A stretch of DNA of 64,000 nucleotides from Isurus oxyrinchus (lineage: Eukaryota). This document shows, one piece after another, positions 1 to 64,000 of this stretch. Location of the stretch: the NCBI GenBank assembly GCA_026770705.1, contig JANJGN010000036.1, positions 682,001 through 746,000 of the forward strand, written 5' to 3'. A program made the position numbers and the translations under genes. The notes under the pieces are model-generated. The model was not told the origin of the DNA. It did not search any database and saw only the letters and a list, made by a program, of their open reading frames with translations. Numbering within the stretch: the first letter of the stretch is position 1; every line of letters starts with the position of its first letter.

Positions 1-9
1 GAGATGATT

Positions 10-470
10 TTTCACTGGGTTGATGTTATATATTTCTGTGACAACTTAATGTCATAACTATTAAAAAACTGGCTTGGGAACCCTTGGTTAGCTGAGGGCT
101 GGATAGTTTTGTTGGCGATTAAACTCTGATCTTTATAAACCCTGGTGATTCCTGTTCCGAATGGATGGAAACATTCCCAAATCAGTGCCGGCTTATTCTG
201 CTGTAAACACACATTCTGCACAGAAATACCGAGAGTATTTTGGGAAACTTATTACAAGATGCAGATGGTAAAGGTCATTCTGCTAAACACAGCTCATCCG
301 CCCGGCAATGTTCTGTCCTCCTCAACTTGCAGGAAAACACCTGTTTTTTAAATTTAAAAAATCAGGGGGTTCGCAACCGCCTCCCTATTGTCCCCAGCCA
401 GAGAACCATTCTTAGAGCTGATCACTCTGTGTGTCAGTGACATTCAGACATCAGTCCTAATATCCTGAAT
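10..470 (-). other. Unidentified decayed coding-like block X, copy 1
   Basis: Homologous to 20330-20860 and 36370-36890. Shared peptide ..ELCLAE..SASCN..VQNVxLQxNKPxLIWExFxP..DQSLIxNxxIQ. Confidence 0.5.
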
Positions 471-529
471 GGCTAATCCGACCGAAACATGGCAGATGGA
501 GAAGGCCATTCGGTTCCTCTCTTGACAAA

Positions 530-1220
530 AACAAAAACAAAAATACCTGGAAAAACTCAGCAGGTCTGACAGCATCTGTGGAGAGGAACACTGCTGACAT
601 TTCGATGCGGTATGACTCTTCATCAGAACTAAAAAAACCATAAATGAGGTGGAATATAAGATGGTTGAAAGGCGGTGAGACAGGTAGAGCTGGATAGAGG
701 GCCAGTGGGGGAAAAGAAGAGATTTCCAAAGGTGTCATAGACAAAAGGACAAAGGTGTCTTGACGGTGGTGATATTAGCTGAGGAATGTGTTATTGATGA
801 CATTAAGGGTAGAAAGCAGGACGAGCAAGTGGCATATAGCCCTAGTGAGGGTGGGGTGGGGGAAAGGGATCGAAATAGTTTAAAAAGTGGAGATAAATCA
901 ATGGATGGATATACATTTTAAAATAATGGAAATAGGTGGGAAAAGAAAAAAATATATAGAAAAATATAAAGTATTGGAAAAAAGGGGATCGAAAAGGGTG
1001 TGGGGATGGAGGAGAGAGTTCATGGTCTAAAGTTGTTGAACTGAATATTAAGTACCGAAGGCTGTAAAGTGCTTAGACGGAAGATGAGGTGCTGTTCCTC
1101 GATTTTGCTTTGCGCTTCACTCGAACATTGCAGCAGGACAAGGACGGACATGTGGGCATGAGAGCAGGGTGGAGTGTTAAAATGGCAAGCGACAAGGAGG
1201 TCTGGGTCATGCTTACAGAG
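530..1220 (-). mobile_element. Penelope-like element 3' fragment (GIY-YIG C-terminus plus terminal repeat with hammerhead-like core)
   Basis: The minus strand encodes HDPDLLVACHFNTPPCSHAHMSVL..EEQHLIFRL..LNIQFNNFR. The tail contains CTGATGA..GAAA at ~595-630. Confidence 0.75.
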
Positions 1221-1899
1221 CTGTCAGCAATTGTTTCAACTCTACAGAGCATCGGGGTATTTTAATGATGTAGTGTTGGATTTGAGCCGATTATCACTGT
1301 CACTGTTCATTGTCATAATTATGTATTCTAAATAAATCAGAGAAGATTTTATAAATGAGTTCCACAAAATATTGCCCGCAAATTTATTCATGGATCATTC
1401 TGCAGGTGAAACTGATTAATTGATATTCAACCCATTTTGGATACCTGTACGACTCAAAATGTTAGTTAATGGACACCAGGTTGAACGGTTTACGTCGGGT
1501 CACGAAATTGCTGGCCCTGGTTTGGAGGTTATACCTTTCAGGAAATATTGAACAGGCTGAGGCTCTTTCCTCTAGAAAAGTGGACAATGAGGGTGTGACC
1601 TGAAAGAGGCCTTTAAAACACAGAGAATATTCCATATTGTAGACGTAAAGAAACGTTTCCACTTTTGTGAGCGGGACCAGAACACTACAGCGGGGCCATC
1701 AGTGTAAGATATTCACGAATATATCCAATGGCGAATTAAGGAGAAACATTTTACCCAGGGAGTGGGGATAATGTGGGACTCATTCCCACAGGGACTTATC
1801 GAGGTGAACCGCAGGGATGGACCGAAGGAGGAAGCTGGATAAGTACATGATGGAGAAAGGAATAGAAGGATATGTCGATGGGGTGGGGTGAAGAGGCGG

Positions 1900-3540
1900 G
1901 TAGGTGGAAACTAATATCAGCAGGAAGGTTATATTGGAGAAATTAATGGAGCTGAAAGTTGATGAATGCCTGGCACCTTATAATCTGCATCCCAGGCTGA
2001 TGAAAGAGTTTGCTGTAGAGATAGTGGGTGCTTTGGTGATCATTTTCCTAAATTTTAAAGATTCTGGAAAGTTTCCCGAAATTTGGAAGGTAGCAAATGT
2101 CATCCCCTATTTAAGAAGGGACGGAGAGAGAAAATCAGGCGTACAGACCTGTTAACTTTACATTAGTAGTAAGAAAAACGCTAGAATCTATTATAAAGGA
2201 TGTGATAAATAATATTTGTTTAATCATGGTCTGGTTGGGCATAGAGAGGGTGGATTTGCAAATGGGAAACTACGATTGACGAACTTGTTGGAGTTTTTTG
2301 AGGAACGTCCTAACATAATTGTTAAAGGAAAGTCGATGGACATAGAACACTTGGATCTTCAGAAAGCTTTTGATAAAGTACCCCCTCCCCCCCCCCCCCA
2401 ACAAGAGATTGATTAGCAAAATAAAAGCAGACTGGAGAGGAGGCAATAAACCGGCAAAGGTTAAGGCTTGGGTAACAGGCAGAAAACAGGGAGTAGGAAT
2501 AAATTGAACCTTCATGCATTGGCAGGCTGTGACTAGTCGGATACCACAAGGATCAATACTTGGGCCACTGCTATTCACAATGTATATCAAAGGTTTGGAT
2601 GTAGGGACCAAATGCAATATTTCCAACTTCACAGATGATACAATGTTAGTCGGGAATGATTGGTGTGAGGAAGGTGTAAAGTGGCTGCAGGATGATTTGG
2701 ACAGACTTAGTGAATGGGCCACAACATGGCAGATGGAATATATTATGAGAAAATGTGAGGTGATTCACTTTAGGAGAATGGATAGATGTGTAAAGTGTTT
2801 CCTAAATGGCAAGATATTAGAAAGTGTAGATTTGGAACGGCATCAGAGTGTCGTTGCCCATAAGTCACTGAAGACTAACATGCAGGTGCAGCAATCTGTT
2901 AGGAGGGCGAAGGGGATGTTTGTCTTCATCTCAAGTGGGATTGAGTACAGGAGTAGTGAAGTAGAACCTTGTTTAGACCGCAACTGGAGTGCTGCTAACA
3001 GTCTTGGTCCTCTTACATCAGAAAGGATATTATTGTCATAGAGTGAGTGCAATGAAGGTTCAGCAGACTTGTTCCGGCGATGGTGGGGCTGTGTTATGAA
3101 AAGGTATGGGAAAAACTGGGCCTTTATTCTCTCGAGTTCTGCAAAATGAGAGATGGTCACTTTGAAACCTACAAAATACTGAAAGGACTAGACAGGGTAG
3201 ACTCAGGTGCGATGTTTCCCCTGGTTTTGGAGTCTAGAACCGGGGGGTAAGGCGCACCATTTCAACATAAAGGGAAAGCCCCTTAGGACCAAGGTGATGA
3301 GAAATTTCTTCACTTAGAGGGTTCTGAACCTTTAGGATTCTCCACCCCAGCGGACCCTGGAACTCAGTCATTGAATATGTTTAAGGTGCAGATTGGTAGT
3401 TTTCTCATAAACAATTAACTAAATGGTTATGGGGATAGTATGGGTAAAAGGCATTGAAGTGTTCAATCAGCCATGATCGTATTGAATGGTGGAGCAGGCA
3501 CAGCTGGCTGAATGGCCTTCTCCTGCTCCGGTGCTCCTAC
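1900..3540 (+). mobile_element. CR1-type LINE, 5'-truncated, decayed RT
   Basis: WKVANV, LTNLLEFFE, DLQKAFDKVP, IPQGSILGPLLF, FTDDT; CR1-type 3' tail. Confidence 0.92.
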
Positions 3541-3789
3541 GGAAGGAGGATCGTATGGAGCAGAAACACCGGCACAGAGCAGATGGTTCATACTCCGCTG
3601 ATCCACAGAAGTAATTCGGACAGAACTAAACAGGCGGGAAGGGAAATTCTGGCTAAAACAGTTACTAAGATATTAGCATATGATTCCAGGTTTCTTCATT
3701 CTGGTGTGTTCCTGTTGAAACCAGAATAAACTAATCTGTTCTCGATGAATTAAACATGAGCAGTAATGTTATTGGATTCAGCACCACTG

Positions 3790-3955
3790 CCTTTTGACCT
3801 CAGTTTGACCCAGCCTGGACTGCGCACCGCCTGTGACGCGAGTTTACCACGATCTGCAGCGTGTTGTCCTTTGCAGGTAGAGCCGTGTGTGGTCTCCTAG
3901 TCTGTAAACAGGAAACCCTCAGCTGAAAAGTGCACCACGCTGCTTTTTCCAGTGA
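3790..3955 (+). promoter_or_regulatory. Conserved type A promoter block (CRE-like, RUNX, FOX-ETS motifs)
   Basis: Near-identical to 40320-40490. Contains TGACGC, TGTGGT (3888-3893) and TGTAAACAGGAAA (3903-3915). Confidence 0.55.
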
Positions 3956-4280
3956 GTGTATATGTTTGTGTGTGTGGGCTGAGGGTAGGCTGGGGGTTGG
4001 GTGGTGGAGGGGGAAGGGGTGTTGGAGGTGTGCGGGGGGTGGGGTTTAAAGGTGGAGGGGGGGCCGGTGGTGCGTATTTCCCCCCTGTGTCCCTGGGGCC
4101 CATGTTTATCCCCCAGACAACATCATTAAAGGGATGATCTATGTCACAAGCAGATTGTTATTTGTGGGCCTTGCTCTGCGCAGTTACCGCTGCCGCACTG
4201 TTGTAGCCGCTTCTTCACAGTGCGAATTTTCTCTCTCCCGGCCATAACAGAATCTAGGGTGTTGTTTTTGAACCTCTTAG

Positions 4281-4495
4281 TTACTGTGTCTCAGGCAGTA
4301 TAGTCCCAGACACCGACGGTCCAGGTTCTCTCGCTTGGAAGTGCCTACAGTGTGCACTGTGACACAGCGATGGTGGAGAGCGGGCGGGGGCGGTTTCCTG
4401 GTATAAAACGGACGCACCTGCAACTGGTTTATCTAGTACCAGAATATAACCTTCCAACAAGGGTATTTTCGGGAGAAGTTACCAGCACATGTCGT
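4281..4495 (+). pseudogene. Truncated type A V-exon relic
   Basis: After acceptor cttag: TVSQAV*SQTPTVQVLSLGSAYSVHCDT, then a frameshifted WYK. Colinear with the 41.3-kb V relic. The 3' V and the C exon are deleted. Confidence 0.75.
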
Positions 4496-7400
4496 CTCTA
4501 TTCTCCGCTCATGTGCCTATGTCTAATTTCGGACCCCTTACCCCGTTCTCAAGTATCTCATCATTTCAATGTTTAGCTTTCTGAATTTGTAAGTCTATCT
4601 GTCTCTTTGGCGTAAAAGCGGATGTAGGGAGGTAAACTATCTTGCCATGTCAATGGTTAAATAAAAGCCCAATTTTCTGTTTAGCAATTTCTCTTCCGAT
4701 TCCTCTCAGTCATCACCTGTACTCCATTGAGCTTCCAGCACAGAAACAGTGCATTCGGCCCCTTTGCTCTCTGCTGGTGTTGCTGCTCCACACGAATCTC
4801 CCCCCACCCTTTTTTCTCAAACCATCAACATATTCTATTAGCAATTTCTTCCTCATGTGTTTACACAGATTCATCCATAAATCCATCTCTGCAAGTGACC
4901 TCAACCTCTCCCTATAGGAGTGAGTTGCATATCCGCCCCGCTCTCTGGATAAAGAGATTTCTCCTGAATTCCCGATTACATTTATCAGTGATTTGCTGAT
5001 ATTGATGCCTTCGAGTCCTGCATTCCCCCAACAAGTCCAAACATTTTTTCTACGCTTGCCTGAAAAAAATCCTTTCACAATCTTAAAGACCTCAGGTCAC
5101 TCCTCAGTCTCCTCTTTTCTGTGAGAAAAGAAGACCTCCTGATCAAACTTCCCTGACTATTATAAATCCTCATTTTTGGAATCATTCCTGCAAACTTTTC
5201 TTTTCTCTTTCCCCGTTTCTCTAGATTATTTTTATGATCTAGAGACCAGAATCATCCTAATATTGCACAAGTTGCAATGTAAAGTGGGACAGTAAAACTA
5301 GCATATAAAGGAAAAAGTACCCCAGGGCTGAAGTTTTTTAATAGGATCCTTGGCTATGGAAATATCAACTGAGGGCAATGACAGGAATCCCCCGCCATTC
5401 CCCTACAATTACAGTGCCTGTGTATTGTGTGTGCACATGTGCTCCATCCACTTCCTCAGGAGAGACCCATGAATCTTCTCGGGTTGGATAGTGTCCTTGG
5501 TCCCCCTGATGATTATTAACGTCCAGATTCCACCATGTCAGAGAACATAATGCAGCGAGTGACGAGCTTCAGCAAATATACCAACCACAAATTCTACCTT
5601 TTCTATTGATCCCAGGTTTTCCCCATTTCCTCAAATAGCATTTTAACAATGAGACTGAGTCAATATTTACTGGAAATGATCGCTAGTTAAAGAGAAACTG
5701 TCTATTTTAGTCCAGACACCCCCGACCTTCTTCAGACAGCCTTTCCGCTCCCATCACGGGTGAAAGTCCAATGTGTCCTGCTCATCCTTGAATTCAGCGT
5801 CCTGTCTTTACCCCGAGTCCATTCACTGACTACTGATGGCGGCCTCTGAAATATTGGCTGCGTTTGTCCCGGATCCAACAGCCCTGCTCCAGAGTTCACC
5901 GCCTCGATGCTTAATTTCAACAGCGCTCTTTCTACCAAGCGGCCCAGTTCCTTCTTCCTCAAACACCATCCATCCTGAATGATAGCGCCCGAAGCACTAA
6001 CAGAACAAAGACAAACTCCTTCTGCCTTCTTGACAAGTTGCGTTGCTTTCCAGATTTCCAGTGAATGGATTCGAAAATGCTTGGCAGTCCCTGACAATCA
6101 CTTTGTGCATGAACCGTTGTCTATCACAGCGACCTCCCACACATATCAAGCCGATAGTGTGCAATCTCCAGTCCTCTCTTAGGCCACGTGGTGCAATGTT
6201 TCTGCTTATTCCCCGCTCTATCCGCTACACCAGCGCCTCAAACCCTGCAAGGAGCCACACCCAAATCATCTGGGGAACACTGGACCTCCATCAGCTCCCT
6301 ACTTAAAATGACCTCAAGTCCCCAGCTTATGTCTATGCCTCTCTTCAGGAGCTCACCGTGCTAGCGCCCTACACCATTCCCCTTCCCAGATTCAGGTCTA
6401 AAGAACGGGGTGTTTCATAGTCAATCTCCTAGAGTGTGCATAAGGCATCACTGTTCGCTATGTGTTGTAGGGTAGCTGAATTAAATGATCGATTAAGATT
6501 ACAGAAAGCCAATCTGCGTAATTTAAACTAAAGAGGAACTTGCCCCAATAAATAATGATCTTGTTGTTCGAGGTGGAGTAATATTTTCAGCTGGTGTATT
6601 ATATTGAAGGGCTGCATCAGTCAGAGAAGCTGTTTGAGTATAATTTTGTGGGATAATTTTGTGAGGACTTGTATTAGTTTGACAGCTAACTCAGTTTAAC
6701 TCTGTAGTCTACAAACACAATCCAACATTTGGAATTGACTTACTGAGTGTCAGCGGTGAAAGAAAGCCGCACCCCAGAGTGCTTGACAATCAGACTTGAC
6801 AGGGCAAACTTATGTTAGAAATTCAATTATTGAATAATGACAACAGAGTAAAGGACATCACTGAGACAGAATGAAAAGTAGAGATTGGCCTGATGCTGTT
6901 GGAGTAAATGCACCATGTCTTTGTGTCCATGTTATCTATTTCCTTTTGTTCATTAGTAATATCGGAATTTACACGTTTTGGAATTTTTCCAAAGCAGACA
7001 CTGTACAAAATGCATTCTGTCAAAACAAGGACATAAGTTGATGACATAATAAGGTTGTAGAAACAAAAAAACATAAACTATTTGAACAATGATGTAAAGT
7101 CAGCATTCCTGGAGAGATACCAAAGTGTGTAAATTATAGCCTTTGGGAATGTGTTGCTCTAGTGGTTAATTCCGGAACATTGCTTGCAGTGCAACGGGAC
7201 AGATCACTTCACCCAGACGACCATGAGCATATTTTTTTTAATTTCAGGAAAGTATATAACACGATTGTTGCCGTCATTGGTGTTCCAGGTGAGTTACTGT
7301 AACCCTTGACATTGCGCAGTGTTTCTGGATTTACTCTGTGACTGATAATGTTCCATGTGCATATAGTTGTGACAGTTGTGCACATATCCGTCCAGTGATA

Positions 7401-9469
7401 TCATTTCATTAATTCAAAAATCCTGAGTTATCTCCTAGACTTTGTTCCATTGCATCATTTGAAAATGAACCTTTGTTTCTACCTCCCAGGAACTCCGAAT
7501 TTTCCAGTGACTTGCTTCTTTTGAGATTTGCATTCTGTTGTGCAGACACGGCCCTGAGGGAAACTCTGCATGGGAGTCTCAGTCAGTGTGATTTCAGCCT
7601 GTGTAAGGTCCACTAAATGGAGTGAAGCGAATGACCCCACTGGCCACGTGTCAACGGGAGCATCTGTCACTGTGGAACTGCATGTAGAGTCATGTAATTA
7701 ATGAAGCTAACGGCACAGATAGAGGCCATGTGGCCTGTCTTGGTTGCTCAGGCAGGAAAAGGAGCCACACTGGGAGCCACCCCCAGTGTGGGGATTAACC
7801 ACGTGATTGGACCTGAATACATAGGGCACGTGTGACTGGGGGTATCTGTCAGTATACAGCTATGCTGAGCAACCTGCGTGGAACATGAAATCCCAGTGTA
7901 TCATGTATCATTGGAAGTCGAAGCCTGTGATGAACTGTTTGGAATGTGGGCCTCCAGCTGGAGTGGGGCGCCTGATGCTGGTGTCTATGCATAATGGAGA
8001 GTAGCACCTCAGAAGGTGATTTTAAGCCACTGGTAAGCATCAGAAGAGCAATGTTACTATATTTAATTCCTCTTTAATACTATGTGTTGTTCGCATATGT
8101 ATAGTTATTCTAAAGACTGAAGTTGCTGTGGTGTTTCTTCATCAGGCTGCTAGTCGTGGCCCAGTGCAGTAAAGTCAGAGAATTTATGGGCACGTGTGTT
8201 TAATTATATTACCTTGCTAGCACAGGTTGTAAACTGGGAGCTTGTTCTTAATTATTTGAAGTTCGAAACTGATGACGTTTTCCTGAACAAGTTCTCATAT
8301 CTGATTAAGTGTGTCGATGCATGTAACCTGCACGTCATCCGCTTGTAGTCCAGGGAGGTGTGTCCCTGCCAGGAGACACTCCGGCAAATGAGGGCCATAG
8401 GGTTCATGCATTCACAATATAGTGAATAGCGAGAGGACAGTAAAAATACCGTTGGTAACCCGTTAAGAATGTAATAAATAGTGCACTGCATGAATAAATA
8501 TTGATTTTCAATATTATGAAATAACTGAAAATCCCATATGTTAAAAAGATCCAGTCTTCTGTCTTTCACGGTAAAAACATTGTATTCAATAGAGACTCTC
8601 CTACATTAATTAACTCTACATTACATTTTTCTCCCAAAGGGAAGCATTATCCTCATTTTTCCCCCTCAATTTCTTTGATGTTTTAAATTTCTCCGTTTGA
8701 TTACTCCTCAGCTGTCTGTTTTTTTAGGGATTAAAGTCACAGCCTGACAGTCTTCCTGACAGTTACCATGTCTCAAATGTTCTTGCACATAATATTTGCA
8801 TGCTTGGAAAATTTTGATCTGTATTTCGTAATATGACGACCAGAAATGAAGGCACAACGTTGACTGTAGTATATCAATGTTCCATAAACGATTATAACCA
8901 TTCTGATTTTATTCTTCTTCATCTATAAATAACCCCAGTGCTTTCATCACATCTTTATGGTTTTGATTGCCCTTATTTCTAGCTTGAATCACTTCTGCGG
9001 CTGTGCTCCCCCAAAATCCTGTTCCCCATCGTTTACTTTATGAATTATTTGCCTAATTTTACCTCAAATGCCTTGCACTTTGTATTATTCATTAGTTCAA
9101 TTCTTACTTGAGAGGGAATTGCTTCGTCTCAGATTTCCCTCCCTTTTCTGCATCTGAGTCCTCAACAATTGTTTATTCTTCTCCCATTTCCCCACTAAGC
9201 CTCTTGACATAGACTTTGAAGTTGCCCCCGGATGCCAATTATAATTGCTACCCATGCCAGTCCACCCTCTCTGCTCCAAAGGCAAGAAACACGAGCTGCC
9301 CTTGAACTGCTATAAAGTTGGATATTTCCTGATCTACAGCAGTTGATCTTTGCCCAGCCAATTTCCCTCAACCATCTCCTACACTTCCATTTGCGGGGTC
9401 CCCATTTGGAACATATTCGTTTGTATTGGGTTCCCTATAACCCTCATTGGAAATATTTTCCTCATTAAC

Positions 9470-9905
9470 GGCTGTGCATTTTTCAGATTTCCTGCTTCAA
9501 CCTTGGTTTTTCCAGCACTTTCATGACCATATCACTCCTATTCCATTCTTTTGTCCTGGCTTGCCTCCACATGATCCATTTCTGAATCTTCCTTTCCTTC
9601 CCCGACTTTTCCATCTCCATTTCAGCATCTAAACCTTCCACCAATATCAGACATCGAAGTCAACAGTTACCTTGAACATGCACCCTGAAATCGTGCTTCT
9701 TGTAAGAACTCTGTTCTAGCCTCCTAGTTGCTCCATCTTATTTTCTTCTGGAGCTTTGATGACACCTTCCACATCGGTGTTTCCCAAGTGAAGTATTTTT
9801 CTCCTCAGCAGAGGTTTGGCCACTTCACTGCGGTAACCTGGCCCAGCCGTGTCGATTCTATTCCCAGCATTGCTGCCCTCACTTCCTGCCCTCCCAGCCA
9901 GGACC
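9470..9905 (+). mobile_element. Highly decayed Penelope-like RT fragment
   Basis: Remnant LPFLPDFSISIS..STNI..SYL..ASCK..DDTFH..ALTSCPPSQ, resembling the C-terminal part of PLE RT. Confidence 0.55.
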
Positions 9906-10959
9906 TACAGAGGGAGCCCTTGTCCTGAGAGATTTCTCCCGCCTCTCTCTTGTGTTCAAAAACTCTCTCACTGTCAACAGAGATGCTTACAGACCCCTCC
10001 ACACTGTCAAGTGAATCATTCCCCTGAAATTGAGAGAGAAAATAAATTGGTTAGAAATTATCAAAAGATTCAGAACAAAAGAATGCACAGCAAGAGCCAA
10101 AGCTCAATTTCTCAGTTCCATAGGTAACCTCTCTGCACCTGCCAATTATCAGCACATTTCATCTCCCAATCTACATGTGTGCTCATCTAAACCTAAGCTG
10201 GCCTCAAGTAAATTCTGTTCAATCCCGAAATATTGTTGCCCATACCTCAACAGGCATACATCTCAAAGGGTCCCACGATTATTTAAACTCCTTTGAAACA
10301 CTGAAAAAATTGTCCTTCTCTCAATGTGTGTTAATCTAAAACTCTTATCTTAGCATGTAAACGCACATATATCCCTAAAGATCTTTGTGTTTCCCCTTCG
10401 TTGTACCTTCACCAGCCATTAAAGACATTGAGTTGCTTGTGTTATTCTAATTCTCCCTTCTTGCTCATTCCTTATCTTAATTGCTCCAACATTGTCTACC
10501 CTACCTTTAGCTGCTTTGTCTCTAAGCTCTAGAGTTAGTTACCCAAACACCACCGCCCCACTAAATCTCTTTCCTGTTTTAAGCCCATTGAGCCTGCTCT
10601 GCCATTCAATCTGATCATGGCTGATCGAACTCCTCAATGCCATTTACCCACAATATTCCCATAAATCTTTACATTATTGTTAATCATAAATCTATCAATA
10701 AGAGGGTGTTTTTCTGCTTTAAATACACCTTGGAAATGTAAACTGTTATCACCCTGACCCAAAAAAACTCTCAAAGAACAGGCACAACATGGAATGGGTA
10801 CAGATTGAATTCAATCCACGCTGTATCATCAATTGTCGTCATGGCAGGAATGGAATTATTTTCATAAAGACTGAAGACACCTAATAGCCCGGAGGATGAA
10901 GTGCGTCTTAGATGCAGAGAAGCACACCCTGAATTATAAGCAATAAAACACTTCTAAGA

Positions 10960-12365
10960 AATACAAAGATCTAGATACATAAAGAGTTATGCTCCGTATA
11001 CAGTGTCTCATCAAGTACTGCATTAGCAGTTACCGCATTTGTCAACTAAGGAGTTATGTTCCTTGTACACAATCACCTCAAAACATCCCAATTACATACA
11101 GAACTTTTTAAACACAGCGAATCCGCTGTACGCTGTCCTATAGAACACTAAATCTCGAAATATACAACGCAGGTTAGATACATATTAATCATCCTTTTAC
11201 AGTCCAGAAATACAAGTCAAACTTCCCTCTAAAATGTCACATCAACCATGCTCTGAGCAAAGGTTCAATCCTGACTTAATCTCCCTTTACGCTGTTCCAT
11301 CACATTATGCAAGGGCAGGTGAAGCACAAGTTAGACACAGAGTAAATCTCCCTCGATACACTGTTCCACAAAACATTCTTATTGATGGTACAGCAGGTTT
11401 TAGACACAGAGTAACTCTCCATCTGCACTGTTCAATAAAGTACTCCAGTAAATTATAGCAGGGGTTATATACAGCTTCAACATAGAGGTACAGCTGTCCT
11501 TTCAAATATTGCCAGGAATGGTACATAACCGGTTTGGTAGAGGCTAATGTTTCCCCTGCAGTCGATTACTATTGTAAGACCAAGAAAAGCATGGCTTGGA
11601 TATAGTGTAAATGTCACATTTAAATCTCACAACATCAAATCATTGGCATGTATAGCTTGGGTTATATCCCGATTACAATTTCTTCCACCCTGCCGCATTT
11701 CATTCATGGAATGTACATCAGGGTACACACAGAATAATAATGCTTCCTTTACACTATCACCAGAACGTATCAGGGCAGGTCCAGCACAGGGTATTGTTGT
11801 CTCTATGTTCTCCCATCAAACACCCGGTTCAGGTACAGAAAAAGGTTAGATGCAGAGTAAATTACACTGGGTACTTGAAGATCAGTATCATGGAAGAACA
11901 AGCAGTTCTTGGATAAAGCATAAATCTGGACGTATAGAGTCCAGAAAAACACAGCCAAGGAGTGTTTATCGTACCCACGTGGATAAAGAGGAAAGCTCAC
12001 TCTACAATGTCCCAGCAAACACCCCCAGGACAAGCTCAGCAAGGGGTTAGAGATAGAATAAAGCACCCTCTACATTGTCCCCGTCAAACTCTCCCGGGAC
12101 AGGTACATCACGGGGTTAGATACAGAGTAAATCTCCCTCTACACTGTCCCCATCAAACTCTCCCAGGACAGGTACATCACGGGGTTAGATACAGATTAAA
12201 TCTCCTTCGGCACTGTCCCCATCAAACACTGAGCTGATAAGTATATAACGGGTTGGATATAGATTTAAGCTCCCTGTGCACTGTTCCATGAAAAACCCCA
12301 GGACAGTTAGAGCACGGTTGAGACACACAATAAATCTGCCTCTATATTGTTCCATCAACAGTCAT
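10960..12365. repeat. Degenerate ~69-bp tandem repeat array
   Basis: Unit GGGGTTAGATACAGAGTAAATCTCCCTCTACACTGTCCCCATCAAACTCTCCCAGGACAGGTACATCAC (12112-12180). It decays progressively towards the 5' end. Confidence 0.85.
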
Positions 12366-13984
12366 TTAATGGTCATGCAGTGCTTCAATATATGTTAAAA
12401 GTAACTCTAATGCCAGATGAAACGATCCTAGATGAAGAACCAATCCATGGTAAGCACTGCCTGGTTCCGTGCTCCAATATGGTGAGGAGGACTTCGTAAC
12501 AGGCTGTATTACCATGTAGGCTCAATCCTGGACCCAAGGAGATGTGTCCAGTCTCTGGTAATCAGAGCAAATACTCAGGGCTTAACCCTATCCCACAAAA
12601 TGCAGCCTTTGACTGATGCAATTCCTATGTGGATGCATGAATGTGTTTGCTGGAATCAGGTGAGGCTGGAAACACTTCTGCTCCTGCTGTCCCATAAGAA
12701 GTGATGTAAAGACATTTGCTATCTCTTCAAAGCTGTCCTCAGCTGTTTTCAACTCCAGAAATTCTGAGGTGTGTAAATTACAACTGGCTAATAAGAAATA
12801 GCAAAGTAGGTTAGAATAGAAGTTGCCAGCCTCATTATAATATTGGACATCCAATACCGCCTCCTGGGTGCAGCCTGCTGCTTGCTCCATCTCTTACTCT
12901 GTTAAACATTGAAGCGAGCCAGCTGGATGCAGTCTGAAGATGCTTTTCAGATTCTCTACCATCTTAACAGGTCCCCATGTTTACTGCCTTGGTTACGGAG
13001 GATGTTTCATGAGTAATTTGCCGCATCTTCCGCTTGCCTTTCTGATGGTTAATTTAGTGGCGATTGTGATCCTGTCCAGCAGAAAGTGTGGCCTCTCCAA
13101 CTGCACCACTCGCTACCTAGTGGCCATGGCAAAGGCGGATCTAATGGTCATTATGACCGAGGTCATCCTGTTTCGAGTAAATTTTTAGTATTTCCCCGTG
13201 AGCTTGCTGGACATCACCCCTGCTTGTCATGTGTGCGCTGTCCTGACTGGTTCAGCAACAGAATGTGCTGTTTGATTCACTTTCACTTTTCCCTTTGATA
13301 GATATGTGGCTATCTGTTGCAGCAATGTTCCCGCAAGAAAAATGTGTTTGCAGTTCTCGCAACAACCAGCATTCTAGTCTGTTGTAAAAATGTTCCCGTC
13401 TACTTTATATATGAAGCTGGAAAAACAATCGTCAATGTGCCATTCTTTTGTATAAAGAGGAGTTATTTCACTGAGCCCGGATGAGTGGGGTTTGACTGGT
13501 TTGATACGATTCTAACCCCAGTGTTTCCATTTGTTTTAATTCTGCTTACCAACGCTCCGACTTCAGATATATTTTAGTTGCCAGTCAAGTCAGTAAGGGA
13601 CTGAGATGCCAGTGCGAGGAAGATTCTCACAGTGACCCAGAAATGGAGAGCAGAAGGAAGTCTGTGATTTTACTCTTCACCATATCCAGCAGCTTCATTC
13701 TTCTGTGGCTGACACATATAATCGAATTTTTATATGATGTAATTACAGGGTCTGATCGCAATAAATATGACTGATCTTTTTATATCCTTCGAAAAGTTGG
13801 ATACTTGCTGGTGGATTTAAGTAGCTGCATGAACACATTTATTTATGGGGTGACTCAGTCTAAATTTAGACAGCAGTTAAAGAGTGCGTTGAAATATCTA
13901 ATTATGTTAATTATTCAATCCATTAATAAATAAAGCAGCTGAGGCCTCTTATGCATCCCAGCGTTTGCTGTCCTTCAAAATAAT

Positions 13985-14250
13985 AAAGGGCAGCTGACGC
14001 ATGGGAGCACCACCACCTGGGAGTTCCCCTCCAAGCCACTCACCATCCTGACTTGGAAATATATCTCTGTTCCTTCACTATCGCAGGGTCAAAATCCTAG
14101 AACTGCCCCCTAACAGCACTGTGGATGTAATTACACCACATGGACTGTAGTGGTTCAAGAAGGCAGTTTACTACTACCATCCGAAGAGGCAATTAGGGAT
14201 GGGCAATAAATGCTGGTGTAGCGATGCCCACATCCCATGAATGAATAACA
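13985..14250 (+). mobile_element. LINE 3'-end fragment (same family as 59520-60360)
   Basis: caccaccacctgggagttcccctccaagccactcaccatcctgacttggaaata..gcaattagggatgggcaataaatgctgg. Further copies at ~27330-27570, ~54270-54540 and ~63810-64000 on the minus strand. Confidence 0.8.
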
Positions 14251-17200
14251 AAACAGACAGACTCAAATCAACAGAATTGCACCCGGAATGAGCAGGGGGC
14301 TGAAGAGCAACGAAACCGTGAGAACCCTTCTCCCTCCCCTACTGTAAGACTGAGGTGGGGGTCTGGTGGCTCTTCACTGGACAAGCCAAAGTTTTTGTGT
14401 GTCTGTGGGAGAGGACAAGGGTCTATGGACTTTTTTCCATTTAGTGAATGTGGGCTTTGCTTGCTGGGTGAAAGGTTAACCAGATGGGTTTCTAATGATA
14501 ATCGAAAATGGTTTCATCGTCATCATTCGCCACTTATTCAGATTTTTCTTCAATTTCAATTCCAGCATCTTCCGTTGTTGGATTCGGATCAACGTGTCCC
14601 TGGACTACCAGTGGCAATACCAGTACACCATCGACTCACTTATTTGTTGTCATATGTGAGTCCTGGGTGAAACCAAAGCCCATATTCAGGCATTCACATT
14701 GCTTCAATTGTCACTTGTTTTAACAACTCTATATTATCCCTGGTGGTCTGGGCTATCTCGGTTGAGTGGAATGTGATGTTGGATTTACTTATGAACCATC
14801 TGTTTTAAATTGGCTTGAATTGGAATTGGATAACAGACTCGGGAAATAAAACAGTGTTGAAAAGTAATGTATCTCCATTCCCTCACCTATTCACAACCAG
14901 AGGCTGAGAGGAAGGGAATTTTGTTTTTATGGAAATGCTGCCTGAACAGACGACAGAAGCAATTTTATTAGGAGCTTTCAAAAGGAGAATTGGATGAATA
15001 TCGAAGGGGGACATTTGCCGGGCTATGGGGAAAAGAGTGAGAGGCGAGCGGGACTAATTGGATGGATCTTTCAAGGAGCTAGTACGGGCACAGTGGGCCG
15101 AATGACTCAGTTATTCATCATTTCTACCTTTATTCTTTTGACCGTCCCTGTCTAATTCTGGATGTTGGCAGCGAGACAGAGATAACCTCCCCCACACGCC
15201 ACCTCTGTAGTGGGAACATTTTCCATCTCATTGGGGAAGATCAAGCAGTGAAAATCTTCATCAAACGATTTCTAGCATGGTAACCCGATGTCACTAAGTG
15301 AATGACTGAGCGTTTAGAATGTCCTCTCCTGGTTCGGTGAGTTCTTCAATACTCAACATTATTCCTGACTCAAATTTCATCACCACAATATTTGAAAACG
15401 CATCGAAAATAATTATGAGCAGCAATATGAAGCTTAACGCCTCCCACACTGCTCGGGGCAAGGGTGGGACGGGGGGCGGGGATTAGGGGGAGCATGTTGG
15501 AAGGGAGCGATTCGTTCCATTGCGCCTGTGCTGACACTTTGAAAGAGATATACAATTCATCCCACTGCCTCTAGATCTTTCTCCCATATCCTTGCAAACT
15601 TTCCCCTTCAAGTACTCATCCGATTCCCCCCTTTCAGGCAGCCCCTTGCAGATCACAACAACTCGTTGTGTAAAAGAAGAATCTGCTCATCTACCCCTCT
15701 GGTTCTTTTCCTGATTCTCTTCAATCTGTGTCCCTCTGGTTACCGATCCTCTGGCTAATGGAAACACTTTAGGTTCCACAGGTAAATCTTTCCCCACCTT
15801 TGCCAGGCCTGTCGATGTCAGCTTCGCTCACACACCTGCCCTGCTCCGAAAGGAAGGAGAGGTCCATCTGCCTTTCTAAACTGCAGTTTTCCCCTAAGCT
15901 TGACATTGGCCAGAAGGAGGAGGTGTGTGTGTGTGGGGGTGGAGGTGGTGGATAGGGGTGGGTGGTAGGGTGTTGGTGATTGGGGGTAGTGGAGAGGGGT
16001 GTGAGATTCCAATTAACAAAATAATCCATCTCGGGGCTGCGGAGAATTTGCTGAAGCATTTTTTGCACTTTCCCTGTCAGCCGGATCTAACAGGCCTTCA
16101 ATTGGAAATGTAACTATACAGGAACTCAGTCTGTCACTTGTGTTCCCATTGTCTGTTGGAGCGCCTGTACAAAGAGTAGCGCCGTTCTGCTCTCAATTTA
16201 AGTCGCCCCGTGAGTACAAGACCCCAGGAACAGGAAGAGGCCATTTATCCACTCGAACCTGTCCTCCCATTCAATGACATCGTTCCTGTTCTGTATCTTA
16301 ACTCCTTCTGACCGCTATGGTTCTGTAATCATTAATCCCCATACACAGGAAAGATCTATCATTCTCAGGTTTAACATTTCCAGTTGACCTCCAATCAAGG
16401 CAGCTTTTTGGGGGGAGAGTTCCAGGTTTCTACACCCCTTTATGTGAGGAAGTGCTTACTCATACCACGCCTGGCTCCCATTTTAACCCTAATCCATGGT
16501 CCTGTGGGGCTCAGTCTTTGACTGAATTCACTAACTTAATTTAAACACCTCAAGTGACTCACCTCTTAAGATCCTGTGCACAAGGAATAGTCGTTTATTC
16601 CATGCAACCAGACAATTCAACCCTTTAATCTTCGGAAACGTTGTTGTGAAACTTCACTGGTTTGACGTACGGGAAACTATCCAGACTTGGCGAGAATCAG
16701 ATCCCCGCTCCGTAAAACAACCCTCTAAAAATTCACATTGGCTCCTTTTTTCGAGATGCAAACCGAGTTTTAGGTTCAAGTATAAGTGAAAAAAAACCCT
16801 GCAATTTTTAGAATTTAAAATGTAAACAGAAACTGCTGGAGATGCACGCTGGGTGGGTTTTGTTTATTCCTGGGGCAGGCAGGTATAGTTCAGGTTCAGG
16901 GGGCTCATCTGCCTCTTAAGTGGCCATTCACGAGTCTTCCAGCCCTGTAGGTGCCAACGGATCCGCTCTCTCTTTCCAGCATTTCCTGTTTTTGTTATCT
17001 TTACCCGAAATAAATATTGTCCAGTTCATAGAGACATTTTAAAGGGGTTTCAGGAATAGAGGGACCTGGGGGTTTATAAAAATTAATCTTTGACAGTGAA
17101 AAAAGAGGTCGAGAAAACTGTTTGGAAAAGGTATATATGACTCTCGGCTTTTATAATAGAGGCAGAGAGTACAGAAACACGGGTTCTATGTTCAACATTT

Positions 17201-18157
17201 ACAAATGGCTGACTCTGCCTCCGCTGGATTATTGATTCCTAATGGGTTCCGCACTTTAGGAAGGATGTCCAAGGCCTTCAAGAGTGTGCGGAGGGACACA
17301 TACCCAGAATGGGACCAGGGATGATAGGTTTCAGTTCATGTGGAGAGACTGGAGAATCTGGGAATGTTCTCCTTAGAGTTGAGAATATTAAGGGAGATAT
17401 TTAATCGAGGCCTTCAAAATCAGGAAGAGTGTTTGGATCGAGTAAATAAGGAGAAACTGTTTCCACTGGGTAGGAGGGTCGGTAACAACAGGGACACAGA
17501 TTGAAGAGAATCTGGAAAAGAGCCAGAGGTGAAGATGTGGAGAATGTTTTTTTTATATACAGCGAGTTGTTGTGACCTGGCAGACGCTGCCTGAAAGGGC
17601 GGTGGAAACAGATTCAATAAGAACTTTCAAAAAGGGGAATTGGATAAATACTTGAAGGGGAGACATTTCATCGCAATGGGGGATGGGTGAGTGTGTTATT
17701 AATTGGATAGATATTTCAAATGGCCTCCTTCTGTGGTTGATCAGTCTAAGATTTTATGATTTCCATCGAACATTTAATTTCATTGGGAAGTCGCAAAAGG
17801 GCTGAAACCCATTTTGGAATGCAGCAATTGGAATAATGTAGGCAAAGGTATTGAAAGATTAGCGAGGCAATTATGGAAATAAAAAAATAATTGAAACTCG
17901 TCAATTAGTCAGTAATTTATTTTAAGCTGGATGTGGTTTGTGAGGGACTTTTGGCGTCCAATCTGATTACAAGTCAGAGTGTTTTATATATTCATGAATC
18001 TCCTCCCCCCAACCCCCCGCCCCTTCCCTCCATCTCTCTACCTCTCTCTCACACATGCACACACAGAGAAACACACAGACACATCAAGGTATTCTGTATT
18101 TTAATGAGTTTTCTCTCCCCCCCTCCTCCCCCCACACACACACGCACACACACGCAG

Positions 18158-18472
18158 GCAGTGAGGATTGGAGTCCACCAGTACTGCTCCCTCCTTCCTG
18201 GGAAGAAATGGACTCGGGCTCGGCCACTGTGTCCTGCCTTGTGTGTGGCTTTAAGCCGGGTTTCGAGCGGGCCCTGTGGAGTGTGAGGGGTAAACAGAGA
18301 GCGGAGTGAGGACAAGTCCTGTGTCCCGGAAAGCGATCAAACTTGCAGCCTGAACAGTTACCTGGGAGTGCTGTCCACTGCCTGGAAGAAGGGCTCCAGT
18401 TATTCTTGTGGTGACAGCCACGGTCCCTGCACTCATCCCTTCTCAAAACCATCATCCCAAGCGGTTGCTCGC
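18158..18472 (+). pseudogene. Immunoglobulin light-chain constant exon pseudogene (resembles shark type I/sigma-cart CL)
   Basis: After acceptor cgcag: SEDWSPPVLLPPSWEEMDSGSATVSCLVCGFKPGFERALWSV, then after frameshifts SDQTCSLNSYLGVLSTAWKKGSSYSC..HG..LLKTIIPSGCS. This follows the shark CL pattern as I recall it (SEDRKPSVLLLPPSSEEIDSG..FKPGF..AWNKGSSY..LLKTIS..CS). Confidence 0.85.
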
Positions 18473-19227
18473 TCGGAGAAACTGCAACTCGGCGTTACAG
18501 TTTGATTAATTGAAGATATTTCATGTAATGGCACAGTTTATTCAACGTGTGAAAAATGCACCTTTTTTGTAACAATGTCAGATTTCGGAGAGCAACGTGA
18601 ATGTCAAATGAAACCAGAAGGGAGCGAAATTATTATCTGTCCTTGTGCATCGGAATTTCCCATGGAATTGTTCCAAGTATCCTGTGAGCAAAGTTTCGCT
18701 TTGCGCATAATGGGGACACTGACCATGGTGGGTTTGTGAACTTGTGTGACACAGTTTCTAATAAACACCAAGTGCTGTTATGAAATTAAATTGGCCGATC
18801 ATCATTCAGCACTTAAAGGAACGTGGGGAGGATTGACAGTGAATAATGTACAGTTCAGATAAGACAACATAGAATTACGTAAAATGACAGAACAAAAACA
18901 GAACTGCATACAGGAACAGCACAGAAACATGCACCTATACTATTCTTGTTGACGACATCCTGTGGGAACGAGTTCCACATTCTGCACACTCTCTGAGTAA
19001 AGAAGCTTCTCCTAAATTGCCAAATGGATTTTTTCTGTAGCTATCTTATACATGTGACTAATATTTTCCAAATCCTGGATAAGTGATGCCTTATTAAACC
19101 ATTTCATAATTTTAAAAGCCTCTGTCAGGTCACCCATCAATCTTCTGTTGTTTTTTTTAGAGAAAGGATCTACAGCCTGTTTACACTTTCCTTGTAGATA
19201 TAAGCTCTCAGTTCTGGGTCACGGACA

Positions 19228-20025
19228 ATGAGCTTCCTTAGTGTCTTTGCATCGTTCCCCCTCTTTCAGGAGGAGATATCGTGACAGGTTCTGATAGAGT
19301 GGAGAAGACTTTGGAGAGTGTAACCACTGACAGGAGGGTCAGTAACCAGAGGGACACAGATTGGCGATAATCGGCAAAAGAACCAGCAGGGGAGAAGAGG
19401 ATATTCTTTTATTAAAAGAGCGAATTATTGTGGTTTAGAAGGCGCTGCCTGAAATGGCAGTGGAAGCAGATTCAATAGGGACTTTCAAAATAGGAATTGG
19501 ATAAATTCTTGACGGGGAAAAATGCAAGGATTTGGGTGAAAGATTCGAGCAGAGATTGAGGTCTAATTGGATAGAACTTTCAAAGAGCCAGCAGAGGCAC
19601 GGCGGGTGGAATGGACTCCTCGTCTTAAAGGCGCAATTTCAGTGCAGCCTCTGCATGTTTCAGCTTCCTTGTATTGGTGTCTTTAATTGCATTCTGCCCC
19701 TTTATACAGTATAGGAGCAAGGTGTAATTCAAATAATCTTTGCAATGTATCTGTGTCCGAGTTACCAATATATTGAAGCACTTTTGAAAACCAATGATAA
19801 CTTTGTCACTCCATTTTTGTGATGGTTCAGACCAGAGGTGCCCAGGGTGTCTCTTGCACTAATTTACAAATGCATTTCTAGAGTGAATGTGTTCAGGTTA
19901 GAAATATGGTTAAGGGCTGAGAGGGCCGGTCAGTTACTGTTTGGAAATTTAGGCTGCAATTAATATGAAAACTGCAGAGTAAGTGGTTTCCGAGCCTTCA
20001 CTGGTTGTGTCCTGGGAGTGGACAT
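19228..20025 (+). pseudogene. Type A gene shell: leader exon plus 3' flank, with V/C/TM/cytoplasmic exons deleted
   Basis: ATGAGCTTCCTTAGTGTC..CTCTTTCAGG|aggagatatc at 19228-19270 matches the intact leader but has a dead donor. 19640-20025 matches the gene A 3' region 34350-34710. Confidence 0.7.
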
Positions 20026-20329
20026 TTAAACATACACTTGAAAGAAATTTATTTGCAATCCACCTGCACTTTGATTCTAGTCTGTAAAATCCACTGAACT
20101 GTATTATCCATAGAATCATAGACACTTACAAAATATAAGGAGGCCATTCGGCCTGTGCTGACTGTTCGAATGTACACTTTAGTTCCACTCCCCAGCAATC
20201 AGTGCAAGACTCTGAGAGTTAGTCATCTTGTAGCAAACCTCCAGTAAATAGTCGTATCGAAGCTGCTTACACCAGAAAGCATCGGCTGTGACTGAAAGCT
20301 GTTTGCTGACTGTGTTAAAATTTTTCAAG

Positions 20330-20860
20330 CGTGAACACTATTTCCTTCTCACATGAGAAGAACAGTCAAATCTGCAACTACAATTTACACGGTGTTTCAC
20401 TGAGTTGAAGTGAAATAATCCCATGGCACCTTTAATTGCATAAACATTTAAAATCTCGACTGGAAACCGTTGGTGTGATGATCTCTGGATGATTGTGTTG
20501 GTTATTAAACTCTGATCGAATGGAGAACCTCTTGTTCCTAATGGATAGAAGTACTCCCAAATTAACTTGGGCTTATTCTCCTGTAAAACTACATTCTGCA
20601 CCGATATTGTAAAGAGTATTTGGAGGCACGTGTTGCAAGATGCAGATGGAAAAGTTATTTCTGCTAAACACAACTCATCCATCCGGGAATGTTTTGTCCC
20701 TCTGAGCCATCAGCACAACAACTCTTTCATAAACAATTTCAGGGAGTTTCACAGACCCAATCCCCTCGACCCCAATTCGCTCTACCCAGAGAACCACTCA
20801 GGATGCTCGTCTTCCTGTTTGTGATAGACCTCCTGACATCAGTCCTTAAATTATGACTCC
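20330..20860 (-). other. Unidentified decayed coding-like block X, copy 2
   Basis: ORF 20338..20682 DELCLAEITFPSASCNTCLQILFTISVQNVVLQENKPKLIWEYFYP..; homologous to the other two copies. Confidence 0.5.
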
Positions 20861-21939
20861 TCAATACCACTGGAAACAGGACAGTGGAGCAGAATGAGGC
20901 CATTCAGCCCCCTAGCCTGTTTCGCTATTTAGTTGCATCATGTGCGCATCTGTTCCTGAACTCCACCTAACTGTCTTTATTCCAGATCCCTTAATCCCCT
21001 CACCCGAATAAAATGAATTGACTGCAGCCTTAATTGCTTTTTTAGGATGACAGTTGAAGATTTTCACTCAGTTTCTGTGTGAACAAGTTCTTCCTGACAT
21101 CAGACCTGAGGAGCCTCGCTCTAATTTGAAGGTTCATCCCCTTTGTTCTGGACGCCCCCACTCTCCCCACCAGAGGTAATAGTTTCCCTCTATCCACTCT
21201 ATCGAATCCTTTCATAATCTTGAACACCCCGGTTCAATAACCTCTCAATCTTGTAAACTGGAAGAATGGAAGCTTAGCATATCCAGCCTGTACTCGTATT
21301 TTAACCCTTTGAGCCCTGGTATTGTCATTGTGAATGGAAGTTTGCGTTATGTGAACCTAAAACACAATCTGAATGCACGTTCAGAAGAGCGCAAGAGTTC
21401 ATTTAACTGTTCAAGAGACTTCTTGGGCACTTTCTCGGAGATGGATTTTGAAAGAATTTTTGCCTGGAACTGCCTCTGTTCCTCCCGAATCTGATTTTGT
21501 TGTGCTTGCTGATTCTGGAGTAATCGGAATGGGAATATTTAGGCTGTTGTGACTTTGATCGGTAACTCAGTCTAACCAGGTGTGGTGTAATCCTTTATCT
21601 CTCTGACTAAATATATTGTAAACAGTCATTTGGCAGTACAGAATTTGAGTATTGGTGGATAAAAAGAAACTTTCTAATGGACGCTTGTCACTTTGAACTC
21701 ATCTGTGAAATTCGCAATAAAATATCAATGTCAGTGGAAACCACCTATTTGTGCTGTACAAGAAAAAAACGCGCTGATTGTTTGGCAGGTGGATCCTGTT
21801 TGGTAGAGGTGTTGCAATGGAGAATACACTAGTTGAGGGTGACCGGCAGCTAAATGCCAAGCATAGTATCTCATAAATATCAGCAACAGGTTAAACTAGC
21901 TGCTTCACGTAGCTACGATGTAGTAGCAACACACGTTGT

Positions 21940-22670
21940 ATTTGCCATTAACAGGATGTTGCGTCAAACCCAAAAGCATTCTGCCTATCACACAAAAGAC
22001 TAATGTGATCTATGAATTCCAGTATCAGTCTGATGTTAGGCATGTCCGCCATATGTCCCAAAGACTGGCCGATTGTATCAAATAGAATGTTCCTTCCACT
22101 GTTCATAGTGGGCAAGTTACGGACTGTACCCAATCAGCCTGTTCTTGCAAAACTCAGAACACGGTGTTGAAAATTAAGTTATCCTGTGGTTGGACAACAC
22201 ATGCTGAAGAATCCTCAGGGTGCAACGAATTATGCTGACAACCAATTTAAGGTAGTCATTTGGGCTCAGAGTGGGGCGCATTTATGTGCCTTTGAATCTA
22301 CATATATTTACACACAGGGCCGTTTTCTTTGCTGGCAGAAGTAACATGTGCACACGTTGTGTCTGTTTCTGCTAAACAAAGTAAGTGTCAGCCATTCACT
22401 GGTTCATTCCTCAGGGCAATGTCTTGACCAATCAGAGACAAACTGCCTGGTAAAAATTTTGAACAGTACTTGGCAGTTAACTGTCGGTCTCCATCAACTA
22501 CTACATTCTCCAGGGCAACGCCTCCACAAATCAGGCCCCACTTGCCAATAAATCAACACTTTTTTCTCAAGTGGTGTAATTGTTTTCTCCCTGACATTGG
22601 TATTTTCGAGCGAATTGTCCTGATGAGTGCCAGGTGAAAAGGTTCGGCAAAGAAGTCCCTTTTTTCAGGA
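21940..22670 (+). mobile_element. Penelope-like element fragment: GIY-YIG endonuclease remnant and hammerhead-bearing tail
   Basis: ILPITQKTNVIYEFQYQSDVRHVRHMSQRLADCIK*NVP..GQHMLKNP..NYADNQFKV..LCAFESTYI. Tail TTGTCCTGATGAGTGCCAGGTGAAAAGGTTCGGCAA. Confidence 0.75.
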
Positions 22671-23372
22671 ACATGTGGATATCTTGTTGCAATGATGTGC
22701 AAACGTGGAATTAGGAAAATGCGAATAGCTAGATGGAAAATGTCTAAATTCCAGCTAGATTATATTCCACTATCCTAATATTTCAATGATGCAATGATAA
22801 TTGGCTTATCATGGTAATAAAGTAACAGCAACTTGTCCACATCTGGTCCAGATATGAGAGGAGAGAATCCAACCATGATGGACAGCTTTGCTCCAAAGTC
22901 ATCTCTTCAGCCAAAACACACTGCATTCACCCTATGGCTCTGACATGTTGGTTTCAATTTTAACACAAACCATAGCACACTGTAGCAAAGCAAAGTGGAA
23001 ACATCACAGGTTTCCTGCATCACTGCCCATGTTCTTCTCTTGCTGTTCTCTAATTCTGTAAATGATTGCAGAGTTTAACAGGATTTAAAGACAAGCTGGA
23101 AATCTGAACTAGAAACTGCTGGGAATCCGCATTTGGGACTGATGGAGATATTAAACCTGGAAAATTAACCTATTATTTGAATTATCAGAGTGGGAGGGGC
23201 CGAGCGACATGTTGTGATTCCAGTTAGAGTCCTCAGCGGGATTTAACAAAAAGTCAATTGCTCTAGATTGTGACCAGGTGTTCACCGCGTGAAATATCCA
23301 GCATGGGGCGCTTTGCACCTTATCCCAAAAATGAACTTTTTGTATATTATTCCAACAGCTCTATAATCTCAC

Positions 23373-26300
23373 CTCTTTCGCATCCTGTTGTGTCTCTTCG
23401 GCTCTGTCTGACGGCTGTCACATGTGCGTTAATGGCTTAAGTATGTTTTGAAACTTTATACCAGTCTAGATACGCTATAATCAATCACTGACACTGAATG
23501 ACAAATACGCTAATATTCCCCAATTGGCCGATGTTTCTCCAATATTGCATTACTTCCCCTACATGACAATGCGTGGACAATGTACACGAAGCAAACACCT
23601 CCGCCTCCCCCTCACCCGCAGTGGCCATGCCGGACACAATATTGCCAATTTTAGACTCACCTGGTGGTTCCTGCACAGAAGAAGTCAATTCAACATCTTG
23701 TGGCCAGGTTGGGTTTCTGAAAGAGGAACAAATATAGTTCACCTTCGACTCAACCCCGCCTTTTCTCCGTGGCCCTAGAAATGATTTGTCTTTCTATCTT
23801 CTAACAGTTATCAAATCTCCTCATTCCAGACAGTTCCACCACTGGCAACAGTTTCTCCCTGCCTACTGTTTCCAGACCCTTCATAATTTAGAATATCTCT
23901 ATTAAATCTCCTCTCAACTTTCGCTTCTCCCAGGGAAACAACACCAGTTTCTCCAGCCTATTGTTTTCGAACTGAATTTCCTCATTCTTGCAACCTTCTC
24001 AACAATCTTGACTGCAACCTCGCTATAGCTTTCACATCCTTCGCGAAGTCAGGTGGCCAGAATGGTACACAATGCACCAGCTGAGGCCGAACTGAATCTT
24101 TTTACGAACGTTTATTTGAACTTTGTGCCTTTGTACTCTATGTCCATATTATTAAAAGCCTGAAACCCCTACGCTTTACTAACTACTCTGTCAACGTATT
24201 CTGTCACCTTACGTGATCTGAACAGATATACAACCTGATCACTCTGTTCCTGCACCCCTTTTACAATCGTCTCCTTTGTTTTATGTTGTCTCTCCTCGTT
24301 CTTCAAAACAAAATGTGTCATTGCACACTTCTGTGCATTAAATCTAACCTGCCAGTCTATCGCTCTCCTCCTCTAGGTCACGAAATTTTCAAGGTTTGTG
24401 TCAACCGTTAATTTTGAAATTGTAGTCGTGACACTGATGTCATGGCTTTTCATAACCTCTAGGAGAAGCCTGAGTCCTAAAATCCGTGCCTTGAGGAAAT
24501 CTAGCCTATACTTTTCCTGCAGTCTCAATAGTGGGCCTCTTATATGGGAGCAACAGGCCGGAGAGTGATTTCAGAATGTGGGCAGTTGCTCACTTTTCAT
24601 TGTGGGATCTCTTGCCTCGTTCTTCTGAAAGGAGAGTCAGTAATTAGCAATTTAAAACTGTGAGAAGGGAATCACATTGGACAACCAATTATGAAAATGT
24701 CCCTGATAAACATTGATCCTCACCTGATCTGCCGCTTTTATGTGTCCAAATGAAAATGAAGATCAAGTGTAGAAATAGGATCGCCGCTACCATTCTGACA
24801 ACATTAAGGGTCGGAATGCACTATTCCCACAGAGACAAAACAATTAGAAACTGCTGCTCGATCAAATCAGAATTTCGTGGGATTCTCTCATGGGAAACGT
24901 GACCCAGTTAAAAGTTGGTGCCTCAAACAGCCTTTGCGACAGATAGCGGCTACTGGACGCACAGAATGAGATAAATTAAGCAATGTTTTCGAATTGAGAT
25001 GAATTGGCGGACAACACTGTCAGGATTGTTCCAAAAAATTATACAATCTTACCGATGTCTACCTGGAAACTGAATTATAGATTCATAGAATGAACCAGTC
25101 AACAAGGAGGCAGTTCGGTCCATCTTGTCAGTGGTAGATGTTTGTGTAAAGAAAACTCAACATGTTTCCCCCCTTGGTTCTCGCCTTTGGAAACAGTTTC
25201 TCCGTATTTGCTCTATCTAAACAATTCATGATTTCGAACCGTTAACCTTCTCTGCTCTAAGGAGAACAGCCCCAAATTGTCAAGCTTCTCCACATTAACT
25301 AAAATCCCCGATGCCAGGTCCCATTCTGGTGAATGTCCTCTGTACCCTCTCCAAGGCCCTGACATATTTCCTTAACATGGCGTCCAGAATTGGAATCAAC
25401 ACTCCGGCTGGTGTCAGACTAGGGATTGATAAATTGCTATTTTTTCTCCTATCTGATTCCTCCATTAAAAAGCCGTGGTCTCCCTCTGTCTTTTATGTGC
25501 CATCTCAACTTGTCCTGCCACGTTCAGAGATTAATATCCATCGGCCTGATGAGAGTTCAACTCGGTCAATTCCATATTAACCCAATTTCACCTTCGCTTC
25601 ACCACACGAAGCTAATGTTAAATCCGACTGCTGATTTCACCAACTAATATGACTTAAACATTAAACCGGATTTTACAAGTAAAATGGAGATTGATAAAGT
25701 AGATTCCGGGAAATGAGGAAGGTGACGGGGGTAATTGAGCGAGAACCACGTCCCTGCAGACCCGTCGCTTTTCCCAACAATCTCACCTCTTCACTGCTTT
25801 CTGCTCATGGAAACTAACGTTGAACTAATCTCAAACCTGTTCCTCATCCACTGCCTGAAAGAGTGGAGGTTACAGATTAAATAATAATTTCCCTGAGGGA
25901 AACCAGATTATTATATGAATTATGTGAACGGGAACCAGTTACAGGATTATTGGGAAAAGGTGGGATTAATTGAATATCCTCTTTCTGTGCTGTATCACTC
26001 TATGATATTAAGATGTCACGCAGGAGCTTAAAGCGAGTCGAGAACGTATTTACAAGACAAGGTCTCCCTGTCGGACAGAGGACAATTCTAATTCGTTTCA
26101 AATCATTAAATGCGCTTTTTACATAAATATTAGACACATATAAACGCATACGTACATAAGTATATATAAAAAAATATATATTTTATATAGACAGGCAAAT
26201 GCACACGCACATATATAAACACACGCGCACTCACACATTCACCGATATACACGCACACACATATCTGCACACAGGCACACGCATATGTGTGAACAGTCAT

Positions 26301-26991
26301 ACATACGCACACATGTTAACACACACACATTGAAACACACACACACGACCACAAACTCACAAATATCTTTATATGTGTCTATTGTTATCTGTTGTCCCCG
26401 GAAGTGCTTAAATGAGAGGCAGATTCTTAGAATCTAGTGAATTCCTGCAACTGATCTTATGAAGTAAAGACCTTCACTGAACAGATCACCAACTCATCTG
26501 TGCCTGTCTCTGTTCTTTGGTCCTTAAACCAATATTTGTTTGGAGACCCCAGATGAACGATACAAGTAGAGGGGCCGCCCGTTCTCTGGGTTGCAATCGG
26601 CACCATGGCGTGACTTCTGATGCTGTAGGAACCGTCCGCCTCCCTCGTACCGGGATTCTGTAAGTAGAGAGATTATAGTTACATTATCACTGGTTATTGA
26701 AGGATAGCAAGCAGCCGCCTTGAAAGACGTAGTGAGTAATTTAAGAACAGTCACATCATTATTTTTAATTATTCTTATCCCTCATTTGATTTTCTTCAGC
26801 TTATAAGAGAGACAAATAAACAAACTCATACGATCAGGTCAAATCCCTTCACCTGGTCACTGGGTAACATTTTTAGCTTAGTTAACAATGATTCTGGCGG
26901 ATCCCAGTTTACAATTCTCACCCGCCTCTTACTCACCACAAACCCGTAGCACTTGGAAAACAAGTGGCAGAGACAAAAATACCTTGGACAT
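23373..26991 (-). pseudogene. Type B receptor pseudogene with V and half of C deleted
   Basis: Intact leader MSKVFLSLPLVFQVLRVC at 26991-26937. The V acceptor (26657) is fused out of frame to the 3' half of C (DPGTREADGSYSIRSH..STCIVHLGSP). TM relic ~24826-24724 with a stop and a dead acceptor. Cytoplasmic exons 24624-24594, 23716-23661 and ~23422-23373. Confidence 0.82.
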
Positions 26992-29099
26992 CTTGACGTG
27001 GTGACTTCACTCTGTTTTCTCTCTCACCACTTTGTTACCTCAGGAGAAGTGGCCCCAGACTGACCTGAGCTCAGTCCCAGTCAGTAGCTCCACATTCAGA
27101 TCTGGTGAAAACCTGACTAGCTATGCTATTGAAAGTACTACAATATTTTGGGTGGGTGAGGCGTCCTGATGAGTACTGTGGTCACCATCTGAACATCACA
27201 GCGGTCAATTGGTAGAATGCCACTCAAGTTGTCGCCCGGGGGTGGGGGGTGGTGGAGGTGGTGGGGCCTGGGTCACAGAGTACTAATTGTATGGATGGGT
27301 TCTGAATATTGCAGTTAAGGATTACTCAATTCTGGGCACGTGAGAGCCGTTTGCAAGGGAAGCATGTATTAACCATCCCTGGTTGACTCTTGAGGTGGTG
27401 GTGGTGAGTCGGCATCTTGAACTGTTGCAGTCCATGTGGTGTAGGTACAACCACAGTGCTGTTAGTCGGGTAGTTACAGGATTTTGACCCAATGAAAGTG
27501 TAGGAATTGCGGTTCTTTTCATGCCAGGATGGTGTGTGGCTTGGCGGGCAACTTGCACTTGGTGGTATTATTGCTATCATTGTACCAGAAGTTTGTAGAG
27601 GTCGCAGATTTGGAAGGTGAACGCCAGGAATTCAGAGTGTTATGTCATTGTACTCAATATAATCAATTTTGTAAACAGTTTGTACAAAATTCATGATAAA
27701 ACCTGGTTATGTCAGAGACTGGAATATATTGGGTAAAATGTATGTGGATTAGTTTGAATTTACGAGTGTCTCATTCTCTATATTACAAATTACACAAAGA
27801 TCTGGAGTGGGATTCTAATGTAGCAAAGACGGGCCTTCACCACACTTATTGTGAATCTAAATGGATTGAGTACAGTTCCAATCCTTTCGTGCATCATCCT
27901 CCTTTCTGTCAAGTCTCATTGAGTAGGGTTTCGACTGACTTATTCTATAATATAAAATGCCGTTGGTGATTGACCTGAATTCAGTGTCCTGAGTTCATTG
28001 TATTTGCCTATGATTCATTGATTGACCCCGTGAAGAGAGTTTCAAACAATCATACATGTTCCACTTTGCTTTGTGGTCTAAGCGGGTTCACAGCAGATCA
28101 ATGGAAAATTAACTGCACATTTAATTTTCCATTGAACTTTGAAATAGCCGTTAAGCTCCTTTGATGTTACAGTTTATAGAGTTACATAGAGTTTGAAGCA
28201 CAGAAACAGGCTATTCGACCCGACTGCTCATGCTCGTGTTTATGCCCTGCATGACCCTCCTCCCATCCCTTCTTCTCAGTCCAACAGCATATCCTTACAT
28301 TCCCTTCTTCTGCATGTGTTTACAAACTTCCCACTTAAATGCAAATCTGCAAGAGCCTCATCCATTCCCTGTGGGAGTGGGTTCAACATCCTCCCCAATG
28401 CCCGAGTAAAAAAGTTTCTCCTGAATCCCAGACTGGATTTGACGAATATTAATGGCTCCACATTATAGAGGATCATAGGAACACAGGATTGGGCCATTGG
28501 ACCTTTTGAGCCTGCTACACTATTCAATAAGGTCATGGCGGATCTGGTAGTGGTCTCGACTCCACCTTCCTGTCTGCCGCCCATAGGCCTTGGCTTCCTT
28601 GACGAACAAATATCTGTCTAACACGGGGCCTTGAATACATTCAAAGACTCAGCCGGCACTACATTCCACAGACCAACTACCCATTGAGTGAAAAGAAAAT
28701 CTCGTCATCTTTGTCTTAAAATGGAGACCTTTATTTTTGAATTCTCCACGATTCTGGATTGAATTTATTGAAGGCCAATATTGTTGAAAGCGTGCAGAAG
28801 TAGAATCATCTTCCTTCAGCCTGCCAAAATAAACCATTTCACAATTTTAAAGGCCCCGACCAGGTCAACCCTGAATCTTCTCCTTTTTTCGATCAAAGAA
28901 CTCCAGCTTGTTCATTCATTCCAGCTTGTTCATTCATTCCAGATAGATATAAGCTCTCAGTTCCTTTATCATCCTTGTGAAACATTAACCGTACCTTTTC
29001 CAGTGCCTCTGTATCATGTCGAGAACATGCAGAGTTCTGTCCTGTACTCCAGCTATGGTCTAACTAACGTGAGAACATACCTGGTGTATTTTGTAAAGC

Positions 29100-29185
29100 T
29101 GATGATGAGTGCGTGACAGCACTTGGACCTGTAATAAACAGGAAAACCGCAGAGAGCTATCTACCTCGGCACCGTTTTTCAACCC
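29100..29185 (+). promoter_or_regulatory. Gene A proximal promoter (FOX-ETS-RUNX composite)
   Basis: TAAACAGGAAAACCGCA at 29135-29151, about 160 bp upstream of the ATG. The AAACAGGAAA core is shared with three other A-type copies. Confidence 0.5.
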
Positions 29186-29307
29186 CTATCGTGTATCTAT
29201 GCATAAACATAGAATGGCATTCAGGCTGCATATTTCACACATCCTTCAGACCGAAAGGAGAACGAGTTCTTGGGGGCTCACAGACTGACCGTCTGAAGTC
29301 ACGGGCA

Positions 29308-32300
29308 ATGAGCTTCCTCGCTGTGTGTGCATTGTCCCATCTCTTCCAGGGTGAGATATCTTAACATGTTACATACAGTGGAGAACGGCAGGGATGGTGT
29401 AAATAAAAAGAAATTGTTTCAATTGGCAGGGGGCGCGGCAACCAGCGGGACACAGATTGAAGAGAACCGGCAAAAGGACCAGAGGGGGTGGGGGAGTGGG
29501 GACGAGAATAATTTTTCTTTAACCAAGAATTATTGTGATCTGGAAGGCTCTGCCTGAAAGGACGATAGAAGCACATTCAAAAGGAATTTTCAAAAGGGAA
29601 ATTGGATGGATACTTGAAAGGGAAACATTTTCAGAGATATGCAGGACGGAGCGGGGGAGGTGTTGGGGGTGGGGGTGGGGCGGTTGGTGGGGGGGCTACA
29701 GAATGGGGGATAGCTGGATAGATCTCTCCACGTGCCAGCATTCTGAAGGGCCAAAATGGCCTCCAAATGCGCTGTGCGGGACTATGAGATGCAAGTCAGT
29801 TATCAGGTTCAATATAAAAATAGAGCGAATATAATCAACAATATGGGAACTGCATCCGTCAGGAACAATGAATGAAATTAATCTGAAATGTAAACTCCCC
29901 TGAGATAAAAGATGTGAGTTGGCCCCATCTTCATTATTGGCGATTCAGAAGTGGACAGAGTTTCAGGTGGATCATTAGAGTGAGTATTGATCTCTGGAAC
30001 AAAATAAAATGCCCAAAGCTAACGGAGAAGAACAGAAAACGAAGGGAGGTGAGAGAAGAAATATAACAGTTTGAAAATTTAGATTTGAAGCAGTTCTTTT
30101 AAGTTTTGGAAAGACAGGAATAGAACGGCGCAAACAACCGATTGCGCGTGATTTATCGATATGAACTATATATTTTTTTAATGACCGTGCCTCCTCCCTA
30201 TCGGGGTGTATTCGTCGGAGGCTAGCTTCGGGAGAGAGGGTGTGCGGGTGCGGGGTGGCGGATTGCACTGTAATCTGAGGTAACTTGTTTATTTCTGTCT
30301 TGCTCAGTTATTATGTCTCAACCCGTCTTGTCTCAGTCTCCACCGGTTCAGACACTCCCTGCAGGGAGTCGTGCTAAATTGAGTTGCCTCACGGAGGGCT
30401 CAGTGGTTAGCTTCATCCTCTGGTACAGACAATCGGAGCGAAACGACATGAAGCTGATTTACATAGCGGGCCAGTACCTCCCCGCAGAGGGGAGGTTTTC
30501 CAGTGAGGCTAATTGCAAAGCGGTTAATTGTTCACTGCTCATTGCGGACACCCGGAGAGATGATTCTGGAATATATTACTGTGCAATCCGCAATTTCAAT
30601 AACATGGTCAGAATATTCGGAAATGGCTCCCAGTTAGTGATTACAGGTGAATTTTATCATTATTCCATCGAATTAGGTATTTTGACAGCAATTAAAAGTC
30701 TCTGGTTTCAGCTCATAATGATGTTTTTCCTTCATTTGCCAAATTTAGAGGGCCCCCCCACCATATCCCTCCTCGCCCCGCCAGAGGATGAGATTCCCTC
30801 CATGGAAAGGGTCCCGTTGTTATGTTTGATAAGAGGCTTGTCCCCCGATTCCTTAACAGTCCACTGGGATATTTCCGCGCGGGATGCGGATAGACAGACC
30901 GATTCCGGGACAATTGAGTCGGACGGGACCTACACCATCAGGAGTTACACCAGCCTCTCGGCGGAAACATGGAGCAGCGGCGCTCTCTGTACTTGCGCCG
31001 TTCAAATCAACTCCAGTGAAAATCTTCTCAGTGCAAGTGTCTCATCTCAGAGAGGTAGCTATTAACAGTGACCGTTTACCAATCTATTTAATGCTGATGG
31101 GAGACTTTGTCAACTTTGTAAATTAGAATTGTCCATCTTTCCGTGTGTGTCCATGTAACATCATTTTATCATTGACCTATCACAGGTCTCTCCGTCTTTC
31201 AGAGTTTAGCTTTCTGAAATTCTAACTCCTTCCGTTCTCTCTACCTCAGAGGGCTACGGATGCTCTGTCGCTGAGGTAGATTTTTGTGCATTAAGTGAAT
31301 AAGGGACGTGGACAGGCCAGGAAATTGCATTTAATCTGCAGGATTAACAGTGGTCTTATTGAATGGCGGATCTCCTTGAGGGGCAGAATGGTCTCCTGCT
31401 CCTATTTCCTGTGTTCTTGTGTCTATCTAAGCATATTGACATGGTTCCATGCCACTGGATCATTTGTCAGTGAGCAAAATTGAAAAGTGTGATTACATTC
31501 CCAGTGCACCACTTTGTCTCACCATGCCTGTGTAAAATTATCTATTCATATCTCTAACTACTTAACATTCACAATATTTCTGTCTGTCTTAGTTAAATAT
31601 TGGGATGTAAAATATCTTCTCTATCCGTGTGTCTATCTGTTTATCTATCTATTCATCTTTCTTGCTCTCTATCAAACATCCATTCTTATCCTCGTACAGG
31701 TTAAGATAACTGCTTTATCTATTTTTATGTTTAACTCTCTCTCTCTCTCTGAAACCTTCTCACTACCGCTCCCCCTCTCTGAATCTCCAGGTCCCACCAC
31801 TGTTTGCCTCATCACTCTCTCCCTCTTATTCTGTCATTATCTATTGATAAATGTATTCATCTCTCTATCTATATCACTCTACCTCTGTTTATCTTGTCTA
31901 TTTCTATAGTAGTTAAATGGTGCCTTATAAGAAATCTGGGACATTCATCTATCTTCCCATCTGTCGATCTCTCTCCATCTCTCACCCTCTTTCTCTCTTT
32001 CTCTCTCTGTCTCTATCGCTCTCTCTCTCTATCCCTTCCCATCCATTTAAAAAATTCTGTCTATGTTTTATGCTCTGTCATACTCTCTTCATCTCTCTAT
32101 CTGTAACTATCCAGCTCTCCATCCATTTCTCTATCCAGCTCTCCGTCCATCTCTCTGCTCTGCTTCTCCCCCTCTCCAAATCTCTCTCACTCCGTCGCCC
32201 CATCTCCCATTTCTTCCTTTCTCCCCCTCTCTCTCCATCCCTCCCCTCCCTCTTTCCCTCTCTCCCCATCTCTCCCTTACCCCAATTCCCCCTCTGTCGA

Positions 32301-34140
32301 ACTCTCCCTCTCTCCCCTATCCCCCATCCCTTCCCCCCTTTCCATTTTCCCTCTCTCTCTCGCTCCCTCTGTGACCATCTCTCCCTCTCCACCTCTCTCC
32401 CCAACTCTCCTCCGCTCTCCCATCTCCTTTCTCCCTCTCACTCCCCCATTTCTCCCTATCTCCACATATCTCCTCTCTCCGTCGCTACCCCTCTCCCCTG
32501 TTTCCCCTTATCTTCAAACCTCCCTCCCCCTTCAACTATTTCCCTTTGTATTTCTATCTTAGTTAAACAGAGAGTGATCTTCTCTCTCGACCACTCTCTG
32601 TCCATTTCTCCCCGGCTTAACATTTATTTGCTATTAAAACAGTGCTCTATCTATCTCTTTCGTTATCTCTCTATGTTTGTCCTATTTAAATAGTGTTCCA
32701 TAAGATCGCTGCTCTCTCTCTCTCTCTCGCTTTCTCTCTCTATATTTCAGCCTTTATAAATGGGCGTCTATCTATCTCTTTATCACTCGCTCCCAGTGTC
32801 CGATTCAAATAGCGTTTTTAACGATCTCTTCTCATTCTCCCTATCTCTCTCTCTTTCTGTATACAGATATCTACCCTGTTCAAATAGTGCTTTATAAGAT
32901 CTCTGCTGTCCCTTGCCACTCGTCTCTCCATCTCTGTCTCTATCTCTTCTCTCTCATTCTACATATTTCTACTTCTGTCCTGTTTTAATATTCTTCTGTT
33001 ACGTCTCTTTATTTCCGGATAATGAAAGCAGTAAAAATCTATTTCCGTCTGCAGGTGAAATCAGGCATCTAATTTGCGACCTTTTCCCCCACTTGTTTAT
33101 TTAATTCCACAAACTTTCTTTTAAATGAAAGTTTTTTTTGCAGATTCTCCGCTCCCGACAACCTGCAGTTTCCTGTTTTCAGGGAGTTTGACGGCGGCAG
33201 CTCTTCTCCTTCTGGGGATGATTCTTGTGGTCGGGAGAAGGAGCTGCCGGAACCAGCAGACAGGTAGCGATTTTTGGGAGACGCTGAAACTCCGTGGCGC
33301 TCTCAATCAATTCAGTTATGAATAAATTATTGACAGTTTCAGCCGGTTCAGAGTGAAATGTAGCCACTTACGCTCAGTTCAAATTTTACTTTCTAACAGG
33401 AAAAATGAACAGTGGTGAGGAAATGAAAGATTGCAGAGAACAACGAGAGAATAAAGAGGTAAAAGAATGCAATTGTTGCCACAAGCCTGGAAACATTTCA
33501 CGAAATTTTAATCCAAGGTTCACATTTCATAGTTATTGCGATTAATCTAAAGAAATTTAGGTCATGAGTAATACAGGATGGCAGAAACTAGGCTTCAATT
33601 CCTCTCATTAGGAAGATTAAGGGTTGATTTAATCCAAGGGTTTAAGATGATAAAAGGATACGATCGTGTCTGAAGAGATAGACTCTTTGCTCTGGTGGCA
33701 CAGATGTGGAGTTGCGGTGCGGGATGAGTAGTGGGGGTTGGAGGGCTGGAGTCCAGAACAAGGGGGCACGACCTTAAAATTAGCGGTAGATCATTCGGGG
33801 GTGATGTCAGGAAGCACTTAGTCACACAAAGGCGAGTGGAAATCTAAAGCTCTCTCCCCTCAAAAGCTGTTGAGGCTGCGGGATCAATTGGAAGTGTCAA
33901 AACATGGATTGACAGATTTTTGTTTGGGAAAGGGGGTTAAGGATTATTGAACCAAGTTGGGTGGATGGACATGATGATACAGACCAGCCAAGCTCTAATT
34001 AAATAGATTGGAGGGGCTGAATGGCCTCCTGCTATCCCAATGATGATGGTTTTCGTTATATTAATGGATTCGGTTTTTATTTTTTTTCTCCACAGACGCT
34101 TTATGCCCGCTTGGCCTTCAATGAAGATGCCAAACTTTGA
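29308..34140 (+). CDS. Type A non-rearranging VJ-C1-TM receptor (TCR/IgL-like IgSF), intact, 6 coding exons, 303 aa
   Basis: Exons 29308-29350 (leader MSFLAVCALSHLFQ, donor gtgaga), 30308-30646 (V with fused J: LSC..WYRQ..DSGIYYC..FGNGSQLVIT), 30749-31054 (C1: LLCLIRG..HW..DGTYTIRS..W..CTC), 33144-33263 (DSPLPTTC + hydrophobic TM + RRSCR), 33400-33458 and 34096-34140 (TLYARLAFNEDAKL*). All introns are GT-AG with compatible phases (1,1,1,1,0). The total is 912 nt with no internal stop. Confidence 0.88.
30308..30646 (+). CDS. Type A VJ exon (V-set Ig domain with germline-joined J motif)
   Basis: Canonical Cys, WYRQ, DSGIYYC and FGNGSQLVIT lie in one exon. No heptamer/nonamer between YYC and FGxG. 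Confidence 0.93.
30749..31054 (+). CDS. Type A C1-set constant domain exon
   Basis: PTISLLAPP, LLCLIRGLSP, VHW, DGTYTIRSY, TWSSGALCTC. Flanked by tttag| and |gtagct. Confidence 0.92.
31700..32960. repeat. CT-rich low-complexity tract in the gene A C-TM intron
   Basis: Polypyrimidine, (CT)n-rich sequence. Confidence 0.9.
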
Positions 34141-34749
34141 CTGGAGAGCAAAGAGGGAGAGAGAGCTCGCACTCTTCTTCCCGAACACGACGTGCTGCAG
34201 ACATTTTCTACTGTTAGGCGGGAAGTTCCGAAAGTCCAAACGGTGCAAATTCAGACGTATTCTCGCGCAATTTTATGATGTCGCCCAAAGCGGCAACAGA
34301 ATAATCCCATAATGCCCGCTATTCTAACCATAAAATATCGCCTGCAGTTCCACTCCAGCCTCTCCTGCTTTCTGTTATTTGGCACTGGTGTTTATGAATG
34401 CACTCTGCGTCTTTATTCAGTATATCAGCAACATATTATTCAAACAGGCTTTACAATGTATCTGTGCTCGAGTAACCCTCATATTAAAATAGATTTGAAA
34501 ACCAATGTTTGCTCTGTGATATCAGTTCTCTAGATCATTCAGACCAGATGCACCCAGAGTATCTCTGTGGCCAATGTACAAATACATTTACAGAGAGAAT
34601 GTTAGCAGGATAGAAGCAGGGTTAAGGACCAACAAGTACTGAATGGGGTTTAGGCTGCAGTGCTAGTGGACCCCGAGCCTTCACTGGTTGTGTCCTGGGA
34701 GGGAACATTGTTATATTTACTCTTGTTGACAACCCATCCACCCTTTTGT

Positions 34750-36130
34750 TAATACCCCACTATATAAAAAGGAAGGTAGAGAGAAAACAAGGAATTATAG
34801 AGCAGTCAGCCTGGTAGAGGGCAAAATTCTAGAGTCTATTATAAAAGATTTAATAGCTGAGAACGTAGAAAACAGTGGCAGAATAGGACAGAGTCAGCAT
34901 GGATTTACGAAAAGGAAATCATGCTTGACAAATCAACTGGAATATTTTGAGAAAGAGACTGATAGGGCAGATGAGGGGGAGCCAGTGGATGTAGTTTACT
35001 TGGAGTTCCAGACAGCTTTCGACAAAGTCCCACATCATGAGATTAGCATGTAAAATTGAAGCATATGGGATTGGGGGTCGTGTATTGGGATGGAGAGGAA
35101 ACTGGTTGGCAGACAAATAAACACAGATTAGGTATATATGGGTCATTTTCTGAATGGCAGACAGTGAATAGTGGGGTACCACAGGGATCGGTCCTGGGAC
35201 CCCAGCTATTCACAACATATACTAATGGTTTAGATAGGGGAGCTAAATGTAATATCTCCAGATTTAGAGACGACACAAAGCTGGGTGGAAGGGTGATCTG
35301 TGAGGAGGATTCAGAGATGCTTCAGGGTGATTTGGACAAGCTGAGCGAATGGGCAAATCCATGGCCGAAGCAAAGTACTGTGGATAAATGTGAAACTAAC
35401 CACTTTGGTAGAAAAAACAGGAAGGCATATTATTACCTGAATGGCTATAAATTGACAGAGGGGAATGTGCAACGAGACTTGGGTTTCCTCGCACACCACT
35501 GTTGAATGTAAACATGCAGGTGCAGCAGGCGGTAAAGAAGCAAAATGGTATGTTGGCCTTCGTTGCGAGGGGCAGGGATGTCTTGCTGCAAATTTACAGG
35601 GCCTTGGTGAGACCACACTTGGAATATTGTGCGTAGTTTCATCTCTTTATCTGAGGAAGGATTTTCTGGCTAGAGATGGAACTGTCATATGAGGAGAGAT
35701 ATGGCTATATTTCCTGGAGATCAGAAGAATGAGGTGGAATCTCATAGATTCCTATAATATTCTAAGAGGGCTAGATAGGGTAGATGCAGGAAGGGTGTTT
35801 CAGATGGCGGGGGAGTCCAGAACCAGGGATCACAGGTTGAGGATACGGGGTATACCATTTAGGGTTGAGATGAAGAGAACTTTCTTCAGCCAGAGAGTGA
35901 TAAGCCTGTGGAAGTCGCTCCCACGAAAAGTAGTTGAGGTCAAAAAATGGTAAGTTTTCAAGAAGGAGTTAGATATAGCTCTTGGGGCGATAAGGATCAA
36001 AGGATATGGGGAGAAATCGGGAGCAGGCTATTGAGTTAGATGATCAGCCATGATCATAATGAATGGCTGAGCAGGCTCGAAGGGCCGAATGGCCTACTCC
36101 TGCTCCTTTTTTCTATGTTTCTATGTAATA
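34750..36130 (+). mobile_element. CR1-type LINE, 5'-truncated
   Basis: QHGFTKRKSCLTN, AFDKVPH, SGVPQGSVLGPQLF, FRDDTKLGG; tail ending ttctatgtttctatgt. Confidence 0.93.
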
Positions 36131-36369
36131 CAGTTTAGTGCATTTTACGGACCAACATCACTGGTTCAAAGGCACGTAAAATACAGGAGGAGGCCATTTG
36201 GCCCGTCATGCCTATGTCAGCTTTTTGAATGTGCACTTTAGTATCACACCCCTGCTGTCTCCACATGATCCTATGAATTAGTCCCTTGTAACACACCGCC
36301 CATTAACTGTTAGTCTTTATCCTGAATACAGCACATCCCATTGGCTGTGATTGAAAGTGGCTTGCTGGT

Positions 36370-36890
36370 GATGTTAATAATTCACAAATATTGGCTCCTT
36401 ACATTAGATTATCGGTCCAACGTGTGAGTAAATATGATGTCTAACTGAGATGATGTAATCTATTCCCATGACATCTTTCATTTTGTCAATACTAAAAAGC
36501 TGGTCTGGATACAATTGGTGTGCTGCTTACTGGATATTTTTATTGATGATTAAACTCTGGCCTGCAGAAAATATCGTAAATCCTGTTCGTAGCAGAAAGG
36601 AACATTCCCAAATTAACACAAACATTATTTTGTTGTCAAGACTCATTCTGCATAGGCATTTCGAGAGTATTTCCGGACACTTATTACAAGATACAAATGG
36701 AAAAGGTCAACCTGTCCGGAAAGGTTTTGTCATCTTCAACTTGCAGGAAAATAACTTTTTCCTTAAAAATACCAGGGTTCTTTGCAAGCGGTTCCCTACT
36801 CTACCTACCCAGGGAACTATTCCTGTTGCTGATAACTCTGTGTGTCATCGGCCTCCAGGCATCAGTCTTCATAATATCTTGACCTATTAA
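36370..36890 (-). other. Unidentified decayed coding-like block X, copy 3
   Basis: Nucleotide similarity to 10-470 (taaactctg..aacattcccaaat..cattctgca..cttattacaagat..caacttgcaggaaaa..gctgataactctgtgtgtca). Confidence 0.5.
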
Positions 36891-37235
36891 TCCTACAGGC
36901 ACGTTAGAGCCATTCAGTCCCTTTGGTTGGATCTAGCATTCTATCTGTTCATGTCTGAAGTTAGGAAATTTAGGTAGTTTAAGTACGTTCTATGCGTCTT
37001 TGTTTTTTTAAGGTATAAGGTACATTTTTAAGTTTAAGTTTAAGTTATAAATTTTTTCTATTTGTCGATTAAAATGTGAATCCTGGGATCTAGTTGCATT
37101 TTTGAATGGAGGTAGCAGGTCTAAGGCTTTGTTTTTATATTTGCGTTTCCAATGTATTTTGTGACTCTTCAAGAGAAGGTAAAACAATCGCAAGAGTAGA
37201 ACAAACGGTGCAGCTACCTAGCAACAGGCGTCCAG

Positions 37236-37467
37236 NNNNNNNNNNNNNNNNNNNNNNNNNNNNNNNNNNNNNNNNNNNNNNNNNNNNNNNNNNNNNNNNN
37301 NNNNNNNNNNNNNNNNNNNNNNNNNNNNNNNNNNNNNNNNNNNNNNNNNNNNNNNNNNNNNNNNNNNNNNNNNNNNNNNNNNNNNNNNNNNNNNNNNNNN
37401 NNNNNNNNNNNNNNNNNNNNNNNNNNNNNNNNNNNNNNNNNNNNNNNNNNNNNNNNNNNNNNNNNNN
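37236..37467. other. Assembly gap
   Basis: N run. Confidence 1.
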
Positions 37468-38194
37468 TTTGAGTTCACTTGAAAGCAGCTGCCTGAGAGA
37501 GTTGGGGAGCAGAGCTTTAGATAGCATGTATCAATCTGAAGTTGAAGCCAAGAATCCAGAAGCCAAGAATCCAGATAAGCAATCTATGAGAAGGGGCTAC
37601 AAAGAGCAGATTTCCCAAAAGAACCAAAAGCTCCCAAACCCAAGGACTGAGACAGAAACGGTACAAAATCCCAAAAAGACTTTTTAGACAAACGAAAGAC
37701 AGGAACCTTGTGTGGAATTGATTGGATATGTGGATATGCTCATTATAACATACAGATCTACCAGGGGAATCACAGCAAGGAAGCTCTGTTAACGCTGCAT
37801 CTAAACCTCAGCTGCTCACGTGTAAAATAGGGCAGTTGCCAGCGAGGGAGAAAAACCATCAGACACCCACTCTGCTGGCACCGAAGAAGGTGATTGATGA
37901 ACTGAATGATGCAATTCGCATCCAACTTTGAGCATCGTTGACAGGAAATAGCTAATATGTCCTTCAGATACAAAATTAAAAAGATTTGAAATTTTAATAA
38001 CGTGTTCAAATACTTAAATGTTGGATTCGTGGGCTTTAGCTCATTATCACATTCTGACACAGTTCACTGGTATAAGCTATTCTTCAAAATAAATCAGGCA
38101 GAAGGCCTTATAAATGTATTGCTAAAGTATTGCCTTAAATTTTAGTCATGGGTTATTCGGCGAGTGAATCTGATTAACGATATTCCACATTCTA

Positions 38195-39570
38195 AGAGCA
38201 GTAGTGGGGAAACAAATAGAAAGGCCCCCGAGGGAGAGAATTAATCTTCGCTTGCAGAGGCAGAGATTAATCAAGGGCAGTCAGCATGGTTTTGTTAAGG
38301 GGAGGCCATATCTGAACAATTTGATTGAATTTTTCGAAGAATTCACCAGGCTTTTAGATGAGGGCAATGCATTTGACGTAGTCTATTTGGATTCAGAAAG
38401 ACCTTTGATAACGTCCCACATGGGAGACTGATAGCGAAGTTAAAACCCCATGGGATTCAAGGCAATTTGGCAAACCGGATCCAGAATTGGTTGAGTGGCA
38501 GAAGCAGAGGGTGATGGTCGAAGGATGTTTTTGTGACGGGATGCCTGTGTCCAGTGGGGTTCCACAGGAATCGGTCTTGTGTCCTTTACTGTTTGTGGCA
38601 TATGTAAAGGATTTAGGCTGGAATGTGGGAGGGTTGATCAGTAAGTTCGCGGATGACACGAAAATTGGTGGGATGATAAATAATGAAGAGAATCACCTTT
38701 GATTACTGCAGGATATAGACAAGCTGGACAGATCGGCTGATGAGTGGCAAAAGGAATTTAATCTGGATAAGTGTGAGGTAATGCACTGGGGCAGGGCAAA
38801 AAAGACAAGGGAATACACGATGAATTGCAGAACCCTGGGAAGTACCAAGGCTCAGAGGGACCTTGGTGTGCATGTCCAGCGGGCCTTTAACGTAATGAGA
38901 CAGGTCGATAAGGTGGTTAAGAAGTCATATGAGATCCTTGACTTTATTAGCCGAGGCATAAAATATAAGGGCAGGGAGGTTAATGCTGGAACTGTATAAA
39001 ACTTTGGTTGGGCCAGAGCTAGAGTATTGCATGCAGTCCTGGAATTCGCATTATAGGAAGGATGTGATTGCACTGGAGAGAGTGGAGAGGAAATGTACCA
39101 GGGCGGAGAGTTTTAATGATGAGGAAAGATTGGATAGGCTGAGGTTATTTTCTTTGGAGCTGAGGAGATTGAGGGGGTTCGTGATTGAGAGCTATGAAAA
39201 TATGAGGGGCATAGATAGGGTAGACAGGAAGGAACTTTTTCCCTTCGTGGAGAGATCAATGTCCAGGGGGCATTGACTTAAGGTGAGGGGCAGGATGTTT
39301 AGCGGGTATATGAGGAAGAATTTTTTCACCCACATGGTGGTGTGAATCTGGAACTCACTGCTGGAAAGGGTGTTAGAGGCAGAAACCCTCATATCATTTA
39401 AAAAGTATTTGGGTGTGCAATTGCAATGCCATGGCATACAAGGCTAATGGCGTATTGTGGGAAAATGGGATTAGAATAGTTTTACACTTGTTTGACCAGC
39501 GCAGACTCTATGGGCTGAAGGAATTTTCCTCTATGCTATCGGTCATTATGTTTCTAAGACTCTATGAGTT
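38195..39570 (+). mobile_element. CR1-type LINE, 5'-truncated
   Basis: QHGFVKGR, NLIEFFEE, SGVPQESVL, KFADDTKIGG, LYKTLVGPELEYC. Confidence 0.93.
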
Positions 39571-40319
39571 CACCCATGTTGGATATATGCATGATTCAGG
39601 GTATCACAAACTGCAGGCTATTGGGCAGCAGGTTAAATGGACTGCGCCAGCTCAGGAAATTGTTGGCCCCTGTTTCGAGGTTATAACCACCCGAAAAGAT
39701 TGACCAAGCTGGGGCTCTTTCCCATAGAAAAGTAGAGGCTGACGGGGTGACCTGTTAGAGTTCAGTTATGAACATATTCGGTATGGGGGAACTAAAGAAG
39801 GTGTTCTTACTTGTGGCAGAGAGATCAGAACTAGGAGCCATCAATATAAGATAGTCACCAGTAAATCCTATCAGGAATTCAGGATAAACATCTTTACTCA
39901 TCTGATGCGAAGAATGTGGAATTCTCTCCCACAGGGAGTGGTTGGGGTGAATCGCAGCGATGCATTAAAGGGGGAAATCAGGATAAACACACGAGTTGTA
40001 AGGGATAGAGGATATTTTGATGCAGTGGAATGACAGGGAGTGGGAGGAAGTTCCAGTGGAACAGATACACCGGCACAGAGCAGATGGCCCATGCTCCGCT
40101 GATCCACAGGGGAATTTCTGACACAAAGAGGGGGGTGGGAAGGCAGGTTCTGGGTGGAACAGTTATAAAAATGTTAGCGTCATATTCTAGTTTTCTTTTC
40201 TGTTGAAAGCAGAAAAACATGATGTTGCCTCGGTGAATTAAGCAGAACACTCGGAATGAGGGACATTTCCACTCTGCCCACGCGAACGTCACAAGCAGTC
40301 GCGTTGTTGAATTTAGAAC

Positions 40320-40490
40320 CATTGCCTTTTGTGGCTAGTTTGACCCAGCCTGGACACGGCACCGCCTGTGACGCGTGTTTACCACGATCTGTAGCGTGTT
40401 GCCCTTTGCAGGCAGAGGCGTGTGTGGTCTCCTGACCTGTAAACAGGAAACCCTCAGCTAAAATTTACAGCACGCTTATTTTTCCAGTGA
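40320..40490 (+). promoter_or_regulatory. Conserved type A promoter block
   Basis: About 140-300 bp upstream of the leader ATG at 40628. TGTGGT at 40423-40428, TGTAAACAGGAAA at 40438-40450. Confidence 0.55.
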
Positions 40491-40627
40491 GCTATTTTTA
40501 AACGTTGTACCAAATTAAAGCAAAATGTGCATTTTCATCACATCTTCTGAGTCCGTGGCCGAGAGCAGAGGGAACTGAGCGACGAGACGGTCCAAATCTC
40601 ATAGGAACCGGCCCGGGATCGGAAACC

Positions 40628-43600
40628 ATGTGCTTCTTAATGTACTGTGCGTTGCTGCGTCTGTTTCTGGGTTTGAGCCTTCTTCACTCCTCATTCAGGA
40701 TGGTTTAAGATATATTCAGCTAAGTGGAAAATAATCCCCATGTCTACATTCTATAATATTACCTTCATGTTGAAGGACTGAATTATGCCCACCTGATCAA
40801 AATTGATCACATATCAACATTCTGCAAACTATCTGATAAGACGTTCAAAAGAGATTCTATCTGCGTCTTTCAGTTGCAAAGGATCCCAGGGCTACGATTA
40901 GCAGAGGAACGAAGGGGTTGGGGGACGGGGGTGTGGAGTTCTCCCCGTTGTCCCTGGGGACAATATTTATCCCCCAGCTGCGTCATTAAAAGCACGACCT
41001 GGGTCATAGTCACTTGTTCCTTGTGGATCTTGCTGTGCGCCATTACGGCTGCCACGTTTGCAACGTCACAACAGAGACTGCATCTTGAAAAGAAGTCCTT
41101 CATTGTCTCTGATGCGCCTCTTCTTCCCTCTTGCTCGTGTTATTGTATTGGAGCGTTGGACTCCATTAACATGCTTTAACCAGTTGGTGGTCTATTTACG
41201 TTTTACTGTTGTAGCCGATTCTCCTGAGCGAACATTTTCTCCCTCCCTGCCACAGCAGAATCCATAGACTTGATTATGTATCTCTCATTTATTGTATCTC
41301 AGGCAGTTTTGTCCCAGATTCCAGAGGTTCAGAGTCTCTCGCTTGCAAGTAAAACAAGCTGCATTGTGACACGGCTTAATTGGCGGTGGTGGGGAGGGAG
41401 AGGTGGACTGGTATAAACCGAACCAGCGGAAGCTTGTTTACACCGTGACAGAATAAAAATCTGCAACCGGGTGATATCCAGGAGAAGTTTACGAGAATCC
41501 ACTCTGTATTCCCTGAATATTGCGGGTGTGGAGGCCAGTGATTCTGGCATGTATTATTGTGCAGCTAAGAAGTTCAGTAGGATGCCCTTTACGTTTGGAA
41601 ATGCTTCAAAATTGTTTATCACTGGTCCAAATCACGATTTTCCTACAATTCCATTATCAATGATCAGGAAATTATGGCCAATAGGTATCGAATCTCAAAG
41701 CGCGATCCCATCACATTGTCCAATAATCGACCATGGAACTCCGCCTCCACCTGAAATTCTCTCGATGGGAGGGGAACTTTCGGTGTCTTTGGGGAAGTGT
41801 CTGGACCCCGATTCCTTTGCCACCCACTTGGAAAGTTTCTGGAGGGGGTGCCCAGGGACAGAGCGATTCCAGGATAATCGAGCCGGACGGGACCTACCCC
41901 ATCGGGAGTAACATAATCCTCTGGGCGTAAACTTGGAGCAGCAGTGACCTCTGTCCTTGCGCGGCTCAATTAAATGCCAGTGAAAATCTTCCAAGTGAAA
42001 GTGTCCCATCTCAGGGAGTTAACTGTTAACAGTTTGCTCGTGCATTTAATGTGCGGCCTATTATTTTGTCATATCTCTTTGTACATCTGAACTTCCCCCT
42101 TCAATGTGTTCACATATCATTTTCAGACACCTTACCAGGTTCTCCTGCATCTCAGAATTTCAGTGTTTACCTTTCTGAATTCTTAATCCATCTGTCTAGT
42201 TGGGATAAAATCCCAATTTTCTGTTTACCACTTTCCCTGTTTTTCCTCTGTGACATTATCTGTATCCCATAGGGCAAAGCTTCCAGCACCTAGACAGTGC
42301 ATTCTGCCCTTTGGCTCGGGGCTGGTGTTTCTACTCCAGATGAACCTCATCCCACCCCTCTTTACTTCAGCCCATCACCATGTCCTTCTGCTGGTTTCTC
42401 CCTCATGTGTTTATACAGGGTCAAATATCAATCCATATCTGCAATTCACCTCAACCGCTGCCTTTGGGAACGTGCTCCACATTCTGTCTGCTTCCTGATT
42501 AACGCGTTTCCTCCTAAATTCTCGATTCGATTTATTAGTGACTGTTTGATATTGATGGTTTCTAGTTCTGGTCTCCCTCAGAAAGTGCCAATACGTTATC
42601 TACTCCTGCCCTAAAGTCATTTTCATCATCTTAAAGATATTGATCAGGTTACCCGACAGACTCCTCTTCTCTCGAAAAAAAGATGACAGCCTGTTCAAAC
42701 TTTCCTGATTGTCAAAACCTTTCATTTCTGGTAACATTCCAGTACACCCCGCCTTTTTGCTCTGTCCCCTGTGCCTGCATATTCTTTTTATGATATGCAG
42801 CCCAGGATAATTCGCAGCACTCCATGTGCGGTCTAGTTAAGTTCTGATACACTTTAATGCTGCCTTTCTTCTTTTCATTGCTGGGCCAGGCTGTTATCAT
42901 CTTATTAACCTCTGATTTTTGTGTTGTCCCTCAGAATCCTCTGCTTTTCTGTTCTATTCAATCGGTTATTTTCCACTGATTGCATAGCCCAAACGTTGTC
43001 ACTAGGTCTAACCCGGTTCCCAACCATTCTTCTTCCTAGCTAAACGGTCACTATATAACGTTTCATCCAAGACAAAGGAATGAAATCCGCTGGATGACCA
43101 TAAGCTGGTTAGTCTTTCATGTGTGGAGAACAAACGCTTAGAGTTAATTGCTATACATGAAATTGATGAGCATTTCATAAAAGATGGGTTCGTTAAGGGC
43201 ATTCAGCACCGACTTGTTAAAGTGTAGCTTAACACATTTAATAGAGATTGCCCTATCAAGAATTATCCGAGTGGACAGTTAAATAGAATGCAGTTCATGG
43301 GGTTCCACGAGGTCTTCACGTGTTTGTGCTTTATAAATTTATCTATGTATCCCTCACTCGCACCGGGTCNNNNNNNNNNNNNNNNNNNNNNNNNNNNNNN
43401 NNNNNNNNNNNNNNNNNNNNNNNNNNNNNNNNNNNNNNNNNNNNNNNNNNNNNNNNNNNNNNNNNNNNNNNNNNNNNNNNNNNNNNNNNNNNNNNNNNNN
43501 NNNNNNNNNNNNNNNNNNNNNNNNNNNNNNNNNNNNNNNNNNNNNNNNNNNNNNNNNNNNNNNNNNNNNNNNNNNNNNNNNNNNNNNNNNNNNNNNNNNN

Positions 43601-44659
43601 NNNNNNNNNNNNNNNNNNNNNNNNNNNNNNNNNNNNNNNNNNNNNNNNNNNNNNNNNNNNNNNNNNNNNCTATCATTCTCTCACACGCTGCCTATGTGAC
43701 TGTCTCCCTCTATCTAGCCATCCATATAGCTTCAAATTTGTAAATTTTCTTCACTTGCCTAATAAGTATCGATTTTTAAAAAAAATGTGCTTGATGAAGT
43801 TGGGGACAGTGTCAATACTGACATTGTTTGCCCTTCCCGAGCCGCCATGCTTAGGTGGTGCTGGATCTCCTTGAACGTTATGCAAGAGCCAAACGGCTCG
43901 GGTTGCAGTATTTTTCTGAAATACAATGAGATTCTTCAATTCTTGCTCCCTACCACTTGCAGTTTCCATTTTCAGGGATTTCGTCCAAACGGGGTTCTCC
44001 TTCAGGGGATGGTTCTTGTGCCCGGGAGAAGGGGTTTCTGGAGCCGGCAGTCAGGGAGAGATTATAGGGAGAAGCTGTAACTCCACGGCGCTCTCAATGC
44101 ATCCATTAATCACTGGGTTTTGGCAGTTTCAGCTGTTTGAATGTGAACTGAAGTCATTTCAACTAAGTTTAAATTTCAGTATCTAGCAGCATGAACAATG
44201 ATGCGGAACTGACACATTATAGAGCAACAACACAAGAAAATGCGGTTACTATGGATGAATTGTTTCCTAACATGTGCAGATACATTTAACCTAAGGTTAA
44301 AATTCATAGTTAATGACATATGAGTCTAGGAGATTTTGCATAGTGCATATTGCAGGAGAACACTGTTTACACGTGATACAACATTGTGAAGATAGATAAG
44401 AAATATAGATAGGTGTTCAACTGAATATGTCAAAATTGAGATTGATAAGTTTTTGTTGGGTAAAGGGCCTTTACTGTTATGTAACGAAGGAGGGGAGAAG
44501 GGGTTAATTTACATATCAGAAAATACATTATTGAAAGGCAGAACATGCTCGACGGGCTGAATGGACTCCTGATAATGATAAGCTCACGATAACCGTTTGT
44601 GTTTCCTCTTACAAACTATTTTTGCTCAGTTGGCATTTAATGCGGATCCCACAGTCTGA
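40628..44659 (+). pseudogene. Type A VJ-C1 receptor pseudogene (all exons recognisable)
   Basis: Leader MCFLMYCALLRLFL at 40628-40670. V relic ~41290-41625 (DSGMYYCAAKKFSRMPFTFGNASKLFIT) with a lost acceptor, frameshifts and stops. C relic ~41740-42020 (EPDGTYPI..WA*). TM relic ~43940-44055, cytoplasmic relic ~44188-44245, last exon TIFAQLAFNADPTV* ~44615-44659. Confidence 0.85.
43370..43669. other. Assembly gap
   Basis: N run. Confidence 1.
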
Positions 44660-45769
44660 TTGCAAACGACATTGAGAGCTCAAGTTCTGCTTCCGGGCTA
44701 TGATGCGTAGTTGTCAGTTTCCTTTCTTGTGTTCTTATTGGAGGAAAGCCTAGAGGTGTGGTATTTTCCACGAGACAGCCATGGAAAATTATCTTCCTGG
44801 CTGAATTCATATTTATTAATAACAATGAGCAGTATAGCACGCGGACTCATCACCTACTGCAGAGTCCTCAATTCTGAAAGAACAAGCTCCTTTTCAAGCC
44901 CAAACTGACTCTCAGAAATTTTAGCTTTGTGCTCAGTATCGATATGTTTCTACTTTCTTGTGGTGGTGTTTTTATGTTCATTGTGCATCTTTGTGTAGTG
45001 CTTGAGCAGGAAAGAGAGCATCAGTGTCCAATTTAGCAATCCTTTAAACAGGTTTTGAAATGCAAGCATTGTATTTAGGAGTCCATGCTGTTTGACCCCT
45101 CAGTGCAGCTGTGCACTGTGAATCCGCAATCGCAGGGTAGAGGACATCTTTATAGGCCATATTTTTGTAAACGTGGGACCAATTCTACAAGAATGATATC
45201 AGAACTAAGAGGTTATGATGCCAGGGAAGATTGATCAGTTTGGACCTCTTTTCTCCACAAAAAAGACTAAGGAGTGACCTGAAGAAGATATAACAAATTA
45301 TGAAACGATTTGATACGTGGAGGCGCAGAGAGAATGTTTCCATTTGCAGGCAGAGCTGAATATGTGAGATCGACTTAAGGGGGAAAGCTGGTCAACTACG
45401 TCATGAATAAAGAAAGAGGAGTGCATGTTTATGGGGTGAGATGTAGAGGGTGTTGGAGGAGGGTCGTCTGAAGCACAAACATCAGCAGAGAGCAGAGGGG
45501 CTTAATGGCTTGTTTCTGCTCTGGAAATAATTTTGAATTTTGTAAAGCAGAAAACATGAGCAGTGACTGAAAGCTCATTTCTTGGAAAAGTTTACATCAT
45601 TAACACAATTCCTTTTTTGCGCTAAAATAAATAACTAAATGTGAAAGTGAGATTCAGCGGACCGAGGTGATCTGATATTTTTGCGTTACACCTTCAAGAT
45701 TATAAACATTAAAAATTAAGGTTTGAAAGCAATGCTTTTAAAGATATATGTTCGTCACTGACCACTCAA

Positions 45770-46640
45770 CTAAGGGGAGCAGCTGCTCCCTATCCATGCT
45801 GTCCATGCCCCGCATAATCTTGGGCACCTCGATCAGGTCGCTCCTCAGTCTTCTCCACTCAAATGAAAACAACTCAAGTGTAACCAGCCCCTCTTCATAA
45901 CTTTAATGTTTCCTCCCAGGCAACATCCTGGTGAATCTCCTCTGCACCCTCTCCAGTGCAATCACATCCTTCCTATAATGTGGCGACCAGAACTGAACAC
46001 AGTACTCCAGTTGTGGCCTCACCAAGGTTCTATACAAGTCCAACATGTTCTCCCGACTTTTGTAATATATGCCTCGAATGATAAAGGCAAGAGTCCTGTG
46101 TGCACTTTTTACAATCCCACTAACATTGCCCCTCCGCCTTCAGGCATCTATGGACACACATGTGAAGGTCCCTTTCGTCCTCAGAACTTCTTAGTGTCAT
46201 GCCATTCATTGAATGCTTCCATGTCAAATTACTCCTTCCAAAGGGTTACATTTCATCTGTCACTTTTCTGCCCATTTGACATCCCATCTATATCTTCCTG
46301 TAGCCCAACACACTCAACCTCACTGTTAACCATCCGGCCAATATTTGCGCCATCCGCAAACTTACTAATCCTACCTCCCACCTTATCATCTGTGTCGTTT
46401 ATATAAACAAAGAACAATAGGGAACCCAGCACAGATCCCTGTGGTACGCGACTAGACACTGGCTCCCAATCACGAAAACATCCTTCTCTCATCACCTTCT
46501 GTCTCCCATAACTAAGCCAATTTTGAATCCACCTAATCAAGTTACCCTGTATCCCATGGGTATTTGCCTGCTTTATAATTCTCTCATGTGGGACCTTGTC
46601 AAAGACTTTGCTGAAATCCATATAAACTACATAAACTGCT
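45770..46640 (-). mobile_element. CR1-type LINE fragment
   Basis: MDFSKVFDKVPH..VPQGSVLGSLLF..KFADG. Confidence 0.92.
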
Positions 46641-48425
46641 CTACAGTTACAACTTCAACCAATGTTATTCAATGAGCAAGTGAAATCCCAGAGGGATATT
46701 TTTCTTACTGATCGTTTTTTTTTCAATTTTGGAAACGAGGGAAAGCCTTTATGATTCTTGTTTCAAGAAAAAAATTACCACACAAAATAAAAAAATATAC
46801 AGCCGAAGCAGTCTTACAAGGTATTCCTCCAAAGAAGAAACATTTTCAGAGCTCATAAGTAAACTATTTGGCAATAGCTCTTTTATGGAGTTTTAACTGG
46901 AAAAATGCAGCAATCTTACCCAAGGAAAAAAATGCTGCTGCTTTAGTAAAATATACGACACTCCCTCCCACTCTCTTCCTGTCTGATCTGGAAATACAAG
47001 GGAGTTCAGACACAGAATTCCTCCTGAAAGTAAAGACTTTTCCGGTTTGATATCGGATGGCAGCTTCAAATTCTCAATTTTTCTCAGCACAAATGTGGTC
47101 TTGGGACATCTCCTCCACAGAACCACCTCAACTCAAGTAAGCATTTCATTTGAATATTGTTCCCTCGCCCCCTTTCATCTTGGCCTCCATTGACTTAAGC
47201 ACCTCTTGTTATTCAATTTTTACAAAATATAAAAATCCTTCATGTCTTCCCATTACCTCAACTTTCGGGCCAAATATCAACAAGTAACCTCCCCTTGTTC
47301 ATTTATGAAATAGTTGTAAGTGGTAAAAGTTCTTAAACTTTCTTTGAAATTTAGCAGCTTAAAAGACTGGTTCTTACCTATCACCAAATGGAAATTCAAA
47401 ATGCCCAACACATTTACTTATACTCACAACTTCACCATAACCTCTCGTTACAAATGAATGTATCCAGGACGGTTATCTTTCATCTCAGTACTCACAGACA
47501 AGCTGTCTTTACTAACTTCCCCCGTTTCATTACCCATGAAGACACACGCACACACAGAATTTTCTTTATAGAGTACCACGATGTTCTCAAAAATATATAA
47601 AAACAGCATCCACCTTCACGTACAAAACTCCACCCATTCAACTTGTTTCCCTTTCATTCATTATACCTACACCGCAAAAGGTATGGGATCGCAACTTCAG
47701 CAACGTTCTGAGGGAGAGAGATCCAGATTTTCACTCCATCTTCCACAGTACCTCTTGTACCAAAACAGTTAAGGTAAATCTCTGACTCAAGGTAACTCTC
47801 TGCTATGTAGATTCAATTGTGAACACAAATGAAAAGATACTGTGCAAAAGTGAAATGGAACCAACACAAGTTTCGTGAATCACTTCCCATGTCCCTCTCC
47901 TGCTTTGTTCTGATTCAGTAAATGATAGAACACGTTACACATCAAAGACACCCACCAGTAACAGCATCCAAATCCAGGACTGATATTGTCAACTCAGGAG
48001 AAATTGCAGTTTTACCCAGGTGACATTTAATTATAATTGAATTATTAATCAGTACAAACATCTGGTGCATCATTATTATCGGAAAATAATTTTTATTTAC
48101 AGACAGACATTTACCAAGAAATGAACACCCTGTCAGCAAATGGAGTTGCTGAATCAGCACAAAAAGTCCAGATAAACTAAGGAAAGTTCTGAGTCTTTGT
48201 TCAATGTTTCCTTCAAACTTGAGTTACACAATAACGGTGGGATATCCTTAACAATGCTCAAAACAACTTCTACATTTAGCAAATAGAGCCAGCCTTTGAA
48301 GCTCTGGTCAGTGAACAGGGAAAGATCATTGTATTTTTGGCTCCAGGTTTAGGTCCACTAGGCTGTGGGTTATTTGACAAATCCTGTCACCTCCATAATT
48401 CATCAGGGAGAAACAGACCGGATTC

Positions 48426-51400
48426 TCATCTGCCGTCCCCCTTCTTTTTTGACCTTTTCTCCAATGCAGCCAAGTCCAGTGAAGCGTAGAGAGGTCCACT
48501 TTGAGTCTGGGAGATATTTTAAACATCAACAGCTAAAAGTAGCTTAAATATAGGTAAGATTGCCCTCTCCCGCAACTGTGTTTCATAGAATCATTGACTG
48601 ACACAGCACAGAAGGAAGTAATTCCACCCATTGTGTCTGTGTATGAAAGAGCTACGCAATTAGTCCCATTGTACCCTCCTCTGTCCCCATATCGCTGTCA
48701 TTATTTTCACCTTCCACAATTTTGTAATTCCTTTTTGAAAGTTGCTACTGAATCGGATCCCACTGCACTTTATCCCAATTTGAGGAAAGTTTTGCTCCAT
48801 TTATATGTACAAGAATCATCTGAATTGATGTTTTCTAATAGAGCTGCAGAATTCGCAAAGAGACTAGAAATAACCAAAGTTTAATCAGAAAACTGGGGTG
48901 ATGAATCTACCAATTTGATTGAATTCCTTTGTTGTTAATTGGCCAACCCGATGACTGTGTTTCACCATGTGCCACCTGCACAATTGAGTAGAGTCCACTA
49001 AACTGATGACATTTAGAAGAATGACACAAACACGATCAAAAGGCTAGTGTTTATATAGCGCCTTTCACGAACTGAAGAAGCCACAGCATATTTAGATCCA
49101 CTCCTTTGAAGTATAGGCTCTGTTCTTCATGCAACGTGGCAGTGAATTTACGCACAGTAAGATCCCATACACAGCAATGAATTAATGACCTAGATAATTT
49201 ATTTTTAAGGTGCAGGTTGAGAGATAAATTATGAAACGGGAAAATAGAGAGAACCCCCAACTCACCGCAGCCCCCATCCCCCAACACCCCACCACTGCTC
49301 ATCTTGCAATAATGGTGGTACCAACTTTGACGCCAACCAGAGAGGTCTAACAGGTCCTCGGCTTAACAATTCATTTGAGTTCGGCACCTCGGACAGTGCA
49401 GCACTCGCTCTGGAGGTTCAGTTTAGACATTCTGCCCAAGTGTCTGGACACACACACACGCACATACACACACACACACACACTTGCACATAAACATGCA
49501 CACACACACACACACACACATGTACACACGCATATACAAACACATGTAAACACAGATGCACGCACATGGTCTTTCGCCCCAATCTGACCCCTTCGCAGTC
49601 CACTTACAACAGAAGCAGATTTAGATTTATCTATAAAAACTTGCATACGTTTGGTCTGACCTTCATTCTAATTCCATTTGCTAATGTGTTTACTAAATTG
49701 GTTGGGTCGGAGGAGGGGCAAAGTTGTTAAACGAGGGAAGGGGATTAGACTCACTGTAGAGATAAAAGAAAATAGCACAAATCTAAAATATGAACTGCTG
49801 GCAATACGCTGTTAAATCTGACGGAGACATTCCACCTGGAAAATGGCCCTATCCTTTCTGTTGTCAGATGGGGAATATTTTCTGATTCCAGTTCGAGGGA
49901 CGAGTGGGATTATATACAAATTCAGATGCTCTAGACTATGACCTGCCCTGTGATAAACGCGTGGAATAACTAGCATGGGAAGCCCTGCACCTTATCCCAA
50001 AAACCTTTTTGTATGTTATTACAATAATTTCTAAACAACTCACCTGTACTGCATCCCGATGTGTCCGCTTTCCATCTCTTTGACGGCGGTCATCTGTGTT
50101 ATTAATGGTTGAGATAGCAATTCAAATGTTATCCCAGTCTGGCTCATTCATAATGATTACAGATACGTCATTCGCCAATGATACGCCAATGCACCAATGG
50201 CTCCAGTAAGCCCATTTGTGACGAGGCCCCCAGTCCATAGAATGTCTCCCAACACTAGAAAGTTCCCACAAAACTTCACTGGAGTGAAAATCGCCAATAG
50301 ATGGACAAGCACTCTCCATCCACAGTGTGTGGCGTCTATTCTCCTTCTGGTATACTACTGCAACTATTGATAACCAGGAAGTGGCATTTTTTATGGGAAC
50401 CAGAGTCAGCAGAGTGATTGAAAACATTATTGATGGTGGGAAATGTTTTTATGTATATATCCAATTCCAAGGACTTGACATTTAATCTGTGCCAAAATTT
50501 CAATGCAACTTACCCGTTTGTCGCTCATTCTTCCCCTCTCTTTGCCTTCTCTCTCTCAAGCTGACCCTGGATGCGAACAGAATTATCAAACACGTGTTAT
50601 ATTTTATGAATACTGATGGAGCTGCCAGAAATAGGTGAGAAGAGAATGTCGAGTGGTCTTAGAATCTATCTTAAATGTTCATGGTAAGTGGCAGCATATA
50701 TCATTGGAATCAATGTTGTGGTTGAACTGAGCTAGGTCCAGTGTTAAATATGAAGCGTGGGTTCGGGATGAAGTTTTCAAATGGTTCAGTTACTCACGTT
50801 TCATTGTGGGACCTCTTGCTTGGTTCTCCTGAAAGCAGAAAGTAAATTATCAATTTAAAAGTAGGAGAAGGGAATCATTTGAGACAATCAATTATTAAAA
50901 TATCACTGATAAATATTAATCCTCACCTGATCTGCTGCTTTTATGAATCCAAATGGAAATAAAGACCAAGAGTAGAACCAATATCACCAGGACAGTTATG
51001 ATAACAGGAAGGGCCAGCATGCACCATCCTACAGAGACAAAACACTTAGAAACTGCCACTCCATCAAATCAACCTTTTCTGGTACTCTCTGATGGGAAAC
51101 GTGCTCCAAAATTAAGCCCAGAAGCAGTCCATTTGGATCATCGTGCCAGTGCAGGCTTTTTGACAGCGGTAACTAATTAATCATATTCTCCCTGCCCTAT
51201 CCCCCATACTATTGAAAGTGTCTTTCCATCAGGTATTTATCGAAGACTTTCATGATTTTGAACGCCTCGATTAAGTCTCCCCCTCAACCCATTCTGCTCT
51301 ATAGAGAACATTACCAGATTCTACAGTCTCTCCACATTTACTGAAGTTCCTCATCCCTGGTCCCATTCTGGTAAATCTTCTGTACCCTGCCCAAAGCATT

Positions 51401-52958
51401 CTTGCCTGTTTTCTGCTTATAAAGTGCATCAAGTGTGGAACTGACCTCAATTTAATTCCAACATCCACTGCCTAATCAGGGGGGCGGATGTAGATTCAAC
51501 ATTAACTTTCGGAAGAGTAATCAGATTCTAACTTGAAGAGGAAAATGTGGAAGTGTTGTGGGGAAAGGGGGATCCAATGGGATAACGCTTACAAAGAGAT
51601 AGCACAGGCACGATGGGCCGAAATCGCTCTTTCCGCATCTATCGTTCTAGAATTCGACGATGTCTTGGAGAAATATAAGCCAAGTCCAGAAATTGTTTAC
51701 AAGGGCACGTCTACACCTGAGGCTAAGGCAACCCTAACTTATTTTTTAAATCATATTTAGAATATACATATTTATAGTTTGCTTTACAGCTGCAGGTTCC
51801 AACAATAAATTAATTTCTCCAATTGACTCTAAAGTTGCGTAAAAGCCTCCATTGAGCAGATCGCCTACTCACCTCCCCCTGACTCTGCTGCTTTCGAGAA
51901 CGGCAAACTCTTTGTCCAATATTTGCCTGGAGACCCCAGTTGAACAACACAAGTACAGACACCGCCGCTTCTCCAGGTTTCCCTCGATACTATGACGTGA
52001 CTTCTGACACTGTAAGTCCCATCCGCCTCCTTCATACCGGGATCGCTAGGCCCCTCAGTGACCAGGTCGGAAATATTCCAGAAAATAACAACCTGGTTGG
52101 AAGAAACTCCACTGACCAAACACACTAAGGGGACGGTTTCCCTCAAATGCAGCTCACCCGGCGGGACAAACACCAGCACAGCCGTCTTGTTGGTGGAACT
52201 GTCTGGACAGAGATTGGGACTCAGTTAACGATGCATTAGCCCCAAATGATAATGCATGATCTGAATTAATTTCACTTGCTCTCTTACCTCCAACCAGTAG
52301 TGTTGATCCATTGTGGAGCGGAGCATTGCTACTCCTATGAGAACTGTAATAAGAACCCCAGTCATTTTTCTGGACATTGCGAATTTCCAGAATCAATTGA
52401 TGTTTGTTTTTGCCTTCTTTGGAAATAAACTTACAATTGCCCCACTGACAGGAGTGAGTGTCTATTAGTATCGGGGCTTCACCCACACGTTGTTTGTACC
52501 AGAAATAGAGAGACACCGATTTCACTTCGTAAAAGTAGTGCGAGGTTAATTCCACCGTCTTTCCGACTTCAGCTGTCATTATGAAGGGGCCCGGAGCCAG
52601 AGAGAGCTCGGATTCTGTAACAAGATAGATTATTGTTACATCACTATCGCTTATTGGGAGATTTTAAGCAGCCGCTATGAAAGACTTCGCCTGTAATATT
52701 AAAATAGTCACATCATTGCCTGTAATTATAGGTGTTTAGATTAATTTTGCAATTTGAATCCTTCGCTTTCTCGGAGGAACGACTAAATAAAAACACAGGA
52801 TCAGGTCAAATCGCTGCACCTGGCCACTAGGTCATATTTTCTGCTTAGTAAACACTGATTCTGGCTGATTTCACTTTAAAATTCTCACTCTCCTCTTACT
52901 CACCATAAAGCCGCAGCATTTGAAAAATGAATATCAGAGATAAAGATCCCTTCGACAT
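48426..52958 (-). CDS. Type B non-rearranging VJ-C1-TM receptor, intact ORF, 8 coding exons, 342 aa
   Basis: Exons (minus strand): 52958-52904 (leader MSKGSLSLIFIFQMLRLY, gtgagt), 52614-52288 (V, WYKQ, ending NGSTLLVG, gtaaga), 52202-51873 (C1: LVCLVSG..FW..DGTYSVRS..W..CTC), 51028-50927 (GWC + TM MLALPVIITVLVILVLLLVFISIWI), 50828-50798, 50566-50514, 50093-50044 and 48506-48426 (TQSGPLYASLDLAALEKRSKKKGDGR*). All introns are GT-AG with compatible phases. The total is 1029 nt. The distal cytoplasmic exons are less certain than L/V/C/TM. Confidence 0.82.
51873..52202 (-). CDS. Type B C1-set constant domain exon
   Basis: ORF 51865..52179: VPLVCLVSG..IFWNIS..DGTYSVRSH..TWRSGGVCTCVVQ. Acceptor gtccag, donor gtgagt. 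Confidence 0.92.
52288..52614 (-). CDS. Type B VJ exon (atypical V domain with Cys->Ser at both canonical positions)
   Basis: VELTSHY..FWYKQRVGEAP..LEIRNVQKNDWGSYYSS..HNGSTLLVG. Acceptor ttacag, donor gtaaga. Confidence 0.88.
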
Positions 52959-52959
52959 C

Positions 52960-53210
52960 TTGATGCGATGAGTTCACCCTGTTTACACACTCAGCAGTTT
53001 GTTTGTGCAGGCGGAGTGGCCTCTCACTGACCTGAACTCAGTCCCAGTCAGTTGCTCCCCTTTCAGATGCGGTGGAAAGTATGACGAGTTATGGTATGGA
53101 AAGTATGACACCATTTTGGATGCGGTGTCGTGGCGAATGTCACATGCGTTTGACTTACTGTGATCACTGACTGTGCGTCACAGTGGTCAAGTGGCAGCAT
53201 GTCTTTCAAG
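52960..53210 (-). promoter_or_regulatory. Conserved type B promoter block
   Basis: Blocks ctgacctgaRctcagtcccagtcagt, tcagat.tggtg/cggtg, gaaagta..aca and cacagYggtcaa are shared with 27000-27235 and 63470-63680. Confidence 0.55.
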
Positions 53211-54829
53211 ATAATAATTGTATAGGTGTACGCTCAATATTGTAGTTAAAGTTTAATTGAATTTAACCACCCCCAATTGTCATTGAGAAGGTGGCGGTGA
53301 CCCAGTTTTAATAACCTCCGTCAAATCGCTCTTCAGTCTTGTCCTGAGAGAAAAGAGACTTGGCCTAATCAGTTATTCCTGTTAGCTATAATCTTTCAGC
53401 TCTGGCAGTAACCTTGTACATTTGTCTTCCACCTTGTCTTCCACCGCGTGCAGTGCATTGCTTTTATAAAATTGAGTCCAGGAATGTGCACATTTTGTCC
53501 AAGTGTGACCTGAATAAGTTTCTATAGACGAACATGTCTTCTTTGTTTTTCACTTATGTTCCTCTGCAAATAAGCCCCGTGCTGATTTGCATTTTTCCTG
53601 TTAAGATCACAGGCAATTGCGTCAAAGAGAACTTCCAATATAATGACTCACAGGGCGAATGAACCATTCGTTTGATCCGCGTCAGAAACAGCCCAGAACC
53701 TGAGGGCAAGATAAAAGCAAAATTCTGCGGATGTTGAAATCTGAAATAAAACCAAAAAGTGCTGGCAAATCTCAGCAGGAAGACTGTGAAGAAGAGCCTT
53801 AAGGACTCGAAACGTTAAATCTGTTTCTGTTTTAGACTTGCTGAGTTTTCTCAGCATTTTCTATTTTGAGTTCAGAAACTGAGGCCTCTGTTTCCAGGGT
53901 TTGTATTTAGATCCTGAACGGGGATCACACTCCCGCATTCTGCTGATGAGTGAGCGGCTTCACTATAAATAACCCGGGTAGAACCGGCTCACGTAACCCA
54001 GTGGCTATAACAGTGGACACGATTTTTAAAAAGAGCAGGTTTTCCGAAAAAGCCGTGTTAGGGTTTAAAGGAAACTAATTCTCAGAGGGAAATCAGCACG
54101 AGCCGGACACAGAGAATCTCCGGGAAGCTGTAATGAGAAAATTCTTTACGTTAGCGAAACCGAGGGGCAGTGGGTGTAAGGTTCATAAAAATCTGATATA
54201 AATAGAAATTTACTTTATGTTTTGCTGAAGGCAAGAGTCCGCTAATTTATTTGAACCCGCTCATGAGATTTGTGGGTCGCGGGCTAGAACAGTGTTTATT
54301 GCCCATCCCTAATTGCCCCTTGAGAAGGTGGTGAGCGGCTTTCTTGGAAAGCTGCAGTCCCTGTGGTACAGATACACCCACAGTTCTCAGGGAGGGAGTT
54401 CCAGGATTTTCACCTAGAGACAGTGAAGGAACGGCGATAAAGCTCTGAGTCAGGCTACTGTTTGTCTTGTGGGGTAATTGGAGTTGGTAGTGCTTAGATG
54501 CCCCCTCTGCACTTGTCTTTCTAGTCGGTGTCAGCCTTGGCGATTGGTTGCAATGCTGCATGTGGATAGATAGTGCAAATTGAATTCTCTCTGAGCCTCT
54601 GATGAAGCAAATGCATGATTTGTGAGTCATGTTGGGGATCAGTTATTTTTTTTTAATACGAGCATCGCAGATAAACAGTGACCCGGTGTCAGGTCAGTGA
54701 GGACACTGTAAATGAGGTGAATGTACACCAGCCTGTTCTCTGTTCAGCTGAATCTACCCTGGACGACAAAGCCTCTTCTATCTGCGCATTGACCTTGAGT
54801 CAAATGCAGGCGGTTCTGTAAATGAAGTG

Positions 54830-55565
54830 TCTCAAATGTAAAAACAGGAAAATCACCGAGAGCTTCTGGATCGAACATCGTTTTCCATCTCAAGCGAAAA
54901 GCGGCCAGAAACTCGGCCAGCGGTTTACGCCAATCGATGTACTTTTCACAGCCTCGGAATGGATTGTGAGACTGTAAACAGCCGCGGTCACAGCCAATGC
55001 GCCTCTTTGCTGTCCAGCCCCGCTCTCTGCTGCAAGGTCCACTGACTCTCTTCTTTGCTATTCAAGATCAAGCATTTTCGCAGAACAGTTTAGACATTCA
55101 GTAAGGAGCAACGCTCATTCCAGAACCCATTCTAAAAGTTATTCATTCTACCAGTTTAGTTACATTAAGATGAAAGTTTATCCCTCCTCACACAGTCAGC
55201 ATTCTATTGAAAATTCCTTGGCATGGGTTCCTGTGAAGTCTTGGAGAGAATTTGCAGCACAGATTTCCTTCTTTTACTTTATAAATGGCTCGAGCTTGCC
55301 ATGAGGGAGTCCCATAAAATAATCATTTGACCCAGCAGTATTTATTAAGTAATTTGTCTTCGTTGGCGTGGTGCATTTTGACCCTTTACAACAACTGTCA
55401 CCATTATCCAGGGTCTACTCTTCATCCTCATTCGTATTTGGATTCACTAAAGTGGCTGATCTGGTAAGTATTAATGTTTAACAGGGCCTGATTAATAAAC
55501 GTTTGTTAATATGCTCGCTTTTAAATACTAATTTCAGCTTCTTTTTTCAGAAAACCGAATGAATA
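54830..55565 (+). pseudogene. Relic: type A promoter/leader followed by a type B-like TM exon, both on the + strand
   Basis: aaaacaggaaaatcaccgagagct resembles the gene A promoter. gtcacagccaATGCGCCTCTTTGCTGTC at 54997 resembles the A leader. 55350-55565 aligns by eye with the B TM exon, its intron and the next acceptor (tggtgcatt..tctactctt..atttggattcactaaagtggctgatctg|gtaagt). Confidence 0.55.
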
Positions 55566-56934
55566 TATCCCAAAAGGAAAATTGTCTACCATTTTGTAAA
55601 ATTCATCACTTACAATCTCGCTGTATTCATCACTGTATCTAACCAGTTCAACCGAAACGTGCATTCCAATTGTACAGATATTTTATTATTTTCCAAGTTC
55701 TTTTCAGATTGACTCTGAGACCCATAAACGTTTCCAATCTAAATATTTATATCAAGTGACCAATGACTAAAACATCATCAGCAAAATGAGCGAAGTAGGC
55801 CATCGATCCTGCTCCACCATTGAAGAAGATCTTGGCTAATCTGGTTGTAGCCACAAGTGCAGTTTCCTGCACATAACTCAAGACTTCCTTGTCAATCAAA
55901 AATCAGCCCAAATCAGACTTAAACATACTGAATGGCGAAGCCTCCAGTGCTCTCTGGGGAAGGGAATTCCAAAAAATCTAACGACCAACTGAGAAAAGAA
56001 GTTCCTCCGCATCTCCATCTTAAAAGGGAAATCACATGATGTGAAACAGTGCCCCTACATTCCTCCACGAGTCGAAGCACCCTTTCAGCAGCTACCCAGT
56101 GAAACCCCCTCAGTATCTTATATGGTTCAATAAGTTCACCTCATTCTTATATTTACAACCAAAAGTGCATGTTTGATATTTTTTGTCTGTATGTAGTTTG
56201 AGTTTGTAAGAAATATTTCTCCAGGTATTAGAGGGCATTAGGAGTCTATAATGATCACCTTCATTTGCATCCCAAGAGCTACTACCCCTCTAACTGGAAC
56301 CTCATTGTCACCAACAAAAGAAGCATTCGTTAAGGCTTAGGAGGTAATGTCTTCGTCAGATTCTTTTTGCCAAGAATGGATTTTGCTCTATTGAAAAAGC
56401 CGCCAATAAGAATGCGGGAGAGAATGGATAACTCAAATGGATTCTAGCAACTTTCCAAAGAGACCCACTGATGTCGAAAGCACTAATTTAACTTTCAGTG
56501 TGAGGCATTGGGCACTATCAACCAGCAACTAAACAATCTTATACTAGAGTGGTTAAGAGAGTTAAAGTTACTTTGGGTGGAGACAGATACAATTCCCTCA
56601 TGAGTGTTGAGTGTGTCTGTGTGTGTATGTGTGTGTCTGGGGTGGGGTGTGTAGGAGGCGTGGAGTCCAGACCAAGAGGTCATTGCCTTCAAATTATAAC
56701 CAGGCCACCCAGGGGTGATGTCCAGAAACAATCTGTCCCCCCAAGAAATGGCGGATGGGGCATTTAGTTGCAGTGCGTTACTGAAAACATGATGCGCTGT
56801 AAGGTCTCAGGCACGTGATGACCTCTGTAACTGTTGGGTAATAGATGATTAACACAGATTATGTTAAGAAATCTCACCCTCCACAGGCCCCTTCACCTTG
56901 AGATCTGTCAGTCTACTGTATACTATCGTAATCA

Positions 56935-56969
<35 letters not shown>

Positions 56970-57147
56970 CCTCTGTCCCACACTTGCAGGCAGGCATTCA
57001 TCATTCGTGCACATTCGTCTCTCCCTATGCATCATTCTTTACACCTGCATCACAGCACAACACAGTCTCTCCCTCCGCTCTCTCTCTTGAGATCTCCCGC
57101 TCTCTATTTCTTCATCCATCCCCTCTCTCTCTCTCTCTTGCACACAC

Positions 57148-57190
<43 letters not shown>

Positions 57191-57689
57191 ACATACCCTT
57201 CTCTGCCCCTCGGTATTTCTGCTTTGCCATTACTCTCCCTGCGTTATATCTACTTTTGCTTTTTCTGTTAGTCTCAGTTCTGTCTTTCTCCCTGTATTTC
57301 TCGTCTCTCTGCCCCCACTCACTGGAGGAGATTTCGACTTAGTACCATGGTGTTTTATAGCTGATAAATGTACTGTCATCCTTCTGTTTTCCATTTCTCC
57401 CGAATTTTATTGCCAGTTAGTGGTAAGAATAGTGGAGAGAGGTGGATATAAGCGGATGGTTCACAAGCACCCGGTTTGCAGGATTGAACAGAGTCAAGAT
57501 CCAGCCCAGTGCCCGGTCTGGGGGGAAATTAATTATTAATGATTAAAATGAGGACGATTTTGTCCTTAAGATTTGAAATGATGCATTTCGAACAGGGACT
57601 AAATCATGATGTGAATGTCTTTTTACACTATGCTCAGAGATGGACTGACAGCGGTGGGGTTGTAGGGGAGGACATAAGGAATAGTAATT

Positions 57690-58140
57690 GTGAATCTAAA
57701 TGGGGAGGAGGCGGATCAAACCGGGGTCTGTTCACATGGAAATGGTGAATCAGACAGGGTTGTATTTGGAGAGTGGGGGAATCAGACAAGGATCAGTTCA
57801 CAGGGTGCTGGGATCAGACAGAGATCTGTTCACATGGAGTGGGTATCAAGAAGGGATCAATTCATCAGGTGGTGGAATCAGACGGGACCTGGTCACATGG
57901 AGGGGGGATCAGACAGATCTGATCACACGGAAGCGTAATCATACAGGGAACTATTCACTACATGAGGGCATCAGGCAGATACTTGTTCATATGGTGGCAG
58001 CAAATCAGACAGGTGTGAGTTCACAGGGGCGGAGATCAAGACAGTTGTTCAGTTCACAGGGAGGGGGATTTCACATGGGTATCTGTTCACAGGGCATTGG
58101 AAAAGCAGGCAGGTGACAGTTCACAGGGAGCAGAGTCATC
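57690..58140. repeat. Degenerate ~35-bp tandem repeat
   Basis: Recurrent ggRatcagacagggatctgttcacaYgg units. Confidence 0.75.
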
Positions 58141-58215
58141 CCGGGTAATTTCACTTGCTAAACAATCAGCACTCTCTCCTTCTTCTTGCTTCACCTGATA
58201 CTGGTGTTCTTGCGA

Positions 58216-58251
58216 TTGTCCTGATGAGTGCAAGACGAAAAGCTTCAAGAA
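58216..58251 (+). ncRNA. Minimal type I hammerhead ribozyme-like motif (Penelope-associated)
   Basis: TTGTC-CTGATGA-GTGCAAGAC-GAAA-AGCTTC: catalytic core boxes, a short stem II and a palindromic AAGCTT stem III. The 3' arm of stem I is partly mutated. Confidence 0.6.
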
Positions 58252-58649
58252 AATGTCTTTTTTCAGCGACACTCAAGTTCTGTGCTGTCTTCAGTCTCTT
58301 CCAGTACAGTGTGTGGCACTCTGTCATACTTCAATAAACACACAGCATCATCAGATTTGCAGTTCTCGTTTGATATCAAACATCCACTGCTGCCTTGTGT
58401 TACAGAGGTCAGTTAGACAGCAGTGCAGAACATGAGTAGAAGCACTCCCAGGTAATTTGCCTGCATTAAGCAAGTGTTAGCGCTACTCAGCTTGCAACTT
58501 TGAAAAAAATGGCTTTTGACTTTTATTTTTGCTTTTATATTTTCACTTGCCTAACACCCACTAAAACTATAATTTGTGCTAACAGCTCAGACATTTAAGG
58601 ACTCTCTCTGCATCACACTAACTCACCTTACTAATATTGCTCTTTTTCA

Positions 58650-59170
58650 AAAATCCCTTGGTGAACTCCTGCAGCGCCTCCTGCAGATGGCACGCAATGC
58701 TGCTACTGTGCGTCGGTGGTGGAGGGAGTGAATGCTTGTGGATGTGGTGTCAATCAAGCGGGGCTGCTTTGCCCTCGATGGTGTCGAGCTCCTTGAATGT
58801 TGTTGGAGCTGCACTAATCCAGGCAAGTGTGGAGGATTCCATCACACTCCTGACTTGTGTCTTGTAGATGGTGGACAGGCTTTGGGGAGTGTGAAGTGCA
58901 CCTGGACACAGCACAAGGTTAAATGCGGTTGTGAGATCCTTCTCAGGTTTATTCTGCGCTCTGAAATTGGCTGTTCCTTTTGCAGCTAATGTTAAATCCG
59001 AAGACAAAGCGAGGTCCCAGTGGACAGTTGTCCCCTGATTACCAATGACTTCAGTTTTCTCGTGCCACAGTCGTCAAATGCGGCCTTGATGCCAAGGGCA
59101 ATCACTCTCACCTCATCTCGTGAGTTCAACTCTTTCTTCCAATGTTTGACCCACGGCTGTAATGGACGAA
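58650..59170 (-). mobile_element. Non-LTR retrotransposon RT fragment (CR1/L2 group)
   Basis: ALGIKAAFD..; STIYKTQVRSVMES..AWISAAPTT. Confidence 0.8.
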
Positions 59171-59214
59171 ACATCTGAACTCCCGAGGTGAGCTGAGGGT
59201 GACCTGAAGCGGGA

Positions 59215-59510
59215 CCCGGATTCGAAGCCCACCACGGCAGATGGTGAAATTCGAGCTCAATAAAAATCTGGAATTAAAAGTCTGATGATGACCATGAAAC
59301 CATTGCCAATTGCGCTAAAAAACCATCTGGTTCACTAATGTCCTTTAGGTAAGGAAACCTGCAGTCATTGCTTGGTCTGGCCTACATGTGACTCTAGACC
59401 CACTGCAATGTGGTTGACTCTTGTATGTTCTCAAAACAAGGGCAATTAGGGATAGGCAATAAATTCTGGTCTAGTCCGTGTTCCCCACATCTTGTGAAGG
59501 AATAAAACAA
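59215..59510 (+). mobile_element. SINE-like element sharing its 3' tail with the adjacent LINE family
   Basis: B-box-like GGATTCGAAGCCC at the start. Ends in aagggcaattagggataggcaataaat, like the LINE tails. Confidence 0.6.
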
Positions 59511-59519
59511 ATCGGTACT

Positions 59520-60360
59520 CCTCAGATACTGAAGCAGTCCATGCTGAAATGTAATGAGTCCTCGGCAATACCCAGGCCTGGGCAGAGAAGTGGAAAATAA
59601 CATTCGCTCCTCACAAGGGGCATGTAATGGTGATCTCCAACATTGGAGAATCTAACCATCGTCCCTTGACGTTCAATGGCAATAATATAACTGAATCCCT
59701 CACTCTCAACATCCTGGCGGTTACCATTGACCAGGAACATAACTGGGATAGCCAGATAAATACTGTGGCTACAAGATGAGATCGAAGGCTGAGGATCCTG
59801 CGACGAGTAACTCACCTCATGAGTCCCCAAAGCCTGTCCACCATCTACAAGGCACAAGTCAGGAGTGTGATGGAATACCCTCCACACACCTGGATGAGTG
59901 CAGCTCCAACAACAATTAAGAAGCTTGACACTATCCAGGGCAAAGCAGCCCATTTTGATTGGCAATCCATTCGGAAATATTCACTCCCTCCAGCACCAAT
60001 GCAGAGTAACAACAACGTGTAACATATAGAAGATGCACTGCAGGAATTCACCAAGTCTCCTTATATAGCACCTCCAAAATTCCCCGGCACTACCATCCAG
60101 AAGGGCAGGGGTAGCAGGTTGATGGGAACACCACCACCTGGAATTTCCCCTCCAAATCACTCACCATACTGACTTGGAAATATATCACCATTCCATTACT
60201 ATCGCTGGGTCAAAGTCCTGGGACTTTTCTCCTAACAGCACTTTGGGTGCACCTACACCACAGGGACTGCAGCAGTTCAAGAAGGCAGCTCACCACCACC
60301 TTCTCAAGGGCAACCAGGGATGGTTGGCCCAGCCAGCGAATCCCACATCTCATGAATCAA
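59520..60360 (+). mobile_element. Non-LTR retrotransposon 3' portion (CR1/L2 group)
   Basis: LSTIYKAQVRSVMEY..WMSAAPTTIKKLDTIQ plus the conserved 3' tail. Confidence 0.85.
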
Positions 60361-60499
60361 AAAGAAATCCCATTGCCGATCTCCAAATGTCCCTGCTGGG
60401 TGCTGTCAAAATCACACACTCACCCAGTCATACACACGCTCACAAAAACACTCTGTCTCTCTCACCCACATGGCCTCACACACATCAGATCTCAAACCA

Positions 60500-60900
60500 G
60501 CTTATATTTCACCTCATTTCTATTTTTCCTTAGTTCTGTTCAAGAGTCATATGGACTCAAAACATTAACTGTGTTCCTCTCCGCCGATGCTGTCAGACCT
60601 GCTGAGTTTTTCCAGCTATTTTTGTTTTTGTGTTGCCTAAGTTTCTGTTTGTGAGCGTGTGTGGTGGAGGGGGGTGCCGGTGGCGCTGGGACAGGCAGAG
60701 CCAGATAGAGGGCCAGTGATAGGTGGAGATTGCCAAAAGATGTCATCGACACGAGGACAATTAAGTGTTGACGGTGGTGATATTATATTTGAAATGTGCT
60801 AATGGTGACATTAAGGGTAGAAAGCAGGACAAGCAAGGTACAGATAGCCCTAGTGGGGTGGGGTGGGGGGAAGGGATCGAAATAGGCTATAAGGTAGAAA
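60500..60900. mobile_element. Penelope-like terminal-repeat fragments in both orientations
   Basis: 60500-60630 is the reverse complement of 530-665; 60690-60900 is a direct match to 680-890. Confidence 0.75.
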
Positions 60901-61883
60901 TAACTCTTAGGCAACATCTCGGATCTCAGTACTAGTAGAGATAATTCTGCTTTAAACCCTCCTTTCCAGTCTCTTGCTCATCTTCCATTCCCTTCAATCT
61001 ACTGGAAACTAACAATTGGAACCTGTAAGCATTTGGAAGATATTTACGGATGGCTCCAGGTTATCTTTAATTTGGAACCTTTATCTAATCTGTCCCCTCG
61101 AGGTGTTGTTTCACAGAGTTGCCCCTGAGAATATCAGTTGTGTTTCCTTCTTGATGAGAAATGTTGAATCCTGTGAATTCCCATCGCAGATAATCACGCT
61201 CCCAAACAATAGATAGTCTTTTACTGACTTTATTAAGTGCAGTAACACAGACTAAACCGTTCAGCAATAATTGAATAACTTCACTAAGGACCATTAAGTT
61301 ACAAAGTGAGAGATAATTATTAAAGTGTATGATAAGAACAATTGATTCTATAGGCTCAGGTTGATAAACCATTTTTAACAACAATCAGGTCACCAAGACC
61401 ATTACAATGCGAGGGAAGAGCAGATGTTAATTTCCAGAGGAACTGAATTGAAAGTCACAGAAAATCAAACTTACTTTCTACTACTCTGTATCTCAGAAGA
61501 AGGGTCATACAGACTCGAAACGTTAACTCTATCTTTCTCTCCACAGATGCTGTCAGGACTGCCGAGCTTTTCCAGTATTTTTTGTTTTCCTTTCAGATTT
61601 CCAGCATCCGCAGTATTTTGCTTTTAAACTTAAATATAACCTTGCTCAGATCACACTCACCATACTCTTGGCAGTGTGTAATAATGGCTTTTAAGGAAAG
61701 GAATAGGAAGGTCTACAATCAACGCTGGGAGATTAGGAGGCGGAGATTCAGAGTTAAAGGATTGAAAGAAGCTGAGAGCAGAAAGGAGGCAAATTTCAAA
61801 CTCACGGCGCAGTATCATGGACTGAAGAGATAGACACACACACATAGACTGCTTCATCTTTAGTAGATTCCCCGTAGCTGGGC

Positions 61884-62050
61884 NNNNNNNNNNNNNNNNN
61901 NNNNNNNNNNNNNNNNNNNNNNNNNNNNNNNNNNNNNNNNNNNNNNNNNNNNNNNNNNNNNNNNNNNNNNNNNNNNNNNNNNNNNNNNNNNNNNNNNNNN
62001 NNNNNNNNNNNNNNNNNNNNNNNNNNNNNNNNNNNNNNNNNNNNNNNNNN
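61884..62050. other. Assembly gap
   Basis: N run. Confidence 1.
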
Positions 62051-62089
62051 CAACGCACCCACATCTTTTCGGTCCCAATTTGGCCTCCG

Positions 62090-62510
62090 TTGGATACTGT
62101 CAGAATCACACACCCGGTAATCGCGACCAATACACCATCAGATGTTTACTGCCAGAATCTTGCACACTAACACACACACACATCTTTTTCGAAAATGCCC
62201 TCTGCTCGATATTGTCAGAATGACACACACACATTTTTTCGAATGTGTCCCTTGCTGGATAGTGTCCGAATCACACACATACAAACAAACACACACACGC
62301 ACACACGCACACACTGACATGCACACACAATTTTTTCGAATATGCCCTCTGCTGGATAGTGTCAGAATCACACACACACAAACACACGCACATACACACA
62401 CGAACGCGCGCACACACACACATATATTTTTACGATTATGCCCTCTGCTGGATAGTGTCAGAATCACACGCAGACAATCTCACCATATATATATATATAT
62501 ATATATATAT
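62090..62510. repeat. Tandem repeat (atgccctctgctggatagtgtcagaatcac + CA tract) and (AT)n
   Basis: At least 5 units with variable (CA)n spacers, next to an assembly gap. Confidence 0.85.
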
Positions 62511-63466
62511 ACTCATGGATTTTCTTTTTTGTCCTGGGGGTGTTTTATTCGGAGACGGCAGTTTGTTCGGAACTAGTGAATTACTCCAACTGATTCTTTG
62601 AATCCATTGAACACAAACAGCAATCTGATCGGATAAATTCCACTAACCAAACACACTCACTCAAATGCAGCTCACTCAACAGGGCAAAAGCCAGCAAACC
62701 GTCTTGTTGGTGAAACTGTCCGGAGAGAGATTGGGACAGAGATACCGATTAATTTGCACCAAATGATAATGATGTGCACGATCTGAATTAATGTCACGTG
62801 CTCTATTAGCCTCAACCAATAGTGTGGGTCCATTCTGGAGCGGTACAACCTTATCAGCACAGTATTAGGAACCCGAGTCATGCACCTGGACTTTGCGAAT
62901 TTCCAGTATCAATTGATGTTTGCTGTTGCCTTTTTTGGAAATAAACTTACAATCGGCCCACTAACAGGGTCGGATATCGATTAGTATCTGGCCTTCACCC
63001 ACAGGTATTTTGACCAGAAATTGCAAGACACTAATCCTTCTTCATAAATGTAGTGACAGGTTATTGGAACCGTCTGGCCGACTTCAGCTGCAAAACTGAA
63101 GGGGCTCTGAGGCAGAGAGTGCTCGGATTCTGCAACCAGACTGATTATTGTTACATTGCCATTGAGAGACAGGAAGCAGCCGCTTTGAAGCACGTGGCCT
63201 GTAATTTAAGAAAGTCACGTCATTGCCTTTAATTATTCTTGGTTAGATTAATTTTCCAATTTGCGTTTTCTTCACTTTACAGAAGGAACCAGTAAATAAA
63301 CTCACATTATCAGATTAAGTTCCTTTCCCTAATCGCTGGGTCAAATTTTGAGCTGGATAAACACTTTTTCTGACTTATTCCTGTTTAAAATTCTCATCCG
63401 CCTCTTACTCATCATAAACCCACAGGACTTGGAAAATGAGCATCAGAGATAATGATTCCTCAGCAT
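62510..63466 (-). pseudogene. Type B receptor pseudogene (leader, V, partial C)
   Basis: Frameshifted leader 63466-63413 with donor atgagt. V exon 63129-~62810 (ESEHSLPQSPFSFAAEVGQTVPITCHY..DSGS*YCA..PLQNGPTLLV) with stops. Degenerate C exon from ~62720. Confidence 0.85.
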
Positions 63467-64000
63467 CTTGACGAGGTGAGATTTCAAATTGTTACTGCAG
63501 GCGCAGTGATCACTGACTGATCTGAGCTCAGACCCAATGAGCTACTTCACTTTCTGATGTTGCGGAAACTGCGATGAGCTTTGTTATTGAAAGTATGACA
63601 CCATATTAGGTGCGGCTCCTTGTGAATGCCACGTGCATCTGACTTACTGTGAGCCACAGCGGTCAAATGGCAGAATGCTTATAAAGAGCTTCATTGCATT
63701 GTCATTCAGAGAGGTGGTAACAGAAAACTACCTGTATGGGTAGATGTTCAATATTGCAGTTAAAGATTGATTCATTCTCGGGGTAAGCCTCACTTGGAAG
63801 GCCAGAATCTCTTAACCATCTAGAATTGCCTATTGAGAAGGTGGTGGTGAGCTGCCTTCTTAAAGTACTGCCGTCCATGTGGTGTAGGAACACCAAAGTG
63901 CTGTTAGGGAGAGAGTTCCAGGATTTTGACCAAGTGCCAGTTAATGAACTGTGGTTCATTCCAAGTCTGGATGGCGTGTGACTTGGAGGGGAGCTTGCAC

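What the first reader, a model, noticed from the sequence alone, without database searches (positions are those of the whole stretch)
26937..55040. Head-to-head B<-->A cassettes with reciprocal pseudogenisation
Seen: the B-pseudogene ATG at 26991 (-) faces the intact A ATG at 29308 (+), 2.3 kb apart. The intact B ATG at 52958 (-) faces an A-type promoter/leader relic at 54997 (+), 2.0 kb apart. One cassette kept A and lost B, the other kept B and lost A, so this window retains exactly one working copy of each. Inference: the divergent pair is the ancestral unit, with shared regulation and 1:1 stoichiometry. A third B start at 63466 predicts an A-type start about 2 kb further on, just beyond the window end.
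Basis: partly seen in the sequence, partly recalled or inferred. Interest (0 to 1): 0.78.

Follow-up and report, generated by a model that had tools for sequence, protein, structure and literature searches.

The report
Back-to-back shark receptor gene pairs
This shark DNA carries repeated back-to-back pairs of two old, antibody-like receptor gene types, most copies now dead, and the pattern of which partner died looks like ordinary gene turnover, not proof that the two proteins work as a matched pair.

Summary
The places are real. B-psi1 (ATG 26991, -) is dead: a 570-bp deletion removed its V exon and half its C exon. A1 (ATG 29308, +) has six open exons (303 codons) and a 90%-identical basking-shark counterpart. 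B2 (ATG 52958, -) has eight open, phase-consistent exons (342 codons) but lacks both canonical V-domain cysteines, which 43 of 44 homologues keep. The 54997 relic is truly A-type: the stretch just upstream matches the 5' read-through of a Cetorhinus A-type model (E 3.5e-31). No A-type V or C exon follows it. A broken B-type TM fragment follows instead, on the + strand.

A and B are old sister lineages of non-rearranging VJ-C1-TM receptors with a tyrosine motif in the tail. The B|A pair is a duplicated unit: three landmarks lie in the same order in both spacers.

"Reciprocal" loss is not beyond chance (1 in 2 for two cassettes). Only 2 of 10 gene copies or relics are open, and four A-type copies have no B partner. 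No RNA run was found, and the two promoter blocks sit 2 kb apart and are unlike each other. So shared regulation and 1:1 stoichiometry are not shown. The gaps lie outside both open genes. The scan had already noted this cluster in neighbouring windows.

The parts
3556..5255 (+). A'-type pseudogene (A'3psi): V-like exon with stops at 4286-4534. Colinear with 40057-42811.
   Evidence: blastn blocks; tblastn
19228..19270 (+). A-type leader relic (MSFLSVFASFPLFQ). It is followed at 19633-20892 by sequence like the 3' flank of A1, and there are no V or C exons between.
   Evidence: (z 19.1)
23372..26991 (-). B-psi1. Leader 26941-26991, deletion junction near 26656, 3' part of the C exon 26523-26657, TM 24725-24820, cy1 24596-24622, cy3-like exon near 23372-23420 with its acceptor lost.
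26992..29307 (.). Divergent spacer 1. B-proximal block 26992-27158, SINE-like repeat 27361-27566 (-), A-proximal block about 29130-29307.
29308..34140 (+). A1, open. Leader 29308-29350; VJ exon 30308-30646 (FGNGSQLVIT); C1 exon 30749-31054; stalk with Cys plus TM 33144-33263; cytoplasmic exon 33400-33458; last exon 34096-34140 (TLYARL).
37236..37467 (.). Assembly gap 1, between the 3' flank of A1 and the A'2psi copy. It is not in any exon and was not filled.
   Evidence: flanks colinear with 4-468 and 1258-1431
40628..44647 (+). A'-type pseudogene (A'2psi). Leader 40628, V 41291-41623 with stop and indels, C 41720-42014 with stop, TM 43946-44053, last exon 44615-44647 with Tyr changed to Phe. 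Gap 2 (43370-43669) lies in its C-TM intron.
48426..52958 (-). B2, open. Leader 52904-52958; V exon 52288-52614 (Ser at both canonical Cys places; LHNGSTLLVG); C1 51873-52202; Cys plus TM 50927-51028; cy1 50798-50828; cy2 50514-50566; cy3 50044-50093; last exon 48426-48506 (PLYASL).
52959..54996 (.). Divergent spacer 2. B-proximal block 52959-53200. Stretch 53081-53167 (+) is like the first exon of Cetorhinus A-type model P0003. Inserted repeats about 53250-54280. SINE-like repeat 54283-54494 (-). A-type 5' region 54717-54996.
   Evidence: (very high word depth over the repeats)
54997..55036 (+). A-type leader relic (MRLFAVQPRSLLQ, GT donor kept). No A-type V or C exon lies downstream of it.
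55280..55690 (+). Degenerate B-type TM + intron + cy1 fragment in the A orientation. The acceptor is lost and there is a stop in the TM.
   Evidence: Contigs of three runs of a second organism label bridge 54958/55014/55028 to 55322.
62615..63466 (-). B3psi. Leader with a 1-bp deletion and lost donor. V 62814-63127 with a 1-bp deletion, 2 stops and a GC donor. Only the 5' third of the C exon remains, followed by simple repeats and gap 3 (61884-62050).

Best explanation
The window is a stretch of a multigene cluster of non-rearranging receptor genes shaped like antigen-receptor chains. Each gene has a split leader, a single-exon VJ domain, one C1 domain, a stalk cysteine, a transmembrane segment, and a tail ending in an xLYAxL tyrosine motif.

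There are two old sister lineages. A, with a sub-lineage A', lies on the + strand. B lies on the - strand. An ancient inverted duplication placed B and A head-to-head.

The unit [<-B | A-> (A'->)] was then copied in tandem. The copies decay by deletions, frameshifts and repeat insertions, which is birth-and-death evolution. That one cassette kept A and the other kept B is a by-product of this turnover and is not evidence for dosage balance.

Shown: the gene structures, the lesions, the colinear spacers, the age of the lineages and their linkage in other species.

Inferred: the proteins are surface receptors that signal through the tail tyrosine, probably in an inhibitory way. Their stalk cysteines allow disulfide-linked dimers. 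Whether these are A:B, A:A or B:B dimers is open.
For: Domains: V-set plus C1-set by Pfam.

Exon models read sum to 303 codons (A1) and 342 codons (B2), as in annotated orthologues.

Lesions: a 570-bp deletion in B-psi1; five lesions in B3psi; stops and indels in A'2psi and A'3psi.

Colinear spacers: the B-proximal block occurs exactly 3 times, each next to a B leader. The SINE-like repeat is in the same orientation in all three. The A-proximal box appears in A1 and the relic only (2 matches, 0 expected; the pattern was derived from these two places).

Larger paralogy: 4-5255 matches 36434-42811, and 19633-20892 matches 34344-36882.

Tree: A + A' + batoid A-like group together (SH-aLRT 97), against B of sharks, batoids and chimaera plus tetrapod relatives (87).

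The exception is Chiloscyllium.

Cetorhinus models P0001 and P0003 carry read-through of the A 5' region and of the B-proximal block read away from B.

The copies are 65-80% alike, so they are old duplicates and not assembly doublets.
Against: It is weak for the chromosome-sized contigs of three batoids and Mustelus.

The + strand B fragment after the relic is not explained. A simple inversion model predicts further exons that are not there.

The signalling role of the tail motif is inferred. The A1 motif (TLYARL) and the B2 motif (PLYASL) do not fit the strict ITIM consensus as I recall it, although some homologues do (VIYASL, SVYARL, SIYTSL).

No expression data were found.
Confidence: 0.72

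Rival explanations
1. The divergent B|A pair is a functional unit with a shared bidirectional promoter, and it makes equal amounts of two chains that form a TCR-like, disulfide-linked A:B heterodimer. Selection keeps one working A and one working B, hence the reciprocal loss.
For: The head-to-head layout is repeated 2-3 times with colinear spacers. Both chains have a cysteine just before the TM: A1 'PTTC', B2 'GGGWC'. They are whole-length paralogues with the same tail motif. Both lineages are old and linked. The first exon of Cetorhinus model P0003 lies, by homology, 123-209 bp from the B2 ATG on the opposite strand. That would fit divergent transcription if the model rests on RNA.
Against: The reciprocal pattern has a 1 in 2 chance for two cassettes.

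The spacers are 2.0-2.3 kb long and full of repeats. One bin has a word depth above a million.

The A- and B-proximal blocks show no similarity: 10 of 12 pairs have z below 2, and the two at about 3 both involve the repeat-rich 19228 relic.

The A' copies and the 19228 relic have no B partner.

B2 lacks both V cysteines.

Several distinct contigs per run lie on the B V exon at 85% likeness (5-6 in X1, 2-12 across the four runs). So other B copies exist in the genome, and the count in one window says little.

No RNA run was found. Pairing of the chains was not testable.
Confidence: 0.2
2. B2 is not a working gene at all, only a young pseudogene that has not yet picked up a stop. In that case the window holds one working A and no working B.
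For: Both canonical V cysteines are Ser in B2. By contrast, 43 of 44 homologues that cover both places have Cys at both, and even the dead B3psi keeps them. The J-like strand reads LHNG and lacks the first Gly of FGxG, although all B-type proteins lack that Gly. No close orthologue was found: best identity is 70% in V and 77% in C1.
Against: All eight exons are open with intact splice sites and phases. B2 departs from otherwise invariant shark positions at only 3 of 24 places in V and 1 of 21 in C1, within the range of annotated genes (0-6). Losing both cysteines together, not just one, could also be a compensated change.
Confidence: 0.35
3. The repeated cassettes are an assembly artefact, caused by mis-joins at the three N gaps or by duplicated haplotypes.
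For: There are three gaps in 64 kb. The best DNA run holds only 0.75 of the sampled words.
Against: Paralogous copies are only 65-80% identical and carry different lesions. Both sides of gaps 1 and 2 are colinear with paralogous segments at plausible spacing. The junction between the relic and the B fragment is bridged by contigs of three runs of a second organism label, with 6 differences each over 295-365 letters.
Confidence: 0.03

Closest known systems
UrIg and UrIg2, the non-rearranging shark antigen-receptor-like genes (PMC12227049; I read the abstract, sections 4 and 7, and passages)
   Same: Split leader. A single-exon VJ domain followed by C1-type domains. Germline-encoded. Found in elasmobranchs. 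Auto-annotated as Ig chains. UrIg2 also has a TM.
   Different: UrIg has three C1 domains and is secreted. UrIg2 has nine to eleven. A and B have one C1, a stalk cysteine, a TM and a tyrosine-motif tail. They come as two lineages in multigene clusters. The paper's text does not mention them: 0 hits for ITIM or Mem5, and its single 'head-to-head' hit refers to a crystal dimer.
TCR and Ig light chains
   Same: A V-C1 chain of about 300 residues. Orthologues match Fab heavy- and light-chain V+C1 stretches contiguously, with E down to 1e-37 for A and 1e-23 for B. A has a canonical FGxG J motif. Both have a membrane-proximal cysteine, as TCR chains do.
   Different: V and J are already joined in one germline exon and conserved between species, so there is no rearrangement. 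There is no charged residue in the TM of A1 or B2. The chains carry their own tyrosine motif and would not signal through CD3 or CD79.
SIRP and other paired or inhibitory IgSF receptor clusters (KIR, LILR, NITR). Their features are recalled, not taken from a call.
   Same: A V domain plus C1-set domain(s), a TM and a tyrosine-motif tail. Multigene clusters with many pseudogenes, evolving by birth and death. SIRP clusters are among the nearest named ESM Atlas neighbours of a B orthologue, ranks 6-7 with scores 0.95-0.96 (leads only).
   Different: SIRP has V-C1-C1. The A and B V domains are VJ-type and score best against Ig chains. Two sister lineages are arranged head-to-head.
[quoted passage not shown] 2019, J Immunol). 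I saw only its citation in PMC10751288. The paper is not held.
   Same: By its title and the citing text, it is a pair of non-rearranging VJ genes regarded as antigen-receptor relics. The B clade here has tetrapod relatives (turtle, lizard, caecilian) with V, C1, a Cys before the TM and an I/V-x-Y-x-x-L-D-F tail. These may be that family.
   Different: Not testable here. The domain make-up, linkage and orientation of PRARP could not be read.

Membership tests
Non-rearranging VJ-C1 antigen-receptor-like genes (the kind that includes UrIg and UrIg2) | VJ domain encoded by one germline exon, with a split leader | tested here: met
   In A1, the V exon 30308-30646 carries YYCA...FGNGSQLVIT in one exon, and the leader is split at 29350/30308. 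In B2, the V exon 52288-52614 ends in LHNGSTLLVG.
Non-rearranging VJ-C1 antigen-receptor-like genes (the kind that includes UrIg and UrIg2) | C1-set constant domain after the V domain | tested here: met
   Pfam C1-set: E 1.3e-09 for A1 and 1.2e-09 for B2, both above the curated cut-off.
UrIg / UrIg2 proper | Three (UrIg) or nine to eleven (UrIg2) C1 domains (PMC12227049, sections 4 and 7) | tested here: not met
   There is one C1 exon per gene, followed directly by the stalk/TM exon. Orthologous proteins of 300-343 aa have one C1.
Rearranging TCR/Ig chain genes | Separate V and J segments that are joined somatically | tested here: not met
   V and J are contiguous in the germline exon. The same joined sequence is conserved in orthologues of other species.
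Rearranging TCR/Ig chain genes | Charged TM residues for assembly with CD3 (a TCR feature, recalled) | tested here: not met
   A1 TM is FLFSGSLTAAALLLLGMILVVG. B2 TM is MLALPVIITVLVILVLLLVFISIWI. Neither holds K, R, D or E.
ITIM-bearing inhibitory IgSF receptors | Cytoplasmic (I/V/L/S)xYxx(L/V/I) motif (consensus recalled) | tested here: inconclusive
   A1 has TLYARL and B2 has PLYASL, so position -2 is T or P. Homologues have VIYASL (P0021), SVYARL (P0011) and SIYTSL (P0027). Phosphatase recruitment is not testable here.
Bidirectional-promoter gene pair | Divergent transcription starts less than about 1 kb apart (definition recalled) | tested here: inconclusive
   The ATGs are 2317 and 2039 bp apart, and the transcription starts are unknown. 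The conserved proximal blocks lie within about 200 bp (B) and about 280 bp (A) of their ATGs, with repeats between them.
Bidirectional-promoter gene pair | Co-expression of the two genes | not testable with these tools
   No RNA run holds the stretch.
Disulfide-linked heterodimeric receptor (TCR-like) | Physical pairing of the two chains | not testable with these tools
   Only the stalk cysteines were seen. No complex prediction or experiment was available.
PRARP (chicken) | Any defining feature of the family | not tested
   The paper is not held. Only a citation was seen. Searches for the name found nothing further.

The most novel reading that the evidence does not exclude
A and B are the two chains of a germline-encoded, disulfide-linked, TCR-shaped heterodimer. 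They are transcribed divergently from one control region. This is a surviving non-rearranging counterpart of the two-chain antigen receptor that existed before the RAG transposon split a VJ exon. Its B chain still has relatives in tetrapods.
Probability: 0.15. Interest if true: 0.85.

Novelty: new member of a known kind. Interest (0 to 1): 0.45.

Why it matters
Genes with an intact single-exon VJ domain joined to a C1 domain are sought as relics of the antigen-receptor precursor (PMC12227049, introduction).

Here two sister lineages of such genes sit head-to-head and linked. Both lineages are found in sharks and rays, and B also in chimaera. Each has one C1 domain, a stalk cysteine and its own signalling tail.

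If the two chains pair, this would be a living model of a pre-RAG two-chain receptor. If they do not, it is one more immune-receptor family that evolves by birth and death.

This window adds three things:
- exact lesions of the dead copies;
- a complete 8-exon model for B;
- evidence that the divergent pair, and not the single gene, is what was duplicated.

It also shows that the 'reciprocal loss' argument carries no weight.

Tried and rejected
I used contig lengths, gene-id neighbours and read-through parts of gene models as weaker proxies.

2. Expression. No RNA holder was found. The one read-laying run gave only short contigs, at 85% likeness mixed with paralogues. It showed the relic-to-B-fragment junction in a second organism label, but it could not settle the B2 cysteine codons.

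3. Mirror-image duplicate of B2. The + strand TM fragment lies within 30 bp of the mirror position about 53190. Apart from the TM block itself, only simple-repeat matches were found between B2 (48400-53200) and 53201-61883. Rejected.

4. Inversion model linking the + strand B fragment to the truncated B3psi. It predicts more B exons on + and A exons on - in 55.7-61.9 kb. None were found (all z below 1). Not supported.

5. Common origin of the A- and B-proximal promoter blocks: no similarity.

6. GPCR-like open frames at 12913-13771 and other frames: no Pfam hit.

7. A published name for the family. Searches found only the UrIg papers and one citation of PRARP. The supplements of PMC12227049 and PMC10751288 were not seen and may list such genes.

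8. Errors of mine. In one search my B2 V coordinates were off by two, corrected. In one search the cy2 and cy3 pieces were out of phase, and those two translations are not used.

9. One search did not count the first cysteine column as invariant because P0089 has Tyr there.

Full report
GAPS FIRST. The window has three N runs: 37236-37467, 43370-43669 and 61884-62050.

Gap 1 lies between the 3' flank of A1 and the next A'-type copy. Its left side (36434-36882) and right side (38011-38188, 39619-40028) are colinear, on the same strand, with 4-468, 1258-1431 and 1467-1886 at the window's start.

Gap 2 lies in the C-to-TM intron of a pseudogene. Left of it, 41806-42033 matches the A1 C exon (30843-31069). 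Right of it, 43945-44231 matches the A1 TM region (33151-33444). The spacing is 1912 bp against 2082 bp in A1.

So order and strand are kept across both gaps. Neither gap touches an exon of the two open genes, and frame across them is not an issue. I did not fill them or look their letters up.

WHAT THE GENES ARE. Open frames at 30274-31062 (+) and at 52157-52663 and 51868-52224 (-) carry Pfam V-set and C1-set domains.

From the sequence, A1 has six exons:
- leader 29308-29350
- VJ exon 30308-30646, with the canonical Cys, WYRQ, YYCA and FGNGSQLVIT in one exon
- C1 exon 30749-31054
- stalk with a cysteine, plus TM, 33144-33263
- cytoplasmic exon 33400-33458
- last exon 34096-34140 (TLYARLAFNEDAKL)

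Phases agree and the sum is 303 codons. That is exactly the length of annotated shark proteins with the same layout. The C exon is 90% identical to the second half of Cetorhinus model P0112, which also shares A1's extra cysteine pair and its tail.

B2 has eight exons:
- leader 52904-52958
- V 52288-52614
- C1 51873-52202
- Cys plus TM 50927-51028
- cy1 50798-50828
- cy2 50514-50566
- cy3 50044-50093
- last exon 48426-48506 (PLYASLDLAALEKR...)

The two middle tail exons were found by comparison with orthologue tails. They resolve the phase conflict between cy1 and the last exon. The sum is 342 codons, against 340-343 in orthologues. I built no joined protein. Every search used single exons or natural open frames.

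THE DEAD COPIES.

B-psi1 keeps its leader (ATG 26991). A clean 570-bp deletion fuses the V-exon acceptor to the middle of the C exon and shifts the frame. The C donor and the cy3 acceptor are also lost.

B3psi (ATG 63466) has five lesions: a 1-bp deletion in the leader, a lost leader donor, a 1-bp deletion and two stops in V, and a GC in place of GT at the V donor. After the first third of its C exon there are only simple repeats and gap 3.

On the + strand there are also:
- two pseudogenes of a sub-lineage I call A' (40628-44647 and 3556-5255), related to FGNASKL/FGNGSKL-type proteins of other sharks
- an A1-like leader relic at 19228, followed directly by sequence like the 3' flank of A1

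THE RELIC AT 54997. The leader peptide (MRLFAVQPRSLLQ, donor GT kept) is too weak for tblastn, but the region is A-type beyond doubt.
- The upstream 300 nt aligns to that of A1 with score 40 against 18.3+-2.4 in shuffles (z 9.1; 0 of 300 shuffles reach it). The aligned blocks lie at matching distances from the ATG.
- Residues 1-62 of Cetorhinus A-type model P0001 are a read-through of its 5' region. They match 54717-54902 at 84% identity, E 3.5e-31.

No A-type V, C, TM or tail exon follows within the window. Instead, 55280-55690 on the + strand is a degenerate copy of the B-type TM exon, intron and cy1 exon. It is 65.6% identical to B2 over 401 bp, its acceptor is lost and it has a stop in the TM.

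So the relic is a chimera of an A promoter and leader with a piece of B 3' end. Contigs from three runs of a second organism label bridge the leader relic into this fragment, with 6 differences each over 295-365 letters. It is therefore not an assembly slip. Its origin is unexplained: neither a mirror duplication nor a simple inversion leaves the traces it should.

IS THE DIVERGENT PAIR THE UNIT? Both spacers show the same order. Next to the B leader is a B-proximal block, which occurs exactly three times in the window. Then comes a very high-copy SINE-like repeat in the same orientation. Next to the A leader is the A-proximal block. Spacer 2 has about 1 kb of extra repeats. This colinearity means the duplication carried both promoters together.

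Larger blocks suggest the copied segment was [<-B | A-> flank A'->]. These blocks are 4-5255 matching 36434-42811, and 19633-20892 matching 34344-36882.

Cetorhinus model P0003 is an A-type protein. Its first exon is homologous to 53081-53167 (+), which lies 123-209 bp from the B2 ATG and is read away from B (E 4e-10). Weaker matches sit at the same relative place beside B-psi1 and B3psi. That is indirect evidence for the same layout in basking shark.

Linkage is general. Chiloscyllium is the exception. Four of the eleven contigs are chromosome-sized, which makes those cases weak. In Hypanus a B-type gene and an A-like gene carry consecutive gene numbers, which is suggestive only.

A tree of 38 rows separates A + A' + batoid A-like (SH-aLRT 97) from B of sharks, batoids and chimaera plus three tetrapod relatives (87). 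The split is therefore older than sharks versus rays.

WHAT IS NOT SUPPORTED.
- With two cassettes that each lost one partner, the reciprocal pattern is a coin toss.
- I count 10 copies or relics in the window: six A-type places (including A', the 19228 relic and the 54997 relic) and four B-type places (including the + strand fragment). Only A1 and B2 are open.
- Four A-type copies have no B leader within 2-2.5 kb upstream.
- Several distinct contigs per run lie on the B2 V exon at 85% likeness (5-6 in X1, 2-12 across the four runs), so the genome holds more B copies elsewhere.
- The two ATGs are 2.0-2.3 kb apart.
- The A- and B-proximal blocks are unlike each other.
- No RNA run was found.

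IS B2 WORKING? It is the only B-type V domain with neither canonical cysteine. Of 46 homologues examined, 44 cover both places. Of these, 43 have Cys at both and one has Tyr/Cys.

Yet B2 departs from otherwise invariant shark positions at only 3 of 24 places in V and 1 of 21 in C1, within the range of annotated genes.

At the third base of the first Ser codon, every laid contig of all four runs differs from the window. These contigs may be paralogues. I leave B2 as open but atypical.

KNOWN RELATIVES. The closest literature is UrIg/UrIg2 (PMC12227049), which have multiple C1 domains. A and B share the single-exon VJ and the split leader but fail the multi-C1 feature.

Orthologues match antibody Fab chains over V+C1. 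No structure of the family itself turned up among the best 60 PDB hits.

Tetrapod relatives of B, from turtle, lizard and caecilian, have the same layout and a similar tail. They may be the chicken PRARP family, but that paper is not held.

The scan had already noted this cluster in neighbouring windows. I used those notes as leads only.

Noticed in passing
window 18181-18409 (+): An orphan C1-like exon relic (VLLPPSWEEMDSGSATVSCLVCGF...) lies 0.8 kb upstream of the 19228 A-leader relic. Pfam C1-set is only weak (E 0.044), and tblastn to the A1 C exon gives E 0.009.
   Followed up: partly
window 55280-55690 (+): A B-type TM + cy1 fragment lies in the opposite orientation to all other B copies, directly after the A leader relic. 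Its origin is unexplained.
   Followed up: yes
window 4-5255 and 36434-42811: A large colinear paralogy covers the A 3' flank, LINE pieces and an A' pseudogene. It suggests the copied segment was longer than one gene pair.
   Followed up: partly
window 31055-31063: Read-through of the A1 C exon ends ...SQRGSY then a stop. Cetorhinus model P0001 ends the same way (...SQGGSY). A short secreted form by intron retention is possible, or it is only a habit of the gene predictor.
   Followed up: no
window 52541: At the third base of the Ser codon that replaces the first V cysteine of B2, all laid contigs of four runs read A and none reads the window's C. These may be paralogues, or the codon may differ between individuals.
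   Followed up: no
window 54283-54494, 27361-27566, 63802-63995, 14001-14202, 60122-60323: A very high-copy SINE-like repeat, with summed word depth above one million. The three copies upstream of B leaders share one orientation.
   Followed up: partly
window 2508-3038, 34730-35950, 38174-40030 (+), 45867-46654 (-): Reverse-transcriptase fragments of LINE-like elements fill the space between receptor genes. RVT_1 was confirmed by Pfam only for 2508-3038; the others I read from translations.
   Followed up: partly
window 30505-30528: The A1 V domain has an extra cysteine pair (NCKAVNC) shared with its Cetorhinus counterpart P0112 (SCKAGNC) but not with other A-type proteins. B-type V domains have a different conserved CxxxxC pair.
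   Followed up: no
window 58657-58888 and 59824-60055: An inverted repeat with 232-nt arms, 81% complementary and 935 nt apart, lies between the relic and B3psi. It was not identified.
   Followed up: no

Follow-up and report, generated by a model that had tools for sequence, protein, structure and literature searches.

Can an immunoglobulin V domain which has lost both cysteines of its core disulfide still belong to a working receptor? Few features of the Ig fold are as conserved as the bond between the B and F strands. The question is raised by gene B, which runs on the minus strand from 52958 to 48426 in the 64,000 nucleotides of Isurus oxyrinchus DNA that we analysed (the window). An earlier note, made from the sequence, had described an intact gene with serine at both positions, and had read the paired changes as a tolerated or compensated loss rather than random decay.

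The coding sequence of gene B and its two serines

Gene B has eight exons encoding 342 codons and a stop, with GT..AG at all seven introns, and the earlier description of an intact frame with intact splice sites therefore stands. Its product carries, in this order, a leader, a joined VJ domain, a C1-set domain, a stalk cysteine, an uncharged transmembrane segment and a tail with a YxxL motif. Candidate last exons near 49.9, 49.75 or 49.0 kb were dropped in favour of a conserved exon at 48506. The features are as follows.

52904..52958, minus strand: gene B exon 1, leader (ATG at 52958); an equal 55-nt exon occurs in 10 of 10 modelled paralogs
52288..52614, minus strand: gene B exon 2, joined VJ domain, 327 nt, 108 aa, bounded by AG/GT, phase 1-1
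52541..52543, minus strand: B-strand Cys24 to Ser, codon TCG; TCT (Ser) in the sister genes L002 and L003
52433..52450, minus strand: CxxxxC pair, Cys55 and Cys60 (TGT at 52450-52448 and 52435-52433), family-wide
52358..52360, minus strand: Ser85 to Trp (DWG), codon TGG; within the double-serine clade, on the gene B branch only
52343..52345, minus strand: F-strand Cys90 to Ser, codon AGT; identical AGT in L002 and L003
51873..52202, minus strand: gene B exon 3, C1-set domain (Pfam C1-set, E 1e-9)
50927..51028, minus strand: gene B exon 4, stalk Cys240 and uncharged transmembrane segment
50798..50828, minus strand: gene B exon 5, cytoplasmic
50514..50566, minus strand: gene B exon 6, cytoplasmic
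50044..50093, minus strand: gene B exon 7, cytoplasmic
48426..48506, minus strand: gene B exon 8, 26 aa, ITIM-like YxxL (48494-48477) and stop; exon seen in 7 of 10 paralog stretches, the other three being unmapped
62615..63480, minus strand: B-type pseudogene with a leader, a frameshifted V with both canonical cysteines and a C1 fragment

Where a V-set domain has its B- and F-strand cysteines, gene B has serine at both, TCG at 52543-52541 and AGT at 52345-52343, exactly as had been reported. The rest of the V-set core, namely the C-strand Trp38 and the F-strand tyrosine corner D84-x-G86-x-Y88, is intact. Pfam scores the domain as V-set with an E-value of 9e-5 and 23 bits, under the cut-off of 26, against 42.5 for the Cys-intact paralog L004. 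The C1 domain keeps both canonical cysteines and carries an additional one, Cys210, which together with Cys240 is a candidate unpaired cysteine. An ITIM in a cytoplasmic tail has the consensus (S/I/V/L)xYxx(I/V/L); the residue at -2 in the gene B tail is proline, outside this consensus, and the transmembrane segment is without charged residue. In the 63-kb pseudogene both canonical codons are TGT and both CxxxxC cysteines are present, again in agreement with the earlier note.

The two serines differ in their support from reads. Contigs of 219 nt spanning 52275-52493, assembled from X1 and X3 (short-read runs of one organism A sample, from which the assembly itself may derive), show 0 differences at the F-strand serine, DWG and the CxxxxC pair. 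Hence, these are no assembly errors. Contigs of organism B (X9 and X14, from two studies, at about 97% identity) have no difference listed at the F-strand codon or at DWG; seven V differences between organism B and gene B could be placed, four of them nonsynonymous and three silent. The B-strand codon falls in a coverage hole of X3 (52509-52541) and lies 26-28 nt from the end of the X9 contig, where differences may go unlisted. A check of the bases in reads, proposed together with the original claim, thus succeeds for the F-strand serine in the contigs of X1, X3, X9 and X14, while the B-strand serine lies outside short-read contig coverage and rests on the assembly and on the TCT of both sister paralogs.

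Inheritance of the loss within a gene cluster

Gene B is a member of a cluster, C36:586000-4102000 (about 3.5 Mb), which holds at least 50 B-type and at least 40 A-type non-rearranging VJ-C1-TM genes, both types with a tyrosine motif in the tail. We searched the genome twice for B-type genes, 40 of the 85-88 candidates being scored each time, and all the matches listed sit on C36, in the interval from 0.59 to 4.10 Mb. In the A-type search 40 of 55 candidates were scored and 30 examined; most A genes among those listed stand head-to-head with a B gene, 4-20 kb off. No description of the cluster was found in the open-access literature; supplements or subscription papers may contain one. As many copies are nearly identical, some B-type copies may be assembly duplicates. 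The V exon of the 63-kb pseudogene (62820-63135) is 100% identical to a copy 104 kb off, at C36:848619-848934, and several other genes have identical or near-identical copies at the same distance; this periodicity of about 104 kb reflects either a recent duplication or an assembly duplicate.

We aligned 50 B-type V exons, 32 open and 18 broken. The residues at the B-strand and F-strand positions of the 32 V-intact paralogs are Cys/Cys in 25, Tyr/Cys in three, Ser/Cys in two and Ser/Ser in two. The double-serine genes are gene B itself (L001), L002 and L003, and they form one clade, L001+(L002,L003), with support 100/100. L002 is intact as gene B is, with 342 codons and GT..AG at 7 of 7 introns; L003 is stopped, by a stop in V accompanied by a 6-nt deletion. 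Since three paralogs share the double serine in one clade, the loss was inherited and is not private to gene B. On the tree the B-strand cysteine changes five times (four times among V-intact genes) and the F-strand cysteine once, which makes a stepwise loss likely. A single origin for all B-strand serines was rejected (p-AU 0.002). The B-strand cysteine is not an extreme case, four other conserved positions changing equally often and one more often, yet in this family it is by no means invariant. The double loss in the clade of gene B is more than chance; it occurs in two of the 32 V-intact paralogs and in none of the 45 database relatives that cover V.

Other arrangements of cysteines were met in the cluster. 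L018-L020 and L048 are open-frame genes with a single loss, the B-strand cysteine being replaced by Tyr or Ser; L046, the sister of L018 at a distance of about 2%, keeps it. The V exons of L006, L032, L035 and L038 have a B-strand serine with a cysteine two residues later, possibly a shift in the register of the bond, and several Cys-intact paralogs carry cysteines at both places.

The surroundings of the gene have also changed. Directly upstream of gene B there is no intact A gene, and upstream of L002 there is a V-less A remnant. Of the upstream region seen in one ordinary head-to-head pair, the double-serine clade retains no more than about 220-260 bp. Hence, the promoter may be altered. 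An inverted fragment of a B-type transmembrane exon lies just upstream of gene B (55330-55670) and another upstream of L002.

The closest named relatives of gene B all come from sharks, Cetorhinus and Carcharodon being the nearest, and relatives in other sharks carry database labels such as "kappa light chain-like", light chain-like or uncharacterized. We examined 46 database proteins, isoforms and three distant hits included, of which 45 cover the V domain. These have the F-strand cysteine in 45 of 45 cases, the B-strand cysteine in 44 and the CxxxxC pair in register in 38. Among the 45, four Cetorhinus B proteins included, there is no double-serine protein; as the queries were the V exon of L002, the paralog profile and P0005, a double-serine ortholog of gene B could have escaped. 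The search for the double substitution in orthologs, which the earlier note had suggested, therefore found the F-strand serine in the organism B contigs and the double serine in none of these relatives. In Scyliorhinus, P0183 has independently changed its B-strand cysteine to Tyr, and P0177 and P0182 have lost both CxxxxC cysteines while keeping the canonical pair.

These counts bear on the stronger form of the earlier reading, according to which the CxxxxC pair and the DWG change specifically compensated the loss. Cys55 and Cys60 are kept in 32 of 32 V-intact B-type paralogs, without any change on the tree among V-intact genes, and hence seem to matter more than the B-strand cysteine; moreover P0177 and P0182 lost them jointly, as a bonded pair would. 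From their spacing, their constancy and this joint loss they are likely to form a loop bond. However, the pair is ancestral, since 38 of the 45 database relatives have it as well, and nearly all its carriers, in the cluster and in the databases, are Cys-canonical. Besides, such a bond would, to judge by the sequence, close a short loop and leave the two sheets unjoined. A feature which predates the loss does not support compensation, and the CxxxxC pair is at most a permissive background. As to DWG, it is absent from L002 and L003, which keep DSG or ESG, and it is found in the Cys-intact pseudogene L059 and in P0029; it was therefore dropped as a compensating change. We regard specific compensation as quite improbable.

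Selection and fold after the loss

Gene B and L002 differ by 59 N and 37 S differences, which gives a dN/dS of 0.45 (Fisher p=3e-4); a value near 1 had been named beforehand as the mark of a young pseudogene. Their introns differ by 0.124 substitutions per site and by 15 frameshifting indels in 3281 sites. Neutral decay at these rates predicts 12.5 disabling hits where none is seen (P=4e-6, or 4e-5 with the indel rate halved), although gene conversion between paralogs could depress exon divergence; for the V exon alone the prediction is 3.6, again against none (P=0.03). An internal control for neutral decay is provided by the A-type pseudogene of the same block, broken in all three copies. This indicates, at the level of sequence, that gene B and L002 have been under purifying selection since the loss of the cysteines.

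Gene B might be a young or silenced pseudogene whose frame is open by luck, or else an assembly artefact, as the stop in its sister L003, the 18 broken V exons out of 50, the rearranged upstream region and the position of the B-strand codon outside read coverage could suggest. Such luck would have had to hold while the introns of gene B and L002 diverged by 12%, neither gene losing its frame or a splice site (P about 4e-6), and while the A-type pseudogene of the block decayed in each copy; and an artefact would not account for the F-strand serine in independent contigs of organism B. We hold this explanation to be very improbable. Gene B may have been silenced very recently.

The selection is not evenly distributed: the dN/dS between gene B and L002 is 0.34 outside V and 0.80 in the V exon, the latter no different from neutral (p=0.52). 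This opens the way to another explanation, in which the C1 domain, the transmembrane segment and the tail would still be selected, as a scaffold, a decoy or a signalling chain, while the V domain, relaxed, would be unfolded or skipped and would have lost its cysteines in the process. The V exon, being of phase 1-1, can be skipped in frame. However, pairs of Cys-intact paralogs give V-exon values of 0.89-0.97, so that this ratio alone cannot separate the readings, and the V frame is open in both gene B and L002, with the small probability given above if it were neutral.

We therefore considered the 43 V positions which are conserved in 34 proteins of other sharks. Gene B has changes at three of them and L002 at two; the range is 0-9 among 16 Cys-intact paralogs and 5-16 among 10 pseudogenes. 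When gene B is compared directly with L002, five changes fall at these positions where 11.1 are expected (p=0.035). On the stem of the clade, where we counted the changes common to gene B and L002 against the consensus of the 16 paralogs, there is none besides the two cysteines, for 5.9 expected (p=0.003). These counts indicate that the conserved V positions stay constrained after the loss. Two of the three changes private to gene B are absent from the organism B copy and are thus recent; a recent relaxation of the V domain could have left such changes at conserved sites. On balance we find a relaxed V domain unlikely.

A model of the gene B V domain obtained by AlphaFold2 with a 45-row alignment is a V sandwich, A'/B/C/C'/D/E/F/G, with pLDDT 86.5 and pTM 0.80; it replaced one made with 11 rows (pLDDT 58.7). 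Ser24 lies in the B strand, Ser90 in the F strand, and Cys55 and Cys60 in the less certain C'-D loop. The hits listed by Foldseek are V domains of antibody light chains and of TCRs, at a TM of about 0.7. Run with an alignment, AlphaFold2 does not respond to two point changes, hence the model is silent on stability.

In our opinion the best explanation, and a probable one, is that the intact gene B makes a functional inhibitory receptor, with a V domain predicted to fold in the absence of its core disulfide. What is observed here is the open frame, both substitutions, their inheritance by a clade of three genes and purifying selection since. The B-strand cysteine, dispensable in this family, would have been lost first, as in four other lineages; the orphaned F-strand cysteine would then have become serine, ridding the V core of a free buried thiol. 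The fold would be held by the conserved core of Trp38 and Tyr88 together with the family-wide Cys55-Cys60 loop bond, older than the loss. Binding of a ligand at the V domain would recruit an SH2 phosphatase; the inhibitory sense of the signal is suggested by the uncharged transmembrane segment and the YxxL of the tail. Several facts count against this explanation: one clade member of three, L003, is already a pseudogene, the V-exon dN/dS of 0.80 does not depart from neutrality, gene B has its private changes at conserved positions and a shortened upstream region, and none of the 45 database relatives has the double serine. In short, the part of the earlier reading which spoke of tolerance under selection holds, given the intact L002, the dN/dS of 0.45 and the F-strand serine of organism B, while compensation by the CxxxxC pair does not.

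Gene A, the duplicated block and known receptors

Gene B lies in a block together with another intact gene, gene A, placed tail-to-tail with it 22 kb apart, and this block is present three times.

29308..34140, plus strand: gene A, intact, 304 codons, leader-VJ(FGNG)-C1-TM-tail with a TxYxxL motif (Pfam V-set and C1-set)
30514..30531, plus strand: additional CxxxxC in the D-E region of the gene A V domain, confined to the A clade co-duplicated with the double-serine B genes
24724..27010, minus strand: B-type remnant with its V deleted, facing gene A head-to-head
41300..44055, plus strand: A-type pseudogene, located between gene A and gene B and disrupted in each of the three block copies

In blocks 1 and 2 genes A and B are both intact, and in block 3 both have a stop. 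The sequences thus indicate that gene A was duplicated together with gene B and that the two are retained or disabled jointly. Across blocks the branching of the A genes matches that of the B genes, as expected from linkage alone. Among 30 A genes the D-E CxxxxC is found only in those of the double-serine blocks, complete in two, the third (L066) having a stop at the first cysteine. It is also present in the Cetorhinus protein P0164, whose A domain is 87% identical to that of gene A; as L065 reaches only 83%, this suggests that the block is older than the Cetorhinus split. The gene A chain is a likely candidate partner of gene B, through C1 or stalk cysteines. A complex prediction of the two V domains without alignments gave a median of 0.32 for a mark of 0.34, the controls giving 0.00-0.08. 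In two other A-type V exons (L085:1501-1836 and L089:1501-1836) the B-strand position is serine, the F-strand cysteine is kept and a cysteine has been gained in strand A, possibly a shifted disulfide.

PRARP, described in a study of 2019, is reportedly a pair of non-rearranging joined-VJ genes with C1, transmembrane segment and a tyrosine motif in the tail. It reportedly has the canonical J motif FGxG, is expressed at the surface and forms disulfide-linked dimers. Genes A and B likewise have a single exon for V and J, and after it a C1-set exon, a transmembrane segment and a tyrosine motif; unlike the single PRARP pair, they belong to a family of at least 50 B and at least 40 A copies over about 3.5 Mb, and the J motif, FGNG in gene A, is absent from the VJ exon of gene B and from its paralogs. 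By analogy, gene B may work like the PRARP-type non-rearranging VJ-C1 pairs. No sequence named PRARP was among the relatives retrieved, and the likeness is one of described features. PMC11599192 counts PRARP among the joined-VJ IgSF genes, and PMC10751288 puts it with the VJ genes in the MHC. None of 33 MHC class I matches is on C36 and 31 are on C21, in a comparison confined to class I genes and to unjoined contigs.

UrIg and UrIg2 are shark non-rearranging VJ-C1 genes (PMC12227049, PMC10751288), and they share with gene B the shark origin, the unsplit VJ exon and the C1-type constant domain. The same papers describe non-canonical disulfides in UrIg2 V domains, as possibly here, with additional cysteines which join the G strands between chains. 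UrIg2 is described there as linked to IgH/TCR, with V followed by three C domains and an IgG-Fc-like part. In gene B, unlike UrIg2, one C1 domain is followed by the transmembrane segment and the YxxL tail. Neither the best 60 sequence hits nor the fold hits listed included a UrIg chain. Both an assignment of gene B to UrIg/UrIg2 (single C1 then TM, no Fc-like part) and one to the rearranging Ig/TCR chains were rejected; the latter have V and J as separate segments and lack an ITIM-type tail, whereas the unsplit VJ exon of gene B is joined by splicing to C1, TM and a YxxL tail.

NITR has a V and an I domain, SIRP is V-C1-C1, and CD8 and NKp30 have no C1. In contrast, the shark family is V-C1 in head-to-head A/B pairs; it resembles these receptors by its germline VJ domain and its clusters of inhibitory-type receptors. 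The nearest Atlas clusters are unnamed V+C1 ones, followed by SIRP-like clusters. CEACAM N domains are Ig V domains without the B-F disulfide. PMC12051499 gives CD2 as another such case, PMC5734687 the antibody ABPC48, whose VH misses one cysteine, and an evolved disulfide-free scFv derived from it, and PMC11599192 counts NITR, SIRP, CD8 and NKp30 among the joined-VJ receptors. V domains without the core disulfide are thus already known, and gene B adds a further case. The V fold of gene B is predicted to tolerate the absence of the bond as do those of CD2, ABPC48 and CEACAM; unlike in these, the loss can be traced in one family, with 25 Cys/Cys, five single-loss and two double-loss genes of 32. 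The cluster is a natural series (both cysteines, one, none) in genes 60-80% identical, in which the cost of losing the bond and the factors which permit it can be tested, and which bears on disulfide-free antibody domains.

In a wider picture, which we offer tentatively and with more doubt than confidence, the cluster would encode germline TCR-like A/B heterodimeric inhibitory receptors, and in one block both genes would have exchanged their lost head-to-head partners for a new co-evolved pair, B dropping its core V disulfide and A gaining the D-E cysteine pair. If true, the new pair would preserve the traces of a natural rewiring of disulfides, in a living relative of the pre-RAG antigen receptor. 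Non-rearranging VJ-C1 genes are of the kind sought as relatives of the precursor of antigen receptors, according to PMC12227049. The leads most worth following are the cluster of paired genes and the linked gain of cysteines in chain A.

Finally, we must note two minor elements of the window. A lone A-type leader exon lies at 19218-19280 on the plus strand, with no V exon found behind it, and a single-exon gene broken by stops and frameshifts lies at 12900-13900, also on the plus strand, and reads like a seven-transmembrane receptor.
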